From Octopus vulgaris (taxonomy: Eukaryota): DNA of 64,000 bases. A program made the position numbers and the translations under genes. Shown here piece after piece: positions 1 through 64,000 of this stretch. Location of the stretch: positions 24,118,001-24,182,000 of the forward strand of contig OX597832.1 in the NCBI GenBank assembly GCA_951406725.2, given 5' to 3'. Position 1 is the first letter of the stretch. The number at the start of each line of letters is the position of its first letter. The notes under the pieces were generated by a model that made no database searches, had not been told where the DNA came from, and saw nothing but the letters and a program-made list of their open reading frames with translations.

Positions 1-759
1 CTTAGGGAACACGGCAAAGATAGTGTCAGTCAAGCACCAGTATAAACAAAAGCTTTCTTTCCTTCAACAGATGTCAAAAGTAAATTGTCTAAACAATCAT
101 TTTCAAGGGAAACTGTTCTCCACCACCACCGCCATCGCTGCCGCTACCACTACTATCTTCATCTGCTCATCCCCTTCTGTTTTTTAATATGTCTGGGATG
201 ATATGATATTCGAGGAAGAAGCCCCACCGATAGATTAACTCAAATTTCATCTTGTCAAACACAAAAGCCTTAATATTCATTACAAGTTTACAAGTGTTTC
301 TCCGATGCAATAGGTGATGGCGGTGGCAGGGGGGAGTGGTGGTGTTCGGATGGGGGTGGGGTGGGGGTGGGGGGTTCATGACATGTTTAGAACAAACCTA
401 GCAAACAAAAGCCTTGTTTTTTTTTCTGTTTTTTTTTTTTTATCTCGAAGATCGTCGAATGCTGGATCTGCTTGCATTTCCTCCTCCTCCGACATCAGCT
501 TCCATTATTAATGGGGGTGGGGATTTCATTTCTTGTTTTAAAGAAAACTGTGTATGTGTGTGTGTGTGTGTGTATAAATATAGATGTATGTAGGTAGAGA
601 AGTTGGCTGTGTGGTAAGAAGCTTGCTTCCCGACCACATGGTTCAGGGTTCAGTCCCCTGAAAGGATAAAAGGCTGTGTTGACCCCAGCAGAATTTGAAC
701 TCAGAATGTAAAAACAGATGAAATGACATGAAACAGTTTGCCCAGCATGCTAACAATTC

Positions 760-1155
760 TTATTTCCTTATTGCCCACAAGGGGCTAAGCATAGAGGGGA
801 CAAACAAGGACAGACAAAGGGATTAAGTCGATTACATTGACCCATTGCATAACTGCTACTTAATTTATCGACCCTGAAAGGATGAAAGGCAAAGTCGGCC
901 TCAGCGGAATTTGAACTCAGAATGTAATGGCAGACGAAATACCTATTTCTTTACTACCCACAAGGGGCTAAACACAGAGGGTACAAACAAGGACAGACAC
1001 ACGGATTAAGTCGAATACCTCAACCCCAGTGTGTAACAGTTATTTTTTTAATCAACCCTGAAAGGATGAAAGGCAAAGTCGACCTCGGCAGAACTTGAAC
1101 TCAGAACGTAAAGACAGACGAAATAGCGCTAAGCATTTCGCCCAGCGTGCTAACA
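760..1155 (-). mobile_element. SINE family B (tRNA-like head ggcggcgagctggcag...), two-body copy
   Basis: Two ~185-bp bodies (tatttctttactacccacaagggg...cagacgaaata) plus a partial head; B-box-like gagttcaaattcc on the - strand. Confidence 0.85.
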
Positions 1156-2069
1156 TATATACGACGGGCTTCTTTCAGTTTCCGTCTACCAAATCCACTC
1201 ACAAGGCTTTGGTCGGCCCGAGGCAATATTAGAAGACACTTGCCCAAGATGCCACGCAGTGGGACTGAACCCGGAACCATGTGGTTGGTAAACAAGCTAC
1301 TTACCACACAGTCACTCCTGCGCCTTTTCATTTTTTTTTTTTTTTTTGTTTTTTTTTCTGTTTCTCTCTCGTTTTAAGAAATGCGGAAAGCCACAGTGGT
1401 TATTATTTCATGTTCCCAACTTTTTGAATTTATGTCTTTGACAATTGATTTTTCCTGCATCTTATTATGAAGTAATGTACTTCTGTCAAAAGCTTTCTCG
1501 CCGTTCTGTGACACTAAGTTCTTTATGAAGTGACCGTATAATCCTCCTTTAATTCCTGGTTGGAGATTCTTGGCATAATAACCTTTGCTTCCATAACTGC
1601 TAATGTACTGTTCATGGCGTTTCCATTATCATTGTGATGTTTCTTCATGCTTGTGTGCAAGAAATATTTATTCCATGCTTTTCTGCTGGCACCATAAGGA
1701 AAGTGAAAGTATTCTTCATTTCAAGAAGATTTACTACGAAGCAAAGCAACTAAGATACTGTCTGAAGGAGCTTCTATGTGGTTGCCTAGCCTGCTAGAAT
1801 GAACAGCTAAATCTTCAACTCACACCCTATCATCATCATCATCATTGTTTAACCTTCATTTTTTCCATGCTTGCATGGGACATACAGAATTTATTGAGGC
1901 AAGTTTTCTACTGCCAGATGCCCTTTCTGTTCTGACCATTTGCCTTTTTCCAAGTAAAGTAGTATTCCCCGTGACCAGAGGTGTTTTCATGGAATATTGA
2001 AAATGAAGGACACTTGCTTACAACCATTACACGAAACCAAGAAGACAGTAAAACATGCCTCCCCCCCCC

Positions 2070-2900
2070 CACTGGCACGAGGACCAGTCAGGTGGTACTG
2101 GCAACGGCTACGCTCAAATGGTGTTTTTTATGTGCCACTTGCACAGGAGCCACTCCAGCAGCACTGGCTATGACTTCGCTCAAATATTGTGTCTCACATG
2201 CCACCGGCACAAGTGCCAGTGAGGCAATGCTGGTTATGATCACGCTCAAATGGTGCTTTTTATGTGCCACTGGCATGGGAGCCAGTCAGCGACCCTGGTA
2301 ACGATCACGCTCGGATGGTGCTCTTAGCGCTCCACTAGCATGGAATCCAGTCATGCGGTGCTATCATCGAATTTGATTTCGATTCCACTTGCCTCAACAT
2401 GTCTTCGCAAGCAGAGTTTAGTGTCCAATGAAAGAAAGGTGCACATAAGTGGGCTGGTTACACCCCTGGCATAGGCCACGGGTTATGGTCTCACTTGGCT
2501 TGCTGGGTTTTCTCAAGCACAGCATATTTCCAAAGGTCTCGGTCACTAGTTATTGCCTCGTAGAGGCCTAATGTTTGAAGGTCATACTTCACCACCTCCT
2601 CATCCCAGGTCTACCTCTTCCACAGGTTCCCTCAACCGCTAGGGTGTGGCACTTTGTTACACAGTTATCTTCATCCATTCTCACCACATGACCATACCAG
2701 TGCAGTCATCTCTCTTACACACCACATCTGATGCTTCTTGGGTCCAACTTTTCTCTCAATGCACTTACACTCTGTCGAGTATGCACACTGACAGAACACA
2801 TCCAGTGGAGCATACTGGCTTCATTCCTTGCAAGCTTACACATGTCCTCAGCAGTCACGGCCCATGTTTCACTGCCACGTAGCATGGCTGTTTGTACACA
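2070..2900 (-). mobile_element. RTE-clade LINE 3' fragment (C-terminal end of the RT ORF + 3' UTR)
   Basis: Minus-strand peptide VQTAMLRGSETWAVTAEDMCKLARNEASMLHWMCSVS...LREKL (the YGSETW...MLRWM pattern of RTE ORFs), degenerate. Its 3' UTR carries the gtgccggtggcac-ataaaaagcacc modules. Confidence 0.85.
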
Positions 2901-3074
2901 TAAGGGTAATAATACCACTTCCATTCCGAAGGTTAGCCTATTTTTTTTTAAATGTTCATTGCATTGCTCATGTGTATACTGATCATAAGATAGGTGATTT
3001 TTAGAAGCTGTTGCTTTGATTTTTAGCAAGCATTTTTTTTGCCCTTCTTTTCTTCAATTATATATATATATATA

Positions 3075-3253
3075 CTTTATTTAAAGCAGCAGAAAATTCT
3101 ACAAAACCTGTTACTCTGAGTTTCGCATTGCCGTTCATCGGACAGTTTTTGCTAGAAAATTTTCTGCTGCTTTAAATAAAGCATATTACTCTACCACTGG
3201 TATTTGAGTACTCTTTTTTTCCACCTTGTTTCGCATTTATGTGTTTACTCTGG

Positions 3254-3255
<2 letters not shown>
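3075..3255. mobile_element. Short fold-back element in (TA)n, probably Penelope-like-derived
   Basis: 24-bp inverted repeat ctttatttaaagcagcagaaaatt (3075-3098) / aattttctgctgctttaaataaag (3158-3181), (TA)n on both sides, hammerhead-like core inside. Confidence 0.6.
3108..3145 (-). ncRNA. Type I hammerhead ribozyme-like motif (U4C variant, weak stem II)
   Basis: Minus strand: ctgt-CCGATGA-acg gcaa tgc-GAAA-ctcagag-TA-acag. Stem I is ctgt/acag; stem III is quasi-palindromic ACTCAGAGT. Confidence 0.5.
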
Positions 3256-3309
<54 letters not shown>

Positions 3310-3356
3310 GTTAGCCACTACACACATTTTTTTCTCTCCTTATTTTTTCTGTGTCC

Positions 3357-3392
3357 CTTTCTGTAGAAGAGTGTAGGCTCGAAACGTAAAAG
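3357..3392 (+). ncRNA. Minimal type I hammerhead-like motif (PLE type, A6U change)
   Basis: cttt-CTGTAGA-A-gagt gtag gctc-GAAA-CG-TA-aaag. Stem I is cttt/aaag and stem III is palindromic ACGT. Lies in a ~170-bp element between (GA)n and (TA)n. Confidence 0.5.
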
Positions 3393-3676
3393 ACTTTTTC
3401 TATTTCTGAGCATTATACTAATACATGTTTGTTTTGTACACCACCTGTCTTCGTCTTTTGTTTTTTTCATAAACTTTCCCTATATATATATGTATATACG
3501 CACACACTCACACACATCTTTTGATATCTCTCATTTGTAAATATCAGTATTTATGTGTGTTGTATAATTGTTTTATTCTTTTCTTTTAATCAGAGAGATT
3601 TTTAGATTTGTGATTTACACTATTTGTTATATTTTTAAAATTAATTTTTTTTCTTTTTTCCCCTTTTCTATTTCAG

Positions 3677-3818
3677 TACATTCCTTTACCTGAAGTTTTT
3701 TATGGTTTGGGCTTTAGTTGTAATGGCTGACTTCATGTTGGAATTTCGATTTGAATATCTGTGGCCATTTTGGTTATTGCTAAGGAGTGTGTATGATTCA
3801 TTCAAATATCAAGGCCTG
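3677..3818 (+). CDS. MACO1: Macoilin coding exon A (first exon visible in the window; N-terminal transmembrane region)
   Basis: Polypyrimidine tract + tttcag| acceptor and ctg|gtaagt donor. Translates TFLYLKFFMVWALVVMADFMLEFRFEYLWPFWLLLRSVYDSFKYQGL, recognisable as the macoilin/TMEM57 N-terminus. Not in the ORF track. Confidence 0.96.
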
Positions 3819-4134
3819 GTAAGTAGATTACAGTTTTAAAAATCAAATCTCCTTCAAGACTTATTAGTCTTTTTTATGATTAAGCACATAAATGCCGTTA
3901 TATGAATTTTTGCTTGAAGATTGTGGTGCCATGAAACCCAAGTTGCGAGACAAACTCCCAGATTTACAGAAAAAAAAATGTGTGTGTGTAAGGCGGTGCT
4001 CCAGCATGGCTGCAGTCAAATGACTGAAACAAGTAATAGAATAAAAGAAAGAAATATGTAGGTGCAGGTGGGGTTGGGTGGTAAGAAGCCAAAAAGGAGA
4101 TTGGGTGGTAAGAAGCTTCTTTTTTTTTTTTTTG

Positions 4135-6195
4135 TTCTTTATTGCCCACAAGGGGCTAAACATAGAGGGGACAAACAAGGACAGACAAAGGAATTAAGTC
4201 GATTACATCGAGCCCCGTACATAACTGGTATTTATTTAATCGACCGCGAAAGGATGAAAGGCAAAGTCGACCTCAGCAGAATTTGAACTCAGAACGTAAC
4301 GGCAGACGAAATACCTATTTCTTTACTACCCACAAGGGGCTAAACATAGAGGGGACAAACAAGGACAGACAAGGAATTAAGTCGATTACATCGAGCCCCC
4401 GTGCATAACTGGTACTTAATTAATCGACCCTGAAAGGATGAAAGGCAAAGTCGACCTCAGCGGAATTTGAACTCAGAACGTAACGGCAGACGAAATACCT
4501 ATTTCTTTACTACCCACAAGGGGCTAAACATAGAGGGGACAAACAAGGACAGACAAAGGAATTAAGTCGATTACATTGACCCCCGTGCATAACTGGTACT
4601 TAATTAATCGACCCCGTAAGGATGAAAGGCAAAGTCGACCTCGGCGGAATTTGAACTCAGAACGTAACGGCAGACGAAATACCTATTTCTTTACTACCCA
4701 CAAGGGGCTAAACATAGAGGGGACAAACAAGGACAGACAAAGGAATTAAGTCGATTACATTGACCCCCGTGCATAACTGGTACTTATTTAATCGACTCCG
4801 AAAGGATGAAAGGCAAAGTTGACCTCAGCTGAATTTGAACTCAGAACGTAACGGCAGACGAAATACCTATTTCTTTACTACCCACAAGGGGCTAAACATA
4901 GAGGGGACAAACAAGGACAGACAAAGGAATTAAGTCGATTACATTGACCCCCGTGCATAACTGGTACTTATTTAATCGACCCCGAAAGGATGAAAGGCAA
5001 AGTTGACCTCAGCGGAATTTGAACTCGGAACGTAGCAGCAAACGAAATACCTATTTCTTTACTACCCACAAGGGGCTAAACATAGAGGGGACAAACAAGG
5101 ACAGACAAAGGAATTAAGTCGATTACATCGACCCCTGTGCATAACTGGTACTTATTTAATCGACCCCGAAAGGATGAAAGGCAAAGTCGACCTCAGCTGA
5201 ATTTGAAATCATCACGTAACGGCAGACGAAATACCTATTTCTTTACTACCCACAAGGGGCTAAACATAGAGGGGACAGACAAAGGAATTAAGTCGATTAC
5301 ATTGACCCCCGTGCATAACTGGTACTTATTTAATCGACCCCGAAAGGATGAAAGGCAAAGTTGACCTCAGCGGAATTTGAACTCGGAACATAACGCAGCA
5401 AACGAAATACCTATTTCTTTACTACCCACAAGGGGCTAAACATAGAGGGGACAAACAAGGACAGACAAAGGAATTAAGTCGATTACATTGACCCCCGTGC
5501 ATAACTGGTACTTATTTAATCGACCCCGAAAGGATGAAAGGCAAAGTTGACCTCAGCTGAATTTGAACTCAGAACGTAGCGACAGAACGAAATACCTATT
5601 TCTTTACTACCCACAAGGGGCTAAACATAGAGGGGACAAACAAGGACAGACAAAGGAATTAAGTCGATTACATTGACCCCCGTGCATAACTGGTACTTAT
5701 TTAATCGACCCCGAAAGGATGAAAGGCAAAGTCGACCTCAGCTGAATTTGAACTCAGAACGTAGCGACAGAAGAAATACCTATTTCTTTACTACCCACAA
5801 GGGGCTAAACATAGAGGGGACAAACAAGGACAGACAAAGGAATTAAGTCGATTATGTCAACCCTTGTGCATAACTGCTACTTATTTAATCGACCCCGAAA
5901 GGATGAAAGGCAAAGTTGACCTCAGCGGAATTTGAACTCGGAACATAGCAGCAAACGAAATACCTATTTCTTTACTACCCACAAGGGGCTAAACATAAAG
6001 GGGACAAACAAGGACAGACAAAGGAATTAAGTCGATTACATTGACCCCCGTGCATAACTGCTACTTATTTAATCGACCCCGAAAGGATGAAAGGCAAAGT
6101 CGACCTCAGCGGAATTTGAACTCAGAACGTAACGGCAGACGAAATACCGCTAAGCATCTCGCCCGGCGTGCTAACGATTCTGCCAGCTCGCCGCC
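4135..6195 (-). repeat. Tandem array of SINE family B: one 5' head + 11 bodies of ~184 bp
   Basis: Unit starts near 4135, 4313, 4498, 4682, 4866, 5050, 5234, 5410, 5595, 5779 and 5963. The single tRNA-like head (reverse complement of ggcggcgagctggcagaatcgttagcacgccgggcg) is at ~6150-6195. Confidence 0.93.
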
Positions 6196-6719
6196 CTTAC
6201 CACCCAGCCACACCTGCACCTATACATATTTTTTTCTTTTAATCTTTTACTTGTTTCAGTCATTTGACTACAGCCATGCTGGAGCACCACCTTACATACA
6301 CACACACACACATATTCTCAGAACTGTGAAAATAAAATGAAAACCAGATATTGTTGATGTATTTCATGTCATTTTCTCCATTACCATTATTTATCAAAAG
6401 AGGTTGATTAAGATTGACAAGTAAATTAATTTAATAATAGATAGATTGTGAAAGCATAATTAAGATTATTTTGATTGCTTGCTCCAAAAATATTCATGAG
6501 GCATCAAAAAATTAATCATAATTTAGCTGTAATAGAAATATCACATTTTTGTCTTTTTGTAGTGGAAAATATAGTTTGACTGATAGAAACAGAAATATTT
6601 TTAAAGAATTTTTTTATAAAGTAATTTTATATTAGATTTCGATATTAAAATTTTCAAAATCTTGTCAGCGTGGAAAGTGGATATAAAGATTGTGATGATG
6701 GCTGCTGCTGCTTGTTTGT

Positions 6720-7040
6720 TTGTTTGTTTGTTGAGCGAAGCAGTTTTCGTCCCAGAGAGGGAGAAGTCCGAAACATGGTCCTTTGCTATTCATAAGACCC
6801 ACAGAAGAGAAAGCAGGTCAACCCCCCGACACCGAGAGCATCGACGGATGGATGAATGCGCATCCAGGCTCAGCGGTTGCATATGAAGTCAGGGACAAGA
6901 AACAGGAAGAAAGAGTGAGGGAAAGTTGGGGCGAAAGAGTACAACAGGGGTCGCCACCACCCCCTGCCGGAGCCTCGTGGAGCTTTAGGTGTTTTCGCTC
7001 AATAAACACACACAACACCTGGTCTGGGAATTGAAACCGC
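6720..7040 (-). mobile_element. SINE family D (gagcgaaaacacctaaagctccacg body), partial
   Basis: Same body as the copies at ~16900-17285 (+) and ~26710-27010 (+). Confidence 0.7.
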
Positions 7041-8049
7041 CGGGCATGGCTTGTAGGCACGGGCATGGCTGTGTGGTTAGGGAGCTTGCTTCCTAGCTAC
7101 ATGGTTTCAGGTTCAGTCCCACTGCGCGGCACTTTAGGCAGGTGTCTTCCACTATAGCCCCAAGCCGACCGGAGCTTTGTGATTGAATTCGGTAGGTGGA
7201 AGTTACTGCCGTGTGTGTATGTGTGCGTATAGCTGCTCAGTGCCTTTCCGAAAGAGAGAGAGGGGAATCCTTCGACCGCGAGTTCATTGCCCTAACCATT
7301 GGGCCATTGTGCCTCCACAGCTGCTGCTGCTCTTTGTCTTCTTTGCCTCCTTATTGAAAAAAGGAATGGTTTATTTGCTGGTTGAGAAGTTATGTTGATA
7401 ATGAAACTGAAGGTGCTGTCATTGCTGAGAGGGATGAGGTGACGAAGTAGCATATCAAAGGGGTGATGGCAAGTGTTTGGTCCTCTGTGTTGTGGACACT
7501 GAAATCCTCTTCCTTAATGGCTTCAATTTTCACAACCCTTCTTAATACTTGCACATCTAATATGATAACAAGGCTGACGATTTTGAGGGGACGAGCAGGT
7601 CAATTACATCAACCCCAGTGCATAACCAGTACTTTGTTTTATTGATCCTCAAAAGCATGAAAGGCAAAGTTGATCTTGATAGGATTTGAACTCCTAGCAT
7701 AAAGAGCCAAAGCAAATACCACAAAGCATATTTCCTGAAAAATATATAACAATAATAATAATAACAATAATAATGGTTTCAAATTTTGGCACAAAGCCAG
7801 CAGTTTCAGGGAGGGGGTTAAGTCAATTACATCAACCCCAGTACTCAACTGGTACTAATTTTATCAGCCTTGAAAGGATAAAAGGCAAAGTCAACCTTGG
7901 CAGATTTTGAACTCAGAATGTAGAGGTTGACAGAATGCTGCTAAGCATTTTGCCTGGTGTACTAATGGTTCTGCCAGCTCACCACCTTAACGATGGTGAT
8001 GACGACGACTATGACACACACAGACACATGAAATAATTTCAATAAAATG

Positions 8050-9325
8050 TGTACCATCCGAACGTGGTTGATGCCAGCACTGCCATGACTGGCTTCTGTG
8101 CCAGTGGCATGTAAAAAGTACCAACCGATCGTGGCCGCTGCCAGCCTCCCCTGGCACCTGTGCCGGTGGCACGTAAAAAGCACCACCCGATCGTGGCCGC
8201 TGCCAGCCTCCCCTGGCACCTGTGCCGGTGGCACATAAAAAGCACCAACCGATCATGACCACTGCCAGCCTCCCCTGGCACCTGTGCCGGTGGCACGTAA
8301 AAAGTACCAACCGATCGTGGCCGCTGCCAGCCTCCCCTGGCACCTGTGCCGGTGGCACATAAAAAGCACCAACCGATCATGACCACTGCCAGCCTCCCCT
8401 GGCACCTGTGCCGGTGGAACGTAAAAAGCACCAGCCGATCGTGGCCGCTGCCAGCCTCCCCTGGCACCTGTGCCGGTGGCACGTAAAAAGCACCAGCCGA
8501 TCGTGGCCGCTGCCAGCCTCCCCTGGCACCTGTGCCGGTGGCACGTAAAAGCACCACCCGATCGTGGCCGCTGCCAGCCTCCCCTGGCACCTGTGCCGGT
8601 GGCACGTAAAAAGCACCACCCGATCGTGGCCGCTGCCAGCCTCCCCTGGCACCTGTGCCGGTGGCACATAAAAAGCACCAACCGATCATGACCACTGCCA
8701 GCCTCCCCTGGCACCTGTGCCGGTGGCACGTAAAAAGCACCAACCGATCGTGGCCGCTGCCAGCCTCCCCTGGCACCTGTGCCGGTGGCACATAAAAAGC
8801 ACCAACCGATCGTGGCCGCTGCCAGCCTCCCCTGGCACCTGTGCCGGTGGAACGTAAAAAGCACCAGCCGATCGTGGCCGCTTCCAGCCTCCCCTGGCAC
8901 CTGTGCCGGTGGCACGTAAAAAGCACCAGCCGATCGTGGCCGCTGCCAGCCTCCCCTGGCACCTGTGCCGGTGGCACGTAAAAAGCACCACCCGATCGTG
9001 GCCGCTGCCAGCCTCCCCTGGCACCTGTGCCGGTGGCACGTAAAAAGCACCACCCGATCGTGGCCGCTGCCAGCCTCCCCTGGCACGTAAAAAGTACCAC
9101 CCGATCGTGGCCGCTGCCAGCCTCCCCTGGCACCTGTGCCAGTGGCATATAAAAAGCACCAACTACACTCACAGAGTGGTTGGCGTTAGGAAAGGTATCC
9201 AGCTGTAGAAACATTGCCAGATCAGACTGGAGCCTGGTGCAGCCTCCTGGCTTCCCAGACCCCGGTCGAACCGTCCAACCCATGCTAGCATGGAAAACGG
9301 ACGTTAAACGATGATGATGATGATG
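8050..9325 (+). repeat. RTE 3'-end copy containing a 62-bp tandem array (~17 units)
   Basis: Unit ctggcacctgtgccggtggcacgtaaaaagcaccacccgatcgtggccgctgccagcctccc, period 62 (8151 to 8213), followed by the ggttggcgttaggaa...gatgatgat tail. Explains the long repetitive ORFs here. Confidence 0.92.
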
Positions 9326-9459
9326 TACCAGTTATACAATGTTGGTCCAGTCTATTGCTGTAAGCTATACATCTTTTCCTAGTATTCACATATGCCGGGT
9401 ACTATTCTGTATGAAGTGTTCAGGAGGTGAAGCATCTTGGCTGTTGCTACCAATTATAA

Positions 9460-9880
9460 GGCGCAGGAGTGGCTGTGTGGTAAGTAGCTTGCTAACCAAC
9501 CGCATGGTTCCGGGTTCAGTCCCACTGCGTGGCATCTTGAGCAAGTGTCTTCTGCTATAGCCCTGGGCCGACCAATGCCTTGGGAGTGGATTTGGTAGAC
9601 GGAAACTGAAAGAAGCCTGTCGTATATATGTATATATATATATGTATGTGTGTGTATGTTTTTGTGTGTCTGTGTTTGTCCCCCTAGCATTGCTTGTCAA
9701 CCGACGATGCTGGTGTGTTTATGTCCCCGTTACTTAGCGGTTCGGCAAAAAGAGAACGATAGAATAAGTACTGGGCTTAGAAAAAGAATAACTCCCGGGG
9801 TCGATTTGCTCGACTAAAAGGCGGTGCTCCAGCATGGCCGCAGTGAAATGACTGAAACAAGTAAAAGAGTAAAAAGAGTA
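9460..9880 (+). mobile_element. SINE family A (tRNA-derived head ggagtggctgtgtggtaag..., internal TA/TG microsatellite), full length
   Basis: A-box-like tggctgtgtgg, B-box-like ggttcagtccc, 3' end gactgaaacaagtaaaagag; many near-identical copies in the window. Confidence 0.9.
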
Positions 9881-10194
9881 GCATAAGCATGGATAGAGAC
9901 ATAATTATGCCATATAAAGAAGTATTGATGTCCATTTGAATCCAGTGTACTTTTGGTCCTTGTATTGTGAACCGTGGAGCAATAAACAACAAAATCCAGC
10001 TAATTAGGATAGGATTTGAATGCAGAGCCCTCGAGGTTTTTATGTTGTATTCATCCCATCGATCCAGTTCAACCCGGCATTCTATTGTGTCAATTACATA
10101 CATTATATCCAAATAGAGACAGATATTGTTGGTCGTCTTAAGCAAGCTCTTTATTCAGCGCTGTTTATCTGTAACCTTGGTAACATTCCTCCCA

Positions 10195-10233
<39 letters not shown>

Positions 10234-10705
10234 TGCATAAAACTTGAAGATGGGGGAAAAAAAATGTATAAAATTATTATTAATGATTAGTTTTATGAAT
10301 TCTGCAAGTAATGAAGGGATTAGGAGATAATTTCATTCTTACCGTTCCAGAAAATTTTTGCTGTCACTTGAACAAAGCTTTTTCCCCCCAGGGTACATGA
10401 CAATATAAATGCATTCTTCTAATATTCTTCATCTGTTAATTGTTATAATGCGCATCAGCATTGAGAATTCTCATCTTATATCATACATCCAGGTGTGATA
10501 ATAAAATAAAATGAAAATGAAATGAAATGAAATAAGAAACCCTGCAAGATATTTGACAAATATTAGCAAATTGAATTTGGTAATATTGCAGATCTTTTGT
10601 GTAAAAGACTGACTGTTTGTTAGTTTTGTTGAATGGGAAGGTGGGGAAAATAATCAAGCTAGATTCCAAGTTTCCAAGTGTTGCTTGTGAACATCACGAA
10701 TGAAC

Positions 10706-10922
10706 TCTTTACTCTTTTACTTGTTTCTGTCATTTGACTGCGGCCATGCTGGAGCACCGCCTTTAGTCGAGCAACTCGACCCCGGGACTTATTCTTTTGT
10801 AAGCCCAGTACTTATTCTATCAGTCTCTTTTGCCGAACTGCTAAGTGACAGGGACGTAAACACACCAGCATCGTCGGTTGTCAAGCAATGCTAGGGGGAC
10901 AAACACAGACACACACACGCAT

Positions 10923-10955
<33 letters not shown>

Positions 10956-11119
10956 CGACGGGCTTCTTTCAGTTTCCGTCTACCAAATCCACTCACAAGG
11001 CTTTGGTCGGCCCGAGGCTATAGTAGAAGACACTTGCCCAAGGTGTCACGCAGTGGGACTGAACCCGGAACCATGTGGTTGGTTAGCAAGCTACTTACCA
11101 CACAGCCACTCCTGCGCCT
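10706..11119 (-). mobile_element. SINE family A, full length
   Basis: Reverse complement of the 9460-9880 consensus; flanked by a ~120-bp direct duplication. Confidence 0.9.
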
Positions 11120-11492
11120 ATATATTGCAGATATTTTGTGTAAAAGACTGGCTGTTTGTTAGTTTTGTTCAATGGGAAGGTGGGGAAATAATCAAGCTAG
11201 ATTCCAAGTTTCAAAGTGTTGCTTGTGAACATCATGAATGAACGTGTGAAACTGGAGCAGATGTGGCTGTGTGGTTAAGGAACTTGTTTCCCGACTGTGT
11301 AGTCTTAGGTTCGGCCCCACTGTGTAGCACCTTAAGAAAGTTGTTCTCTGCTATAGCCCTGAGCCACTGAAAGCCTTGCAAGTAGATCAGGTAGACAGAA
11401 ACTGAGTGGGTGCCCATCATGTATGTGTGTGTGTGTCGGGCAGTGTGTTGTGTTCTTGAGCAAGACACTTTATATATATATATATATATATA

Positions 11493-11910
11493 TAAAATTT
11501 AGATTCAGATGAATATGGTACTTAAGTTGAGGCACCAGAATTTAGTATGGGTATTATCCATACAATTTCAAAATAAGGTGATTAAAATCAAAATAAGCAA
11601 CAAGGATATCCAGAGATAATGCAGTACGATCGTTTCATGCGACTCCATTTAATTGAACAATGCAATCATTTCATTACATCAATTTAAAATGTAGAGCAAT
11701 CTTCAGCTGCACAAAGACATAGAATTTAATGAAATTAGAAGGACACATTAGTTTAATTTTACCCAAAATCTCCAAGAAAAATGACTGCACTGTAGATTGC
11801 TCTACATTTTAAATTGATGTAATGAAATGATTGCATTCTTCAATTAAATGGAGTTGCATGAAAAGATCATAATGCATTACCTCTGGATATTTTTGTTGCT
11901 TATTTTGATT
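11493..11910. mobile_element. Fold-back element in (TA)n with ~117-bp inverted arms, PLE-like
   Basis: 11587-11703 is the imperfect reverse complement of 11793-11910; (TA)n on both sides; each arm holds a hammerhead core. Confidence 0.7.
11619..11712 (-). ncRNA. Type I hammerhead ribozyme with long stem II and palindromic loop III
   Basis: Minus strand: GTGCAG-CTGAAGA-[63-nt hairpin ttgctctacattt...aaatggagtcgcat]-GAAA-C-GATC-G-TA-CTGCAT. Intact CUGANGA/GAAA/UH core and 6-bp stem I; positions 10.1-11.1 are U.U rather than Watson-Crick. Confidence 0.7.
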
Positions 11911-11924
11911 ATATATATATATAT

Positions 11925-12286
11925 AATTCATAAATGAGGGCAAAGGAAAAAAATTCTAATGCCAAATATGCCGAAAAATTGGACATATTGTCCATTAACC
12001 ATATAATTTTTTCACAATACGCACGCTACTCGGAAAAAGGTCGACAGTAAGTATCTCATTTACTTCTTTGCCACATGTATCACTGACGAAGAGAGGTCTC
12101 TTAGTAGCTAACTCTGAAATCTGTCCGATATGGTAATAATGGAATTTTTTAGAATTTTTTTCCTTTGCCCTCATTTATGAATTGTTTATAAATTTAACCG
12201 TTAAAGGTATTTTTTAATATGCTGGCCATTGATAAAAATTTTTTCGAGAAAATATTTTTTTTTGAAAAGAATTTTATCCTCACATT

Positions 12287-12287
<1 letters not shown>
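11925..12287. mobile_element. Second fold-back element family in (TA)n, PLE-like
   Basis: Inverted repeat aattcataaatgagggcaaaggaaaaaaattctaa (~11925-11958) / ttagaattttttttcctttgccctcatttatgaatt (~12149-12183); hammerhead-like core at 12076-12132. Confidence 0.65.
12076..12132 (+). ncRNA. Degenerate type I hammerhead-like motif
   Basis: tgtatca-CTGACGA-agag...ttagtagctaa ctct-GAAA-tct-GTC-cgatatg. Stem II is closed by agag/ctct; stem I tgtatc/gatatg has a mismatch next to the core. Confidence 0.5.
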
Positions 12288-12343
<56 letters not shown>

Positions 12344-12379
12344 CATTGTGTATATATGTGTAATGTATGTATCTGTGTA

Positions 12380-12710
12380 AAGGTGAAGTGGTTAATGCAT
12401 CAGGTTTACAATCATGTGGTAGTGAGTTCGAATCCCAGACCAGGCTGTGTGTTGTGTCCTTGAGCAAGACACTTTATTTCACGTTGCTCCAGTTCACTCA
12501 GATTTGGAAAATGAGTTGCAAAGTCACAGGTGCCAAGCTGTATCAGCCCCTTTGCCTTTCCCTTGGATAACATCAGTGGTGTGGAGAGGAGAGACTTGTA
12601 TGCATGAGTGACTGATGGTCTTCCATAAACAACCTTGCCCGGACTTGTGTCTCAGAGGGGAACTTTCCAGGTGCAATCCCATGGTTATTCATGACCAAAG
12701 GGGATCTTTA
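12380..12710 (+). mobile_element. SINE family E (tRNA head + gtgtccttgagcaagacac core)
   Basis: Head gtggttaatgcatcagg...gagttcgaatccc; a related copy lies on the - strand at ~24565-24745. Confidence 0.7.
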
Positions 12711-12736
12711 CCATTATTATTATTATTATTATTATT

Positions 12737-13232
12737 GAGTATGAAAGCATTGCATGCCATCAGAGTGATACTGGGGTAAAATATACGAAGCCCAATACAC
12801 CCATCATGACTACCTGTCTGATAAGGGTACACCAGGCACATGCATTACAACCAAACAGCACATGACCTTGCAGGTGGGGTCCAGTTAGAATTTTCTTCAG
12901 GTCAAGTAGTCTGTCCTGCTCAAAAGGTCCCTGGATAAGGTTTGTTTAAGGATGATGAACAAAACACCTATGTTTCCACAGGTGAATTATTCAAACCCTA
13001 AAAAATCTCTTTCAACACATGGCTATGATGCTCCTCTAGTACTTCTGCTCGTGATCAGAAATGCACATATCATCAGTCACTAAGGGACATGCTCAACTAG
13101 TTAGTTATGTCAAGCAAATGTGTGGTATTGAGCAGAATATTTGCTGAAGCCCATCTTTTATACCAAGACAAAACATGTACATGATAACACTTCCAATCAG
13201 TTGAGATCAGAAGCCATGAGAGCCACTACCTG
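12737..13232. mobile_element. ~500-bp dispersed repeat embedded in (ATT)n
   Basis: Clearly homologous to 62070-62630 (gccatcaaagtgacactggggtaaaatatacgaagccc...gatcagaagccatgagagccact); both copies are flanked by (TTA)n. Confidence 0.8.
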
Positions 13233-13270
13233 ATGATTATTACTACTACTACTACTAGGACGACAATGAC

Positions 13271-13301
<31 letters not shown>

Positions 13302-13975
13302 TATTATTATTTTTATTATCATCATTATCATTATTACACGGACTTTTTCAAACAAACAAAACCCTTTGTAACTTTTGTCCCGTGTTTTGTCCCTTTATGT
13401 TTTAATTGATTTTTGTTAGCCTTTGTGGCCAATAAACGAACAAATTATTATTATTATTATTAATATTATTATTATTTTGCTTTTAACCTGAAAAGAGCAC
13501 GGAAGGTTGTGCTTCCAACCAGGCCTTTCACAATACCCTTAGTATCGAAAGAACTTCTCAGTAGCCCCCTCATACCACATTCCATCCCCGTCTATTAATT
13601 CACCTATTCCTCCGGGTCCTTCAATATTTAGAAGCCTTACAGAGAAAAAGTAAAAAAAAAAAACATCTATTTTTAATCTTGAACACAGTGAAGTCATTGC
13701 AAGTCGGACGTGTCAGCTATTTCATCGAGTCATTAGCGATTGAATAAGGATTAAAAAGAAGGAAGAAAAAAACGATAACATTTGATTGATTCAAGTATTT
13801 TCTTTAAGCTGATTAGTAAAGGACTGCAGTCACATAGGATGTCAACCTGTTTCCTCACTGAATGTTCGATATACTTTAAAGATTTCAATGTCCTTGATGG
13901 CGTTGCTGCTCCAGGTTGGCCCTGATTGAGCATAAAAAGGCAGAAAAGTTTGTGGGTGTAATTAGTTTCTAGAAA

Positions 13976-14372
13976 TCTTTATATATAAAAGTGAGGTTGT
14001 GTGCTGTCTGTCTCCTACGATTTAGATTCCTAACTACTCCCACATTTTGTGGTGCAGTGTAACCAAAAGCGGGTATCTTATAGTCGAGATTCATATCGAG
14101 CCCTTCTGGGTATTAGCGCGCGTCTACGATGAGTCTACGATTTAAAAAAAAATTTACCATCATTTTTTCCTATTTTTAATGCATTTTTTGCTATTATATA
14201 AGGGAAGTAACTCTCTAAAAATGTATTATTAAATCTCAGAACGTAAAAAGCTACAGTAACACCCCCCCTTTGTGGTTAGCCATATTGAGATGGCTATTAT
14301 ACTTTACATCTCTAAAAATGCTTATATAGTTATTTCCCTTACAAACCCGAGCAACGCTGGGCGATACTGCTA

Positions 14373-14373
<1 letters not shown>
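13976..14373 (+). mobile_element. Non-autonomous Helitron
   Basis: A|TC 5' end (tctttatatataaaag), subterminal hairpin cccgagcaacgctggg, CTAG|T 3' end, no TSD; a homologous copy lies at 50345-50651 (-). Confidence 0.8.
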
Positions 14374-14406
<33 letters not shown>

Positions 14407-14734
14407 TAGCATTATGACCCGTCGTTGCCGGGTCATAGTGCTAGTAGTAACTAAAATCTCCCTTCAGCTTTAAATAAATGAAGGACACATTAAATACACT
14501 ATAGTTACTGTAGTTTGATCATGATGTCTGTTTGGCTACCTAGCAATTCGGTTTCAAGTCTACACTACAAATAACCCCATCCTGGTTCTTTTGCCTGAAA
14601 CAAACTTCTCGTTTTAAGTTGATCCTAATTAAAACCCTCCATAGAAATTTCATGTTAATTTACATTTCAAATACTAGGTTAATAATAAGAAAGTTATTTT
14701 ACTAAATTTTTTATTATTTTATTATTATAGAAGT

Positions 14735-15100
14735 AGGAGTGGGTGTGTGGTAAGTAGCTTGCTTACCAACCACATGGTTCTGGGTTCAGTCCCACTGAGT
14801 GGCACCTTGGGCAAGTGTCTTCTACTATAGCCTCAGGCTGTCCAAAGCCTTATGAGTGGATTTGGTAGACGGAAACTGAAAGAAGCCCATTGTGTATATG
14901 TATATATATATGTGTGTTTGTGTGTCTGTGTTTGTCCCCCCAACGTCGCTGGTGTGTTTACGTCCCCGTAACTTAACTGTTCGGCAAAAGAGACCGATAG
15001 AATAAGTACCAAGCTTACAAAGAATAAGTCCTGGGGTCGATTTGCTCGACTAAAGTTGGTGCTGCAGCATGGCCGCAGTTAAATGACTTAAACATAAGAG
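14735..15100 (+). mobile_element. SINE family A
   Basis: Matches the family A consensus from head to tail. Confidence 0.85.
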
Positions 15101-16069
15101 ATGTTATTGAGACTTATGTTGCTGTTGTTTAGGCTCAGATCAGCCTTGATTCAGCACACTAATGACCAAAGGCTTTCCAGACATGGCCAGGCAGTCTTTT
15201 TTTTTTTTTTTTCTGTCCAACCATAGTATATCTGCAATATAAAAGCACCCCGGTGTCATGCAAATGGCACCCGTTCCAGTGGCATGTAAAAGCACCCATT
15301 ACACTCTCGGAGTGGTTGGCATCAGGAAGGGCATCCAGCTATAGAAAACCATGCCAAATCAGACTGGAGTCTGGTGCAGCCTCCCAGCTTACCAGCCCCA
15401 CCAGTCAAACCGTCAAACCCATGCCAGCATGGACAACAGATGTTAGATGATGATGATGATGATTTATCCAACGTGTCCTTCCTTCCTTCGTTTTTCTTTT
15501 TTTTAACAGTAGTGTGTAATCTCAGGGAGATTCAGTTACTATTCCTAGCAGGTCGAGCGACCACATAGACACTCCTTCATTGTTTGCTGTATGTAATAAT
15601 GGTTTCAATTTGAAGAATTAGATCTGATGTTCAGCCAACCGTGAAGTAATGAAGATAGTATTACTTTCCTTGACATAACACAATGGCGAGAATCTTGTTA
15701 TATTGATGAGAAAATATTTCTGTACCCTCCCCACCACCACCCATTATGGTAGGTGTAAGGAATTTTAGACTAAATGAAGTGTCTTTTGTAATTATAACGA
15801 TTCCATATATAGATATTCTGCGTTTATCACCGAAGCCTGATGAGAGCATTGGGTGGATGGGGATGAAAGGGGCCCATCTTGTGTTTTATTAGGCGCAGAC
15901 ATGGCTGTGTGGTAAGAAGCTTGCTTCCGAAACACTTGGTTCTGGGTTCAGTCCCACTGTGTGGCACCTTGGGCGAGTGTCTTCTAATATAGCCTCAGGC
16001 CAACCAAAGCCTCGTGAGTGGATTTGGTACATGGAAACTGAAAGAAGCCTGCCATATATATATATACTA

Positions 16070-16291
16070 CTAATATAGGATGAAGTGTTTTTTACAGAAA
16101 AAAATTCCATCAAAAAATGTGGCAGCATATTAAAATACCTTCACGGTTAAAATTATAAACAACTTATAAATAAGGGCTAAAGAAAATTATTTCAATGCCA
16201 ATATGCTGATAACAGACTTTTAAATCGTCAATTTCCACATATTATTTACTCGCTAAATAATATGCTTTTTTAGCCCTTATTTATAAGTTGT
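16070..16291. mobile_element. Fold-back element in (TA)n related to 11925-12287 (opposite orientation)
   Basis: Inverted repeat acaacttataaataagggctaaa / tttagcccttatttataagttgt; shares cagcatattaaaatacctt..cggttaaa.ttataaacaa with the reverse complement of 12182-12227. Confidence 0.65.
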
Positions 16292-16296
16292 ATATA

Positions 16297-16331
<35 letters not shown>

Positions 16332-17315
16332 CTGAGTGTGTGTATCTTTATGTCTGTATTTGTCCCCAACTTGTGTTGGTGTGTTTATGTCCCCCTGTAA
16401 CTTAGCAGTTCGGCCAAAACACTGATAGAATAAGTACTGGGATTTAAAGTAAGTCCTGGGGTTGAACTGTTTGACAAAAACACTTCAAGGTGCCACGCAG
16501 TGGGACTGAACCCGGGACCATGTGGTTGGTAAGCAAGCTACTTACCACACAGCCACTCCTATGCCTGTTCTGTGTATTGTTTTTGAGAAAGACATTTTAT
16601 TTCATGTTTCTTCAGTTCACCCATCTGTAGAAAGTTGCAACAACCCTGGTGCCAAGATGCATTGGCCGTTGCCTTTCCCTTGCATAACATTGGTGGCTTG
16701 GAAAGGTGAGGCTGGTATGCATGGGCGACTGCTGGTCTTCCATAAAACAAACCTTGCCCAAACTTGTGCTTCAGAGGGTAACTCTCTCGGTGCAAACCCA
16801 TGGTCATTCATGACTCAAAGGGGTTTGCAGCTGCTGCTGTTGATGATGATGGATGGATGTTATACATGTGCCAAAGATGTTCTTGCAATACATGCAACAG
16901 TGGAGGTGCAATGGCCCTGTGGTTAGAGCAGCAGACTTACGGTCGTAGGGTCATAGTTTTGATTCCCAGACCGAGTGTTGTGAGTGTTTATTGAGCGAAA
17001 ACACCTAAAGTTTCACAAGGCTCCAGCAGGGGCTGGTGGCGAACCCTGCTGTGTTGTTTCACCACAACTTTCTCTCGCTCTTTCTTCCTGTTTCTGTTAT
17101 ACCTGTATTTCAAAGGGCCAGCCTTGTCACACTCTGTGTCACACAGGATCTTCCTGAGAACTACGTTAAGGGTACATGGGTTTGTGGAGTGTTCAGCCAC
17201 TGGCATGTTAATTTCATGAGCAGACTGTTCTGTTGATCGGATCAACTGGAACCCTCGTCATCATAACTGGCGGAGTGCCACGACGACATGCAACAAAAAA
17301 AAAAAATCAAGGCAA

Positions 17316-17725
17316 AGGAGTTGCTGTGTGGTAAGTAGCTTGCTTACCAACCACATGGTTCGGGTTCAGTCCCGCTGCGTGGCATCTCAGGCAAGTGTCT
17401 TCTGCTATAGCCTTGGACCGACCAATGCCTTGTGAGTGGTTTTGGTAGATGGAAACTGAAAGAAGCCTGTCGTATATATGTATATGTATATATATATATA
17501 TGTATGTGTGTATATGTTTGTGTGTCTGTGTTTGTCCCCCAAACATCGCTTGACAACCGATGTTGGTGTGTTTACGTCCCCGTCACTTAGCGGTTCGGCA
17601 AAATGGACTGATAGAATAAGTACTGGGCTTACAAAGAATAAGTCCCGGGGGTCGATTTGCTCGACTAAAGGCGGTGCTCCAGCATGGCCGCAGTCAAATG
17701 ACTGAAACGAGTAAAAGAGTAAAGA
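17316..17725 (+). mobile_element. SINE family A, full length
   Basis: Matches the family A consensus. Confidence 0.9.
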
Positions 17726-20117
17726 GAGGGAGCGCGTACTTGTCTGCATGTGTGTATCCAAAATAGAATGTGTTATATAAAATGCATTAGTGCTCACTTC
17801 AACAGTTTGGGCCGATAAGATTGGATAAGTCATTACAAAAATAAGCCGTAGCAATAATTGGATTATTGGATGCTGTAATGGCTGCATCCTATTTGAATCT
17901 GATGATAAATTATAATGATTGACGTACAGTGAAAAGATAATATAGCGGCCGTGTCTGTGTGGTAAGGAGTTTGTGTCTCAGTCAACATGGTTCCGGGTTC
18001 AATCCCACTGCCTGCCACCTTGGGCAAGCGTCATCTACTATAGCGTCGGGCTGACCAAAGCCTTTTGAGTGGATTTGGTAGAGGGAAACTGAAAGAAGCC
18101 TGCTATGTGTGTGTATCTGTGTGTGTGTGTGTGTGCGCGCGCGTATGTATATATATCTGTGCATGTGTATGTATATATTTGTGTGTGTAATTGTATATAT
18201 CTATGCTTGTGTGTGTGTGTGTGTGTGTATGTATATATATATATATATATGTGTGTATATATATATATATATGTGTGTGTGTTTGTGTATGTGTGATTGT
18301 ATATATCTATGTGTGTGTGTTTGTATATATGTGTGTGTGTGTGTGTACATATCTGTGTGTTTGTACTTGTTCCTTATCACCACTTGACAGCTGGTGTTGG
18401 TGCATTTACAACTCTGTAACTTAGTGGTTCAGTTAAAAGAGACTGATGTAATAAGTACCAGCTTAAGAATAAAAAGCTCTTAGGTCGATTTGTTCAGCTA
18501 GGGGTTTTTTAGTCAAACAACTCAACCCCAGAATTTATTCTTTGTAAGCCTAGTATTTATTCTATCAGTCTCTTTTGCTGAACTGCTAAGTTAGGGGACA
18601 TAAACACACCAACATAGGTTGTCAAGCAATGGTGGGGCTACAAACACAAAGACACACATACATGAATACATATACACACACATGCACATATATACACACG
18701 ACGGGCTTCTTTCAGTTTCCATCAGCCAAATCCACTCACAAAGCTTTGGTCGGCCCGAGGCTATCGTAAGAAGGCACTTGCCCAAGGTGCCACACTGTGG
18801 GACAGATCCTGAAACCACGTGGTTAGAATGCAAGCTTCTTACCTTGCAGTTTATTAGAAGTGTTTTTTCTGCTGGTCCTCCATCTGATTGTGGATTGGCG
18901 CCATTAATAAGGACATAATCATTCATAGCTGTCAGCCATGAAGTATTTTTTGCACTAGTGATTTCCCGTTCAGTGCTGGAATTGGTTTAAACCAATATGA
19001 GAATTAAAAAGAATTTGATTGGCCATCCACCAATGAATGACTTTTATGTTTGAGCATTTGGTTTGATCAAAGAGCTCTCCTTCATTGATTGAAAATGAAC
19101 GAGGAAGCAGGTGACATCAAATGCCGAATACCCATTCGGTTGCAAAATAAAATTATTTTACAACCAAATAGGCACTTAAAAATTTAGGGGATGTAAATTG
19201 AGTTTCCCTGTCAGGGATAAAATATTTAAATTTAGAACCAGTAAACGGTTGTTTTTTTTTTGTTTTTTGTTTTTTTTTATTTGTATGTGATTGGCGGCAA
19301 GCTGGCAGAAATGTTAGCACGCCGGGTGAAATGCTTAGCGGTATTTCATCTGCCGTTACGTTGTGAGTTCAAATTCCGTTGAGGTCGACTTTGCCTTTCA
19401 TCCTTTTGGGGTCGATAAATTAAGTACCAGTTACGCTCTGGGGTCGATGTAATCGACTTGTTTGTCCCCTCTGTGTTTAGCCCCTTGTGAGTAGTAAAGA
19501 TATAGGTGGAGGCTTGGCTATGTGGTTAAGAAGCTTGTCTTACAACCATGTGGTCTTGGGTTCAGTCCTGCTGTGTGGCACCTTGGGCAAGTGTTGGATC
19601 TTTTCGGTTTGAACGACACTTTTTCTAGCGGTGTCATATGAAATTGTCACCCATAATTATGACCCTAGAATCGATCTATTGCATTTTAATCTATTTTAGG
19701 GTTAGGGGTGGGGGGGAAAGGTATCTTTTTTTATTTACAAATGTAAATAAAGCCAATCTGTTTCTTAAATGAGGGACATTTTCATACGGCACAGAATGTT
19801 GTTTACCTCAATAGACGTTAGTGATTGGTTGAAATTACAGAAATTGAAGAAAAAAAAAAACAACAAATATCTTACAAACTATAGAATTTTCTCAATAAAG
19901 CCAAGAGAAAAAAGATGTTTTATAAACACATTCTACCAGTATACGAAGCTTAAAAATTTTTTAGTTACCTAGAAATTCTTTCAAAGCTATTCTTTCTAGC
20001 TGAACTGGCATTCATGGTACATCATTTATAGAAGACTTATTTTGATATAATTGTTTGAGTTATCCTTCATTTTCAAAGTGAAAATTTTACCAAGCGTTCA
20101 TCATCATCATCATTTAA

Positions 20118-20338
20118 CCCTTTCGTTACCAACCCAGCTGAAACTGGTTCTGGCTCTGAGTACAAATGTCTTGTTTTCCTAACTTTTGAATTAAAATCTT
20201 CCACCAAACCTTAGTCACAATTTATGTTCCTAACACTAGCTGAATGATAACTAAGTTATTTTACTAAATTCTTTGTTATACTCAAAATTAATTTAAAGAA
20301 GCATAGAGCATCTCAAAATAAATATGGTAATGAAAGGG
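20118..20338. mobile_element. piggyBac-type MITE
   Basis: TTAA target duplication (20114-20117, 20339-20342); TIRs ccctttcgttacca / tggtaatgaaaggg; fragments of the same family near 32170, 42750-42944 and 48385. Confidence 0.85.
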
Positions 20339-20563
20339 TTAATGCCGGTTTTCCATGCTGGCATGGGCTGGCTGGCTGGTTTAATAGGGTCCAGTGAGTC
20401 AAGGGGCTGCATTAAGCTCCAATGTCTGCTTTGGCACTGTTTCTATGGCTGGATGTCTTTCCTAACACTGACCACTTTACAGAATATACAAATAGCTTTT
20501 TTTAACAGGAAAAAGGAAAAACCACCTCATCTAAATTGGTAGTGGTGGTGCTATTTGAGTGAT

Positions 20564-20794
20564 GGCGGCGAGCTGGCAGAAACGTTAGCACGCCAGGCGT
20601 AATGCTTACTGGTATTTCATCTGCCATTACGTTCTGAGTTCAAATTCCGCCGAGGTCGACTTTGCCTTTCATCCTTTCGGGGTCGATAAATTAAGTACCA
20701 GTTACGCACTGGGGTCGATGTAATCGACTTAATCCCTTTGTCTGTCGTTGTTTGTCCTCTCTGTGTTTAGCCCCCTGTGGGTAGTAAAGAAATA
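20564..20794 (+). mobile_element. SINE family B monomer with TSD
   Basis: Runs ggcggcgagctggcag to gtaaagaaata, with a 14-bp TSD gctatttgagtgat at 20550-20563 and 20795-20808. Confidence 0.92.
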
Positions 20795-20929
20795 GCTATT
20801 TGAGTGATGGTTCTATGCCAGGGATTGTGAAAGAGGGACAAGGACCAGATGCCTTGCTACAGGGGAGATACAAGGGTGCACACCATGTTATATAAGGGGG
20901 TTAGTAGGAGTAGCTGGAACGAAGAGTAC

Positions 20930-21785
20930 CGCCAATGTTTTATTAGCAGTTTATGTTGCTAAAGCAACATATGGAAATTTCAAGAAATAAATCAATGGCA
21001 ATAAAGAACATTTTATCGTAGAATGGTCCAGTATAGTCGATATCAATTTGCTTCTATGGTCCAGCTGGTTTCGACTATTCCTTGTAATGTTTATCAAGCA
21101 AATTTGCAATTGATTGGTATGCTGGACATGATTTGATTATTGCAACTCTATCAAACTGTATTTTCGGTCAGTTGTCGTATCTACAGCTTCTGCGACTCGC
21201 TTGTTTCCTCCAGGCCATGCCTCGGTGGCCTTTATGCGGTCGGGTCAAAATTTATTTCGTAATACTTGCAGAATAATTACTCTAGGAAAACTGTACTGCA
21301 AGATTAATAAATTCGTTAGATAATTAATTGCCTCACATTTTATCCAATGCTCTCTCAGTTGTTTCTCATTTATTATATAATTGTTTTTTGTTTTGGGGGT
21401 TGTTGTTTTGTTTTTTTTTTTCTTTTCTGGCCAACCATTATCAATAAATTGTCTAATTCAAAGAATATTGACATCGGACTTCATGACTGATTCAGTTTCT
21501 TTAGTGACGTCTGGCTTTCCCTGAAGACTTTCATCAATAATTTGATGTATTTTTTAAAAATCTTATATAGAAAACGATTTTTACGATCATTGTCAAAATC
21601 ATAATCAAGTCCAGTCAGCAATCTTGATAATTCATCAACATTTTTGTGTTGCTTCAAAGCATCTTGTCATACTGTGTCATACAACAGCCACCCCTAAACC
21701 CCTTATAACATCCAATATTGCAGCTGCTGAGATCTAAATACTTGTATATATTTTTATTATTCGGTGACAATATGTAAATTAGCAG
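20930..21785 (-). pseudogene. Ty3/Gypsy pol relic (RNase H C-terminal end + integrase)
   Basis: Minus-strand fragments HKNVDELSRLL (cf. NADALSRLP), HKGHRGMA (HHCC zinc-finger start), IIKSCPAYQ and P*KQIDIDYTGPFYDKMFFIAID (cf. IHIDYAGPF); contains stops and frameshifts. Confidence 0.75.
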
Positions 21786-21789
21786 GCTT

Positions 21790-22235
21790 CCATGCCGGTG
21801 GCACGTAAAAGGGCACCATTTGAGCGTGATCATTACCAATGTCGCCTTACTTGCACCTGTGCCGGTGGCACGTGTAAAAGGATTTGAGCGAGGCCGTTGC
21901 CAGTATCGCCTGACTGGCCCCCATGCCGTGGCACATAAAAGGGCACCATTCGAGCATGATCGTTACCAACGTTGCCTTACTGGCATGTGTAAAAGGATTC
22001 GAATGAGGTCATTGCCAGTACCGCCTGACTGGCCCCCATGCTGGTGGCACGTAAAAAGCACCCACTACACTCTCGGAGTGGTTGGCATTAGGAAGGGCAT
22101 CAAGCTGTAGAAACTCTGCCAGATCAAGACTGGAGCTTGGTGCAGCCATCTGGTTCGCCAGCCCTCAGTCAAAATCATCCAACCCATGCTAGCATGGAAA
22201 GCGGACGTTAAACGATGATGATGATGACGATGATG
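21790..22235 (+). mobile_element. RTE 3'-end copy ending in (GAT)n
   Basis: Repeated gccggtggcacgtaaaa modules, ggttggcattaggaagggcatc, gttaaacgatgatgat tail. Confidence 0.8.
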
Positions 22236-22559
22236 GTTGGTGGTGGTTAATTCAAAATGTCATTCATATGTAGAAATTGATTAATTAAACTAATGAAGAT
22301 GGATTATTATAAATAATTTCTCTTTTATCTATTTGCAAATATCACCCTTAATGTGTATTCAGTGTTTTCGCCGTTTGAGCCATTGGACGTTAAACATCAT
22401 TTCCACATTGTGACAGAACCGCTCCAATACTGTTTGGCAATACATCTACAGCAAAAGTTAATGGCAAAATTTCATTGTGATGCACATACTCTGTGGCCTT
22501 AATCCCTAGTTTCAACTCCTCACAACTTTATCGATAATCATCCAACTATTTGGATGGTA

Positions 22560-23545
22560 TCTACCTTTTCGTTTGATTATATAGCAACACAGTAAGGACT
22601 ACCGTGATCTTGTTGTATGATAACACCTGAATTTTGAAATGAATGATTACGTTACTTTCCATTTCATTGTGTGGCTGTGCAAGAAGGCTTAGCATGTTCT
22701 TAATGATTGTACGATAACATCTGACTTTTGAAACAAATGCTTATAGGCATAGGAGTGGCTGTGTGGTAAGTAGCTTGCTTACGAACCGCATGGTTCCGGG
22801 TTCAGTCTTCTACTATAGCCTCAGGCTGATCAAAGCCTTGTGAGTGGATTTGGTAGACGGAAACTGAAAGAAGCCATCATATGTGTGTATATATATATAT
22901 ATGTGTGTCTGTGGTTGTCCCCCAATGTCACTTGACAACCGATGCTGGTGTGTTTACATCCCCGTAACTTAGTGGTTCAGCAAAAGAGCACGATAGAATA
23001 AGTACTAGGCTTACAAAGAATGGGATCGATTTACAAAGTCCTGGGATCGATTTGCTCAACTAAACGCGGTGCTCCAACATAGCTACGGCCAAATGACTGA
23101 AATAAGTAAAAGAGTATTTAAGGCAATATGATCCTTTTCATTTAGTTATATATGACAGCATAGTGAGGTCTGCTTTGTTGTTAATGAATATATAACATCT
23201 GACTTTTGAAATGAATGCTAATATTTCAGGCAATAAAATCCTCTTCATTTAATTATATGACAGCATAATAAGATCTGTTATATTTTTAATGACTGTATAA
23301 CATTGAATTTTTGAAAGAAATGCTAACAGTTTAGGCAATACAATCCTTTTCATTTAATTACATGACAGCATAATAAAATCTACTATATGCTTAATGAATT
23401 TATAACATCTGATTTTTGAATGCTAATATTTTGGGCAGTACAGTCCTTTTTGATTAATTATATGGCAGTGCAGTAACGGTTACCATGTTCTTAATGAATG
23501 TGTGTTAACGTCTAAATTTTGAAACAAATGCTAATTTTTCATTTG
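22560..23545 (+). repeat. Old ~105-bp minisatellite (~6 units) interrupted by a family A SINE at 22748-23115
   Basis: Recurring ...ataacatctgacttttgaaa(t/c)gaatgcta... with aggcaata at ~23121, 23228, 23333 and ggcagta at ~23434; two diverged units lie upstream of the SINE. Confidence 0.75.
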
Positions 23546-24159
23546 CATATTTTGGAATTGGTAATTTTTTTTTAATAGCACCGGAATTTTTCCAAGATAA
23601 TCGTTTAGCCAGATGCACTAATAATATAGCTGAGATAATCCATATCTCTGCAAACAAAATTCGTGTTTGTCTTTATGACATTTTAAGCAGTAATTCATTT
23701 GTCTCCAGTTGTTGTTGTTGTTGCTGTTGTTGTCACTGCTGTTTTATCTCCTCACACCAGGTTAAACCTGATCAAAGGGGGTTATGATCAAAGTATTCCA
23801 ACCACGATGCTTCCTGCCTTTTCTTCAGTTTAGTGTATCTGTGGACACATCGCCCGTTAAGACAATGGGGTGTGTAGTTTGATCGATTGAGATTTGGGTT
23901 TTTATTTCTAGCAGATCAACCAACCACATAGGGGTTCACTCATTCATGTAAAATATTACAATTTGATGACAATACTTGTAGATAGCCACCAAACTGGATG
24001 GGTCCAGTTCTCTCTTCTCTCCTTTTCCCTTTCTCCCTCTTGCCCTCCACCCCCCACTCATCTCTTTCCCCATCTCCCTCCTCCATCTTCCTTCCCCTAT
24101 CTCCCTCCTGCTTTGTCTCCTTCCTCCTTTCTTTCTCTCTCCTTCATTGTCATCTATAT

Positions 24160-24492
24160 TTATTTCTTTACTACTCACAAGGGGCTAAACATAGAGGGGA
24201 CAAACAAGGACAGACAAAGGGATTAAGTCGATTACATCGACCTCAGTGCGAACTGGTACTTTATTTATCGACCCCAGTGCGAACTGGTACTTTATTTATC
24301 GACCCCAGTGCAAACTGGTACTTTATTTATCGACCCCAGTGCGAACTGGTACTTTATTTATCAACCCCAGTGCGAACTGGTACTTTATTTATCGACCCCG
24401 AAAGGATGAAAGGCAAAGTCGACCTCGGCGGAATTTGAACTCAGAACGTTATGACAGACGAAATACCACTAAGCATTTCGCCCGGTGTGCTC
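24160..24492 (-). mobile_element. SINE family B with an internal 31-bp tandem expansion (5 units)
   Basis: cgaccccagtgcgaactggtactttatttat repeated over 24238-24395. Confidence 0.85.
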
Positions 24493-25700
24493 TCCCTTTC
24501 TCTCTTTCTCCTTCTCTTCCTTCCTCACTCTCTCTCCATTACATAACATGCTAGAACTTAATGTTATCCAAGGGAAAGACAAAGGGGCCAATACAGCTTG
24601 GCACCAGTAATGTCACAACTGGAGCAACGTGAAATATAAAGTGTCTTGCTCAAGAACACAACATGCAACCCGGTCCGGGAATCGAACTCACAACCTCACG
24701 ATCATAAGCTGGACACTCTAACCGCTGAGCCATGCACCTTCACAGTATTCTTTTATTCCCAACAATAAATATACATGCATATAACACATATACACATACA
24801 TACATGCCTGCAACAGTTGATTATGCAACATATGGTGTATAATGCATCACCTAATTAATTTCTGTTTGTTTTACCCCTTTTCTATTGTTAATGAGTTTCA
24901 TGTTAAAAGCACTATTATAATTAGTACCATTATCTGACTTGACATTTAATGCCACTAAAAGTAGACGTCACATTAGCATTTCATACTAGTCCTCCTTGGA
25001 GTATCATACGTCACTTTGTTTAAAATTGTAAAAATGGATATTGTTGGAACATGAATAAATTTAATTTAATTGTCAAACTTGTAGATTGTAAATTCACTAA
25101 TTAAATTATTTTTTAATATTTTTACATGCTTTTCTGTGCTGTGAGGGGAGTTAGATGAATATATGTAGTTGAGATATTGTTTTTACAGCTGGATACCCTT
25201 CCTGTTGTTAACCCTTCTTTTCCAAATAAGGGATCTCTTATTCCACACATCTTCAGAAGTACAAAGCCAGTAGTCTTTGTTGATATGGAAACAGCAATAA
25301 ACATCACTGCTTGTGGCTTGCTGGCTTTCCATGTGAAGTGTGGTTTCCATCTACCAAATTCATTCACAAGGCATTGGTCAGCCCAGGGCTATAGTAGAAA
25401 GACACTTACCCGAGGTGCTGCAGCATGGGACTGAACTATAAGTTCTGTGGTTGAGAAGCAAACTTCTTAACCATACATCCATGCCTGTGCTTTTAGGCAC
25501 ATTGTTAAATTATCATCATCATCATCATCATCATCGTTTGATGTCTGTTTTCTGTGCTGGTAGAGATTGGAGGTTTGTCAGGAGCCGGCAGGACCAGGAG
25601 CTGTCCAGATTCCATTGTTCTGTTTTGGCATGGTTTCTACAACTGGATGCCCTTTCTAGTGCCAGCCATTTTACCATGTATTGATGGCTTTTTACTTAAA

Positions 25701-26049
25701 TCTCTCTATATATAAACGGCAAAATGTCTGTCTGTCTGTATGTGTGTCCTTTATACAAATCCACAATTTTTCAGCTCGCACTTTCTATGGTCATTCAAAA
25801 CCATCCAAGGGTGGTCGTGCACATCTTTACATTTCCCCAGTCACCCTGCAAAGCCATTAAAAAATCAATAGAAGTGACTTTTCTTGTGAATTTTCTATCC
25901 AAAACCCAATCAAAATGCCCGAAACTTGATACACTAATTGAATGCCAGCTAGCTGTATGTGATTGGTCAGAGATTTGGACAGTACTCGTGTGTATGTGCG
26001 CATGCATGCATTAACACTATGACCCAGCGTTGCCAGGTCATAGTGCTAG
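25701..26049 (+). mobile_element. Non-autonomous Helitron (second family)
   Basis: A|TCTCTCTATATATAAA 5' end; gacccagcgttgccaggtc hairpin; CTAG|T 3' end. Confidence 0.75.
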
Positions 26050-26709
26050 TATACAAGAAAAATAAAAGCTCAAAATTTTATGCATGCTGCACCTCTCATG
26101 TGTCCATAGCTTACTCTTGGTATTTTTAAAAAATCTTTTATAGAATACGATTTTTACGATCATTGTCAAAATCATAATCAAGTCCAGTCAGCGATCTTGA
26201 TAATTCATCAACATTTTTGTGTTGCTTCAAAGCTTCTTGTCACACTGTGTATTTGTACAACAGCCACCCCTAAACTCCTTTTAACATTATTCAATATTGC
26301 AGCTGCTGAGATCTAAATACTTGTATATATTTTTTATTATTCAGTGACAATATGTAAATTAGCAGGCTTCCGTGCCGGTGACACGTAAATGGGCATTATT
26401 CAAGCGTGGTTAATATTGTGGAAGGTGTACTTTTGTTGATGATACTTATGATAGTGATTCCAGCACTGGTGGCAGCAGAGAGTTGTGTGCTTAAGGGCCA
26501 GCAGATACTCCCGTTCTTATCTTCCTTGTATTCATACTCTTTATTGTAGAACATTTTGCCAATGTGGTTAAAAAGTTTGCTCCCAATTCAACTACGTGGC
26601 ACCTCAACTAGATGTCTCCTGCTATAAACTTGGGCTGATTGAAGCCTTATGCATGGATTTGGTAAACAGAAACTGAAAGTAACCTGTCTTATGTGTATAT
26701 GTCTTTGAG

Positions 26710-27010
26710 TGGAGGCACATGGCCTAGTGGTTAGAGCAGCAGACTCGTGGTCGAGGGATCGCCGGTTCGAATCTCAGACCGGACGATGTGTGTGTTTATG
26801 AGCGAAACACCTAAGCTCCACGTGGCTCCAGCAGAAGGTAACGGTGAACTTCTGCTGACTCTTTCGCCACAACTTTCTCTCACTCTTTCCTCCTGCATCT
26901 TGCAGCTCACCTGCGACGGACCGGCGACCCGTCAAGGTGGGGAACATGTACGCCAAGGAAACCGGAAAACCGGCCCTTATGAGCCAGGCATGGCTTGAGA
27001 AGGAACAAAC
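26710..27010 (+). mobile_element. SINE family D with a clear tRNA-derived head
   Basis: A-box tggcctagtgg and B-box ggttcgaatct, followed by the gagcgaaacacctaagctccacg body. Confidence 0.8.
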
Positions 27011-27969
27011 ATGTCTTTGTGTGTGTGTATGTACACGCACACACACATCTGCACACACATATTCAGTTTCTTGTATACATACACACACATTCAGTTTCCA
27101 GGCTTAGATTGATTGGGGCTATAGCGCATAGAGAAATTATTATTTCTTAAATACTATTTCCCTCCAGCTATTTGACTGAAGTACAAACTCATTCTATAAA
27201 ATTGTATAAATATGTTTATTCCGTGTCATAGCTGTATATATTTAGTCTGCCATGTACCATTCTATACAGATTTATTCTGAGTATTTGACAAAAAAAAAAA
27301 ACCCAAAAAAACATAAAATCAAATATTTCCACTTGTTACAAATACATTTACAATTCTAAATTATTTGCTAATAAATGACTTTAGTGGCCACCAGCAACTG
27401 TAATCAATTTTGGCTAGGCATCAGCTGTATCAATTACGCCAGTCTCAAAGATCCTGCAAAGATAATTGGCATTGCTCCTCTTTGTTTGACTAACATAAAA
27501 CAACAACAAAAAATACCATTGATTATTGGTATGTTGTTGTTATGTGTGTGTGTGTGAGAATCAATATATTGTTTCTGTTTTATACTTTGTATATAAAATG
27601 CGTAGCCCCTTTGATACCAACCTGCCTGGGACTGCTTTTGGTTCCATGATACGGTCTTCTTTTTAAGCGATGTAAATTGCTAGCTCCCATCAAAATTTCA
27701 CATTACCTTTTGATTGCCTCAGTCGTTGGACTGTGCCCATGCTGGAGCACTGCCTTCAAAGGTTTTGTTGAACAAATCACACCCAGTATTTTTTTTTTTT
27801 GTTAACCCTGGTACTTGTTCTAACAGTTTGCCTTTGCGAAACACTAAGTTATGGGGTCATAAACAAACCAAGACCGGTTATCAAGTAATGGTGGGGGGAT
27901 ACAATGAACAGAACACAAAGGCCACATATGTGTATTTATAAATACACACACATATACATATATATACAT

Positions 27970-28152
27970 ATTTATATAAATAAGGATAAGATTAATATTT
28001 AAATACCAATCTTATCAGGTGGCGAGCATGGGAATAAAAACCTTTCAAAGGTGATAATTATTTAAAATTATAATTTAGGGTATCTAAGGGATACCTCCAT
28101 GCTGGAAATAGCAGTCAAAACTTGACTCTAAAACCACATTAAATGTTTGAAC

Positions 28153-28195
<43 letters not shown>

Positions 28196-28350
28196 AAATT
28201 ATAATTTAGGGTATCTAAGGGATACCTCCATGCTGGAAATAGCAGTCAAAACCACATTAAATGTTTGAACATTTAATGTGGTTTTAGAGTCAAGTTTTGA
28301 CTGCTATTTCCAGCATGGAGGTATCCCTTAGATACCCTAAATTATAATTT

Positions 28351-28385
<35 letters not shown>
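27970..28385. mobile_element. Direct + inverted triplicated element in (TA)n
   Basis: Unit aaaattataatttagggtatctaaggg...aaatgtttgaacattt at 28064-28156, again at 28195-28274, and inverted at 28268-28351. Confidence 0.7.
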
Positions 28386-28398
<13 letters not shown>

Positions 28399-28788
28399 TA
28401 AGAAAGAGATATATGTGATGGGTTTCCTCGTGGTTTCCATCTACCAAATACACTCACAAGGCTGTGGTCAGCCCAGGGCTATTTTAAAAGAGACTTGCCC
28501 AAGGTGCTGTGCAGTGGGATTGAACCTGAAACTACATGGTTGCAAAGCAAGCTTTATAAGCACACAGCCATGCCTGTGCCCGTGTTGACTTATATGCCAA
28601 ACATCAAATTAATGTCAAAACCATTTTACTAATTATTTCATTATTGGCAAAATTTAATTGAAACTGAAGCAAGTGTCTTGATTCAACAGAGATACTATAA
28701 CAAAGGGTTCAAATTTGATCAAACCCTTTGTTTTTGGTGTTTTTTAATTTATCTATTTAACTTCTTTTCTTTTTCTTTTCTTTTTCAG

Positions 28789-28915
28789 GCATTTTCTGTA
28801 TTTTTTGTTTGTATTGCTATCACATCAGATGTCATCTGCTATCTCTTCATACCTGTTCAGTGGCTTTTCTTTGCTGCTAGCACTTATGTATGGGTTCATT
28901 ATGTTTGGCATACTG
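28789..28915 (+). CDS. MACO1: Macoilin coding exon B
   Basis: tttttcag|GCA...ACTG|gtaag; AFSVFFVCIAITSDVICYLFIPVQWLFFAASTYVWVHYVWHT; phase 0 in, phase 1 out. Confidence 0.96.
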
Positions 28916-28921
28916 GTAAGT

Positions 28922-28952
28922 AATTACTATTATTATTATTATTATTATTATT

Positions 28953-29026
<74 letters not shown>

Positions 29027-29081
29027 TGTGTTGTATTGTCCCCATGTATTTTGTGTTTGGGCCTTGTGACCAATAAAGCAA

Positions 29082-29147
<66 letters not shown>

Positions 29148-29323
29148 CATCATCATCATCATCATTATTATTATTATCATTATGATCATCATCATTATTA
29201 TTATTATTATTATTATCATCATCATCATTATCATCATCATCATCATTATTATTATTATTATCATTATTATTATTATTATTATTATCATTATTATTATTAT
29301 CATTATTATTATTATTATTATTA

Positions 29324-29354
<31 letters not shown>

Positions 29355-29782
29355 CATTATTATTATTATCATTATTATTATTATTATTATTATCATCATC
29401 ATTATTATTATTATTATTATCATTATGATCATCATCATTATTATTATTATTATTATTATCATCATCATCATTATTATCATCATCATCATCATTATTATTA
29501 TTATTATCATTATTATTATTATTATTATTATTATCATTATTATTATTATTATCATTATTATTATCATCATCATTATTATTATTATCATTATTATTATCAT
29601 CATCATCATCATCATTATTATTATTATTATCATTATCATTATTATTATTATTATCATTATCATTATTATTATTATCATCATTATTATTATTATTATTATC
29701 ATCATTATTATTGTGTTGTATTGTCCCCATGTGTTTTGTGTTTGGGCCTTGTGGCCAATAAAGAAATTATTATTATTATTAT
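28922..29782. repeat. Compound (ATT)n/(ATC)n microsatellite (~860 bp) with two embedded ~55-bp retroelement-like tails
   Basis: Seen directly; tgtgttgtattgtccccatgt...gggccttgtg(a/g)ccaataaag occurs at ~29027-29080 and ~29712-29763. Confidence 0.92.
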
Positions 29783-30129
29783 TTACTTCTATCAGTGTTC
29801 ATACATCTTTGACCAAATGCTTGATTTTATTTATTTTTTTAACTCTAGGTACACTTCTCTTAATTAACAATTAAGCATTAATAGATAAAATGATTTGTTG
29901 CTAATTGAATATTTTCAGCTCTAGTTACACACGCTGGGCGTTTCTTATGAAAGTAAAATTATTTAAAAGTACGATTGTGTTTGCATTCATCACAACAGTA
30001 AACTTTCAGGACCTACTGTTGTCTATCCTGTATTATTAATTGCATGAGAAATTATGTAAGGCATTAGGAGCCTCTATGAGGTCACTGGATTTGCTAGAAA
30101 TAGCAACCAGATCATTTGCGAACCACATA

Positions 30130-30450
30130 CACGACTGGCCTCCATTACAGTGGCACGTAAAAAGCACCATCCAATTGTGGCTGTTGCCAACCTCGTCTGG
30201 CCCCTGTGCCGGTGGCACGTAAAAAGCACCATCCGATCGTGGCCGTTTGCCAGCCTCAACTGGCACCTGTGCAGGTGGCACATAAAAAGTACCCACTACA
30301 CTCTCCGAGTGGTTGGCGTTAGGAAGGGCATCCAGCTGTAGAAACACTGCCAGATCAGACTGGGCCTGGTGCAGCCTCCTGGCTTCCCAGACCCCCGGTT
30401 GAACCGTCCAACCCATGCTAGCATGGAAAACGGACATTAAACGATGATGA
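30130..30450 (+). mobile_element. RTE 3'-end copy
   Basis: Same modules and (GAT)n tail as 9160-9325. Confidence 0.8.
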
Positions 30451-30978
30451 TACCCAATGTCCTCTTCCTCATCATCGTTGTTTTGTTGTCTACTTTTCCT
30501 TGCTTGCATGGGTAAGATGGTTTTCTTTGAGGCAGATTTTTCTATGTCCTTCTTGCCCTTCTTGTTGCCAACCCTCACCTGTTTCCAAGGTAATATTTCA
30601 CCACAACCAGACTTGTTTATAGAGAAAACCGGAAATGAAGGACACTGTTTGAACGATGGTGACACTTGGAGCTGTCACATGATGTCAAGACAAAGACACA
30701 CAGACACATAGACCTATGCACACACATATGTACATACACACATATACACATACATATGTATCATAGGCGAGCTGGCACAATCGTTAGCACGCCGGGTGAA
30801 ATACATTGCCGTATTTCGTCTGTCGTTACGTTCCAAGTTCAAATTCCGCCGAGGTCAACTTTGCCTTTCATCCCTCTGGGGTCGATAAATTAAGTACCAG
30901 TTACGCATTGGGGTAGATATAATCGAGGTACCTTAATCAAATGATGGTTACACTGTCGTGAACATTTCATACTTTTCA

Positions 30979-31016
<38 letters not shown>

Positions 31017-31019
<3 letters not shown>

Positions 31020-31425
31020 AGTGGCTGTGTGGTATGTCGCTTGCGTACCAACCACATGGTTCCAGGTTCAATCCCACTGCATGGCACCTTGGGCAAGTGT
31101 CTTCTGCTATAGCCTCAGGCCGACCAAGGCCTTGTAAGTGGATTTGGTAGACAGAAACTGAAAGAAGCCCGTCGTATATATGTATATATATATATACATA
31201 TATGTATGTGTTTGTGAGTTTGTGTTTGTCCCCCACAACATCGCATGACAACTGATGCTGGTGTGTTTACGTCCCAATAAGCTAGTGGTTCAGCAAAAGA
31301 GACCGATAGAATAAGTACTAGGCTTACAAAAAATAAGTCCTGGGGTCAATTTGCTCAATTAAAGGCGGTGCTCCAGCATGGCAACAGTCACATGACTGAA
31401 ACAAGTAAAAGAGTAAAGAGAGAGT
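31017..31425 (+). mobile_element. SINE family A
   Basis: Matches the consensus. Confidence 0.88.
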
Positions 31426-32407
31426 ATATATATATATATATAGATAGATATGCGCTCACACACACACACAGCTGCTATTTCTTGCAGATTGAGCAACCAC
31501 ATAACGGCTCCCTGTGTCTGTTGAACAGGTGACAAATATCATCTCTAAATTGACATAGCTCAATAGTTAAGCTCTAATTAGAGATCATGGCAACTGTGCA
31601 AGAATCTATTCTTTCTCTGTCTCGACTCTCAAAATTTTCCTAAGCACCTGGTTACTACTCTGCCAGTAAACCAATCTGTCAAAGAAATTCTAAGACAATG
31701 AATGGTGACAAACTGGGTGACAGGAAAACCAAAATTAATCGGACAGTTCTCTTTTGTTTTCTCTCTTTTTTTTTTTTGTTTTGTGTCAAATATTTTTTTC
31801 TTTTATCTTTTACTGGTTTCAGTCATTAGACTGTGGCCATGTTGGGGCACCACCTTGAAGGGTTATAGTTGAAAAAATCAGCCTCAGTACTTTTTTCTAA
31901 GTGTTGTACCTATTCTATCGGTCTCTTTTGCCGAACATTTAATTTATGGGGGATGTAAACAAACCAATACCACTTGTCAGGTGATGTTGGTGGGACAAAC
32001 ACAGACACAAAGATACACACACATATACACACACTCACATTGGCATGTATGTATCTGTCTGTGTGTGTGTTTATTTTTTTTTTAACCTTGTCAAGTGAAG
32101 TGGAAAAGCACTGCTCATGGCCAATGTTGGCCCTCCAAGACTGCTGAACTTGATGCTGTTAATTTTCCAGTTAACCCCTTTTGGTACCAACCCACCTGAA
32201 CCCACCCACCCTGGGTCCTATGATACGAACTTCCTGTTTTAAACTGATCTAAATTAAAACCTTGACTGTAGCCATGCTGGAGCACTGCCTTTTAGATGAG
32301 CAAGTCGACCCCAAGACTTATTCTTTGTAAGCCTAGTACTTACTCTATAAGTTCTTTTACTAAATTCTTCATTGATTTCAAAATTAATCAAAAACATTTT
32401 CAGTGTA

Positions 32408-32570
32408 GGCGTAGGAGTGGTTGTGTGGTAAGTAGCTTGCTTACGAACCACATGGTTCTGGGTTCAATCCCACTGCATGGCACCTTGGGCAAGTGTCTTC
32501 TACTATAGCCTCGGGCTGACCAAAGCCTTGTGAGTGGATTTTGTAGACGGAAACTGAAAGAAGCCCATCA

Positions 32571-32619
<49 letters not shown>

Positions 32620-32815
32620 TTGTGTGTGTATATGTTTGTGTGTCTGTGTTTATCCCCCCAACATCACTTGACAACCGATGCTGGTGTGTTCGGCAAAAGA
32701 GACCAATAGAATAAGTACTAGGCTTACAAAGAATAAGTCCTGGGGTCGATTTGCTCGTCTTAAAAGGCAGTGCTCCAGCATGGCCACAGTCAAATAACTG
32801 AAGCAAGTAAAAGAG
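32408..32815 (+). mobile_element. SINE family A
   Basis: Matches the consensus, with a small internal deletion. Confidence 0.88.
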
Positions 32816-33065
32816 TGTATTTTGAAAGAAATATGCTCACAAAATGTTTAAACTGTTGCAGGTTAACATTTGCAAGAAAGCCACAAGTAGGGAAAAGATT
32901 TCCTGAAGGCTGGTGGGGAAGGACTAGGAATAGTGGTTAGTTGGGAGCTGATGGGGTTGGACCCACTGATATTTACAAGAGTTGGAAAGATAATTTCTAT
33001 CGACCAGTGTCACTCACAAGATTTTGGGACACTGGTTGATCTGTGGCTAGGGTAAAGGATGCCAA

Positions 33066-33272
33066 ACCAACAATACCCACTGGTTAGGATTGAACCCCTA
33101 ATAACATGATTTCAAAGCAAAGCTCTTAACCACACAGCCATGGATGCATCTCCTCAAATGAAAAGCTAACCAACAATGCCCACTGGTTAGGATTAAACCC
33201 CTAACAACATGATTTCAAAGCAAATTTCTTAACCACACAGCCATGGATGTATCTCCTCAAATGAAAAGCTAA
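33066..33272. repeat. Tandem duplication of ~103 bp (degenerate SINE head)
   Basis: aaccaacaat(a/g)cccactggttaggatt...ctcctcaaatgaaaagcta occurs twice. Confidence 0.85.
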
Positions 33273-34089
33273 ATGGCTTAAAAATAACTAAATTAATAAA
33301 ATGAAAACATTAGATTCTTCCTTCTCATTTTTATTTTATCCATCATTATCTTCGTTTATTGTGCGTTCTCCATACTGGTATGGGTTGGATGGTTTGACAG
33401 GAGCTAGCAAACTCCCTTATCTGCTTTGGAATGGTTTCTACAGCTGATGCCAACCACTTTACAGAGTGTACTGGGTGCTTCTTATGTGACACCGGCACTA
33501 GTGAAATCACCAAGTAATTTGCAAGACAAGACAACCTCCCACCCCAAAGAAAATGTGTCATGAGTGATTACGTTCATTAGCAATTTACCGATTGAAATTT
33601 TTTTAAAGTCGAATATTAAAATAGAAAATAAAAACAAAGACTTTTTTCTAATCAAGACAAATAAAATCAGTTTGAAAATTTATTTAGTGTGGCAAGCTGA
33701 AGAGGTTTTTGTTGTCAGTTATGGCTACATAAATATGCTGTTTGGAGACTGTTTGCTGAAGTATTATGAAGATGAAACATATGACAACAAAAAAAAAGAC
33801 AATTAACGAAGGGCTTGCAGGATAATTACGAAAAAATTATTAGACAAATTCTTCTGTAGCTTATTGTCTTGTCATCGTTTGTTGTTCGGCAGAGTGTACA
33901 TAACTGGATATCATGTGAGTGTCTGTTGTGTATAATTTTGTGAAAATGTCAGGCAGACTGGTTTTCCCATCAACCACACACACACATACACATACATATA
34001 CACGCGTGTCTCAAGTTACTGAGATAGGCTCTAGGCAATTGTTGTGGCCGTTAGATATAGCAGCCAAATCTCCCATAATCTAATTTGTA

Positions 34090-34505
34090 CCATCATCATC
34101 ATCGTCGTTTAACGTCCGTTTTCCGCGCTAGCACGGGTTGGACGGTTCGACCGGGGTCTGGGAAGCCAGGAGGCTGCACCAGGCTCCAGTTTGATCTGGC
34201 AGTGTTTCTACAGCTGGATGCCCTTCCTAACGCCAACCACTCCGCAAGTGTAGTGGGTGCTTTTTACGTGCCACCGGCACAGGTGCCAGGGGAGTCTGGC
34301 ATCAGCCACGATCAGTTGATGCTTTTAACGTGCCATCAGCACGGAAGCCAGCCAAGGCAGCGCTGGCATCGGCCACATTCGGATGGTGCTTTTAACGTGC
34401 CACCAGCACAGAAGCCAGCCAAGGCGGCGCTGGCATCAGCCACGTTTGTATGGTGCTTTTTATGTGCCACTGGCACAGAAGCCAGTCGAGGCGGCGCTGG
34501 CAAAA
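34090..34505 (-). mobile_element. RTE 3'-end copy
   Basis: catcatcatcgtcgtttaacgtccg...ggatgcccttcctaacgccaacc...gtgccaccggcac modules. Confidence 0.8.
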
Positions 34506-34704
34506 AGAAAAAAAATCAGACACATTTGTATAATGTTGCCTAAAAGACACAAAGTGAACAGGATCGCCATGGTTGTAACAAGATATCACACAAAATGTAA
34601 TATGCGCACTAGCAGTACACGCTCACAGATATACGTACACACAGAAATATATAACACAACAGATAACCATACACACACATCCACATATTTATACACATGT
34701 GCTT

Positions 34705-34919
34705 TACTCTCTCTTTTACTCCTCTACTTGCTTCAGTCATTTGACTGTGGCCATGCTGGAGCACCGCCTTTAGTCGAGCAACTCGACCCCGGGACTTATT
34801 CTTTTGTAAGCCCAGTACTTATTCTATCGATCTCTTTTGCCGAACCGCTAAGTGACGGGGACGTAAACACACCAGCATTGGTTGTCAAACAATGCTGGGG
34901 GACAAACACAGACACACAA

Positions 34920-34980
<61 letters not shown>

Positions 34981-35142
34981 ACGGGCTTCTTTCAGTTTCC
35001 GTCTACCAAATCCACTCACAAGGCTTTGGTCGGCCAGAGGCTATAGTAGAAGACACTTGCCCAGGGTTCCACACAGTGGGACTGAACCCGGAACCATGTG
35101 GTTGGTAAACAAGCTACTTACCACACGGCCACTCCTGCGCCT
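34705..35142 (-). mobile_element. SINE family A, full length
   Basis: Reverse complement of the consensus. Confidence 0.9.
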
Positions 35143-36806
35143 ACATACACATGTGTATATAGCATATGCACATGTATACTCATTTATGTATACAGACATG
35201 AACATATACATGTATGGACATGTATGTTGATGAGTTAGCTGGTCAGGTTCCTGAAGTTGGTGTTAGAAATTGTGTCAGTCTTTTGTGTCACAGAATACCA
35301 AGAACTTTAATCCTTTTACACTCCTTGAGTCATAACCATAGCCATCACTGCTAGGTACACTGAAAAAGCCCTCATGGTGTTGCTTGATGTGTTTTATCAA
35401 AATCGTTGGCTTTGATAATGAAAAGCCACAAGGTGCCATTCTTGTTGGAATGTGGTGGCTTGTTTGCCATAAATTCCACTGGGAGCTGTGCCAACAGAGT
35501 ACAAGCTCCTGATTGGGCCTTCCCCTGCTGGACAGGTTGACAGGCCAAAGAATAAAGGCCAGATGACAATTAAAAATCAACAAGATCTGGAAGAGGGAGG
35601 CCACTGCCCTTCTGATAGCCCAGCTCAGTGTTAAGAACAGGAGAGAAAAGTCGTTGATGGCTTTTACTCGATAGAGAGTGGAGGGCTTGAGTAAGGAAAT
35701 AAGTTGGATCAAGTTGGCATCGTTCTTCACTGAAGCGGTTTATAGAAGGATCTTGTAAAGACAGTCCTTCTGCTTGTCTGCCGGTCTTGGCTGTGGAATA
35801 TTTGCAGAGATACACATCGACATCCTGTTGACCATTCGGAGATAAACGTCACTTACAAATTTAAGAACGAGGCTTTAGTAAACCTACAGGATGTCTTGAC
35901 TGGTTTCTAAAGTATTTCAAGGTTCTCATAGCGCCACACCTTTCCCCGCAATACACACACACACATGTCTGTGTGATCCACTTGTGAAAGCGTCGTCACA
36001 AATAAAACTACTTTGTAAACTGATAACGATGATAATAATAATCTCCAGTTGTGACAAACCTCTTGTGAATTGAAAGTGGGTGACATAAGACGAGCTACCT
36101 TATCTCTTCCTTTGCATCCTGTTACGGGAAGTGTTATTACTGCAATATAACACTTGCTTCGAGCCATTGCAGCCATTCCTGTACGAGGATGAATAGAGTT
36201 CCTATTTAGATCGGGCCCTGATCGAGCTGGCTATGATCAAAGACCATTGTCTTCTCTATGCAGACCTCATGTAAGTGTCTATGACTAATCAGTCCAGTGT
36301 GAGTGTGTCTGATTTATCTTTGATCTTTGGGGCCAAATGTCTCCAACTGTAGCTCCGAGCCAATGAAAGCCTTATGAGTATAATTTGGAAGACAGAAACT
36401 GAAAGAAGTACATCATGTAATCACAGAGGCAACGTGGTGGAGTTCCTTTCGAGCATTGGGCCTCACAGAAGCAAAGTGGCTGAGTTCCTTTCGGGTGTTG
36501 GGCCTCACAGAGATAACGACCGAGACCTTTAGGCTTAAGTTGTGCTTGAGAAGAAGACCCATCAAGCCTAGCAAAATTGCAGTTGTGGCAGATAACAGTG
36601 GCATGCAATTGGCACCTGTACCAGTGGCACATAAAAGGACCCTGGCATCACACAAGTGGCACGTAAAAGCACCCATTATACTCTTTGAGTGGTTGGCGTT
36701 AGGAAGGGCATCCAGCCGTAGAAAACCATGCCAAATCAGACTAGAGTCTGGTGCAGTCTTCCAGCGTGCCAGCTCAGTTAAATCGTCCAACATATACATA
36801 TAGACA

Positions 36807-36861
<55 letters not shown>

Positions 36862-36965
36862 ATATATGTATATATATGTGTGTGTGTGTATATATGTATA
36901 TATATATGTACATGTGTGTATATATATATATACATATGTATATATGTACATATGTATATACATAC

Positions 36966-36996
<31 letters not shown>

Positions 36997-37532
36997 TATA
37001 TACACGTGTGTGTATGTGAGATAATAGTTTCAGTATTAACAGTTTCATTATGCATCTAACATATCTTCTAATCTAATCTAATATATAAAATAGAGATGTG
37101 TGTGTATTCGCTTTTCACATGAAAACGGCTTCACCATATCCTTCCATACTTGCGATACATAAAGAATTTCATCTCGGACATATAATTGGGTCTTCGTTTG
37201 ATTTTTTTAAATTAAAAATAAAAGATATTGCTTTTATATTTATTCTTCACTTCTTCAAAACTGTTTAAATGCTCACATAAATTATACTTTTTTATTAAAA
37301 AAAAATTTCATTATATTTCTCATCAGTAAAATAGAAATTTATAAAAAAACAAACATTTCATAATCTTCCCGTTGTCTTCAAATTTTATTGGTATTTTGTT
37401 CATCTTCATTTGTTTTTATTGTGGTACAATTTTTTTTAGATTTAAATATTTTTTTCCTCTTTATATTTCGTATATGTTTCTTACATGGTTCTTTTAAATC
37501 TATATATGTATATATTTCTTTTTTCTTTGCAG

Positions 37533-37662
37533 AGCGTGGCATTTGTCTTCCCACGGTGTCTTTATGGTTAATATTTGTTTACATAGAGGCTTCTGTCAGA
37601 TTACGAGAATTAAAGAGTTTACCTTTCAATTTAGCCCTTTGTCGACCATTTGCAGCACACTG
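37533..37662 (+). CDS. MACO1: Macoilin coding exon C
   Basis: ttgcag|AG...CACTG|gtaac; (E)RGICLPTVSLWLIFVYIEASVRLRELKSLPFNLALCRPFAAH(C). Confidence 0.96.
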
Positions 37663-39019
37663 GTAACTATTCCCTTCAAATGTTCTCAACGTATCTGTCT
37701 GTCTGTCTGTTTGTCGATGTGTATGTGTGGTAAGTAGCTTGCTTACGAACCACATGGTTCCGGGTTCAGTCCCACTGCGTGGCACATTGGGCAAGTGTCT
37801 TCTACTATAGCACTGGGCCGACCAAAGCATTGTGAGTGGATTTGGTAGATGGAAACTGAAAGAAGCCCGTCGTATATATGGATATGTATATATATATATT
37901 TTCTTTTCTCTGAAGCCTTTGCATATCCTATGCAGTCACAGCCCATGTTTCACTGCCATGTAGCGTGGCTGCTTGAACACAGGCATCATACAATCAGCCC
38001 TTTCAGTCAGAGGGGAGAGGCCCTTTGTTACCAACAAAGATAGAAACTCTCTGAACTTTTCCCAGCCTCTTTTTAATGGATATAAAATTAGCAGTTGTTA
38101 AGATTTGAACTATAAACCTGCCTGGTCCACCTCGTTACATTATGTCTCAGCTTGTATGAGGGGACATAAGCCAGTACGACTGGGAAAAAACCCTGAACCC
38201 TAATCGAGATTATTTCATTATGTTCAGAACAGATTTAAACTGTCACCAGGTAGAGAGGGATCCAGCTTTGATGGCTAATTTTTCTACTGGTGATGTCATG
38301 ATGATATATTCTTGTTAAAAAAGGAAAAGTAAAAATGGTCAGTAAAGACTCGTGTAAAGTTTGTCATGAAATACTTATAAGTGTGTATCGTGTGTGCTTG
38401 GTCTTGTAATAAACGCAGGATCCAAAACAGCTGGAATGTTCTTTGGTAATCCCATCTGTCTTATGTGAAAAATTTATGTAACATGAGTTCATGACAGGAT
38501 ATAATCACTTATATATAAATGTGTGTGGATGTGTGTGTGTGTGTACGCGTGCATAATTTAAACAAAAATTAACTAAGAGAAATAACTTAGTTATCATCAT
38601 CATCATCTAACATGTTCTTATGGGTTGCTGTTTCATAGTAATTGGCCAGTCAGAAGACCAGACTCTGCTGTCTGCTTTGACATGGTTTCTTTGGCTGAAT
38701 GCCCTTCGTAATGCCAATGATGTCACAGAGCCAATGACAAACGATCGAGACCTCTGGCAATATCCTGTGCTTCAGAAGAAGAAGATCAATCGAGCCTAGT
38801 GGAATCATAGTTGTGTAAGATATTGGTCTCCTGCAAACTGACACCCATGCTGGTGGTATGTAAAAGCACTCCTTACATTCTTGGAGTGCTTGGTGTTAGG
38901 AAGGGCATCCATCCATAGAAAACCATGCCAAATCAGACAGGGGTCTGGTGCAGCCCCTCAGCTTACCAGCCCTTGTGAAACTGTCCGACCCATGCCTGCA
39001 TGGATAACAGATGCTAAAC

Positions 39020-39415
39020 GTTAGCATGTCGGGCGAAATGCTTAGCGGTGTTTTGTCTGCTGCTACGTTCTGAGTTCAAATTCCACTGAGGTCGACTTAG
39101 CCTTTCATCCTTTCAGGGTCAATTAAATAAGTACCAGTTACGCACTGGGGTCGATATAATCGACTTAATCCCTCTGTCTGTCTTTGTTTGTCCCCTCTGT
39201 GTTTAGCCCCTTGTGGGTAGTAAAGAAATAGGTATTTCGTCTGCCGTTACGTTCTGAGTTCAAAATCCGCCATGGTCGACTTAGCATTTCATCCTTTCGG
39301 GGTCGATTAAATAAGTACCAGTTACGCACTGAGGTCTTTATAATCGACTTAATCCATTTGTCTGTCCTTGTTTGTCCTCTCTGTGTTTAGCTCCTTGTGG
39401 ACAATAAAGAAATAA
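39020..39415 (+). mobile_element. SINE family B, two-body copy
   Basis: Partial head + body, junction aaagaaata|ggtatttcgtc at ~39230, then a second body. Confidence 0.85.
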
Positions 39416-39578
39416 GTTGCTAAATGATGATGATATACACACACACAAATTAATTGCAGCTAATTAACATTTTAACATGACAGTTACTATATATGAGATC
39501 TTCTAGTAATTTCTAATGTCTGTTTACTATTCCCTGTGTGGAAATTGACACACTCTCTCTCTTCTTACTCCCTTTCAG

Positions 39579-39645
39579 CATAGGATACCCAGTTGTCACT
39601 TTAGGATTTGGTTTTAAAAGTTACATTTCATACAGAATGAGATTG
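39579..39645 (+). CDS. MACO1: Macoilin coding exon D
   Basis: ctttcag|C...TTG|gtaagt; IGYPVVTLGFGFKSYISYRMRL. Confidence 0.95.
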
Positions 39646-39918
39646 GTAAGTTATTCAAATTATATTTTCTCTTTTGCAATCAAACACAAATTCTATGTTC
39701 GTTGTATACATTATGTAATGTAGATTTTTATATACAGGGTGTGAAGTATTTGAGGACATGTTTCGTAATTTAAGAAAACAACTCTAATATTGATATATTT
39801 AGCATTGCCCAGTGAGGTTTGAAATAAAAGATTTTCTATCTAACGACTTATATTAATTTCCTTGTATATTTTTAATTCAATTTTTCTTTTTTTTTTTTCT
39901 GTTTTTCTATTTATTTAG

Positions 39919-40021
39919 CGTAAACAAAAAGAAGTTCAAAAAGCAAATGAATTTTATATATTACTTTTACTGAAAGCTTTACCGCCTGATATTCAGAATT
40001 CTTATTCAGAAAAACAGCGAG
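39919..40021 (+). CDS. MACO1: Macoilin coding exon E
   Basis: tatttag|CGT...CGAG|gtaag; RKQKEVQKANEFYILLLLKALPPDIQNSYSEKQR, continuing the conserved macoilin RKQKEVQKENEFY motif. Not in the ORF track. Confidence 0.94.
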
Positions 40022-40084
40022 GTAAGACCCACCACCAAAAAACATCTTTGGCTCCTCTACTTTTCTATAACCACACTATTATCT

Positions 40085-40966
40085 ATTATGGTTGTTTTTC
40101 TTCTGGTGCTGACTTAAGCCACTCAAGCTTCTCACGGTAGATCTCATTTGTTATCATTTGGTTTGCGTTTAAAAGTTCAAAGTAGAATAAACCTTTCATA
40201 TCCCACCAAACAGATAACAACACCTTACTTGCGTGAACACCTTCTTTAGCCTGGGGTGTGGGTGTTTCTCTTTTCCCTGCCCACTGTCTTCGGTGCTTGA
40301 CATTTTTATAGAGAACCCATTTCTTGTCAACAGTCACTATTTGGTCCAAAAAAAGGTTCATTTGTGAGACGTGACAGCAAAGAAGAGCACACATTCACTT
40401 TCTGTGCATAATTAGCCTTGGAAAGTTTGTGAGAAACTCATTTTGCTGACTTTTCCAATGGCATGCAGGTGTCAGTGAATGGGTGAATGGCCAAATCCAA
40501 GCTTTTCTGCTAGATCTTCAACTGTTACAATGGGATTTTGTTCCACCAGGCTTTGCAGGACGTCCTCATCGAGCTCTACAGATCTTCCAGGCTGAGGCTC
40601 GTCTTCTTGGCTGCAGTTTCTGGCTCGGAATTTCTAGAATCACCGTTGACACTGGCTTATGCATTCTGTTCAATCCCCATATATATTACATTAATATTCC
40701 TTGCACTTTCTATTGCATTGTTGCCTTTATTGAACTCATAAAGCAAAATATGCCAAATATGCTCCTTTGTTACTGCCATTATAGTTTTGAAAAAAGTAAC
40801 TCTTAAAATCCAACTGCACTCTTCAAAACTTGCACTAAGAATAAGCACAAAGGTAAAATTACTACCTGCTTTTATAGCAAGTTAATGCAGGTAGTTTATC
40901 CTGTCCTCCTCCGACTTTTAGTTCATGCAATTGAAAAAACCGCATTATTTATGGCATGATGCAATA
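40085..40966 (-). pseudogene. Mariner transposase relic with one TIR
   Basis: KEHIWHILLYEFNKGNNAIESARNINVIY (HTH) and FLDQIVTVDKKWVLYKN...KVLLSVWWDMKGLFYFELL (mariner catalytic region); frameshifted and 3'-truncated; TIR-like tattgcatcatgccataaataatgcg near 40941-40966. Confidence 0.88.
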
Positions 40967-41743
40967 TATATATATGTATATTCATATACAAAATATACAC
41001 AGTAGTAAAAGAAATAGTTTTGCAGTGAAAAACAAAATTATTTTGAGAGGTATGGGAGATAACTTCGGATACTATTCAATCTACTGCAAACTATGGACTT
41101 GACCATTTTTGCTGAATGATGATGGGAGAATCACTAAGCAAATGCACAGAACTGTGCACTGATGTTTTACTGAAGATGGTCAAGTAATACCAAGTCATCA
41201 TGAGTTGCCTCCCTTCTTGAACTCAAATTATTTCTTTCTTCATTATTAATGTCGTTTTAGCGTCCACTTGCACGATTCAAACGGAACTCATTGACCTGAT
41301 GCCTTTTCTGTCGCCAACTCTCGCTTGTTTCCAAGCCCGGTAATACTTCCTCGTGACCAGGACCGGCCTTAGTATTGCTGGCGCTCCCTAGCATGTGGTG
41401 CCTGAGTTGTCAATACCTTGAGCCAACCCTGTTTATGACCAGACATGTTTTCATGGAAGATTGGAAACAAGTGACACGGCATGTATGACAGTGTGATACA
41501 AACTCATTTAAAGCTATCAAATGGTGTCAAGAATACGGGATACAAACACACACACACTCTACATATGTAAATTCGTATACAATCAGATTCTGTCAGTCTC
41601 CCCAAATCCATTCACAGGCATTTGGTTGGCCTGGGCTATGTCAGAAGACACTTGCCCCAAAATGCTACACAGTTGAACTGAATACATCACATAATTCTTC
41701 CTTCCTCTTGAAGTGTAGGACATCGTTCCAAGTGAGAAGAACC

Positions 41744-43200
41744 GGATCTTTACTTTTTGACCGACAGATTTAAAAAATAATTTTTTGTAACTAAACACTT
41801 TCAAACTTCAGCCACTGGTAGAATGTGTCATATAAAACATCTTTTACCCTTAGCATTATTGAGAAAAACTTATATTTACGAAGTAATTTCTTGTTAAAGT
41901 TCTCGTATTTCGGTAATTTCAACCAATCAATGACGTGTATTCCGGCGGTGTATTTTTCGTTTGTTACTGTTATTTATGACAATCCTAACCCTAAAACCTA
42001 TGTTTTTATTACCCACAAGGGGCTAAACATAGAGGGGACAAACAAGGACATACATAGGTATTAAGTCGATTACATCAACCCCAGTGCATAACTGGTACTT
42101 AATTTATCGACCCTGAAAGGATGAAAGGCAAAGTTGACCTCGGCGGAATTTGAACTCACAACGTAACAGCAGACGAAATACTAACCCTAAAACCTTAAAG
42201 CTAAAACCAGTACAAATGCACAAACGATGTCATAAACAACAGTAACAAACGAAAAATACACCACCAATAGTTGTTGTTGACAAACAACGGCAGTAATTTT
42301 ATTCAGCTGAATACACGTCATTGATTGGTTGAAATTACCAAAATAGGACTACTTTAACGTGAAATTACTTTGTAAATCTCCATGTGTCTAACACACGTGG
42401 ACATGCCTACAAAGTCAGAAAACAATACAGCTCCCATGACTTTCGGAAACATTTTTTCACGCTCAGAGTTGCTGAAGCATGGAATAAACTGCCTGCGTCA
42501 GTTGTTGACTGCCATGACACTGCATCTTTTAAGGCCCTCATGCTTTCCGAAATCCGCCGAAACTTCACCTGATTATATATACACTTTAGATGAGTTGTAG
42601 TGCACCTGAGCACTGTACACAATTATTATTATTATTATTATTATTTTAAATATAAGTTTTTATCAAAAATGCTAAGAGTAAAACATGTTTTATATGATAC
42701 ATTCTACCAGTGTCTGAAGTTTGAAAATGTTTAGTTACAAAAAAATTTATTTTGAGATGCTCTGTGTTTCTTTCAATTAACTTTAAATATAACAAAGAAT
42801 TTAGTAAAACAACTTAGTTATCATTAGGCTAGTGGTAGGAACATAAATTGTGACTAAGGTTTGGTGGAAGATTTTGACTGAAAACTTATGAAAACAAGAC
42901 ATTCGTACTCAGAGCCAGAGCCAGATTGGTAACAAAAGGGTTAAAAATATCATGAGACTTTAAATTCGTTGACAAACAACGGCAGTAATTTTATTCAGCT
43001 GAATACACGTCATTGATTGGTTGAAATTACCAAAATAGGACTACTTTAACGTGAAATTAACTTTGTAAATATAAGTTTTTATCAAAAATGCTAAGAGTAA
43101 AAACATGTTTCTATATGATACATTCTACCAGTGTCCGAAGTTTTAGCCAGGGTGGTAACGAAAAAATTATTTAAATCTGTAGGTCAAAAGGTAAAGATCC
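41744..43200. mobile_element. Long-TIR non-autonomous DNA transposon with 8-bp TSD and nested insertions
   Basis: TIRs ggatctttactttttgacc / ggtcaaaaggtaaagatcc extending imperfectly for ~200 bp; TSD GAAGAACC at 41736-41743 and 43201-43208. Confidence 0.85.
42378..42646 (+). mobile_element. CR1/L2-type LINE 3' end
   Basis: SNTRGHAYKV...RKHFFTLRVAEAWNKLPASVV (TRGH...FF..RV...WN.LP motif), (ATT)n tail, apparent taaat duplication; a related copy lies at 61290-61678. Confidence 0.85.
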
Positions 43201-43260
43201 GAAGAACCTAATAATATTCTGTTGCTAACTCTGTTGTTTTGTCTGTCTCTGTTGTTGCAG

Positions 43261-43618
43261 CTCTTTCTTCTAAAACAGACGAAGAAGTTATTTCAAATGG
43301 AGTTTCCGGAAAGAAATCTCATAAAACAGATAACGAGGACAAAGATAAAGCGAAACATTTAACGAAAAACACAGACGACGACGACGAAGAAGAATATGAT
43401 TTTATAGAACAGCCTTTATCCAAAAAATCTAATGTAAATGACTATGATGAAAACACAGAAAATGATCACCATACCAAATCGTACAAATCTAACACAGTTT
43501 CGAAATCACAAGGTAACAAACTAAACAGTAACAAGGAGAATAATTCAAAGAAAGGTAAAAATTACAATAAAGACATTTCTCCGACATTTAACAACAACAA
43601 AGATGAAGTAATAAACAG
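43261..43618 (+). CDS. MACO1: Macoilin coding exon F (low-complexity acidic/basic linker)
   Basis: gttgcag|CT...AACAG|gtgagt; open frame LSSKTDEEVISNG...NNNKDEVIN(R); phases match both flanking exons. Confidence 0.9.
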
Positions 43619-44468
43619 GTGAGTTTTCGTTTGTTTTTTTGTTTTTTTTTTGTAGTTTTTTTTCTTTCTTTCTTTTTTTTTTGTTTCTTGATGTCATGTG
43701 ATGGTTGTAGGTAAATGTCACCCTTGTACATCATCATCATCATCATCATCATCATCGTTTAACGTCCGCTTTCCATGCTAGCATGGGTTGGACGGTTTTG
43801 ACAGAGGGCTGCCGAACCAGATGGCTGCAACTAGGCTCCAGTCTGATCTGGCAGAGTTTCTACAGCTGGATGCCCTTCCTGACTCCAACCACTCCGAGAG
43901 TGTAGTGGGTGCTTTTTACGTGCCACTAGCATGGGGGGGCCAGTCAGGCGGTACTGGCAACGACCTTGCTCGAATCTTGTTGACTAATAATGTTATTTGT
44001 TTCTTGTCTTCCATTGGTAAAAATATTACCTTACTTGGAAAGACATGAGGGTTGACAGCAGGAAGGGCATTTAGCTGAAGAAAAAATCTACCTTGACAAA
44101 TTCCATTTGTGTCATGCGCACGTGGAAATGTGGATGTTAAACTAATGGTGATGATGATGATGATTGATTGATGGTGGGGTGGGGGCCATCTGGCTGTAGA
44201 AAACCTGCCCCAACAGATTCCATTTGACCCCTGTACACATAGAAATGTGGCTATTACACTGATGATGCGGGTATGCAAGTATATATTTATATATATATAT
44301 CATCATCATCATCATCATCATCGTTTAGCGTCCGCTTTCCATGCTAGCATGGGTTGGACGGTTCAACTGGGGTCTGTGAAGCCGGAAGGCTTCATCAGGC
44401 CCAGTCAGATCTGGCAGTGTTTCTACGGCTGGATGCCCTTCCTAACGCCTTCCTAACGCCTTCCTAAC

Positions 44469-44511
<43 letters not shown>

Positions 44512-44516
<5 letters not shown>

Positions 44517-44744
44517 AGGGACTAAAGCCATCTGAATATGGCTAGGGACAGGGCAGGGTGGTGGGGGTGTTACTGTTGCATTTAGCCCCAGGCGAACATC
44601 GACGTCGCCAGATAGGCCCGACACCGTCACGGTGTCGGGCCTATCTGGCGACGTCGATGTTCGCCTGGGGCTAAATGCAACAGTAACACCCCCACCACCC
44701 TGCCCTGTCCCTAGCCATATTCAGATGGCTTTAGTCCCTTATGT
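44512..44744. repeat. Perfect palindrome, 116-bp arms with a 1-nt spacer
   Basis: Centre c44628: ...ggcccgacaccgt-c-acggtgtcgggcc...; I saw no mismatch out to 44512/44744. Confidence 0.95.
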
Positions 44745-45453
44745 TATCGAGCAGTTACTGTCTATATCTCTTTTAGAGAATTATTATTGCTATATATATA
44801 TATATTTATATATATATCATCATCATCATCATCATCGTTTAACGTCTGCTTTCCATGCTAGCATGGGTTGGACGGAAAATATATTGCGCCCACACATACA
44901 CACACACATGTGGTAGGCTTCTTTTAGTTTCCTTCAGCTGAATCCATTCACATGGCTTTGCCCAGCCAGTGCTTGAACCTGAAACCAGATTGCTGGAAAA
45001 CAAACTACACAACCACGCAGCCATGTCATTGTATTGCCCAGTGTGTAGTGCCTTCCTTTATTTTTCTTTGAAGACAGTTTGATAGAGATTTGGCTGCTAT
45101 GTTTTCCATATCGTGTGACCATGTCATGGCTTACTCAGTGTATTATGTTACTGGGGGGCCCCTTATATATTGATAGGTAAATGTAGACTTGGAAATAAGG
45201 GGATGTTTAATGGTGCACTCTGTTTGGCTGTGTGGTTAAGAACAAATATGCTAGTCGCTGTTGTTTATGTCACAGGAGACAAAAAAACTCCTCCCTTTTT
45301 GCAACAACAATGTATTCATAACATATTTGGCTCAAAATATCTTGCTATTTCATCTAGTTTCAGCTCACGAGCTGTGGCCATGCTGGGGCACCGCTACTTT
45401 GCTCTGCTATTGAATATTTGGCTTCATGTTTGTCTTTTTTTCTTTAATTTCAG

Positions 45454-45612
45454 ATTAGAGAATGATGTAAAACGCTTGAAAGCAGATCTTCAGTCTAGTC
45501 GTAATTCCGAACAAGAGTTACGGTCACAAATCACAAATATGTCCCTGTCAGACAAATCCATGCGGTCAGAATTATATCAACTACAGCAAGACAATGAAAA
45601 TTTACAGAACAA
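45454..45612 (+). CDS. MACO1: Macoilin coding exon G (start of coiled coil)
   Basis: tttcag|A...AACAA|gtgagt; (R)LENDVKRLKADLQSSRNSEQELRSQITNMSLSDKSMRSELYQLQQDNENLQN(K). Confidence 0.95.
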
Positions 45613-45669
45613 GTGAGTAGGGCCCAGCACCAGGCTAAATGTTTAGGGTTGGTTCACTGGGGTTGTTGT

Positions 45670-46000
45670 TTCATCACCATCATCATCATAATAATCATCA
45701 TTGCCACCATCATCACCACCACCACCATCATCATCATCATAATCATCATTGCCACCATCATCATCATCATCATCATAATACTCATCATAGTCACCATAAT
45801 CACCACCACCATCATCATCCCTATCATCATCATCATCCCCATCAACAACACCATTATCATTATCATCACCATCATCACCACTATCATTCATGATTACCAT
45901 CCAGCATCATCATCACTATCAGCATCATTGTTACCGTCTTCATCACAACCATCATCATCATCATCACATCACTACCACCACCATCATTATCAGCATCAAC
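45670..46000. repeat. (CAT/CAC)n low-complexity microsatellite
   Basis: Seen directly. Confidence 0.9.
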
Positions 46001-47135
46001 AGCAATGTTTTTTTTTTTTATATATTGTCTGTTTTGCCATGCTGGCATGGGTTAGACAAGGCCTGTCCAGAGAGATTTTCTGTGACTGAATATGCTTGCT
46101 TGGTGCCGGATCCTTACTTTATTTTCCAGGTAAGGTAATTAGCAAAGCACTGGCCGTCTCATGTTGGAACCCCATCAGAGCCACCAGATCATTATCATCA
46201 GCATCAGTGCTCTATGATTAAATAGTGTTGAGAAAGGCACAGAAACCAGACAGGACACACACACACACACCTCTGTATGCATACACACTCACATAGCCTT
46301 GTATACATACATGCATACTCTTGTATACATGCACACAGACACACTCCTGTATATGTGCATCTGTACACACACGCACACACATTCACAGGGGTGCCCCTGT
46401 TTACACAAACACACACCCCTATATGCATACACATACATTGTCATATATGTACGCACACACATTCACAGGGGCGCCCCTGTTTACATACACACACACACCC
46501 CTATATGCATACACACACATTGTCATATACATACACACACACACATAGATGCATCCCTGTATCCATACACACATACATGCATACTCTTGTATACATGCAC
46601 ACAGACACACTCCTGTATTTGTGCATGTACATACCCACACGTACATACACAGGGACGCTCCTGTTTACATACACACACACAGACACATCCCTCTATCCAT
46701 ACATACATACATACATGCACTCACAGACATGCACACAGCTTCTGCACAGTTTCCATCTACCAATTCCACTCACAAAGCATTGGTTTCATCACATCTTAAC
46801 TTTATTGGAGGACATAAGGTCCACCACCAGATGGATAACCATTCCAACCATGACCCTCTCTGTGAGGACATGCCTAACTCGTAAATGCTGGGCACAAATA
46901 TTTCAGATTGAAAGTTAATGAGAGGAGCCACGAATATAGTAGTAGTTGTTGTTGTTACTGTTGCTGTTGCTTGATTAAAAACCTATGACTAAAAGCATTC
47001 TGGCCATGACCATCATGTCTTTTAAGAGGTATCTTGGATTCCATTATTTCGTCCATCATTTTTTCAGTTAGAAAAATTGTCGATGAGATGTCCATGTATG
47101 AATAACTTTTGGTTTTCTTTCTGTTAATTCTTCAG

Positions 47136-47312
47136 ACTACACAATCTGGTGACCTGCAGACAACAAGACAAACAGAATCTCTCTATCTTGGAGCGTAAAC
47201 TACAAGAAGAGCGCAAAGGAAAATGTGTAATAGAGCAGCAGCTGGCTTCTGAACGGAAGGCTAAAAAAGCCGAAGAGTCTGCGACCAGAGCTGTTTTATT
47301 GGCTGCTGCAAG
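47136..47312 (+). CDS. MACO1: Macoilin coding exon H (coiled coil)
   Basis: cttcag|A...GCAAG|gtgctg; LHNLVTCRQQDKQNLSILERKLQEERKGKCVIEQQLASERKAKKAEESATRAVLLAAA(R). Not in the ORF track. Confidence 0.92.
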
Positions 47313-47409
47313 GTGCTGTTATTAACCCAGCTTTCTTTCTTTCTTTCTTTTAAACATCTTTATGTCTTTAGTCCTTTTGATACCAACCCTTCTGAGACTG
47401 CCCCCTGCT

Positions 47410-47845
47410 TCATCATCATCATCATCATCGTTTAACATCCGCTTTCCATGCTAGCACGGGTTGGACGGTTGTGACTGGGGTCTGGGAAGCCCGAAGGCTG
47501 CACCAGGCTCCAGTCTGATCTGGCGGTGTTTCTACAGCTGGATGCCCTTCCTAATGCCAACCACTCCGTGAGTGTAGTGGGTGCTTTTTATGTGCCACCG
47601 ACACAGGTGCCAGACGAGGCTGGTGAACGGCCACGCTCGGATGGTGCTTTTTACGTGCCACCGGCATGGAGGCCTGGCGAGGCTGGCACGGCCACGATCG
47701 GATGGTGTTTGTTACGTGCCACCAGCACAGAGGCCAGTCGATGCGGTGCTGGCTACGGCCACGTTCGGATGGTTCTCTTACGTGCCACTGGCACTGGTAC
47801 CACAACTACAAATTCCATTGATGTTGATCGATTTCGATTTTGATT
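47410..47845 (-). mobile_element. RTE 3'-end copy
   Basis: (CAT)n, gtttaacatccg and gtgccaccggc modules. Confidence 0.8.
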
Positions 47846-48592
47846 AACACAAACACTGTGTGTGGGTCAGTGTGTGTGTGTGTGTGTGTTTGCATGTGTA
47901 TGTATATATGTGTGTGTATGCATGTGTATATATGTATGTATGTGTGTGCATCTGTATGTACGTATCCTACATGTTTATGTGCTTGCATGTCTGTGTTTGT
48001 GTATTTTCTATGTATGTGTGTGTGTGTGTGTGAGCATGTGTTTGTATATGTATGCACCTCTGTCTCCTTGTGTGTGCATGTCTGTGTGTGTGTGTATGTG
48101 TGTGTTACGCAACTATGTACCATGTTTGTATGTAAGGATGTGCATCTTTATATGTGTGAATCTGTCAAATTTCCCAGCAAAATTTCATGTTACGTTTCAA
48201 ACACCAGCTTAATAACAACAATGTTATTTTACTAAATTCTTCGTTATCTTCAAAGTAATTAAAACAAAAGAAATGTATTTCTATAGAAATATAATAATGA
48301 ATGTTTAATCCTTTTGGTGCCAATTTGCCTTAGACTGTCTCTGATTCCATGTTCTAAAGTGATCTCACCATAAAGTGATCTACATTAACCCTTTTGATTC
48401 CAACCTGCCCGAGACCACCCTAGATTCTGTGACCTAAACTTACTGCTTTAAAGTGGTCTAAATTATAATCTTCCATCAAAATTACTGACCCTGTGCCAAA
48501 AAATCAGGAAGAATTATTATTTGTATTAGTTTTTTATGAACTGATTATGTCTTGTGCCGTGTATTTATATTATTTGATATTTCTATTCCCAG

Positions 48593-48716
48593 AGATGATG
48601 AATGTTCAGAAAACTGCAAAGCTCGACGAAGAGATACCGAAAATGATCTGAAACAGTTGCGGAGAGAATTAAAGATCAGAGAAGAACAGTTTAGACAGGT
48701 AGAAAGAGAAGTACAG
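48593..48716 (+). CDS. MACO1: Macoilin coding exon I (coiled coil)
   Basis: ttcccag|A...GTACAG|gtaac; DDECSENCKARRRDTENDLKQLRRELKIREEQFRQVEREVQ. Confidence 0.92.
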
Positions 48717-49304
48717 GTAACTAATGTCTTCCTAAATCTCTTGTTTGTTGCTGTTTGGGCCCCAGGTTAAACGTGGTGGTGGAGGGCAGACATATGGATC
48801 AAAGATATTCTTGCTAAGAAAAAAAGAATCCCATCTTTTCAGACGTAGGTATTCTATGACCAGATTGCTCTTTCTGTTGCCAACCTTCAACTGTTTCCAA
48901 GCAACGGTTTCTTTTAGCTAGACATGTTTTTGGGGGAAGACTGGAAACAGACATCATCATTTGTATGGTAGTAATGCTCCATTACAACCATTACATGATG
49001 TCGGCCCAAGGACACACGGACACACACACACACACACAGAAGTCTGGTGCAATCTTCTGCCTGGCCAGCTCCTGTCAAACCATCATGGAAAGCGGATGTC
49101 AAACGATGATGATACACACACATATACAATGAGCTCCTTCCAGTATCCATCTACCAAATCTACACACAAGGTTGGCCCAGGATTGTAGTAGAAGACATTT
49201 ACTCAAGGTGCCATACTGTGGGACTGAACTCAAAACCACATGGTTGGGAAGCAAATTTCTTACCACATAGCCATGATTATGCCTATGATTATGTAAAAGA
49301 ATAT

Positions 49305-50035
49305 CATCATCATCATCGTTTAATATCCACTTTCCATGCTGGCATGGGTTGGACGGCTTTACTGAGGGCTGGCAAGCCAGGAGGCCACACCAGGCTCCAA
49401 TCTGATCTGGCAAGGTTTCTATACCTGGATGCCTTTCCTCAAGCCAACCACTCCAAGAGTGTAGGGGTGCTTTTTATGTGCCACTGGCACAGGAGCCAGT
49501 CAGGCAGCACTGGCATCGGCCACATTCGGATTTTATGTGCTACTGGCACAAGAGCAAGTCAGTTTGGGGAGGGGGCTGGCATTGACCACGTTTGGATGGT
49601 GCTTTTTACATTCCACTGGTACGGGGAGCCAGTCAGGTGACGCTGGCAACGACCCACACATGAATGGTGCTTATTGTGTGCCACCAACACGAGAGCCAGT
49701 CAGGTGGCACAATGGTGCTTATTGCGTGCCACCAACACGAGAGCCAGTCAGGTGGCACAATGGTGCTTATTGCGTGCCACCAGCACGAGAGACAGTCAGG
49801 TGGCACAATGGTGCTTATTGCATGTCACCAGCACAAGAGCCAGTCAGGCCACAACTACAATTTCCATTTTTGATTTTACTTGACTCAATAGGTCTCCCTA
49901 AGCACAGTTTGTTGCCTGCCGATTCAAAGGTACTTTTTAAATGGGCTGGTTATGCAACACCGGTATAGGCTAGGGCTGTGATCTCACTTTACTTGCCGGG
50001 CCCTCTCAATCACAGCATACCTCCAGAGGCCTCAG
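49305..50035 (-). mobile_element. RTE 3'-end copy including the ORF stop and a 48-bp tandem (4 units at 49662-49850)
   Basis: Minus-strand AVIERARQVK* matches AVLEKTQQAK* of the 2070-2900 copy; unit aatggtgcttattgcgtgccaccaacacgagagccagtcaggtggcac. Confidence 0.8.
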
Positions 50036-50124
50036 ATATTAAAAAACGAAATTTGATTCACACTAAAGACAAAAATTCATTCCACAGTTACAAGACGAAA
50101 ATGGTTTTCTTTTTGCAATTTCAG

Positions 50125-50299
50125 AATCTTCGTCAATACAAAGAAAGCCAGAGTGAGTCAGAAATTTTAATGTCAGCACTTGCGGCAATGCAAGACAAAA
50201 ATACACACCTGGAAAACAGCCTGAGCGCAGAAACCCGATTAAAATTGGATTTATTTTCTGCACTTGGGGAAGCTAAACGGGAAATTGAAATTCTGAAAA
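50125..50299 (+). CDS. MACO1: Macoilin coding exon J
   Basis: tttcag|AAT...AAAA|gtaagt; NLRQYKESQSESEILMSALAAMQDKNTHLENSLSAETRLKLDLFSALGEAKREIEILK, containing the conserved LENSLSAETRxKLDLFSALG motif. Confidence 0.96.
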
Positions 50300-50344
50300 G
50301 TAAGTACATTGTAACCTGTCCCTTTTTTATTTATTTATTTATTA

Positions 50345-50651
50345 CTAGCGGTATCGCCCGTCGTTGCTCGGGTTTGTAAGGGAAATAACTATATAAGCAT
50401 TTTTAGAGAGTTACTTCCCTTATATAACGCGAGCAAAAATCATTAAAAATGCGGAAAAATTATGGTAAATTTTTTTTTAAATCGTAGACTCATTGTAGAC
50501 ACGCGCTAATACCCAGAAGGGCTCGATATGAATGACGACTGTAAGATACCCGCTTTTGGTTAAACTGCACCGCAAAATGTGGGAGTAGTTAGGAATCTAA
50601 ATCGGAGGAGACAGAGACTCACACACACAACTTCAATTTTATATATAAAGA
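50345..50651 (-). mobile_element. Non-autonomous Helitron, same family as 13976-14373
   Basis: Minus strand: A|TCTTTATATATAAAA ... cccgagcaacgacggg hairpin ... CTAG|T. Confidence 0.8.
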
Positions 50652-50944
50652 TTTATTTAACCCTTTAGCATTCAAATTATTCTCTCAAATGTTCTGCTTT
50701 TTCATTCATATTGTTTTTAATTAGTATTGTGTGTAGCCCCTTGTGGGCAGTAAAGAAATAAGATGATGAAAGGTTAGAGTATAGCAAAGAGAATGAGAGA
50801 GAGAGAGAGCCATAAACAGGTGTTTTTGCTATAGAGGAGGTACATGGTTACAAGAGAGAGGTAACAAGGAAAGTGAAAAGGAATTTTGAGAGGAGATGGG
50901 GGTCATTGGAGAAGGTGATCTTGTGTCAGATGATAAAAGGTTAA

Positions 50945-51199
50945 GGCGGCGAGCTGGCAGAAATTAAGGCCGTGAGCTGGCAGAAACGTTAGCATGCCGG
51001 GCGAAATGCTTAGCAGTATTGCGTCTGCCACTGCGTTCTGAGTTCAAATTCCGCCGAGGTCAACTTTGCCTTTCATCCTTTCGGGGTCGATTAAATGAGC
51101 ACCAGTTACGCACTGGGGTCACTGTAATCGACTTAATCCGTTTGTCTGTCCTTGTTTGTCCCTCTCTGTGTTTAGCCCCTTGTGGGTAGTAAAGAAATA
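50945..51199 (+). mobile_element. SINE family B with duplicated head and TSD
   Basis: aaggc..gagctggcagaaa occurs twice; flanks agatgataaaaggtta / agatgatgaaaggtta. Confidence 0.85.
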
Positions 51200-51230
51200 A
51201 GATGATGAAAGGTTAGAGTGTGACAAAGAG

Positions 51231-51264
<34 letters not shown>

Positions 51265-51488
51265 CCAGAAACAGGTGTCTTGCTATAGAGGAGGTACATG
51301 GTTACCTGACCAGAGAGAGAGAGAGGTAACAAGAAAAGTGAAAAATTCAATCATAGTAATTTTAATTTTTAAATTTTTTTTCTTTTTTTAAATTTTTTTT
51401 TACCTGGCCAGAGAGAGAGAGAGGTAACAAGAAAAGTGAAGAAATTCAATCATTAATTTTAATTTTTCTTTTTTTTTCTCTTCTCCAG

Positions 51489-51703
51489 ATATTGTACAGA
51501 AAAAAGAATTGGAAATTACAGACATAAAATCCAAAATGGCAGAAGCGATGGCACTGCTACCATCAACCAACACATTCAACGGTCTTCATACATCTACAGA
51601 ATCGTCTCCACTCTTCACCAGCAAATACGCCAAGGAAGATGTGATTGTGAAATCAAACCTGAATCCTCACGCCAAAGACTATGCACCGAAAACAACCATT
51701 TGA
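51489..51703 (+). CDS. MACO1: Macoilin last coding exon K, ending at TGA
   Basis: ctccag|AT ATT GTA CAG...; (N)IVQKKELEITDIKSKMAEAMALLPSTNTF...SNLNPHAKDYAPKTTI*. The 11 exons total 1777 nt, i.e. 1 + 592 codons, so the frame is consistent end to end. Confidence 0.93.
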
Positions 51704-52249
51704 AATCTTCAACACTCCTTTGCTTCGGCGGCCTCTCTGCCGCCACAACAACAACAACACACACACACATAAATATACACACACGTACACTCAGACATGC
51801 ATACTTTTTTTTTTTTTTTTTTTATGTTGCGCAGCTCTTTTGGAATTGAAGCTTGTCTATGAAGCTGCAATTGTTCGCCTGCCTGTCTTCATGTTGGTTT
51901 ACCATCGGTGTGCTTCTCAAAACCTGTAAGAGGATCCACACCCCACACCCCCTCCGTTCTGTTGTCGAATTTTTTTTTGTTGTTTTCCTTTTGTTTTTTT
52001 TTTCTGTTAATTCCTTAGCAGAGTTCTTGTGGGTTATTTTCTTTCTTTTCTTTTTTTTGTTTTTTTCTTTTTTGTCTTTTGGTGTACCTTTAGGTCTTTG
52101 ATGCTCCTTAGATTTGATCCAAATCGGTGCTATCTATGTTTGCTTCTTCCTGCCCACCCACCCCAACCCCCAACCTCCAATCCACACTACTGTTGTTAGA
52201 ACTTTCCATCTTCCCTCTTTAACACACACACACACACACACATACACTT

Positions 52250-52900
52250 CTCTATCTATCTACTTTAGTGCAATCCACCATCTGTCTATCGTTACCTACC
52301 ATCTCTGTATCTATCTGTCTACTCTAAAGCTATCCACTATCTCTCACTATCTACCATCTGTCCATCTAGCTATCTATGTAATTTAAAGCCATCCATCATC
52401 TGTCTATTTATCTATCTCTCTACTTTAGCACAATTTGCTATCTGTCTGTCTATCGCTGTCTACCATCTGCTTATCTATCTATCTACTCTAAAGCTATCTA
52501 CCATCTGTCTCTCTATCTATCCACTGATCTATCTATCTATCTATCTATCTACTCTTAAGCTATCTAACATCTGTCTCTCTATCTATCCACCGATCTATCT
52601 AACTATCTATCTATCTATCTATCTACCTGCCTACTTACCTACCTACCTACCTACCTACCTATCTGTCTATCTATCTATCTGTCTACCTACTCTAAAGATA
52701 TCTACCTATCTATCCAACGATCTCTATCTATCTATTTACTCTAAAGCTATCTACCATCTGTCTATCTCTTTCTCGCTGTCTCTTATCTATCTCTCTTTGT
52801 CAATTTATCTATCTGTTTATATCTCTCTTTGTCAATTTATCTATCTGTTTATATTTCTCTTTATCTATCTGTACCTCACTCTCTTTCTCTCTCATATAAT
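52250..52900. repeat. Complex (CTAT)n/(CCTA)n tetranucleotide repeat
   Basis: Seen directly; recurring actctaaagctatc spacer. Confidence 0.9.
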
Positions 52901-54974
52901 TTCTCTCTGCTTAAATTACATAGTCTCTCTCTATCTCTCTCTCTCTCCTCCTCCCAGCCACCACTTAAATCTTTCATCTCTACGCAATTCTTACATATTC
53001 GATATCAGTTTAATTCCTTCCTTTATTCATCCTTATTACTTTACAGTTTCTTCCATATTTCTCAATGAGACACCTGCTAATTTCCTTAATCCACCCCTCC
53101 ACCTCCATTTGCAATTTAAAATCTTTTAATCTGCTCCATTCTTCCTTCTCAACACACACTATTTCTTTCTTTTTTCTTTTGATAAATAATTCATAATAAT
53201 TCTATGTCTTCTCTTATCGTATTTTACCTTCATTCTCTTCCAAATATACACATGAGATTCTCTGTCCACATAAATACCTGTACAAAAGACGGTATGCTAA
53301 ACAACCTTTTAAATCTAGCTGTAGAAACTAATTTGTGAAGACAAGATAGGTAAAGACAAGTAAATTAATTTAATTTGCATATAAATATTACATAAGTTAA
53401 TTTCAAAGCAATGAGTTTGCATCTCATCATGTCCCAAGAGTAGAAACTAGTTTTGAGACAATTTAAGGAATTTTAGACAGATTTATTTAATTTGCATAAA
53501 TTATTAACTTTGAAGTGATAAGGCTCATCCCATCCCACCCCCATTCAACTTTAGGTCCTTAGGTAAATTTTTTATTTTTTTTATTATTGTTATTATTTAG
53601 TGTAAGTTGGCGAGCTGGCAGTCGTTAACACACTGGGCGAAATGCTTAGTAGATTTTTTTTTTTTTTGACCCTTGCTCTTTACGTTTCTGAGTTCAAATC
53701 CTGCCAAGTTCATCTTTGTCTTTTCGTCCTTTCAGGGTGGGTAAGGTGGAATGTAGGTGGCGATCAGTAAAACCGAACCCCAGTCGGGTACTGGGGGGTG
53801 GGTCGATATTATCGACCTGCTCCTTTCTGCCCTTCAAAATTTGCTGGCCTTGTGCCAAAATTAAAAAGAATCATTATATTTTACAAGTTTTTTGAGAAAT
53901 AGTGAAACATTTCTTTCTTTCCAAGTCCTTCAGTTAACAAGTGGTGCCATTAGACCGATTCCTCCCAAATTCTAATTACAATACAATATATCCTACACGA
54001 TGCTTCCTAGTAATTATTCCATTATAATTCCAACGTTGAAATAGTTTGTGTAGAACAAATCTTGGTTGTAAAGAATTCCTCTGCTTCCTTTTTCTTCTTT
54101 TTTTTTTTTCCTCTCTATTTTTCCGTCCACACAAGTCACTCTCTTTCACTTTTTAAGTTCCACTTTCTTTCTTTTCTTTTTTTTTTTTTTTTTTATTTGA
54201 CCTTTCTTTCGTTTGTTTAGCGTACACTTTCTCCTTTACTGTTTAACGATCAAAGAAATTAAGTATTTCAATATTCTGTCACTTCGATTCGATATTCTTT
54301 CGTTAAGGAAAAGAAAAATTAAAAATTAAAAAAAAAAAAAGAAAACAAACTAAACCAACCCCCCCCCAAAAAAACAAAAAACTAAGCTGCTGAATTTTTT
54401 TTGATTTTTTTTTGATTATTTTTTTTTTTTGTTCCGTTCTGTTAAGATAAGCACTTCCTGGTTTACCGATGCACTGAGCGTTTCAAATTTAATTTCTGCG
54501 GGCCTCTTGTTTGTATCTGTAATGTCCGTGCAAGTTTGCATCTCATCTTCACATTTAAAAAAAAAAAAGGAAACCCCCTCCCCACAAAAAAAAAAAAAAA
54601 CGAACAAATACTTACCAATTTTTTTTAAAATCCCTTTTTTTTGTGTTTTTTTAAAAATTTCTTTAAAGACCAAGAAACTGTGGCATCTAGCTTAACTTTG
54701 TAGATTTTAATTTCTTCAACAAGTCAGCTGTTATTTTTAGGTTTCCAGTATTTAAACTGCTTATTTATTGAAATTATGCAGCATTTTAATTCTATTGGGA
54801 ACCGTGTGATGAAACAGTGTCTTGTAGTAAAGTTTCCGACCATCCTATTTATTGCACTCAGATGCTGCTGCTACTACTACTACTACTACTACTACTACCT
54901 AGTTACATTGAAAATCCTGACTTAACCAAAAGGGCTGTCATCTGTAGATGACCCTTCTGTCAGTCATCTTACTA

Positions 54975-55465
54975 CCAGTGGTACCCTTATATCTGGTGGT
55001 ACCCATAAATCTGGTGATACCCTTACATCTTGTGGTACCCATATATTTGGTGGTTTCCTTATATCTTGTGGTACCCTTGTATCTCATGGTACCCATATAT
55101 CTGGTGGTACCCTTGTATCATGGTACCCATAAATCTGGCGGTACTCATATCTTGTGGTACCCATATATTTGGTGGTTTCCTTATATCTTGTACCCCTATA
55201 TCTGGTGGTACCCTTGTATCTCATGGTACTCTTATATCTTGTGGTACCCATATATTTGATGGTTTCCTTATATCTTGTGGTACCCATATATTTGGTGGTT
55301 TCCTTATATCTTGTGGTACCCATATATCTGGTGGTGCCCTTGTATCTCATGGTACCCATATATCTGGTAGTACCCTTGTGACTCATGGTACCCATATATT
55401 TGGTGGTACCCATATATCTGGTGGTACCTTCCAGTTTTGTGGCACCCTTCTTTCTGGTGGTACCT
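54975..55465. repeat. 18-bp minisatellite (~27 units), tggtacccatatatctgg-like
   Basis: GGTACC recurs about every 18 nt and produces the spurious LVVPLY / MGTTRY repeat ORFs. Confidence 0.9.
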
Positions 55466-55919
55466 TCTGTTACATTACATCTATCTAACTACTGAAGGAA
55501 TTTTTATTTAGACTCATGTAATTTGCAAATATTGAATTCCACCCCCGCCCCACCCCCTCGAAAATTTTAATTTCATAGACTTCTAACCATAAAATAATTT
55601 CCCCAGAGTTTCGACACGTGTTTAGCTAGGGATGACATTTTAGTTAGTTTTACTGGGTTTTACAAAGGAATTTCGTTTTTATCATCTGTGTGTAGATGCT
55701 TAATTTTTTTTTTTTTTTTTTTTTTACAAAATTTTTTCTTCTAAATTTTACATAGATGAACTCTTTTTTTTTTTTTTTTTTTTCTTATAGCTTACTTTAA
55801 AGTTCAGGGACTGAAATATTTATTTATTCTCTGTTAATTCTAATTTACGAAGGAAAAAGTTATTTTCCATTGGCTGATTAAAAAAATTTGATTTACCTTA
55901 TTAGGCTTCTTAAATAGTT

Positions 55920-56162
55920 GTTATTATTATTATTATTATTATTAATATGGTGGCAAGTTGACAGAATCATTAGCACAGCGGGCAAAATGCTTGGCTGCAG
56001 TTCGTCTGTCCTTATGTTCTGAGTTCAAATTCCGCCGAGGTCAACTTTGCCTTTCATCCTTTCAGGGTCGATTAAATAAGTACCAGTTGTGTACCGGGAT
56101 CGATGTAATCGACTTGGTCCCCTACCCCCAAAATTTCAGGCCTTGTGCCTATAGCAGAAAAG

Positions 56163-56210
<48 letters not shown>

Positions 56211-56436
56211 GTTAAGGTGGTGAGCTGGTAGAATTGTTAGCACGTCGGACTAAGTGCTTAGTGGCATTTCGTCTGTCTTTACATTCTGAGTTCAAATGCC
56301 GCTGGGGTCAGTTTTTACCCTTCATCCTTTTACAGTCAATAAAATAGGAACCGGTTAAGCACAGTGGTGGGGGTCAGTGTAATCTGCTAGGTCCCCACCC
56401 TTGAAACTTCAGGCCATGTATCTATAATAAAAAAGG

Positions 56437-56469
<33 letters not shown>

Positions 56470-57085
56470 GAAGGTGGCAGAATTGTTAGCATGTCGAACA
56501 GAATGCTTCGCAGCAATTCTTGTGGTTTTTTTACATTCTGAGTTCAAATACCACCTAGGTCGACTTTGACTTTCATTCTTTCAGGGGTCAATAAATTAAG
56601 TATCAGTGGAACACTGGGGGTCAATGTAATTGACTATCCCCCTTCTCCAAATTTTGGGCCTTGTACTTTTAGTAGAAAGGATTATTATTATTATTATTAA
56701 GGTGGTAGCACAATGGACAAAATGCTTAGCGACATTTTGCCTGTCTTTACGTTCTGAGTTCAAATTCCTCCAAGGTTGACTTTGCCTTTCATCCTTTTAG
56801 TGGGGGTCGGTAAAATAAGTACTAATTGGGCATTGGGGTCAATGCAATTGACTTAACCCCTCCCCCAAAATAGCTGGCCTCGTGCCAAAATATGAAATCA
56901 TATTATTATCATTATGATTATTATTCCGCCAAGGTCGACTTTACCATTCATCCTTTCGGGGGTCGATAAATTAAGTACCAATGAAACACTGGGGTCGATG
57001 CAGTCGACTAGTCCCCTCTCCCCGCAAAAAATTTCAGGCCTTGTATCTTTAGTAGAAAGGATTATTATTATCATTGTTATTATTT
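55920..57085 (+). repeat. Train of ~5 diverged SINE family B variants separated by (TTA)n
   Basis: Copies start near 55947, 56215, 56470, 56700 and 56925, mostly ending ...aggccttgt...agaaaggattattatt. Confidence 0.85.
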
Positions 57086-58016
57086 CCCCCTTTCTTCTTT
57101 TCATAATTCCGTCTTAAATGTTAGGAACAATGTAAATGTACGAGTGAATGAAAATATTTGGTTTTTTTATATATAGTTAAATATAAATGATGATCTCAAA
57201 CAAATCAGGTTAGAACTTAAAAAAAAAGAAGAAAAACACAATAAATGATGACAATAACAGTCACAAAACAATGTGATATCTTTAAAGTTGTAGGATGTAT
57301 GTGTGTCTGTATGTTTGTGTGTGTCTGTGTGTTTGTGCGTGTCTGTGTGTTTGTGCGTGCATTATATTTGTGCAAAAATAGAAGAAACGAAAAAATATGA
57401 AACTTAAAAAAACTGAAATGTTTTTTTTTTTTTTTTTTTAAATTTTTAAATCAGTCCTTGGTTTAGTGTTTCGTTGTCATCTGTTGCTTAGCGATTTTGT
57501 AGCAAGAAAAAAAACTGCACAGATTTAAGGTATCGCACTCCGGTTAAACCACTGGAACGGGCAAGGCTAGCAACTTCAATTTCAGCTACTATGTAAAAAA
57601 AAAAAAAAAAAAACCAACAAAAAAAATACAAAAATACTACAGTTACAATAAAGAAAAACGAAAAAGGAAAGAATAAATTGAAAAGCATAAAAAATAAAAC
57701 AACCCTGGTCTTCAAATATGTTTGTAGCAAATAATGTTGCTTCATCTAGTTCAATGTGTTATGTTTGATTGGACATTACAAAAGAAAAACAAAAAAATAT
57801 ATATATACATACATATATATATATATATATGTGGCCATTGCCAATTCTGTGGGATTTAGGACAGATGAGCGTTTGTCTCTCTCTGCTCCCTCCCTCTCCC
57901 TCCCAGCTTTACTGACCCTGACTAATAAAAAGAAAAAGTCACTTGCCTCCTGCCGGATGGTCTCTGCTCTCATGCATGTAGCTCATGTTGCTACAGCATG
58001 ACTGATGACCACAGTC

Positions 58017-58065
58017 AATAAAACAAGGCGTTCTCCATGTGCAGTTTTGTGTTGGTGTTCCTTTT
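58017..58065 (+). promoter_or_regulatory. Candidate polyadenylation signal of macoilin (would imply a 3' UTR of about 6.3 kb)
   Basis: AATAAA at 58017-58022 followed by CA and a GU/U-rich tract (gttttgtgttggtgttcctttt). Other AATAAAs exist (e.g. ~57672, 59048), so the call is not unique. Confidence 0.35.
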
Positions 58066-58161
58066 TCGTCTTTTATTGTTTTGTTAATTTATAATATGTG
58101 TGTGTATATATATGTATGTACATACACATGTATTTTATAAAACAATGCAAACTACAAGTTA

Positions 58162-58757
58162 TCAGTAAATATTGATATCAAATTCATTGCTTAATTTTTA
58201 AAGATTTTGTGAATAGATGGAGTGGTAAATTTTGTCTCTTTTTGTTGTTGTTGTTAGACTGCACAGAAATGCCTCATTCAACTTGCAGCCATAATCTACT
58301 TTTGCATACAAGATCTGAGATTTTCTAAACATGTAGACACTTTAAAAAATATCTGTTACATGATTGCAACTGTGTTTCTCAATGTGTCTACATTTCGTGA
58401 AAATTCCAGATCTCACATTCAGAAAGAGATCATGATTGTGATTTTTAAGGATGAGACATTCAGTAAATATTGATATCAAATTCATTGCTTAAGTAGTAAA
58501 GATTTTGTGAACAGATGGAGTGGTAAATTTTGTCTCTTTTTGTTGTTGTTAGACTGTACAGAAATGCCTCATTCAACTTGCAACTCTAATCTACTTTTGT
58601 ATACAAGATCTGAGATTTTCTAAAAATGTAGACATTTCAAAAAATATCTGTTACATGATTGCAACTGTGTTTCTCAATGTGTTTACATTTCATGAAAATT
58701 TCAGATCTCACATTCAGAAAGAGATCATGATTGTGATTTTTTTAAAGATGAGACATT
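58162..58757. repeat. Tandem duplication of 298 bp
   Basis: tcagtaaatattgatatcaaattcattgcttaa...gatgagacatt starts at 58162 and again at 58460; few substitutions. Confidence 0.93.
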
Positions 58758-59204
58758 ATTCTGCTGTCCAAAAGAAAATAAACAGGAAGAAAATTCTTTA
58801 ATCCATCATTTGCAAAATTTTTGTTGAGTAAACAATGGGTTTCACAAATGGTTATTGTGGTGTGAAATTTGAAGTTACCACCACTGTATAACTTGTAGTT
58901 TGTATATAGAATTTACTCTACATTTTTGCATCAAGTTTCATGTATTTATTTCACATTTAATCATGCATTATATGCTCATACATATGTAGATGATGTTTGG
59001 GAAAGTCACTATGCAGTTACGTTTTCATTAACATATAAGTCACAAGAAATAAAGAAGGGATTATGATTGGATTCTATAAAAGATGTTGGGAGTAAAATCC
59101 TTTTGCATCCGTACAGGTATGGGCATAGGATCCATGTTTTATTCTATTTATAAAAGTGCTGCACAGTGACTTTACAAATATTTTCTCTGTATGTATATGT
59201 ATAT

Positions 59205-59572
59205 TCTTTTATTTGTTTCAGTCATTTGACCGTGGCCATGCTGGAGCACTGCCTTTAGTCGAGCAAATCGACCCTAGGACTTATTTTTTGTAAGCCTAGT
59301 ACTTATTTTATCGGTCTCTTTTGCTGAACCACTAAATTACGGGGACATAAACACACCAGCATCGGTTGTCAAGCGATGTTGGGAGGACAAACACACACAC
59401 ACACATATATGACGAACTTCTTTCAGTTTCTGTCTACCAAATCCCCTCACAAGTCTTTGGTCGGCCCAAAGCTATAGTAGAAGATACTTGCCCAAGGTGC
59501 CGCACAGTGGGACTGAACCCAAAACCATGTGGTTCGTAAGCAAGCTACTTACCACACAGCCGCTCCTACGCA
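59205..59572 (-). mobile_element. SINE family A
   Basis: Reverse complement of the consensus. Confidence 0.88.
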
Positions 59573-59574
59573 CC

Positions 59575-59605
<31 letters not shown>

Positions 59606-60459
59606 ATTGTAGTCAGCTGAAATCATTGTGATACAGAAGTAAAATAACAAATAATGAAGACAGGAAACTATTTCAGAGTTAATATGAGTTTCAAATTTTG
59701 GCCTGAAGCCAGCAGTTTTGGAGAAGCAGGTAAGTCGAATGTGTCGACCCCGAAAGAATGAAAGGCAAATCTGAGATCAATGGAATTTGAACTCAGAATG
59801 TAAAGACAGACGAAATACCTATTTCTTTACTATCCACAAGGGACTAAACAAAGAGAGGACAAAGGGATTAAGTCAATTATATCGACCCTGACTCCGAAAG
59901 GATGAAAGGCAAAGTTGACCTTGGCAGAATTTGAACTCAGAATGTAGCGGCAGATGAAATACTGCTAAGCATTTTGCCCAGCACACTAATGATTCTTCCA
60001 GCTTGTTGCCTTAATTTTCAAAGTTTCTATTGTTGGCAAGTTGCCCACTGATGCTGATATTTGCTGAGAATTCTGAATTATTAAAACAGAAGAATTTTAA
60101 TGTCGTAGGCAGTATTCTTTCATCATATATCTCTGCTCCGATGCACATCAATACATTTTCAGTGAGATGGTACTGAAATAATAAACAATTCTTAGAAGGC
60201 TTAATGAAACAAAAATCATTTATTACTGGAGGAATTGGTGATACATTCTGAAATATGGCATAAAAGAGTCTCAGGTGAACATAAGAAAAAGTTGAGCTCC
60301 TGGTTATAGAATTACAAATCCAGACAAATGTGCATGGGTCATATTAAAAGTCGTAACTGCATAATATATGAATGTGACACAAAATGTAAAGAATGTGGAA
60401 CGTGATAACATTCCAGCCCTCCGTAAACTTAATTTTAGAGCGTTCTTCCATTAGATATA

Positions 60460-61237
60460 CAGGGTGGACCAAAATGATCTGACACATTTGGAGGCTTATC
60501 ATCATCATCGTTTAACGTCTGTTTTCCATGCTAGCATGGGTTGGACGGTTCAACTGGGGTCTAGGAAGCCAGGAGGCTGCACCAGGCCCAGTCTGATCTG
60601 GCAGTGTTTCTACAGCTGGATGCCCTTCCTTACGCCAACCACTCCATGAGTGTAGTGGGTGCTTTATACGTGCCACCTGCACAGGTGCCAGACGAGGCTG
60701 GCAAACGGCCACGATCGGATGGTGCTTTTTACGTGCCACTGGCACGGAGGCTTAATAAAAGCACAAAATAAGAAATAATGAAAAGAAAAATTGTATGTTC
60801 CGAATGTACATAAAATGCCATTTTGTTTGATTAAGTTTTAAAAATTAAATCAGCTAAATGCTTCCCGTCATTGCCAACACACTGTTGGAGACGTTCATGA
60901 AAGTTATCGATAACTCTTTGGATCATTTCTCCTGGAATGGTTAAATGTGATTTCTTCTTGTGGGGATATTTAAAATCAAAAGTATTCAGTCATCACCCTC
61001 GATCTATTGATGAATTAAAACGTGCAATTTGTGTAGACATAGCAACCTTTCCAGAAGAAATGATCCATAGAGTTATCGATAACTTTCATGAACGTCTCCA
61101 ACAGTGTGTTGACAATGACGGGAAGCAATTAGCTGATTTAATTTTTAAAACTTAATGAAATAAAATGGCATTATATGTACATTCAGAAAATAAAATTTTT
61201 ATTTTCATTATTTCTTATTTTGTGCTTTTATAATCCT
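60460..61237 (+). mobile_element. Tc1/mariner-superfamily derivative with long inverted repeats and a transposase C-terminal fragment; RTE end inserted at 60499-60745
   Basis: TA|CAGGGTG terminus; CDFFLWGYLKSKVF...IDELKRAI (60937-61155); arms 60748-60942 / 61044-61237 are inverted; 9-bp TSD ggaggctta around the nested insert. Confidence 0.8.
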
Positions 61238-61289
61238 AGAAGATACACACACACACACAGCCAGAACGGATTTTATATAATAGATATAC

Positions 61290-61678
61290 TAACACACGGA
61301 GAATAACTCTGAGCACCTTTTCAAACTCCACCCATCTAACACCCGTGGACATATTTACAAAGTCAGAAAACAGCACAGCTCCCATGACTTTTGGAAACAT
61401 TTTTTCACGCTGAGAGTTGCTGAAGCATGGAACAAACTGCCGGCATCAGTTGTTAGTTGTCAGAGCACTGCATCCTTCAAAACTTCCATGCTTCCTGAGA
61501 TTCGCCAACACCTACACCTGATTTTCTCCCCTCCATACACACAAGCAAGCATGTATCTGACTCATACATTGTTCGCTTCCCAGACATGTGTACATTACTG
61601 CATATGCTTTATATGCACTTTCTGACAAGTTGTGGCGCACCTGAGCACTATAGAATAATTTCATTATTATTATTATTC
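61290..61678 (+). mobile_element. CR1/L2-type LINE 3' end
   Basis: SNTRGHIYKVRKQHSSHDFWKHFFTLRVAEAWNKLPASVV; (ATT)n tail. Confidence 0.85.
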
Positions 61679-62069
61679 AAATCACACGCCGATGGTTTAT
61701 ATTTTAAAGACTAATTCGATAATACATAATCAATACACCTATCCCTTTTAACAGAGTTTAAAATTACTTGTACTTCTTTCCTACCCTACCAGTTATATCT
61801 CCGTCTCAATAATGTCATTCACCAATAATTTCATTTAAACAGAAACAATTTACTATTTCTGTTCGTTTGAAATGTCCTGAATTTTATATAGAACCTTTTC
61901 ATAGTTACTTCCCTTTGACTGGGTGGAAGTAGTACTTTCCCTTCCCTAAATCAGTTACGCTCGAGAGAGAGAGAGAGAGAGAGGGGGGTATGTGTGTGTG
62001 TTATATACATACACGAAAGAAAAGGCACTCAACACATTTAGTAGGGGTTACATGTATTATTATTATTAT

Positions 62070-62630
62070 TGAGTGAGAGAGCAGTGAATGCCATCAAAGT
62101 GACACTGGGGTAAAATATACGAAGCCCAGTATACCCATCATGACTACCTGTCTGATAAGGGTACACCAGGCACATGCATCACAACCATATGTGCGCGGCA
62201 TGGTGATCTCATATCAAGATAAACAGTGCATGACCTTGCAGGTGGCGCCCAGTTAGAATTTTCTTCTTCTTGTTGAGTAACCCGTCCCGCTCAAAAGGTC
62301 CCTGAATAAGGGTTGTTTAAGGATGTTGAACGAAACACCCATGTTTCCAGAGGTGAATTATTCAAATCCCAAAGAATTTCTCTCAACACACGGCTATAAT
62401 GCTCCCCCACTACTTCTGCTCGTGATCAGAGATGCACATATCGTCAGCCACTAAGGGACATGCTCAACTGGTTAAGGTCAAACAACTGACAAGCAAATAT
62501 GTGGTATTGAGCAGAATATTTGCTGTAGCCCAGCTTTTATGCCAAGACAAAACAATGTACATGATAACACTTCCAATCAGTTAAGATCAGAAGCCATGAG
62601 AGCCACTGCCTGGTACTGCATCAGGGCATG
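62070..62630. mobile_element. Second copy of the (ATT)n-embedded ~560-bp repeat
   Basis: Homologous to 12737-13232; (TTA)n on both sides. Confidence 0.8.
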
Positions 62631-62681
<51 letters not shown>

Positions 62682-62701
62682 CTATACTGACGAGTGAAGT
62701 A

Positions 62702-62930
62702 TTGGGTTGGTGCATAATTATTGCGGCTTTTTTTCAACACATTTTATTCAACAAAAACAATAACAACATGTAACAAAGACATCTTTAAATGATTATTCCG
62801 GAACATATTCACCATCTGCTTCAATTACTGCGTCCCATTTGCTTAGCAGATGGTCAGACCGTCATGTAAAGATGTTTTCGTTGAATAAAATTTGTTGAAA
62901 AAAAGCCGCAATAATTATGCACCAACCCAA
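62702..62930. mobile_element. Mariner-type MITE
   Basis: TA TSD (62700-62701, 62931-62932); ~38-bp TIRs ttgggttggtgcataattattgcggcttttttt / aaaaaaagccgcaataattatgcaccaacccaa, similar to Hsmar1/MADE1-type TIRs. Confidence 0.9.
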
Positions 62931-63381
62931 TAAATTTCTCAAACAATGGCAACGGCTATGAAGATTTGAGTTGACGTTATTAGGACTTTTCCGTTGTCTA
63001 GGAAACTATCTGAAAAACGTAGAAACTGAGATTACAATAAATACCACTTACTTTTTTTCTTCCTCGAGTGCACAAAACTTGAATGTCTCTTAGAATTCTC
63101 TGTTGCCAGTTGCTATGGTGGCATGGTTAGAAAATTAGCTGAAATATCTAAATACCTCTTTTACGGACTTTCCAAATCTATCTCCGTTTTTGCTGGACAC
63201 AGAAGAAATTCGTTACTTTTTCCGGCTCGAAACGTATATAGACTAGATTAGGGGTTCTCAACCATTTTTTCATCGATGGATCCCTTTGATTATCATTTTA
63301 TTCTGGTTGATCCCATCATTTGATGATTCGAAATTATTTTCATTGAAATTTTTTGAAAACTCCTAACCTTGTGTCAGAACA

Positions 63382-63780
63382 AGGCGCAGGAGTGGCTGTG
63401 TGGTAAGTAGCTGGCTTCCCAACCACATGGTTCCGGGTTCATTCTCAATGCGTGGCACCTTGGGCAAGTGTTTTCTACTAAAGCCTCGGGCCGATCAAAG
63501 CCTTGTGAGTGGATTTGGTAGACGGAAACTGAAAGAAACCCGTCGTATGTATGTGTATGTGTGTGCGTGTATGTTTGTGTGTCCGTGTTTATCCCGCTTG
63601 ACAACCGATGGTGGTGTGTTTACGTCCCCGTAACTTAGCGGTTCGGGAAAAGAGACCGATAGTATAAGTACTAAGCTTACAAAGAATTTATCCTGGGGTC
63701 GATTTCTTCGACTAAAGGCGGTGCTCCAGCATGGCCGCAGTCAAATGACTGAAACAATAAAAGAGTAAGAGTAAGAGTAA
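63382..63780 (+). mobile_element. SINE family A, full length
   Basis: Matches the consensus. Confidence 0.9.
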
Positions 63781-64000
63781 AAGTATGTAAAATATTAGAG
63801 AAAGAAACCCGCTGTTTTTTTGTTTTGTTTTGTTTTTTTTGCCATAAATACCAATACATAGACCTAAAGCAAACCTTTTTTTTAGGGTCCCTTAAGATAC
63901 TACTGTGAATCCCTGATTTACTATTTTGTTGTGAGAACCCGCCCAAACTCTTACATGAACCCCGGTTGGAAACCACAGGACTAGACAGATACTTGTGAAG

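What the first reader, a model, noticed from the sequence alone, without database searches (positions are those of the whole stretch)
3075..28385. A group of microsatellite-embedded, mostly fold-back mini-elements carrying hammerhead motifs, inside macoilin introns
Seen: six short non-coding elements of 170-420 bp (3075-3255, 3308-3480, 11493-11910, 11925-12287, 16070-16291, 27970-28385). All sit in or next to (TA)n tracts and five have partial inverted repeats. Four contain a CUGANGA...GAAA...UH-type core with pairable stems I and II and a tiny, mostly palindromic stem III. They belong to at least four different sequence families, so the architecture is shared rather than the sequence. Known: Penelope-like elements carry minimal type I hammerheads in their pseudo-LTRs, which often occur as inverted/tandem partial copies; metazoan non-LTR retrozymes are thought to depend on PLEs. 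Inference: these are diverse non-autonomous PLE-mobilised elements with a preference for (TA)n, placing potential self-cleaving and dsRNA-forming modules in introns on both strands. I cannot tell from this window whether they have been described.
Basis: partly seen in the sequence, partly recalled or inferred. Interest (0 to 1): 0.8.

Follow-up and report, generated by a model that had tools for sequence, protein, structure and literature searches.

The report
Penelope retrotransposon ends with hammerhead motifs
These six short repeats in the introns of an octopus macoilin gene are likely the cut-off tail ends of Penelope-like jumping genes, which are already known to land in TA repeats, leave head-to-head inverted copies and carry a hammerhead ribozyme motif, so the pattern is real but ordinary.

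Summary
Six elements sit in (TA)n within Octopus macoilin introns, five fold back, and four (E1-E4) carry type I hammerhead motifs above chance; E5 and E6 carry none. Each fold-back is two 5'-truncated copies joined head to head, with a 3' 'tail' on one copy only: the published signature of Penelope-like element (PLE) insertions. The E1, E3 and E4 motifs have the form tabulated for Hydra-clade PLEs (26 of 27 families prefer (TA)n; one is from Octopus); E1 shares a 17-nt motif with one. Public contigs show E3 and E4 are families of very roughly 10^4 copies with intact cores and one matched compensatory pair in E4 helix II. No autonomous partner was found, so truncated ends versus dedicated non-autonomous elements stays open; I favour truncated ends. 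Self-cleavage in macoilin pre-mRNA is unlikely; long dsRNA hairpins are predicted. Two oddities remain: a 63-nt helix II in the E3 family, and E4's two arms coming from different high-copy variants, hinting at two RNA templates in one insertion (n=1).

The parts
3075..3150 (-). E1 tail-less copy: hammerhead (core 3141-3135 with U4 read as C, helix II only 2 bp, stem III near-palindrome, cleavage position 3112) and 37 nt to the end at (TA)8
3151..3253 (+). E1 tailed copy, truncated below the hammerhead; tail about 3187-3253; ends at (TA)13
3308..3480 (+). E2 single copy: minimal hammerhead (core 3361-3367 with A6 read as U, 4-bp helix II, one-pair helix III, cleavage position 3388); 3' end at (TA)5, 5' side at (GA)n
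11495..11778 (-). E3 tailed main copy: perfect core 11706-11700, 6-bp helix I, 63-nt helix II domain, 8-nt palindromic helix III, cleavage position 11626; acceptor-like polypyrimidine tract and AG directly before the core; tail 11495-11582
11785..11909 (+). E3 tail-less inverted copy with decayed hammerhead (A6U, helix III broken); 124-nt arm, 92% complementary to the main copy
11926..12047 (-). E4 tail-less copy of a different high-copy variant ('A type'): shares the last 48 nt with the main copy, only remnants of the hammerhead region
12048..12288 (+). E4 tailed main copy ('B type'): perfect core 12083-12089, helix II 12090-12115, cleavage position 12125, A.C mismatch at the first pair of helix I; tail about 12194-12288
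16067..16290 (-). E5: tailed copy related to E4 (73%), truncated before any hammerhead, plus a short inverted + strand copy at about 16255-16290; sits in the TA tail of a SINE-like repeat
27970..28350 (.). E6: three near-identical copies (tailed minus copy 27970-28157, tail-less minus copy 28196-28267, tail-less plus copy 28258-28350), internal (TA)n, near-palindrome of 18 nt at the junction, no hammerhead; tail related to E4/E5
3677..3818 (+). macoilin exon (aa 27-75) separating E1/E2 from E3-E6
28789..28915 (+). next macoilin exon (aa about 76-117), closing the 25-kb intron

Best explanation
The six elements are likely the 3' ends (pseudo-LTR remnants) of Penelope-like retrotransposons, E1, E3 and E4 likely of the (TA)n-targeting Hydra clade, likely left by insertions that stopped after 40-290 nt. 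Inferred mechanism, from published PLE work: the element's GIY-YIG endonuclease nicks both strands of a (TA)n tract; reverse transcription starts at two sites in the element RNA, one just past the hammerhead and one 70-95 nt further on; both cDNAs stop early and join head to head, giving a fold-back with a tail on one arm only. Shown here: the head-to-head layout, the one-sided tail, the (TA)n flanks, the hammerhead motifs in E1-E4, and, for E3 and E4, high copy number, a fall of coverage towards the 5' side and variable inversion points. The hammerhead is a passenger that would need a same-strand twin to cleave; in macoilin pre-mRNA these copies are predicted to be inactive and to form long double-stranded hairpins.
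For: (1) All five fold-backs have the layout described for PLEs: inverted 5'-truncated copy at the 5' end and a tail at one end only (PMC8557442 passages; PMC3846280 passages; tail = stretch between two RT start sites, PMC11167929). (2) Hydra-clade table: 26 of 27 families prefer (TA)n; one is from Octopus bimaculoides; Penelope-13_HM has an inverted truncated copy with hammerheads on both strands; 14 of 26 hammerhead rows have the U.U at the base of helix II seen in E3, and all have a 3-4 bp palindromic helix III as in E1, E3, E4. (3) A 17-nt motif from the Hydra-2_aMil hammerhead matches E1 exactly, once in the window, 0 of 100 shuffles. Tail-less ends lie 37 and 38 nt past the cleavage position in E1 and E3, against 36 nt in Hydra-1_Obim (my count). 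(4): 14,191 contigs of run X1 lie on E3+E4; summed depth falls from 1.66e6 just below the E3 hammerhead to 2.1e4 at its 5' end; homologous sequence runs on beyond the window copies (20 contigs at 11778, 27 at 12047); 4 listed strand-switch joints lie at four different places. (5) Family cores intact: the only listed variant in the E3 core is the free position N7 (13% X1, 64% X16); none listed in the E4 core; E4 helix II partners 12092 and 12113 change at 29.3% and 28.9% in X1 (A-U to G-C). (6) PLEs cover 6.83% of the O. vulgaris genome in 190 families, about 4.4 kb per 64 kb; the six elements total 1.7 kb. (7) Opposite-strand hammerhead pairs 100-700 bp apart were already reported as probable truncated PLEs (PMC4209133).
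Against: No RT/GIY-YIG ORF was linked to any of these ends: no genome is held, protein searches with E2 and E4 translations found nothing, and short motifs of E1-E4 and E6 were absent from the published Naiad/Chlamys/Hydra consensus file (line breaks can hide a motif). None equals Hydra-1_Obim (by eye). Family data cover only 2 of 6 elements. The 20-fold fall in depth within about 55 nt upstream of the E3 core is steeper than gradual truncation and also fits short non-autonomous families. Linkage of the compensatory changes is not shown, and in run X12 they are 28% and 52%; 4 variant rows were not displayed. Raw-read run X22 laid only 13 reads from 1.9 Gb, which does not fit a 10^4-copy family and is unexplained. 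The tool warns that summed depth is no copy number. Tails of 67-95 nt are longer than the 30-40 nt usually quoted. E2 has the minimal hammerhead form and could belong to another clade; E5 and E6 are assigned only through similarity to E4.
Confidence: 0.8

Rival explanations
1. Dedicated non-autonomous, SINE-like PLE derivatives of about 200-300 nt with their own promoter, copied in trans by PLE proteins.
For: Depth falls 20-fold just upstream of the E3 core and 3-fold upstream of the E4 core; no ORF link found; only 336 near-full-length recent PLE insertions in O. vulgaris against 191 Mb of PLE sequence; the E4 'A type' is abundant without a foldable hammerhead.
Against: Contigs continue in homologous sequence beyond the window copies and differ among subfamilies upstream, which itself lowers depth (tables 5, 7); 5' ends in the window differ in length from copy to copy; heavy 5' truncation is normal for PLEs.
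Confidence: 0.13
2. Non-LTR retrozymes: head-to-tail repeats with canonical type I hammerheads, expressed as circular RNAs.
For: Unit sizes overlap the 150-450 bp range and the motifs are type I (PMC7229834 passages).
Against: No head-to-tail hammerhead tandem in any element; copies are head to head; E5 and E6 lack the motif. The 2026 preprint defines retrozymes by two consecutive units with complete motifs.
Confidence: 0.02
3. MITE or fold-back DNA transposons with TA target sites; hammerhead likeness incidental.
For: Inverted ends next to TA; E6 is a near-perfect hairpin without a hammerhead; a true terminal-inverted-repeat element lies at 62700-62933.
Against: Repeats are not terminal on the tailed side; arm lengths and inversion points vary; cores and helix II behave as conserved RNA structure; E2 has no inverted repeat.
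Confidence: 0.04
4. Chance motifs in AT-rich repeats.
For: Rfam finds no hammerhead; the strict descriptor passes only E2; the graded descriptor was post hoc and expects 1.4 chance sites per window at score 8.
Against: 0-1 of 1000 shuffles per element, exact 17-nt match to a published PLE hammerhead, family-level conservation.
Confidence: 0.01

Closest known systems
[quoted passage not shown] 2021, PMC8557442), including Hydra-1_Obim of Octopus bimaculoides, Hydra-2_Amil and Penelope-13_HM
   Same: (TA)n targets; hammerhead 36-97 nt from the 3' end; extra U before GAA; 3-4 bp palindromic helix III; inverted 5'-truncated copy with the motif on both strands; E1 shares a 17-nt motif with Hydra-2_aMil.
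   Different: None of E1-E4 is Hydra-1_Obim; no ORF seen here; E3 has 63 nt between A9 and G12 against at most 26 nt in the 26 tabulated Hydra rows; E4 has an A.C mismatch at the first pair of helix I.
Minimal hammerheads of metazoan PLEs (Cervera and De la Pena 2014, PMC4209133)
   Same: E2 fits the consensus (U-rich lead-in, extra nt after A9, G10.1-C11.1, one-pair helix III); paired motifs on opposite strands; an intron acceptor abutting helix I as in D. virilis Penelope (E3).
   Different: E2 reads U at core position 6 in this copy; family state untested. Octopus is not among the rows of Fig. S3 that I read.
Poseidon PAc of Anolis (Frangieh et al. 2024, PMC11167929)
   Same: Supplies the likely mechanism: both strands cut at AT-rich DNA, two internal RT start sites bounding the tail, hammerhead not needed for insertion.
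   Different: In PAc the ORF starts in helix II; no conserved ORF start was found in these tails.
Non-LTR retrozymes (PMC7229834; bioRxiv 10.64898/2026.07.22.740005)
   Same: Short, non-coding, type I hammerhead, PLE-related.
   Different: Retrozymes are head-to-tail tandems; these are head-to-head or single copies.

Membership tests
EN+ Penelope-like elements | ORF with telomerase-like RT and GIY-YIG endonuclease attached to these ends | not testable with these tools
   No genome held; indirect protein searches empty.
EN+ Penelope-like elements | Inverted 5'-truncated copy joined head to head | tested here: met
   5 of 6 elements.
EN+ Penelope-like elements | Tail on one end only | tested here: met
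   5 of 5 fold-backs, 67-95 nt; longer than the 30-40 nt quoted.
EN+ Penelope-like elements | Type I hammerhead near the 3' end, sense to the element | tested here: met
   4 of 6 elements; E5 and E6 not met.
EN+ Penelope-like elements | Variable 5' truncation across the family | tested here: inconclusive
   Depth gradient and run-on contigs for E3 and E4, but the fall is steep and contigs are short.
Hydra clade | Protein motifs (RWK, DKT, CxCX5C linker, no CCHH) | not testable with these tools
   No ORF in hand.
Hydra clade | Insertion into (TA)n | tested here: met
   11 of 12 copy 3' ends in the window; genome-wide enrichment not measurable because the tool skipped repeats.
Hydra clade | Hammerhead form with 3-4 bp palindromic helix III | tested here: met
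   E1, E3 and E4 family consensus; E2 not met (minimal form).
Non-LTR retrozymes | Head-to-tail tandem units each with a complete hammerhead | tested here: not met
   0 of 6 elements.
Non-LTR retrozymes | Expression as circular RNA | not testable with these tools
   Only contigs of guessed RNA runs were available.
MITEs | Terminal inverted repeats at both ends with fixed arms | tested here: not met
   One arm is internal to a tail in each fold-back; inversion points vary.
Active hammerhead ribozyme | Self-cleavage | not testable with these tools
   Needs an assay; predicted helix pair probabilities are 0.0 in whole E2 and E4.

The most novel reading that the evidence does not exclude
E4 records a single PLE insertion primed from two different RNA molecules (a hammerhead-dead variant on one strand, a hammerhead-intact variant on the other), which would mean PLE fold-backs are made by a two-template, probably dimeric, complex rather than by self-priming on one RNA; and the E3 family is an unlisted hammerhead variant, with a 63-nt helix II and a splice acceptor directly before the core, present in roughly 10^4 copies in at least two differently labelled organisms (A and E).
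Probability: 0.3. Interest if true: 0.5.

Novelty: new member of a known kind. Interest (0 to 1): 0.25.

Why it matters
As a class the finding is known: PLE ends with hammerheads in (TA)n make up part of the 6.8% of the octopus genome assigned to PLEs. It matters modestly in three ways. It points to octopus PLE families whose ends are not in the consensus file I could search. The fold-backs are predicted to put 50-120 bp of dsRNA into host pre-mRNA, of interest in an animal with heavy A-to-I editing (editing: my background knowledge, not tested). And thousands of such two-armed insertions would allow a genome-only test of how PLE inversions form, which PMC8557442 names as an open question.

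Tried and rejected
Rfam scan: no hammerhead or twister among 115 matches. Own genome not held. Exact-motif scans of viral contigs (E2 motif) and metagenome contigs (E3 motif): 0 hits. Strict hammerhead descriptor: only E2 and a probable chance site at 7439; sites 7439 and 22523 rejected as within the null and without TA flanks or fold-back. Search for spurious proteins from E2 copies, to read the family state of core position 6: no candidates. Idea that the E4/E5/E6 tails encode the ORF start: frames not conserved between E4 and E5 and 0 hits among 1.84 billion proteins. Idea of a conserved hairpin in E4-left, E5, E6: z of -0.56, -1.75, -1.62 and a weak consensus fold, not supported. The E3 helix II domain alone is not unusually stable (45 of 500 and 22 of 200 shuffles). 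Octopus Naiad ends and Hydra-1_Obim do not match these elements. The O. vulgaris repeat paper's supplement gave only summary text in my search, no library. Earlier-findings look-ups by place and sequence were empty. Small-share runs were not used. No paper describing these particular Octopus families turned up in searches; Repbase and Dfam could not be searched, and bioRxiv supplements were closed.
Full report
Setting. The window holds most of a macoilin gene on the + strand. An internal exon is 100% identical to Octopus sinensis macoilin, and that protein maps to 11 exons from 3675 to 51700. E1 and E2 precede the exon for aa 27-75; E3-E6 lie in the following 25-kb intron. No whole genome is held, so family evidence comes from one laying of public runs on 11483-12298, which covers E3 and E4 only.

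Observation. The six elements, their TA flanks and five fold-backs are as described. Rfam sees no hammerhead. A strict descriptor passed only E2 and one other site. A graded one, written after inspection, ranks E3, E4, E1 and E2 at 1, 2, 3 and 5 of 224 candidates, each reached by at most 1 of 1000 shuffles; E5 and E6 have no motif. The elements fall into four unrelated groups: E1, E2, E3 and E4/E5/E6.

Anatomy. Reading each element in the direction of its hammerhead or its homology to E4, each fold-back is two copies of one 3' end joined head to head. One copy stops 37-68 nt past the cleavage position; the other runs 67-95 nt further. E6 has a third copy and an 18-nt near-palindrome at its junction. 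This is the PLE layout: 'an inverted 5'-truncated copy' and a tail at one end only (PMC8557442, passages), palindromes at inverted junctions (PMC3846280, passages), and a tail that equals the stretch between two internal RT start sites (PMC11167929, parts 1-2 of 4). Cervera and De la Pena already reported minimal hammerheads 100-700 bp apart on opposite strands and read them as truncated PLEs (PMC4209133, parts 1-2 of 4 and supplement parts 1-2 of 3).

Clade. Files S1 and S2 of PMC8557442 list 27 Hydra-clade families, 26 with (TA)n preference, one from O. bimaculoides, and one with an inverted truncated copy carrying the motif on both strands. Their hammerheads have a 3-4 bp palindromic helix III, and 14 of 26 rows have U opposite U at the base of helix II. 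E3 has exactly that; E4 has A opposite U there. A 17-nt motif spanning helix III, cleavage site and helix I of Hydra-2_aMil matches E1 exactly, and no shuffle of 100 gives a match; by eye a short stretch of the E1 tail also resembles the ends of Hydra-2_Amil and Hydra-2_Ajap. None of the four is Hydra-1_Obim. E2 has the one-pair helix III of the general minimal consensus. Clade membership rests on the RNA ends only; the defining protein motifs could not be tested.

Family data. In run X1, 14,191 contigs lie on the stretch, with summed depth up to 1.66e6 while single long contigs have depth 24-134. That suggests on the order of 10^4 copies, though the tool warns this is no copy number. The E3 family is also abundant in organism E (3.1e5), where E4 is nearly absent (at most 460). 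Of 40 listed variant rows (4 not shown), the only one in the E3 core is N7; none is in the E4 core or in the E3 helix III palindrome. The changes that spoil the right-arm motif of E3 at 11864 and 11838 are private (87% and 97% of depth differ). E4 positions 12092 and 12113, partners in helix II, change at 29.3% and 28.9% (A-U to G-C); in X12 the figures are 28% and 52%, and linkage is not shown. In E3, 11638 changes in 27% and 24%, and the loose-end consensus of X16 carries the compensating letter at 11698, but that of X1 does not. The majority letter at 12122 makes E4 helix III self-complementary with two G-U pairs. Depth falls towards the 5' side, contigs run on past the window copies, and strand-switch joints lie at four different places. 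Against this, raw-read run X22 laid only 13 reads, which I cannot explain, and the fall upstream of the E3 core is steep enough to fit short non-autonomous families.

How it likely works. Inferred from PAc and the PLE literature: a PLE protein nicks (TA)n on both strands, primes two cDNAs from two start sites, both stop early, and repair joins their 5'-truncated ends. The hammerhead lies in the copied region but is not needed for insertion in vitro. With a palindromic helix III it needs a same-strand twin; published minimal motifs showed no monomer cleavage, although an axolotl motif with a U.U base cleaved 22% as a monomer (PMC7229834, passages). On the macoilin strand the motifs are E2 (U at position 6), the decayed E3 arm, and E4 (A.C at the first pair of helix I, no variant listed). 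Their helices have pair probabilities of 0.0 in the folded whole E2 and E4, while the fold-backs give predicted hairpins of -54 to -205 kcal/mol. So dsRNA is likely and cleavage unlikely; neither is tested.

What is left over. E3 has 63 nt between A9 and G12, against at most 26 in the Hydra table, and an acceptor-like tract ending in AG directly before C3, as with the D. virilis intron end. E4's arms share only their last 48 nt; upstream, each is an abundant variant in its own right (2.5-4.2e5 and 2.3-3.7e5), and the left one keeps weak remnants of the hammerhead region (3 of 2000 shuffles) without its stems. Two templates in one insertion would explain this, but a second insertion or later conversion could too, and it is one case.

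Comparison and verdict. These work like, and probably are, PLE 3' ends; they fail the tandem criterion for retrozymes (preprint 10.64898/2026.07.22.740005, part 1 of 5; PMC7229834) and the terminal-repeat criterion for MITEs. With PLEs at 6.83% of the O. vulgaris genome (PMC13282606, passages and supplement search), 1.7 kb of such pieces in 64 kb is expected. I found no paper on these particular families, but Repbase and Dfam were out of reach. Verdict: real, new members of a known kind, interest 0.25.

Noticed in passing
window 62700-62933: 234-bp element with 60-bp terminal inverted repeats at 97% between TA dinucleotides, no hammerhead; looks like a mariner-type MITE (type recalled, not tested).
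   Followed up: partly
window 14340-14440: A (TA)16 tract flanked by short inverted sequences, each with a small GC-rich hairpin; possibly two Helitron-like ends facing each other (label recalled).
   Followed up: no
window 41874-42377: Two nested pairs of inverted repeats (69 bp at 90%, 35 bp at 97%) around a SINE-like insert, with telomere-like short repeats.
   Followed up: no
window 3340-3367: E2 carries a long polypyrimidine tract ending in TAG inside the hammerhead core, on the macoilin strand: a possible cryptic splice acceptor.
   Followed up: no
window 40089-40394 (-): Fragment of a mariner-type transposase (Pfam Transposase_1, E 1e-21) in a macoilin intron.
   Followed up: partly
window 4133-6304 and 8051-9334: Long tandem arrays of repeat-derived units inside the 25-kb intron.
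   Followed up: no
window 28900-29800: About 900 bp of trinucleotide repeat right after a macoilin exon, partly duplicated.
   Followed up: no
window 11926-12288: The E4 family is abundant in organism A but nearly absent from organism E, while E3 is abundant in both: a lineage-specific burst.
   Followed up: partly
run X22, laid on window 11483-12298: Only 13 reads from 1.9 Gb of a run with the same species label lay on two very high-copy repeats; mislabelling or filtering possible.
   Followed up: no
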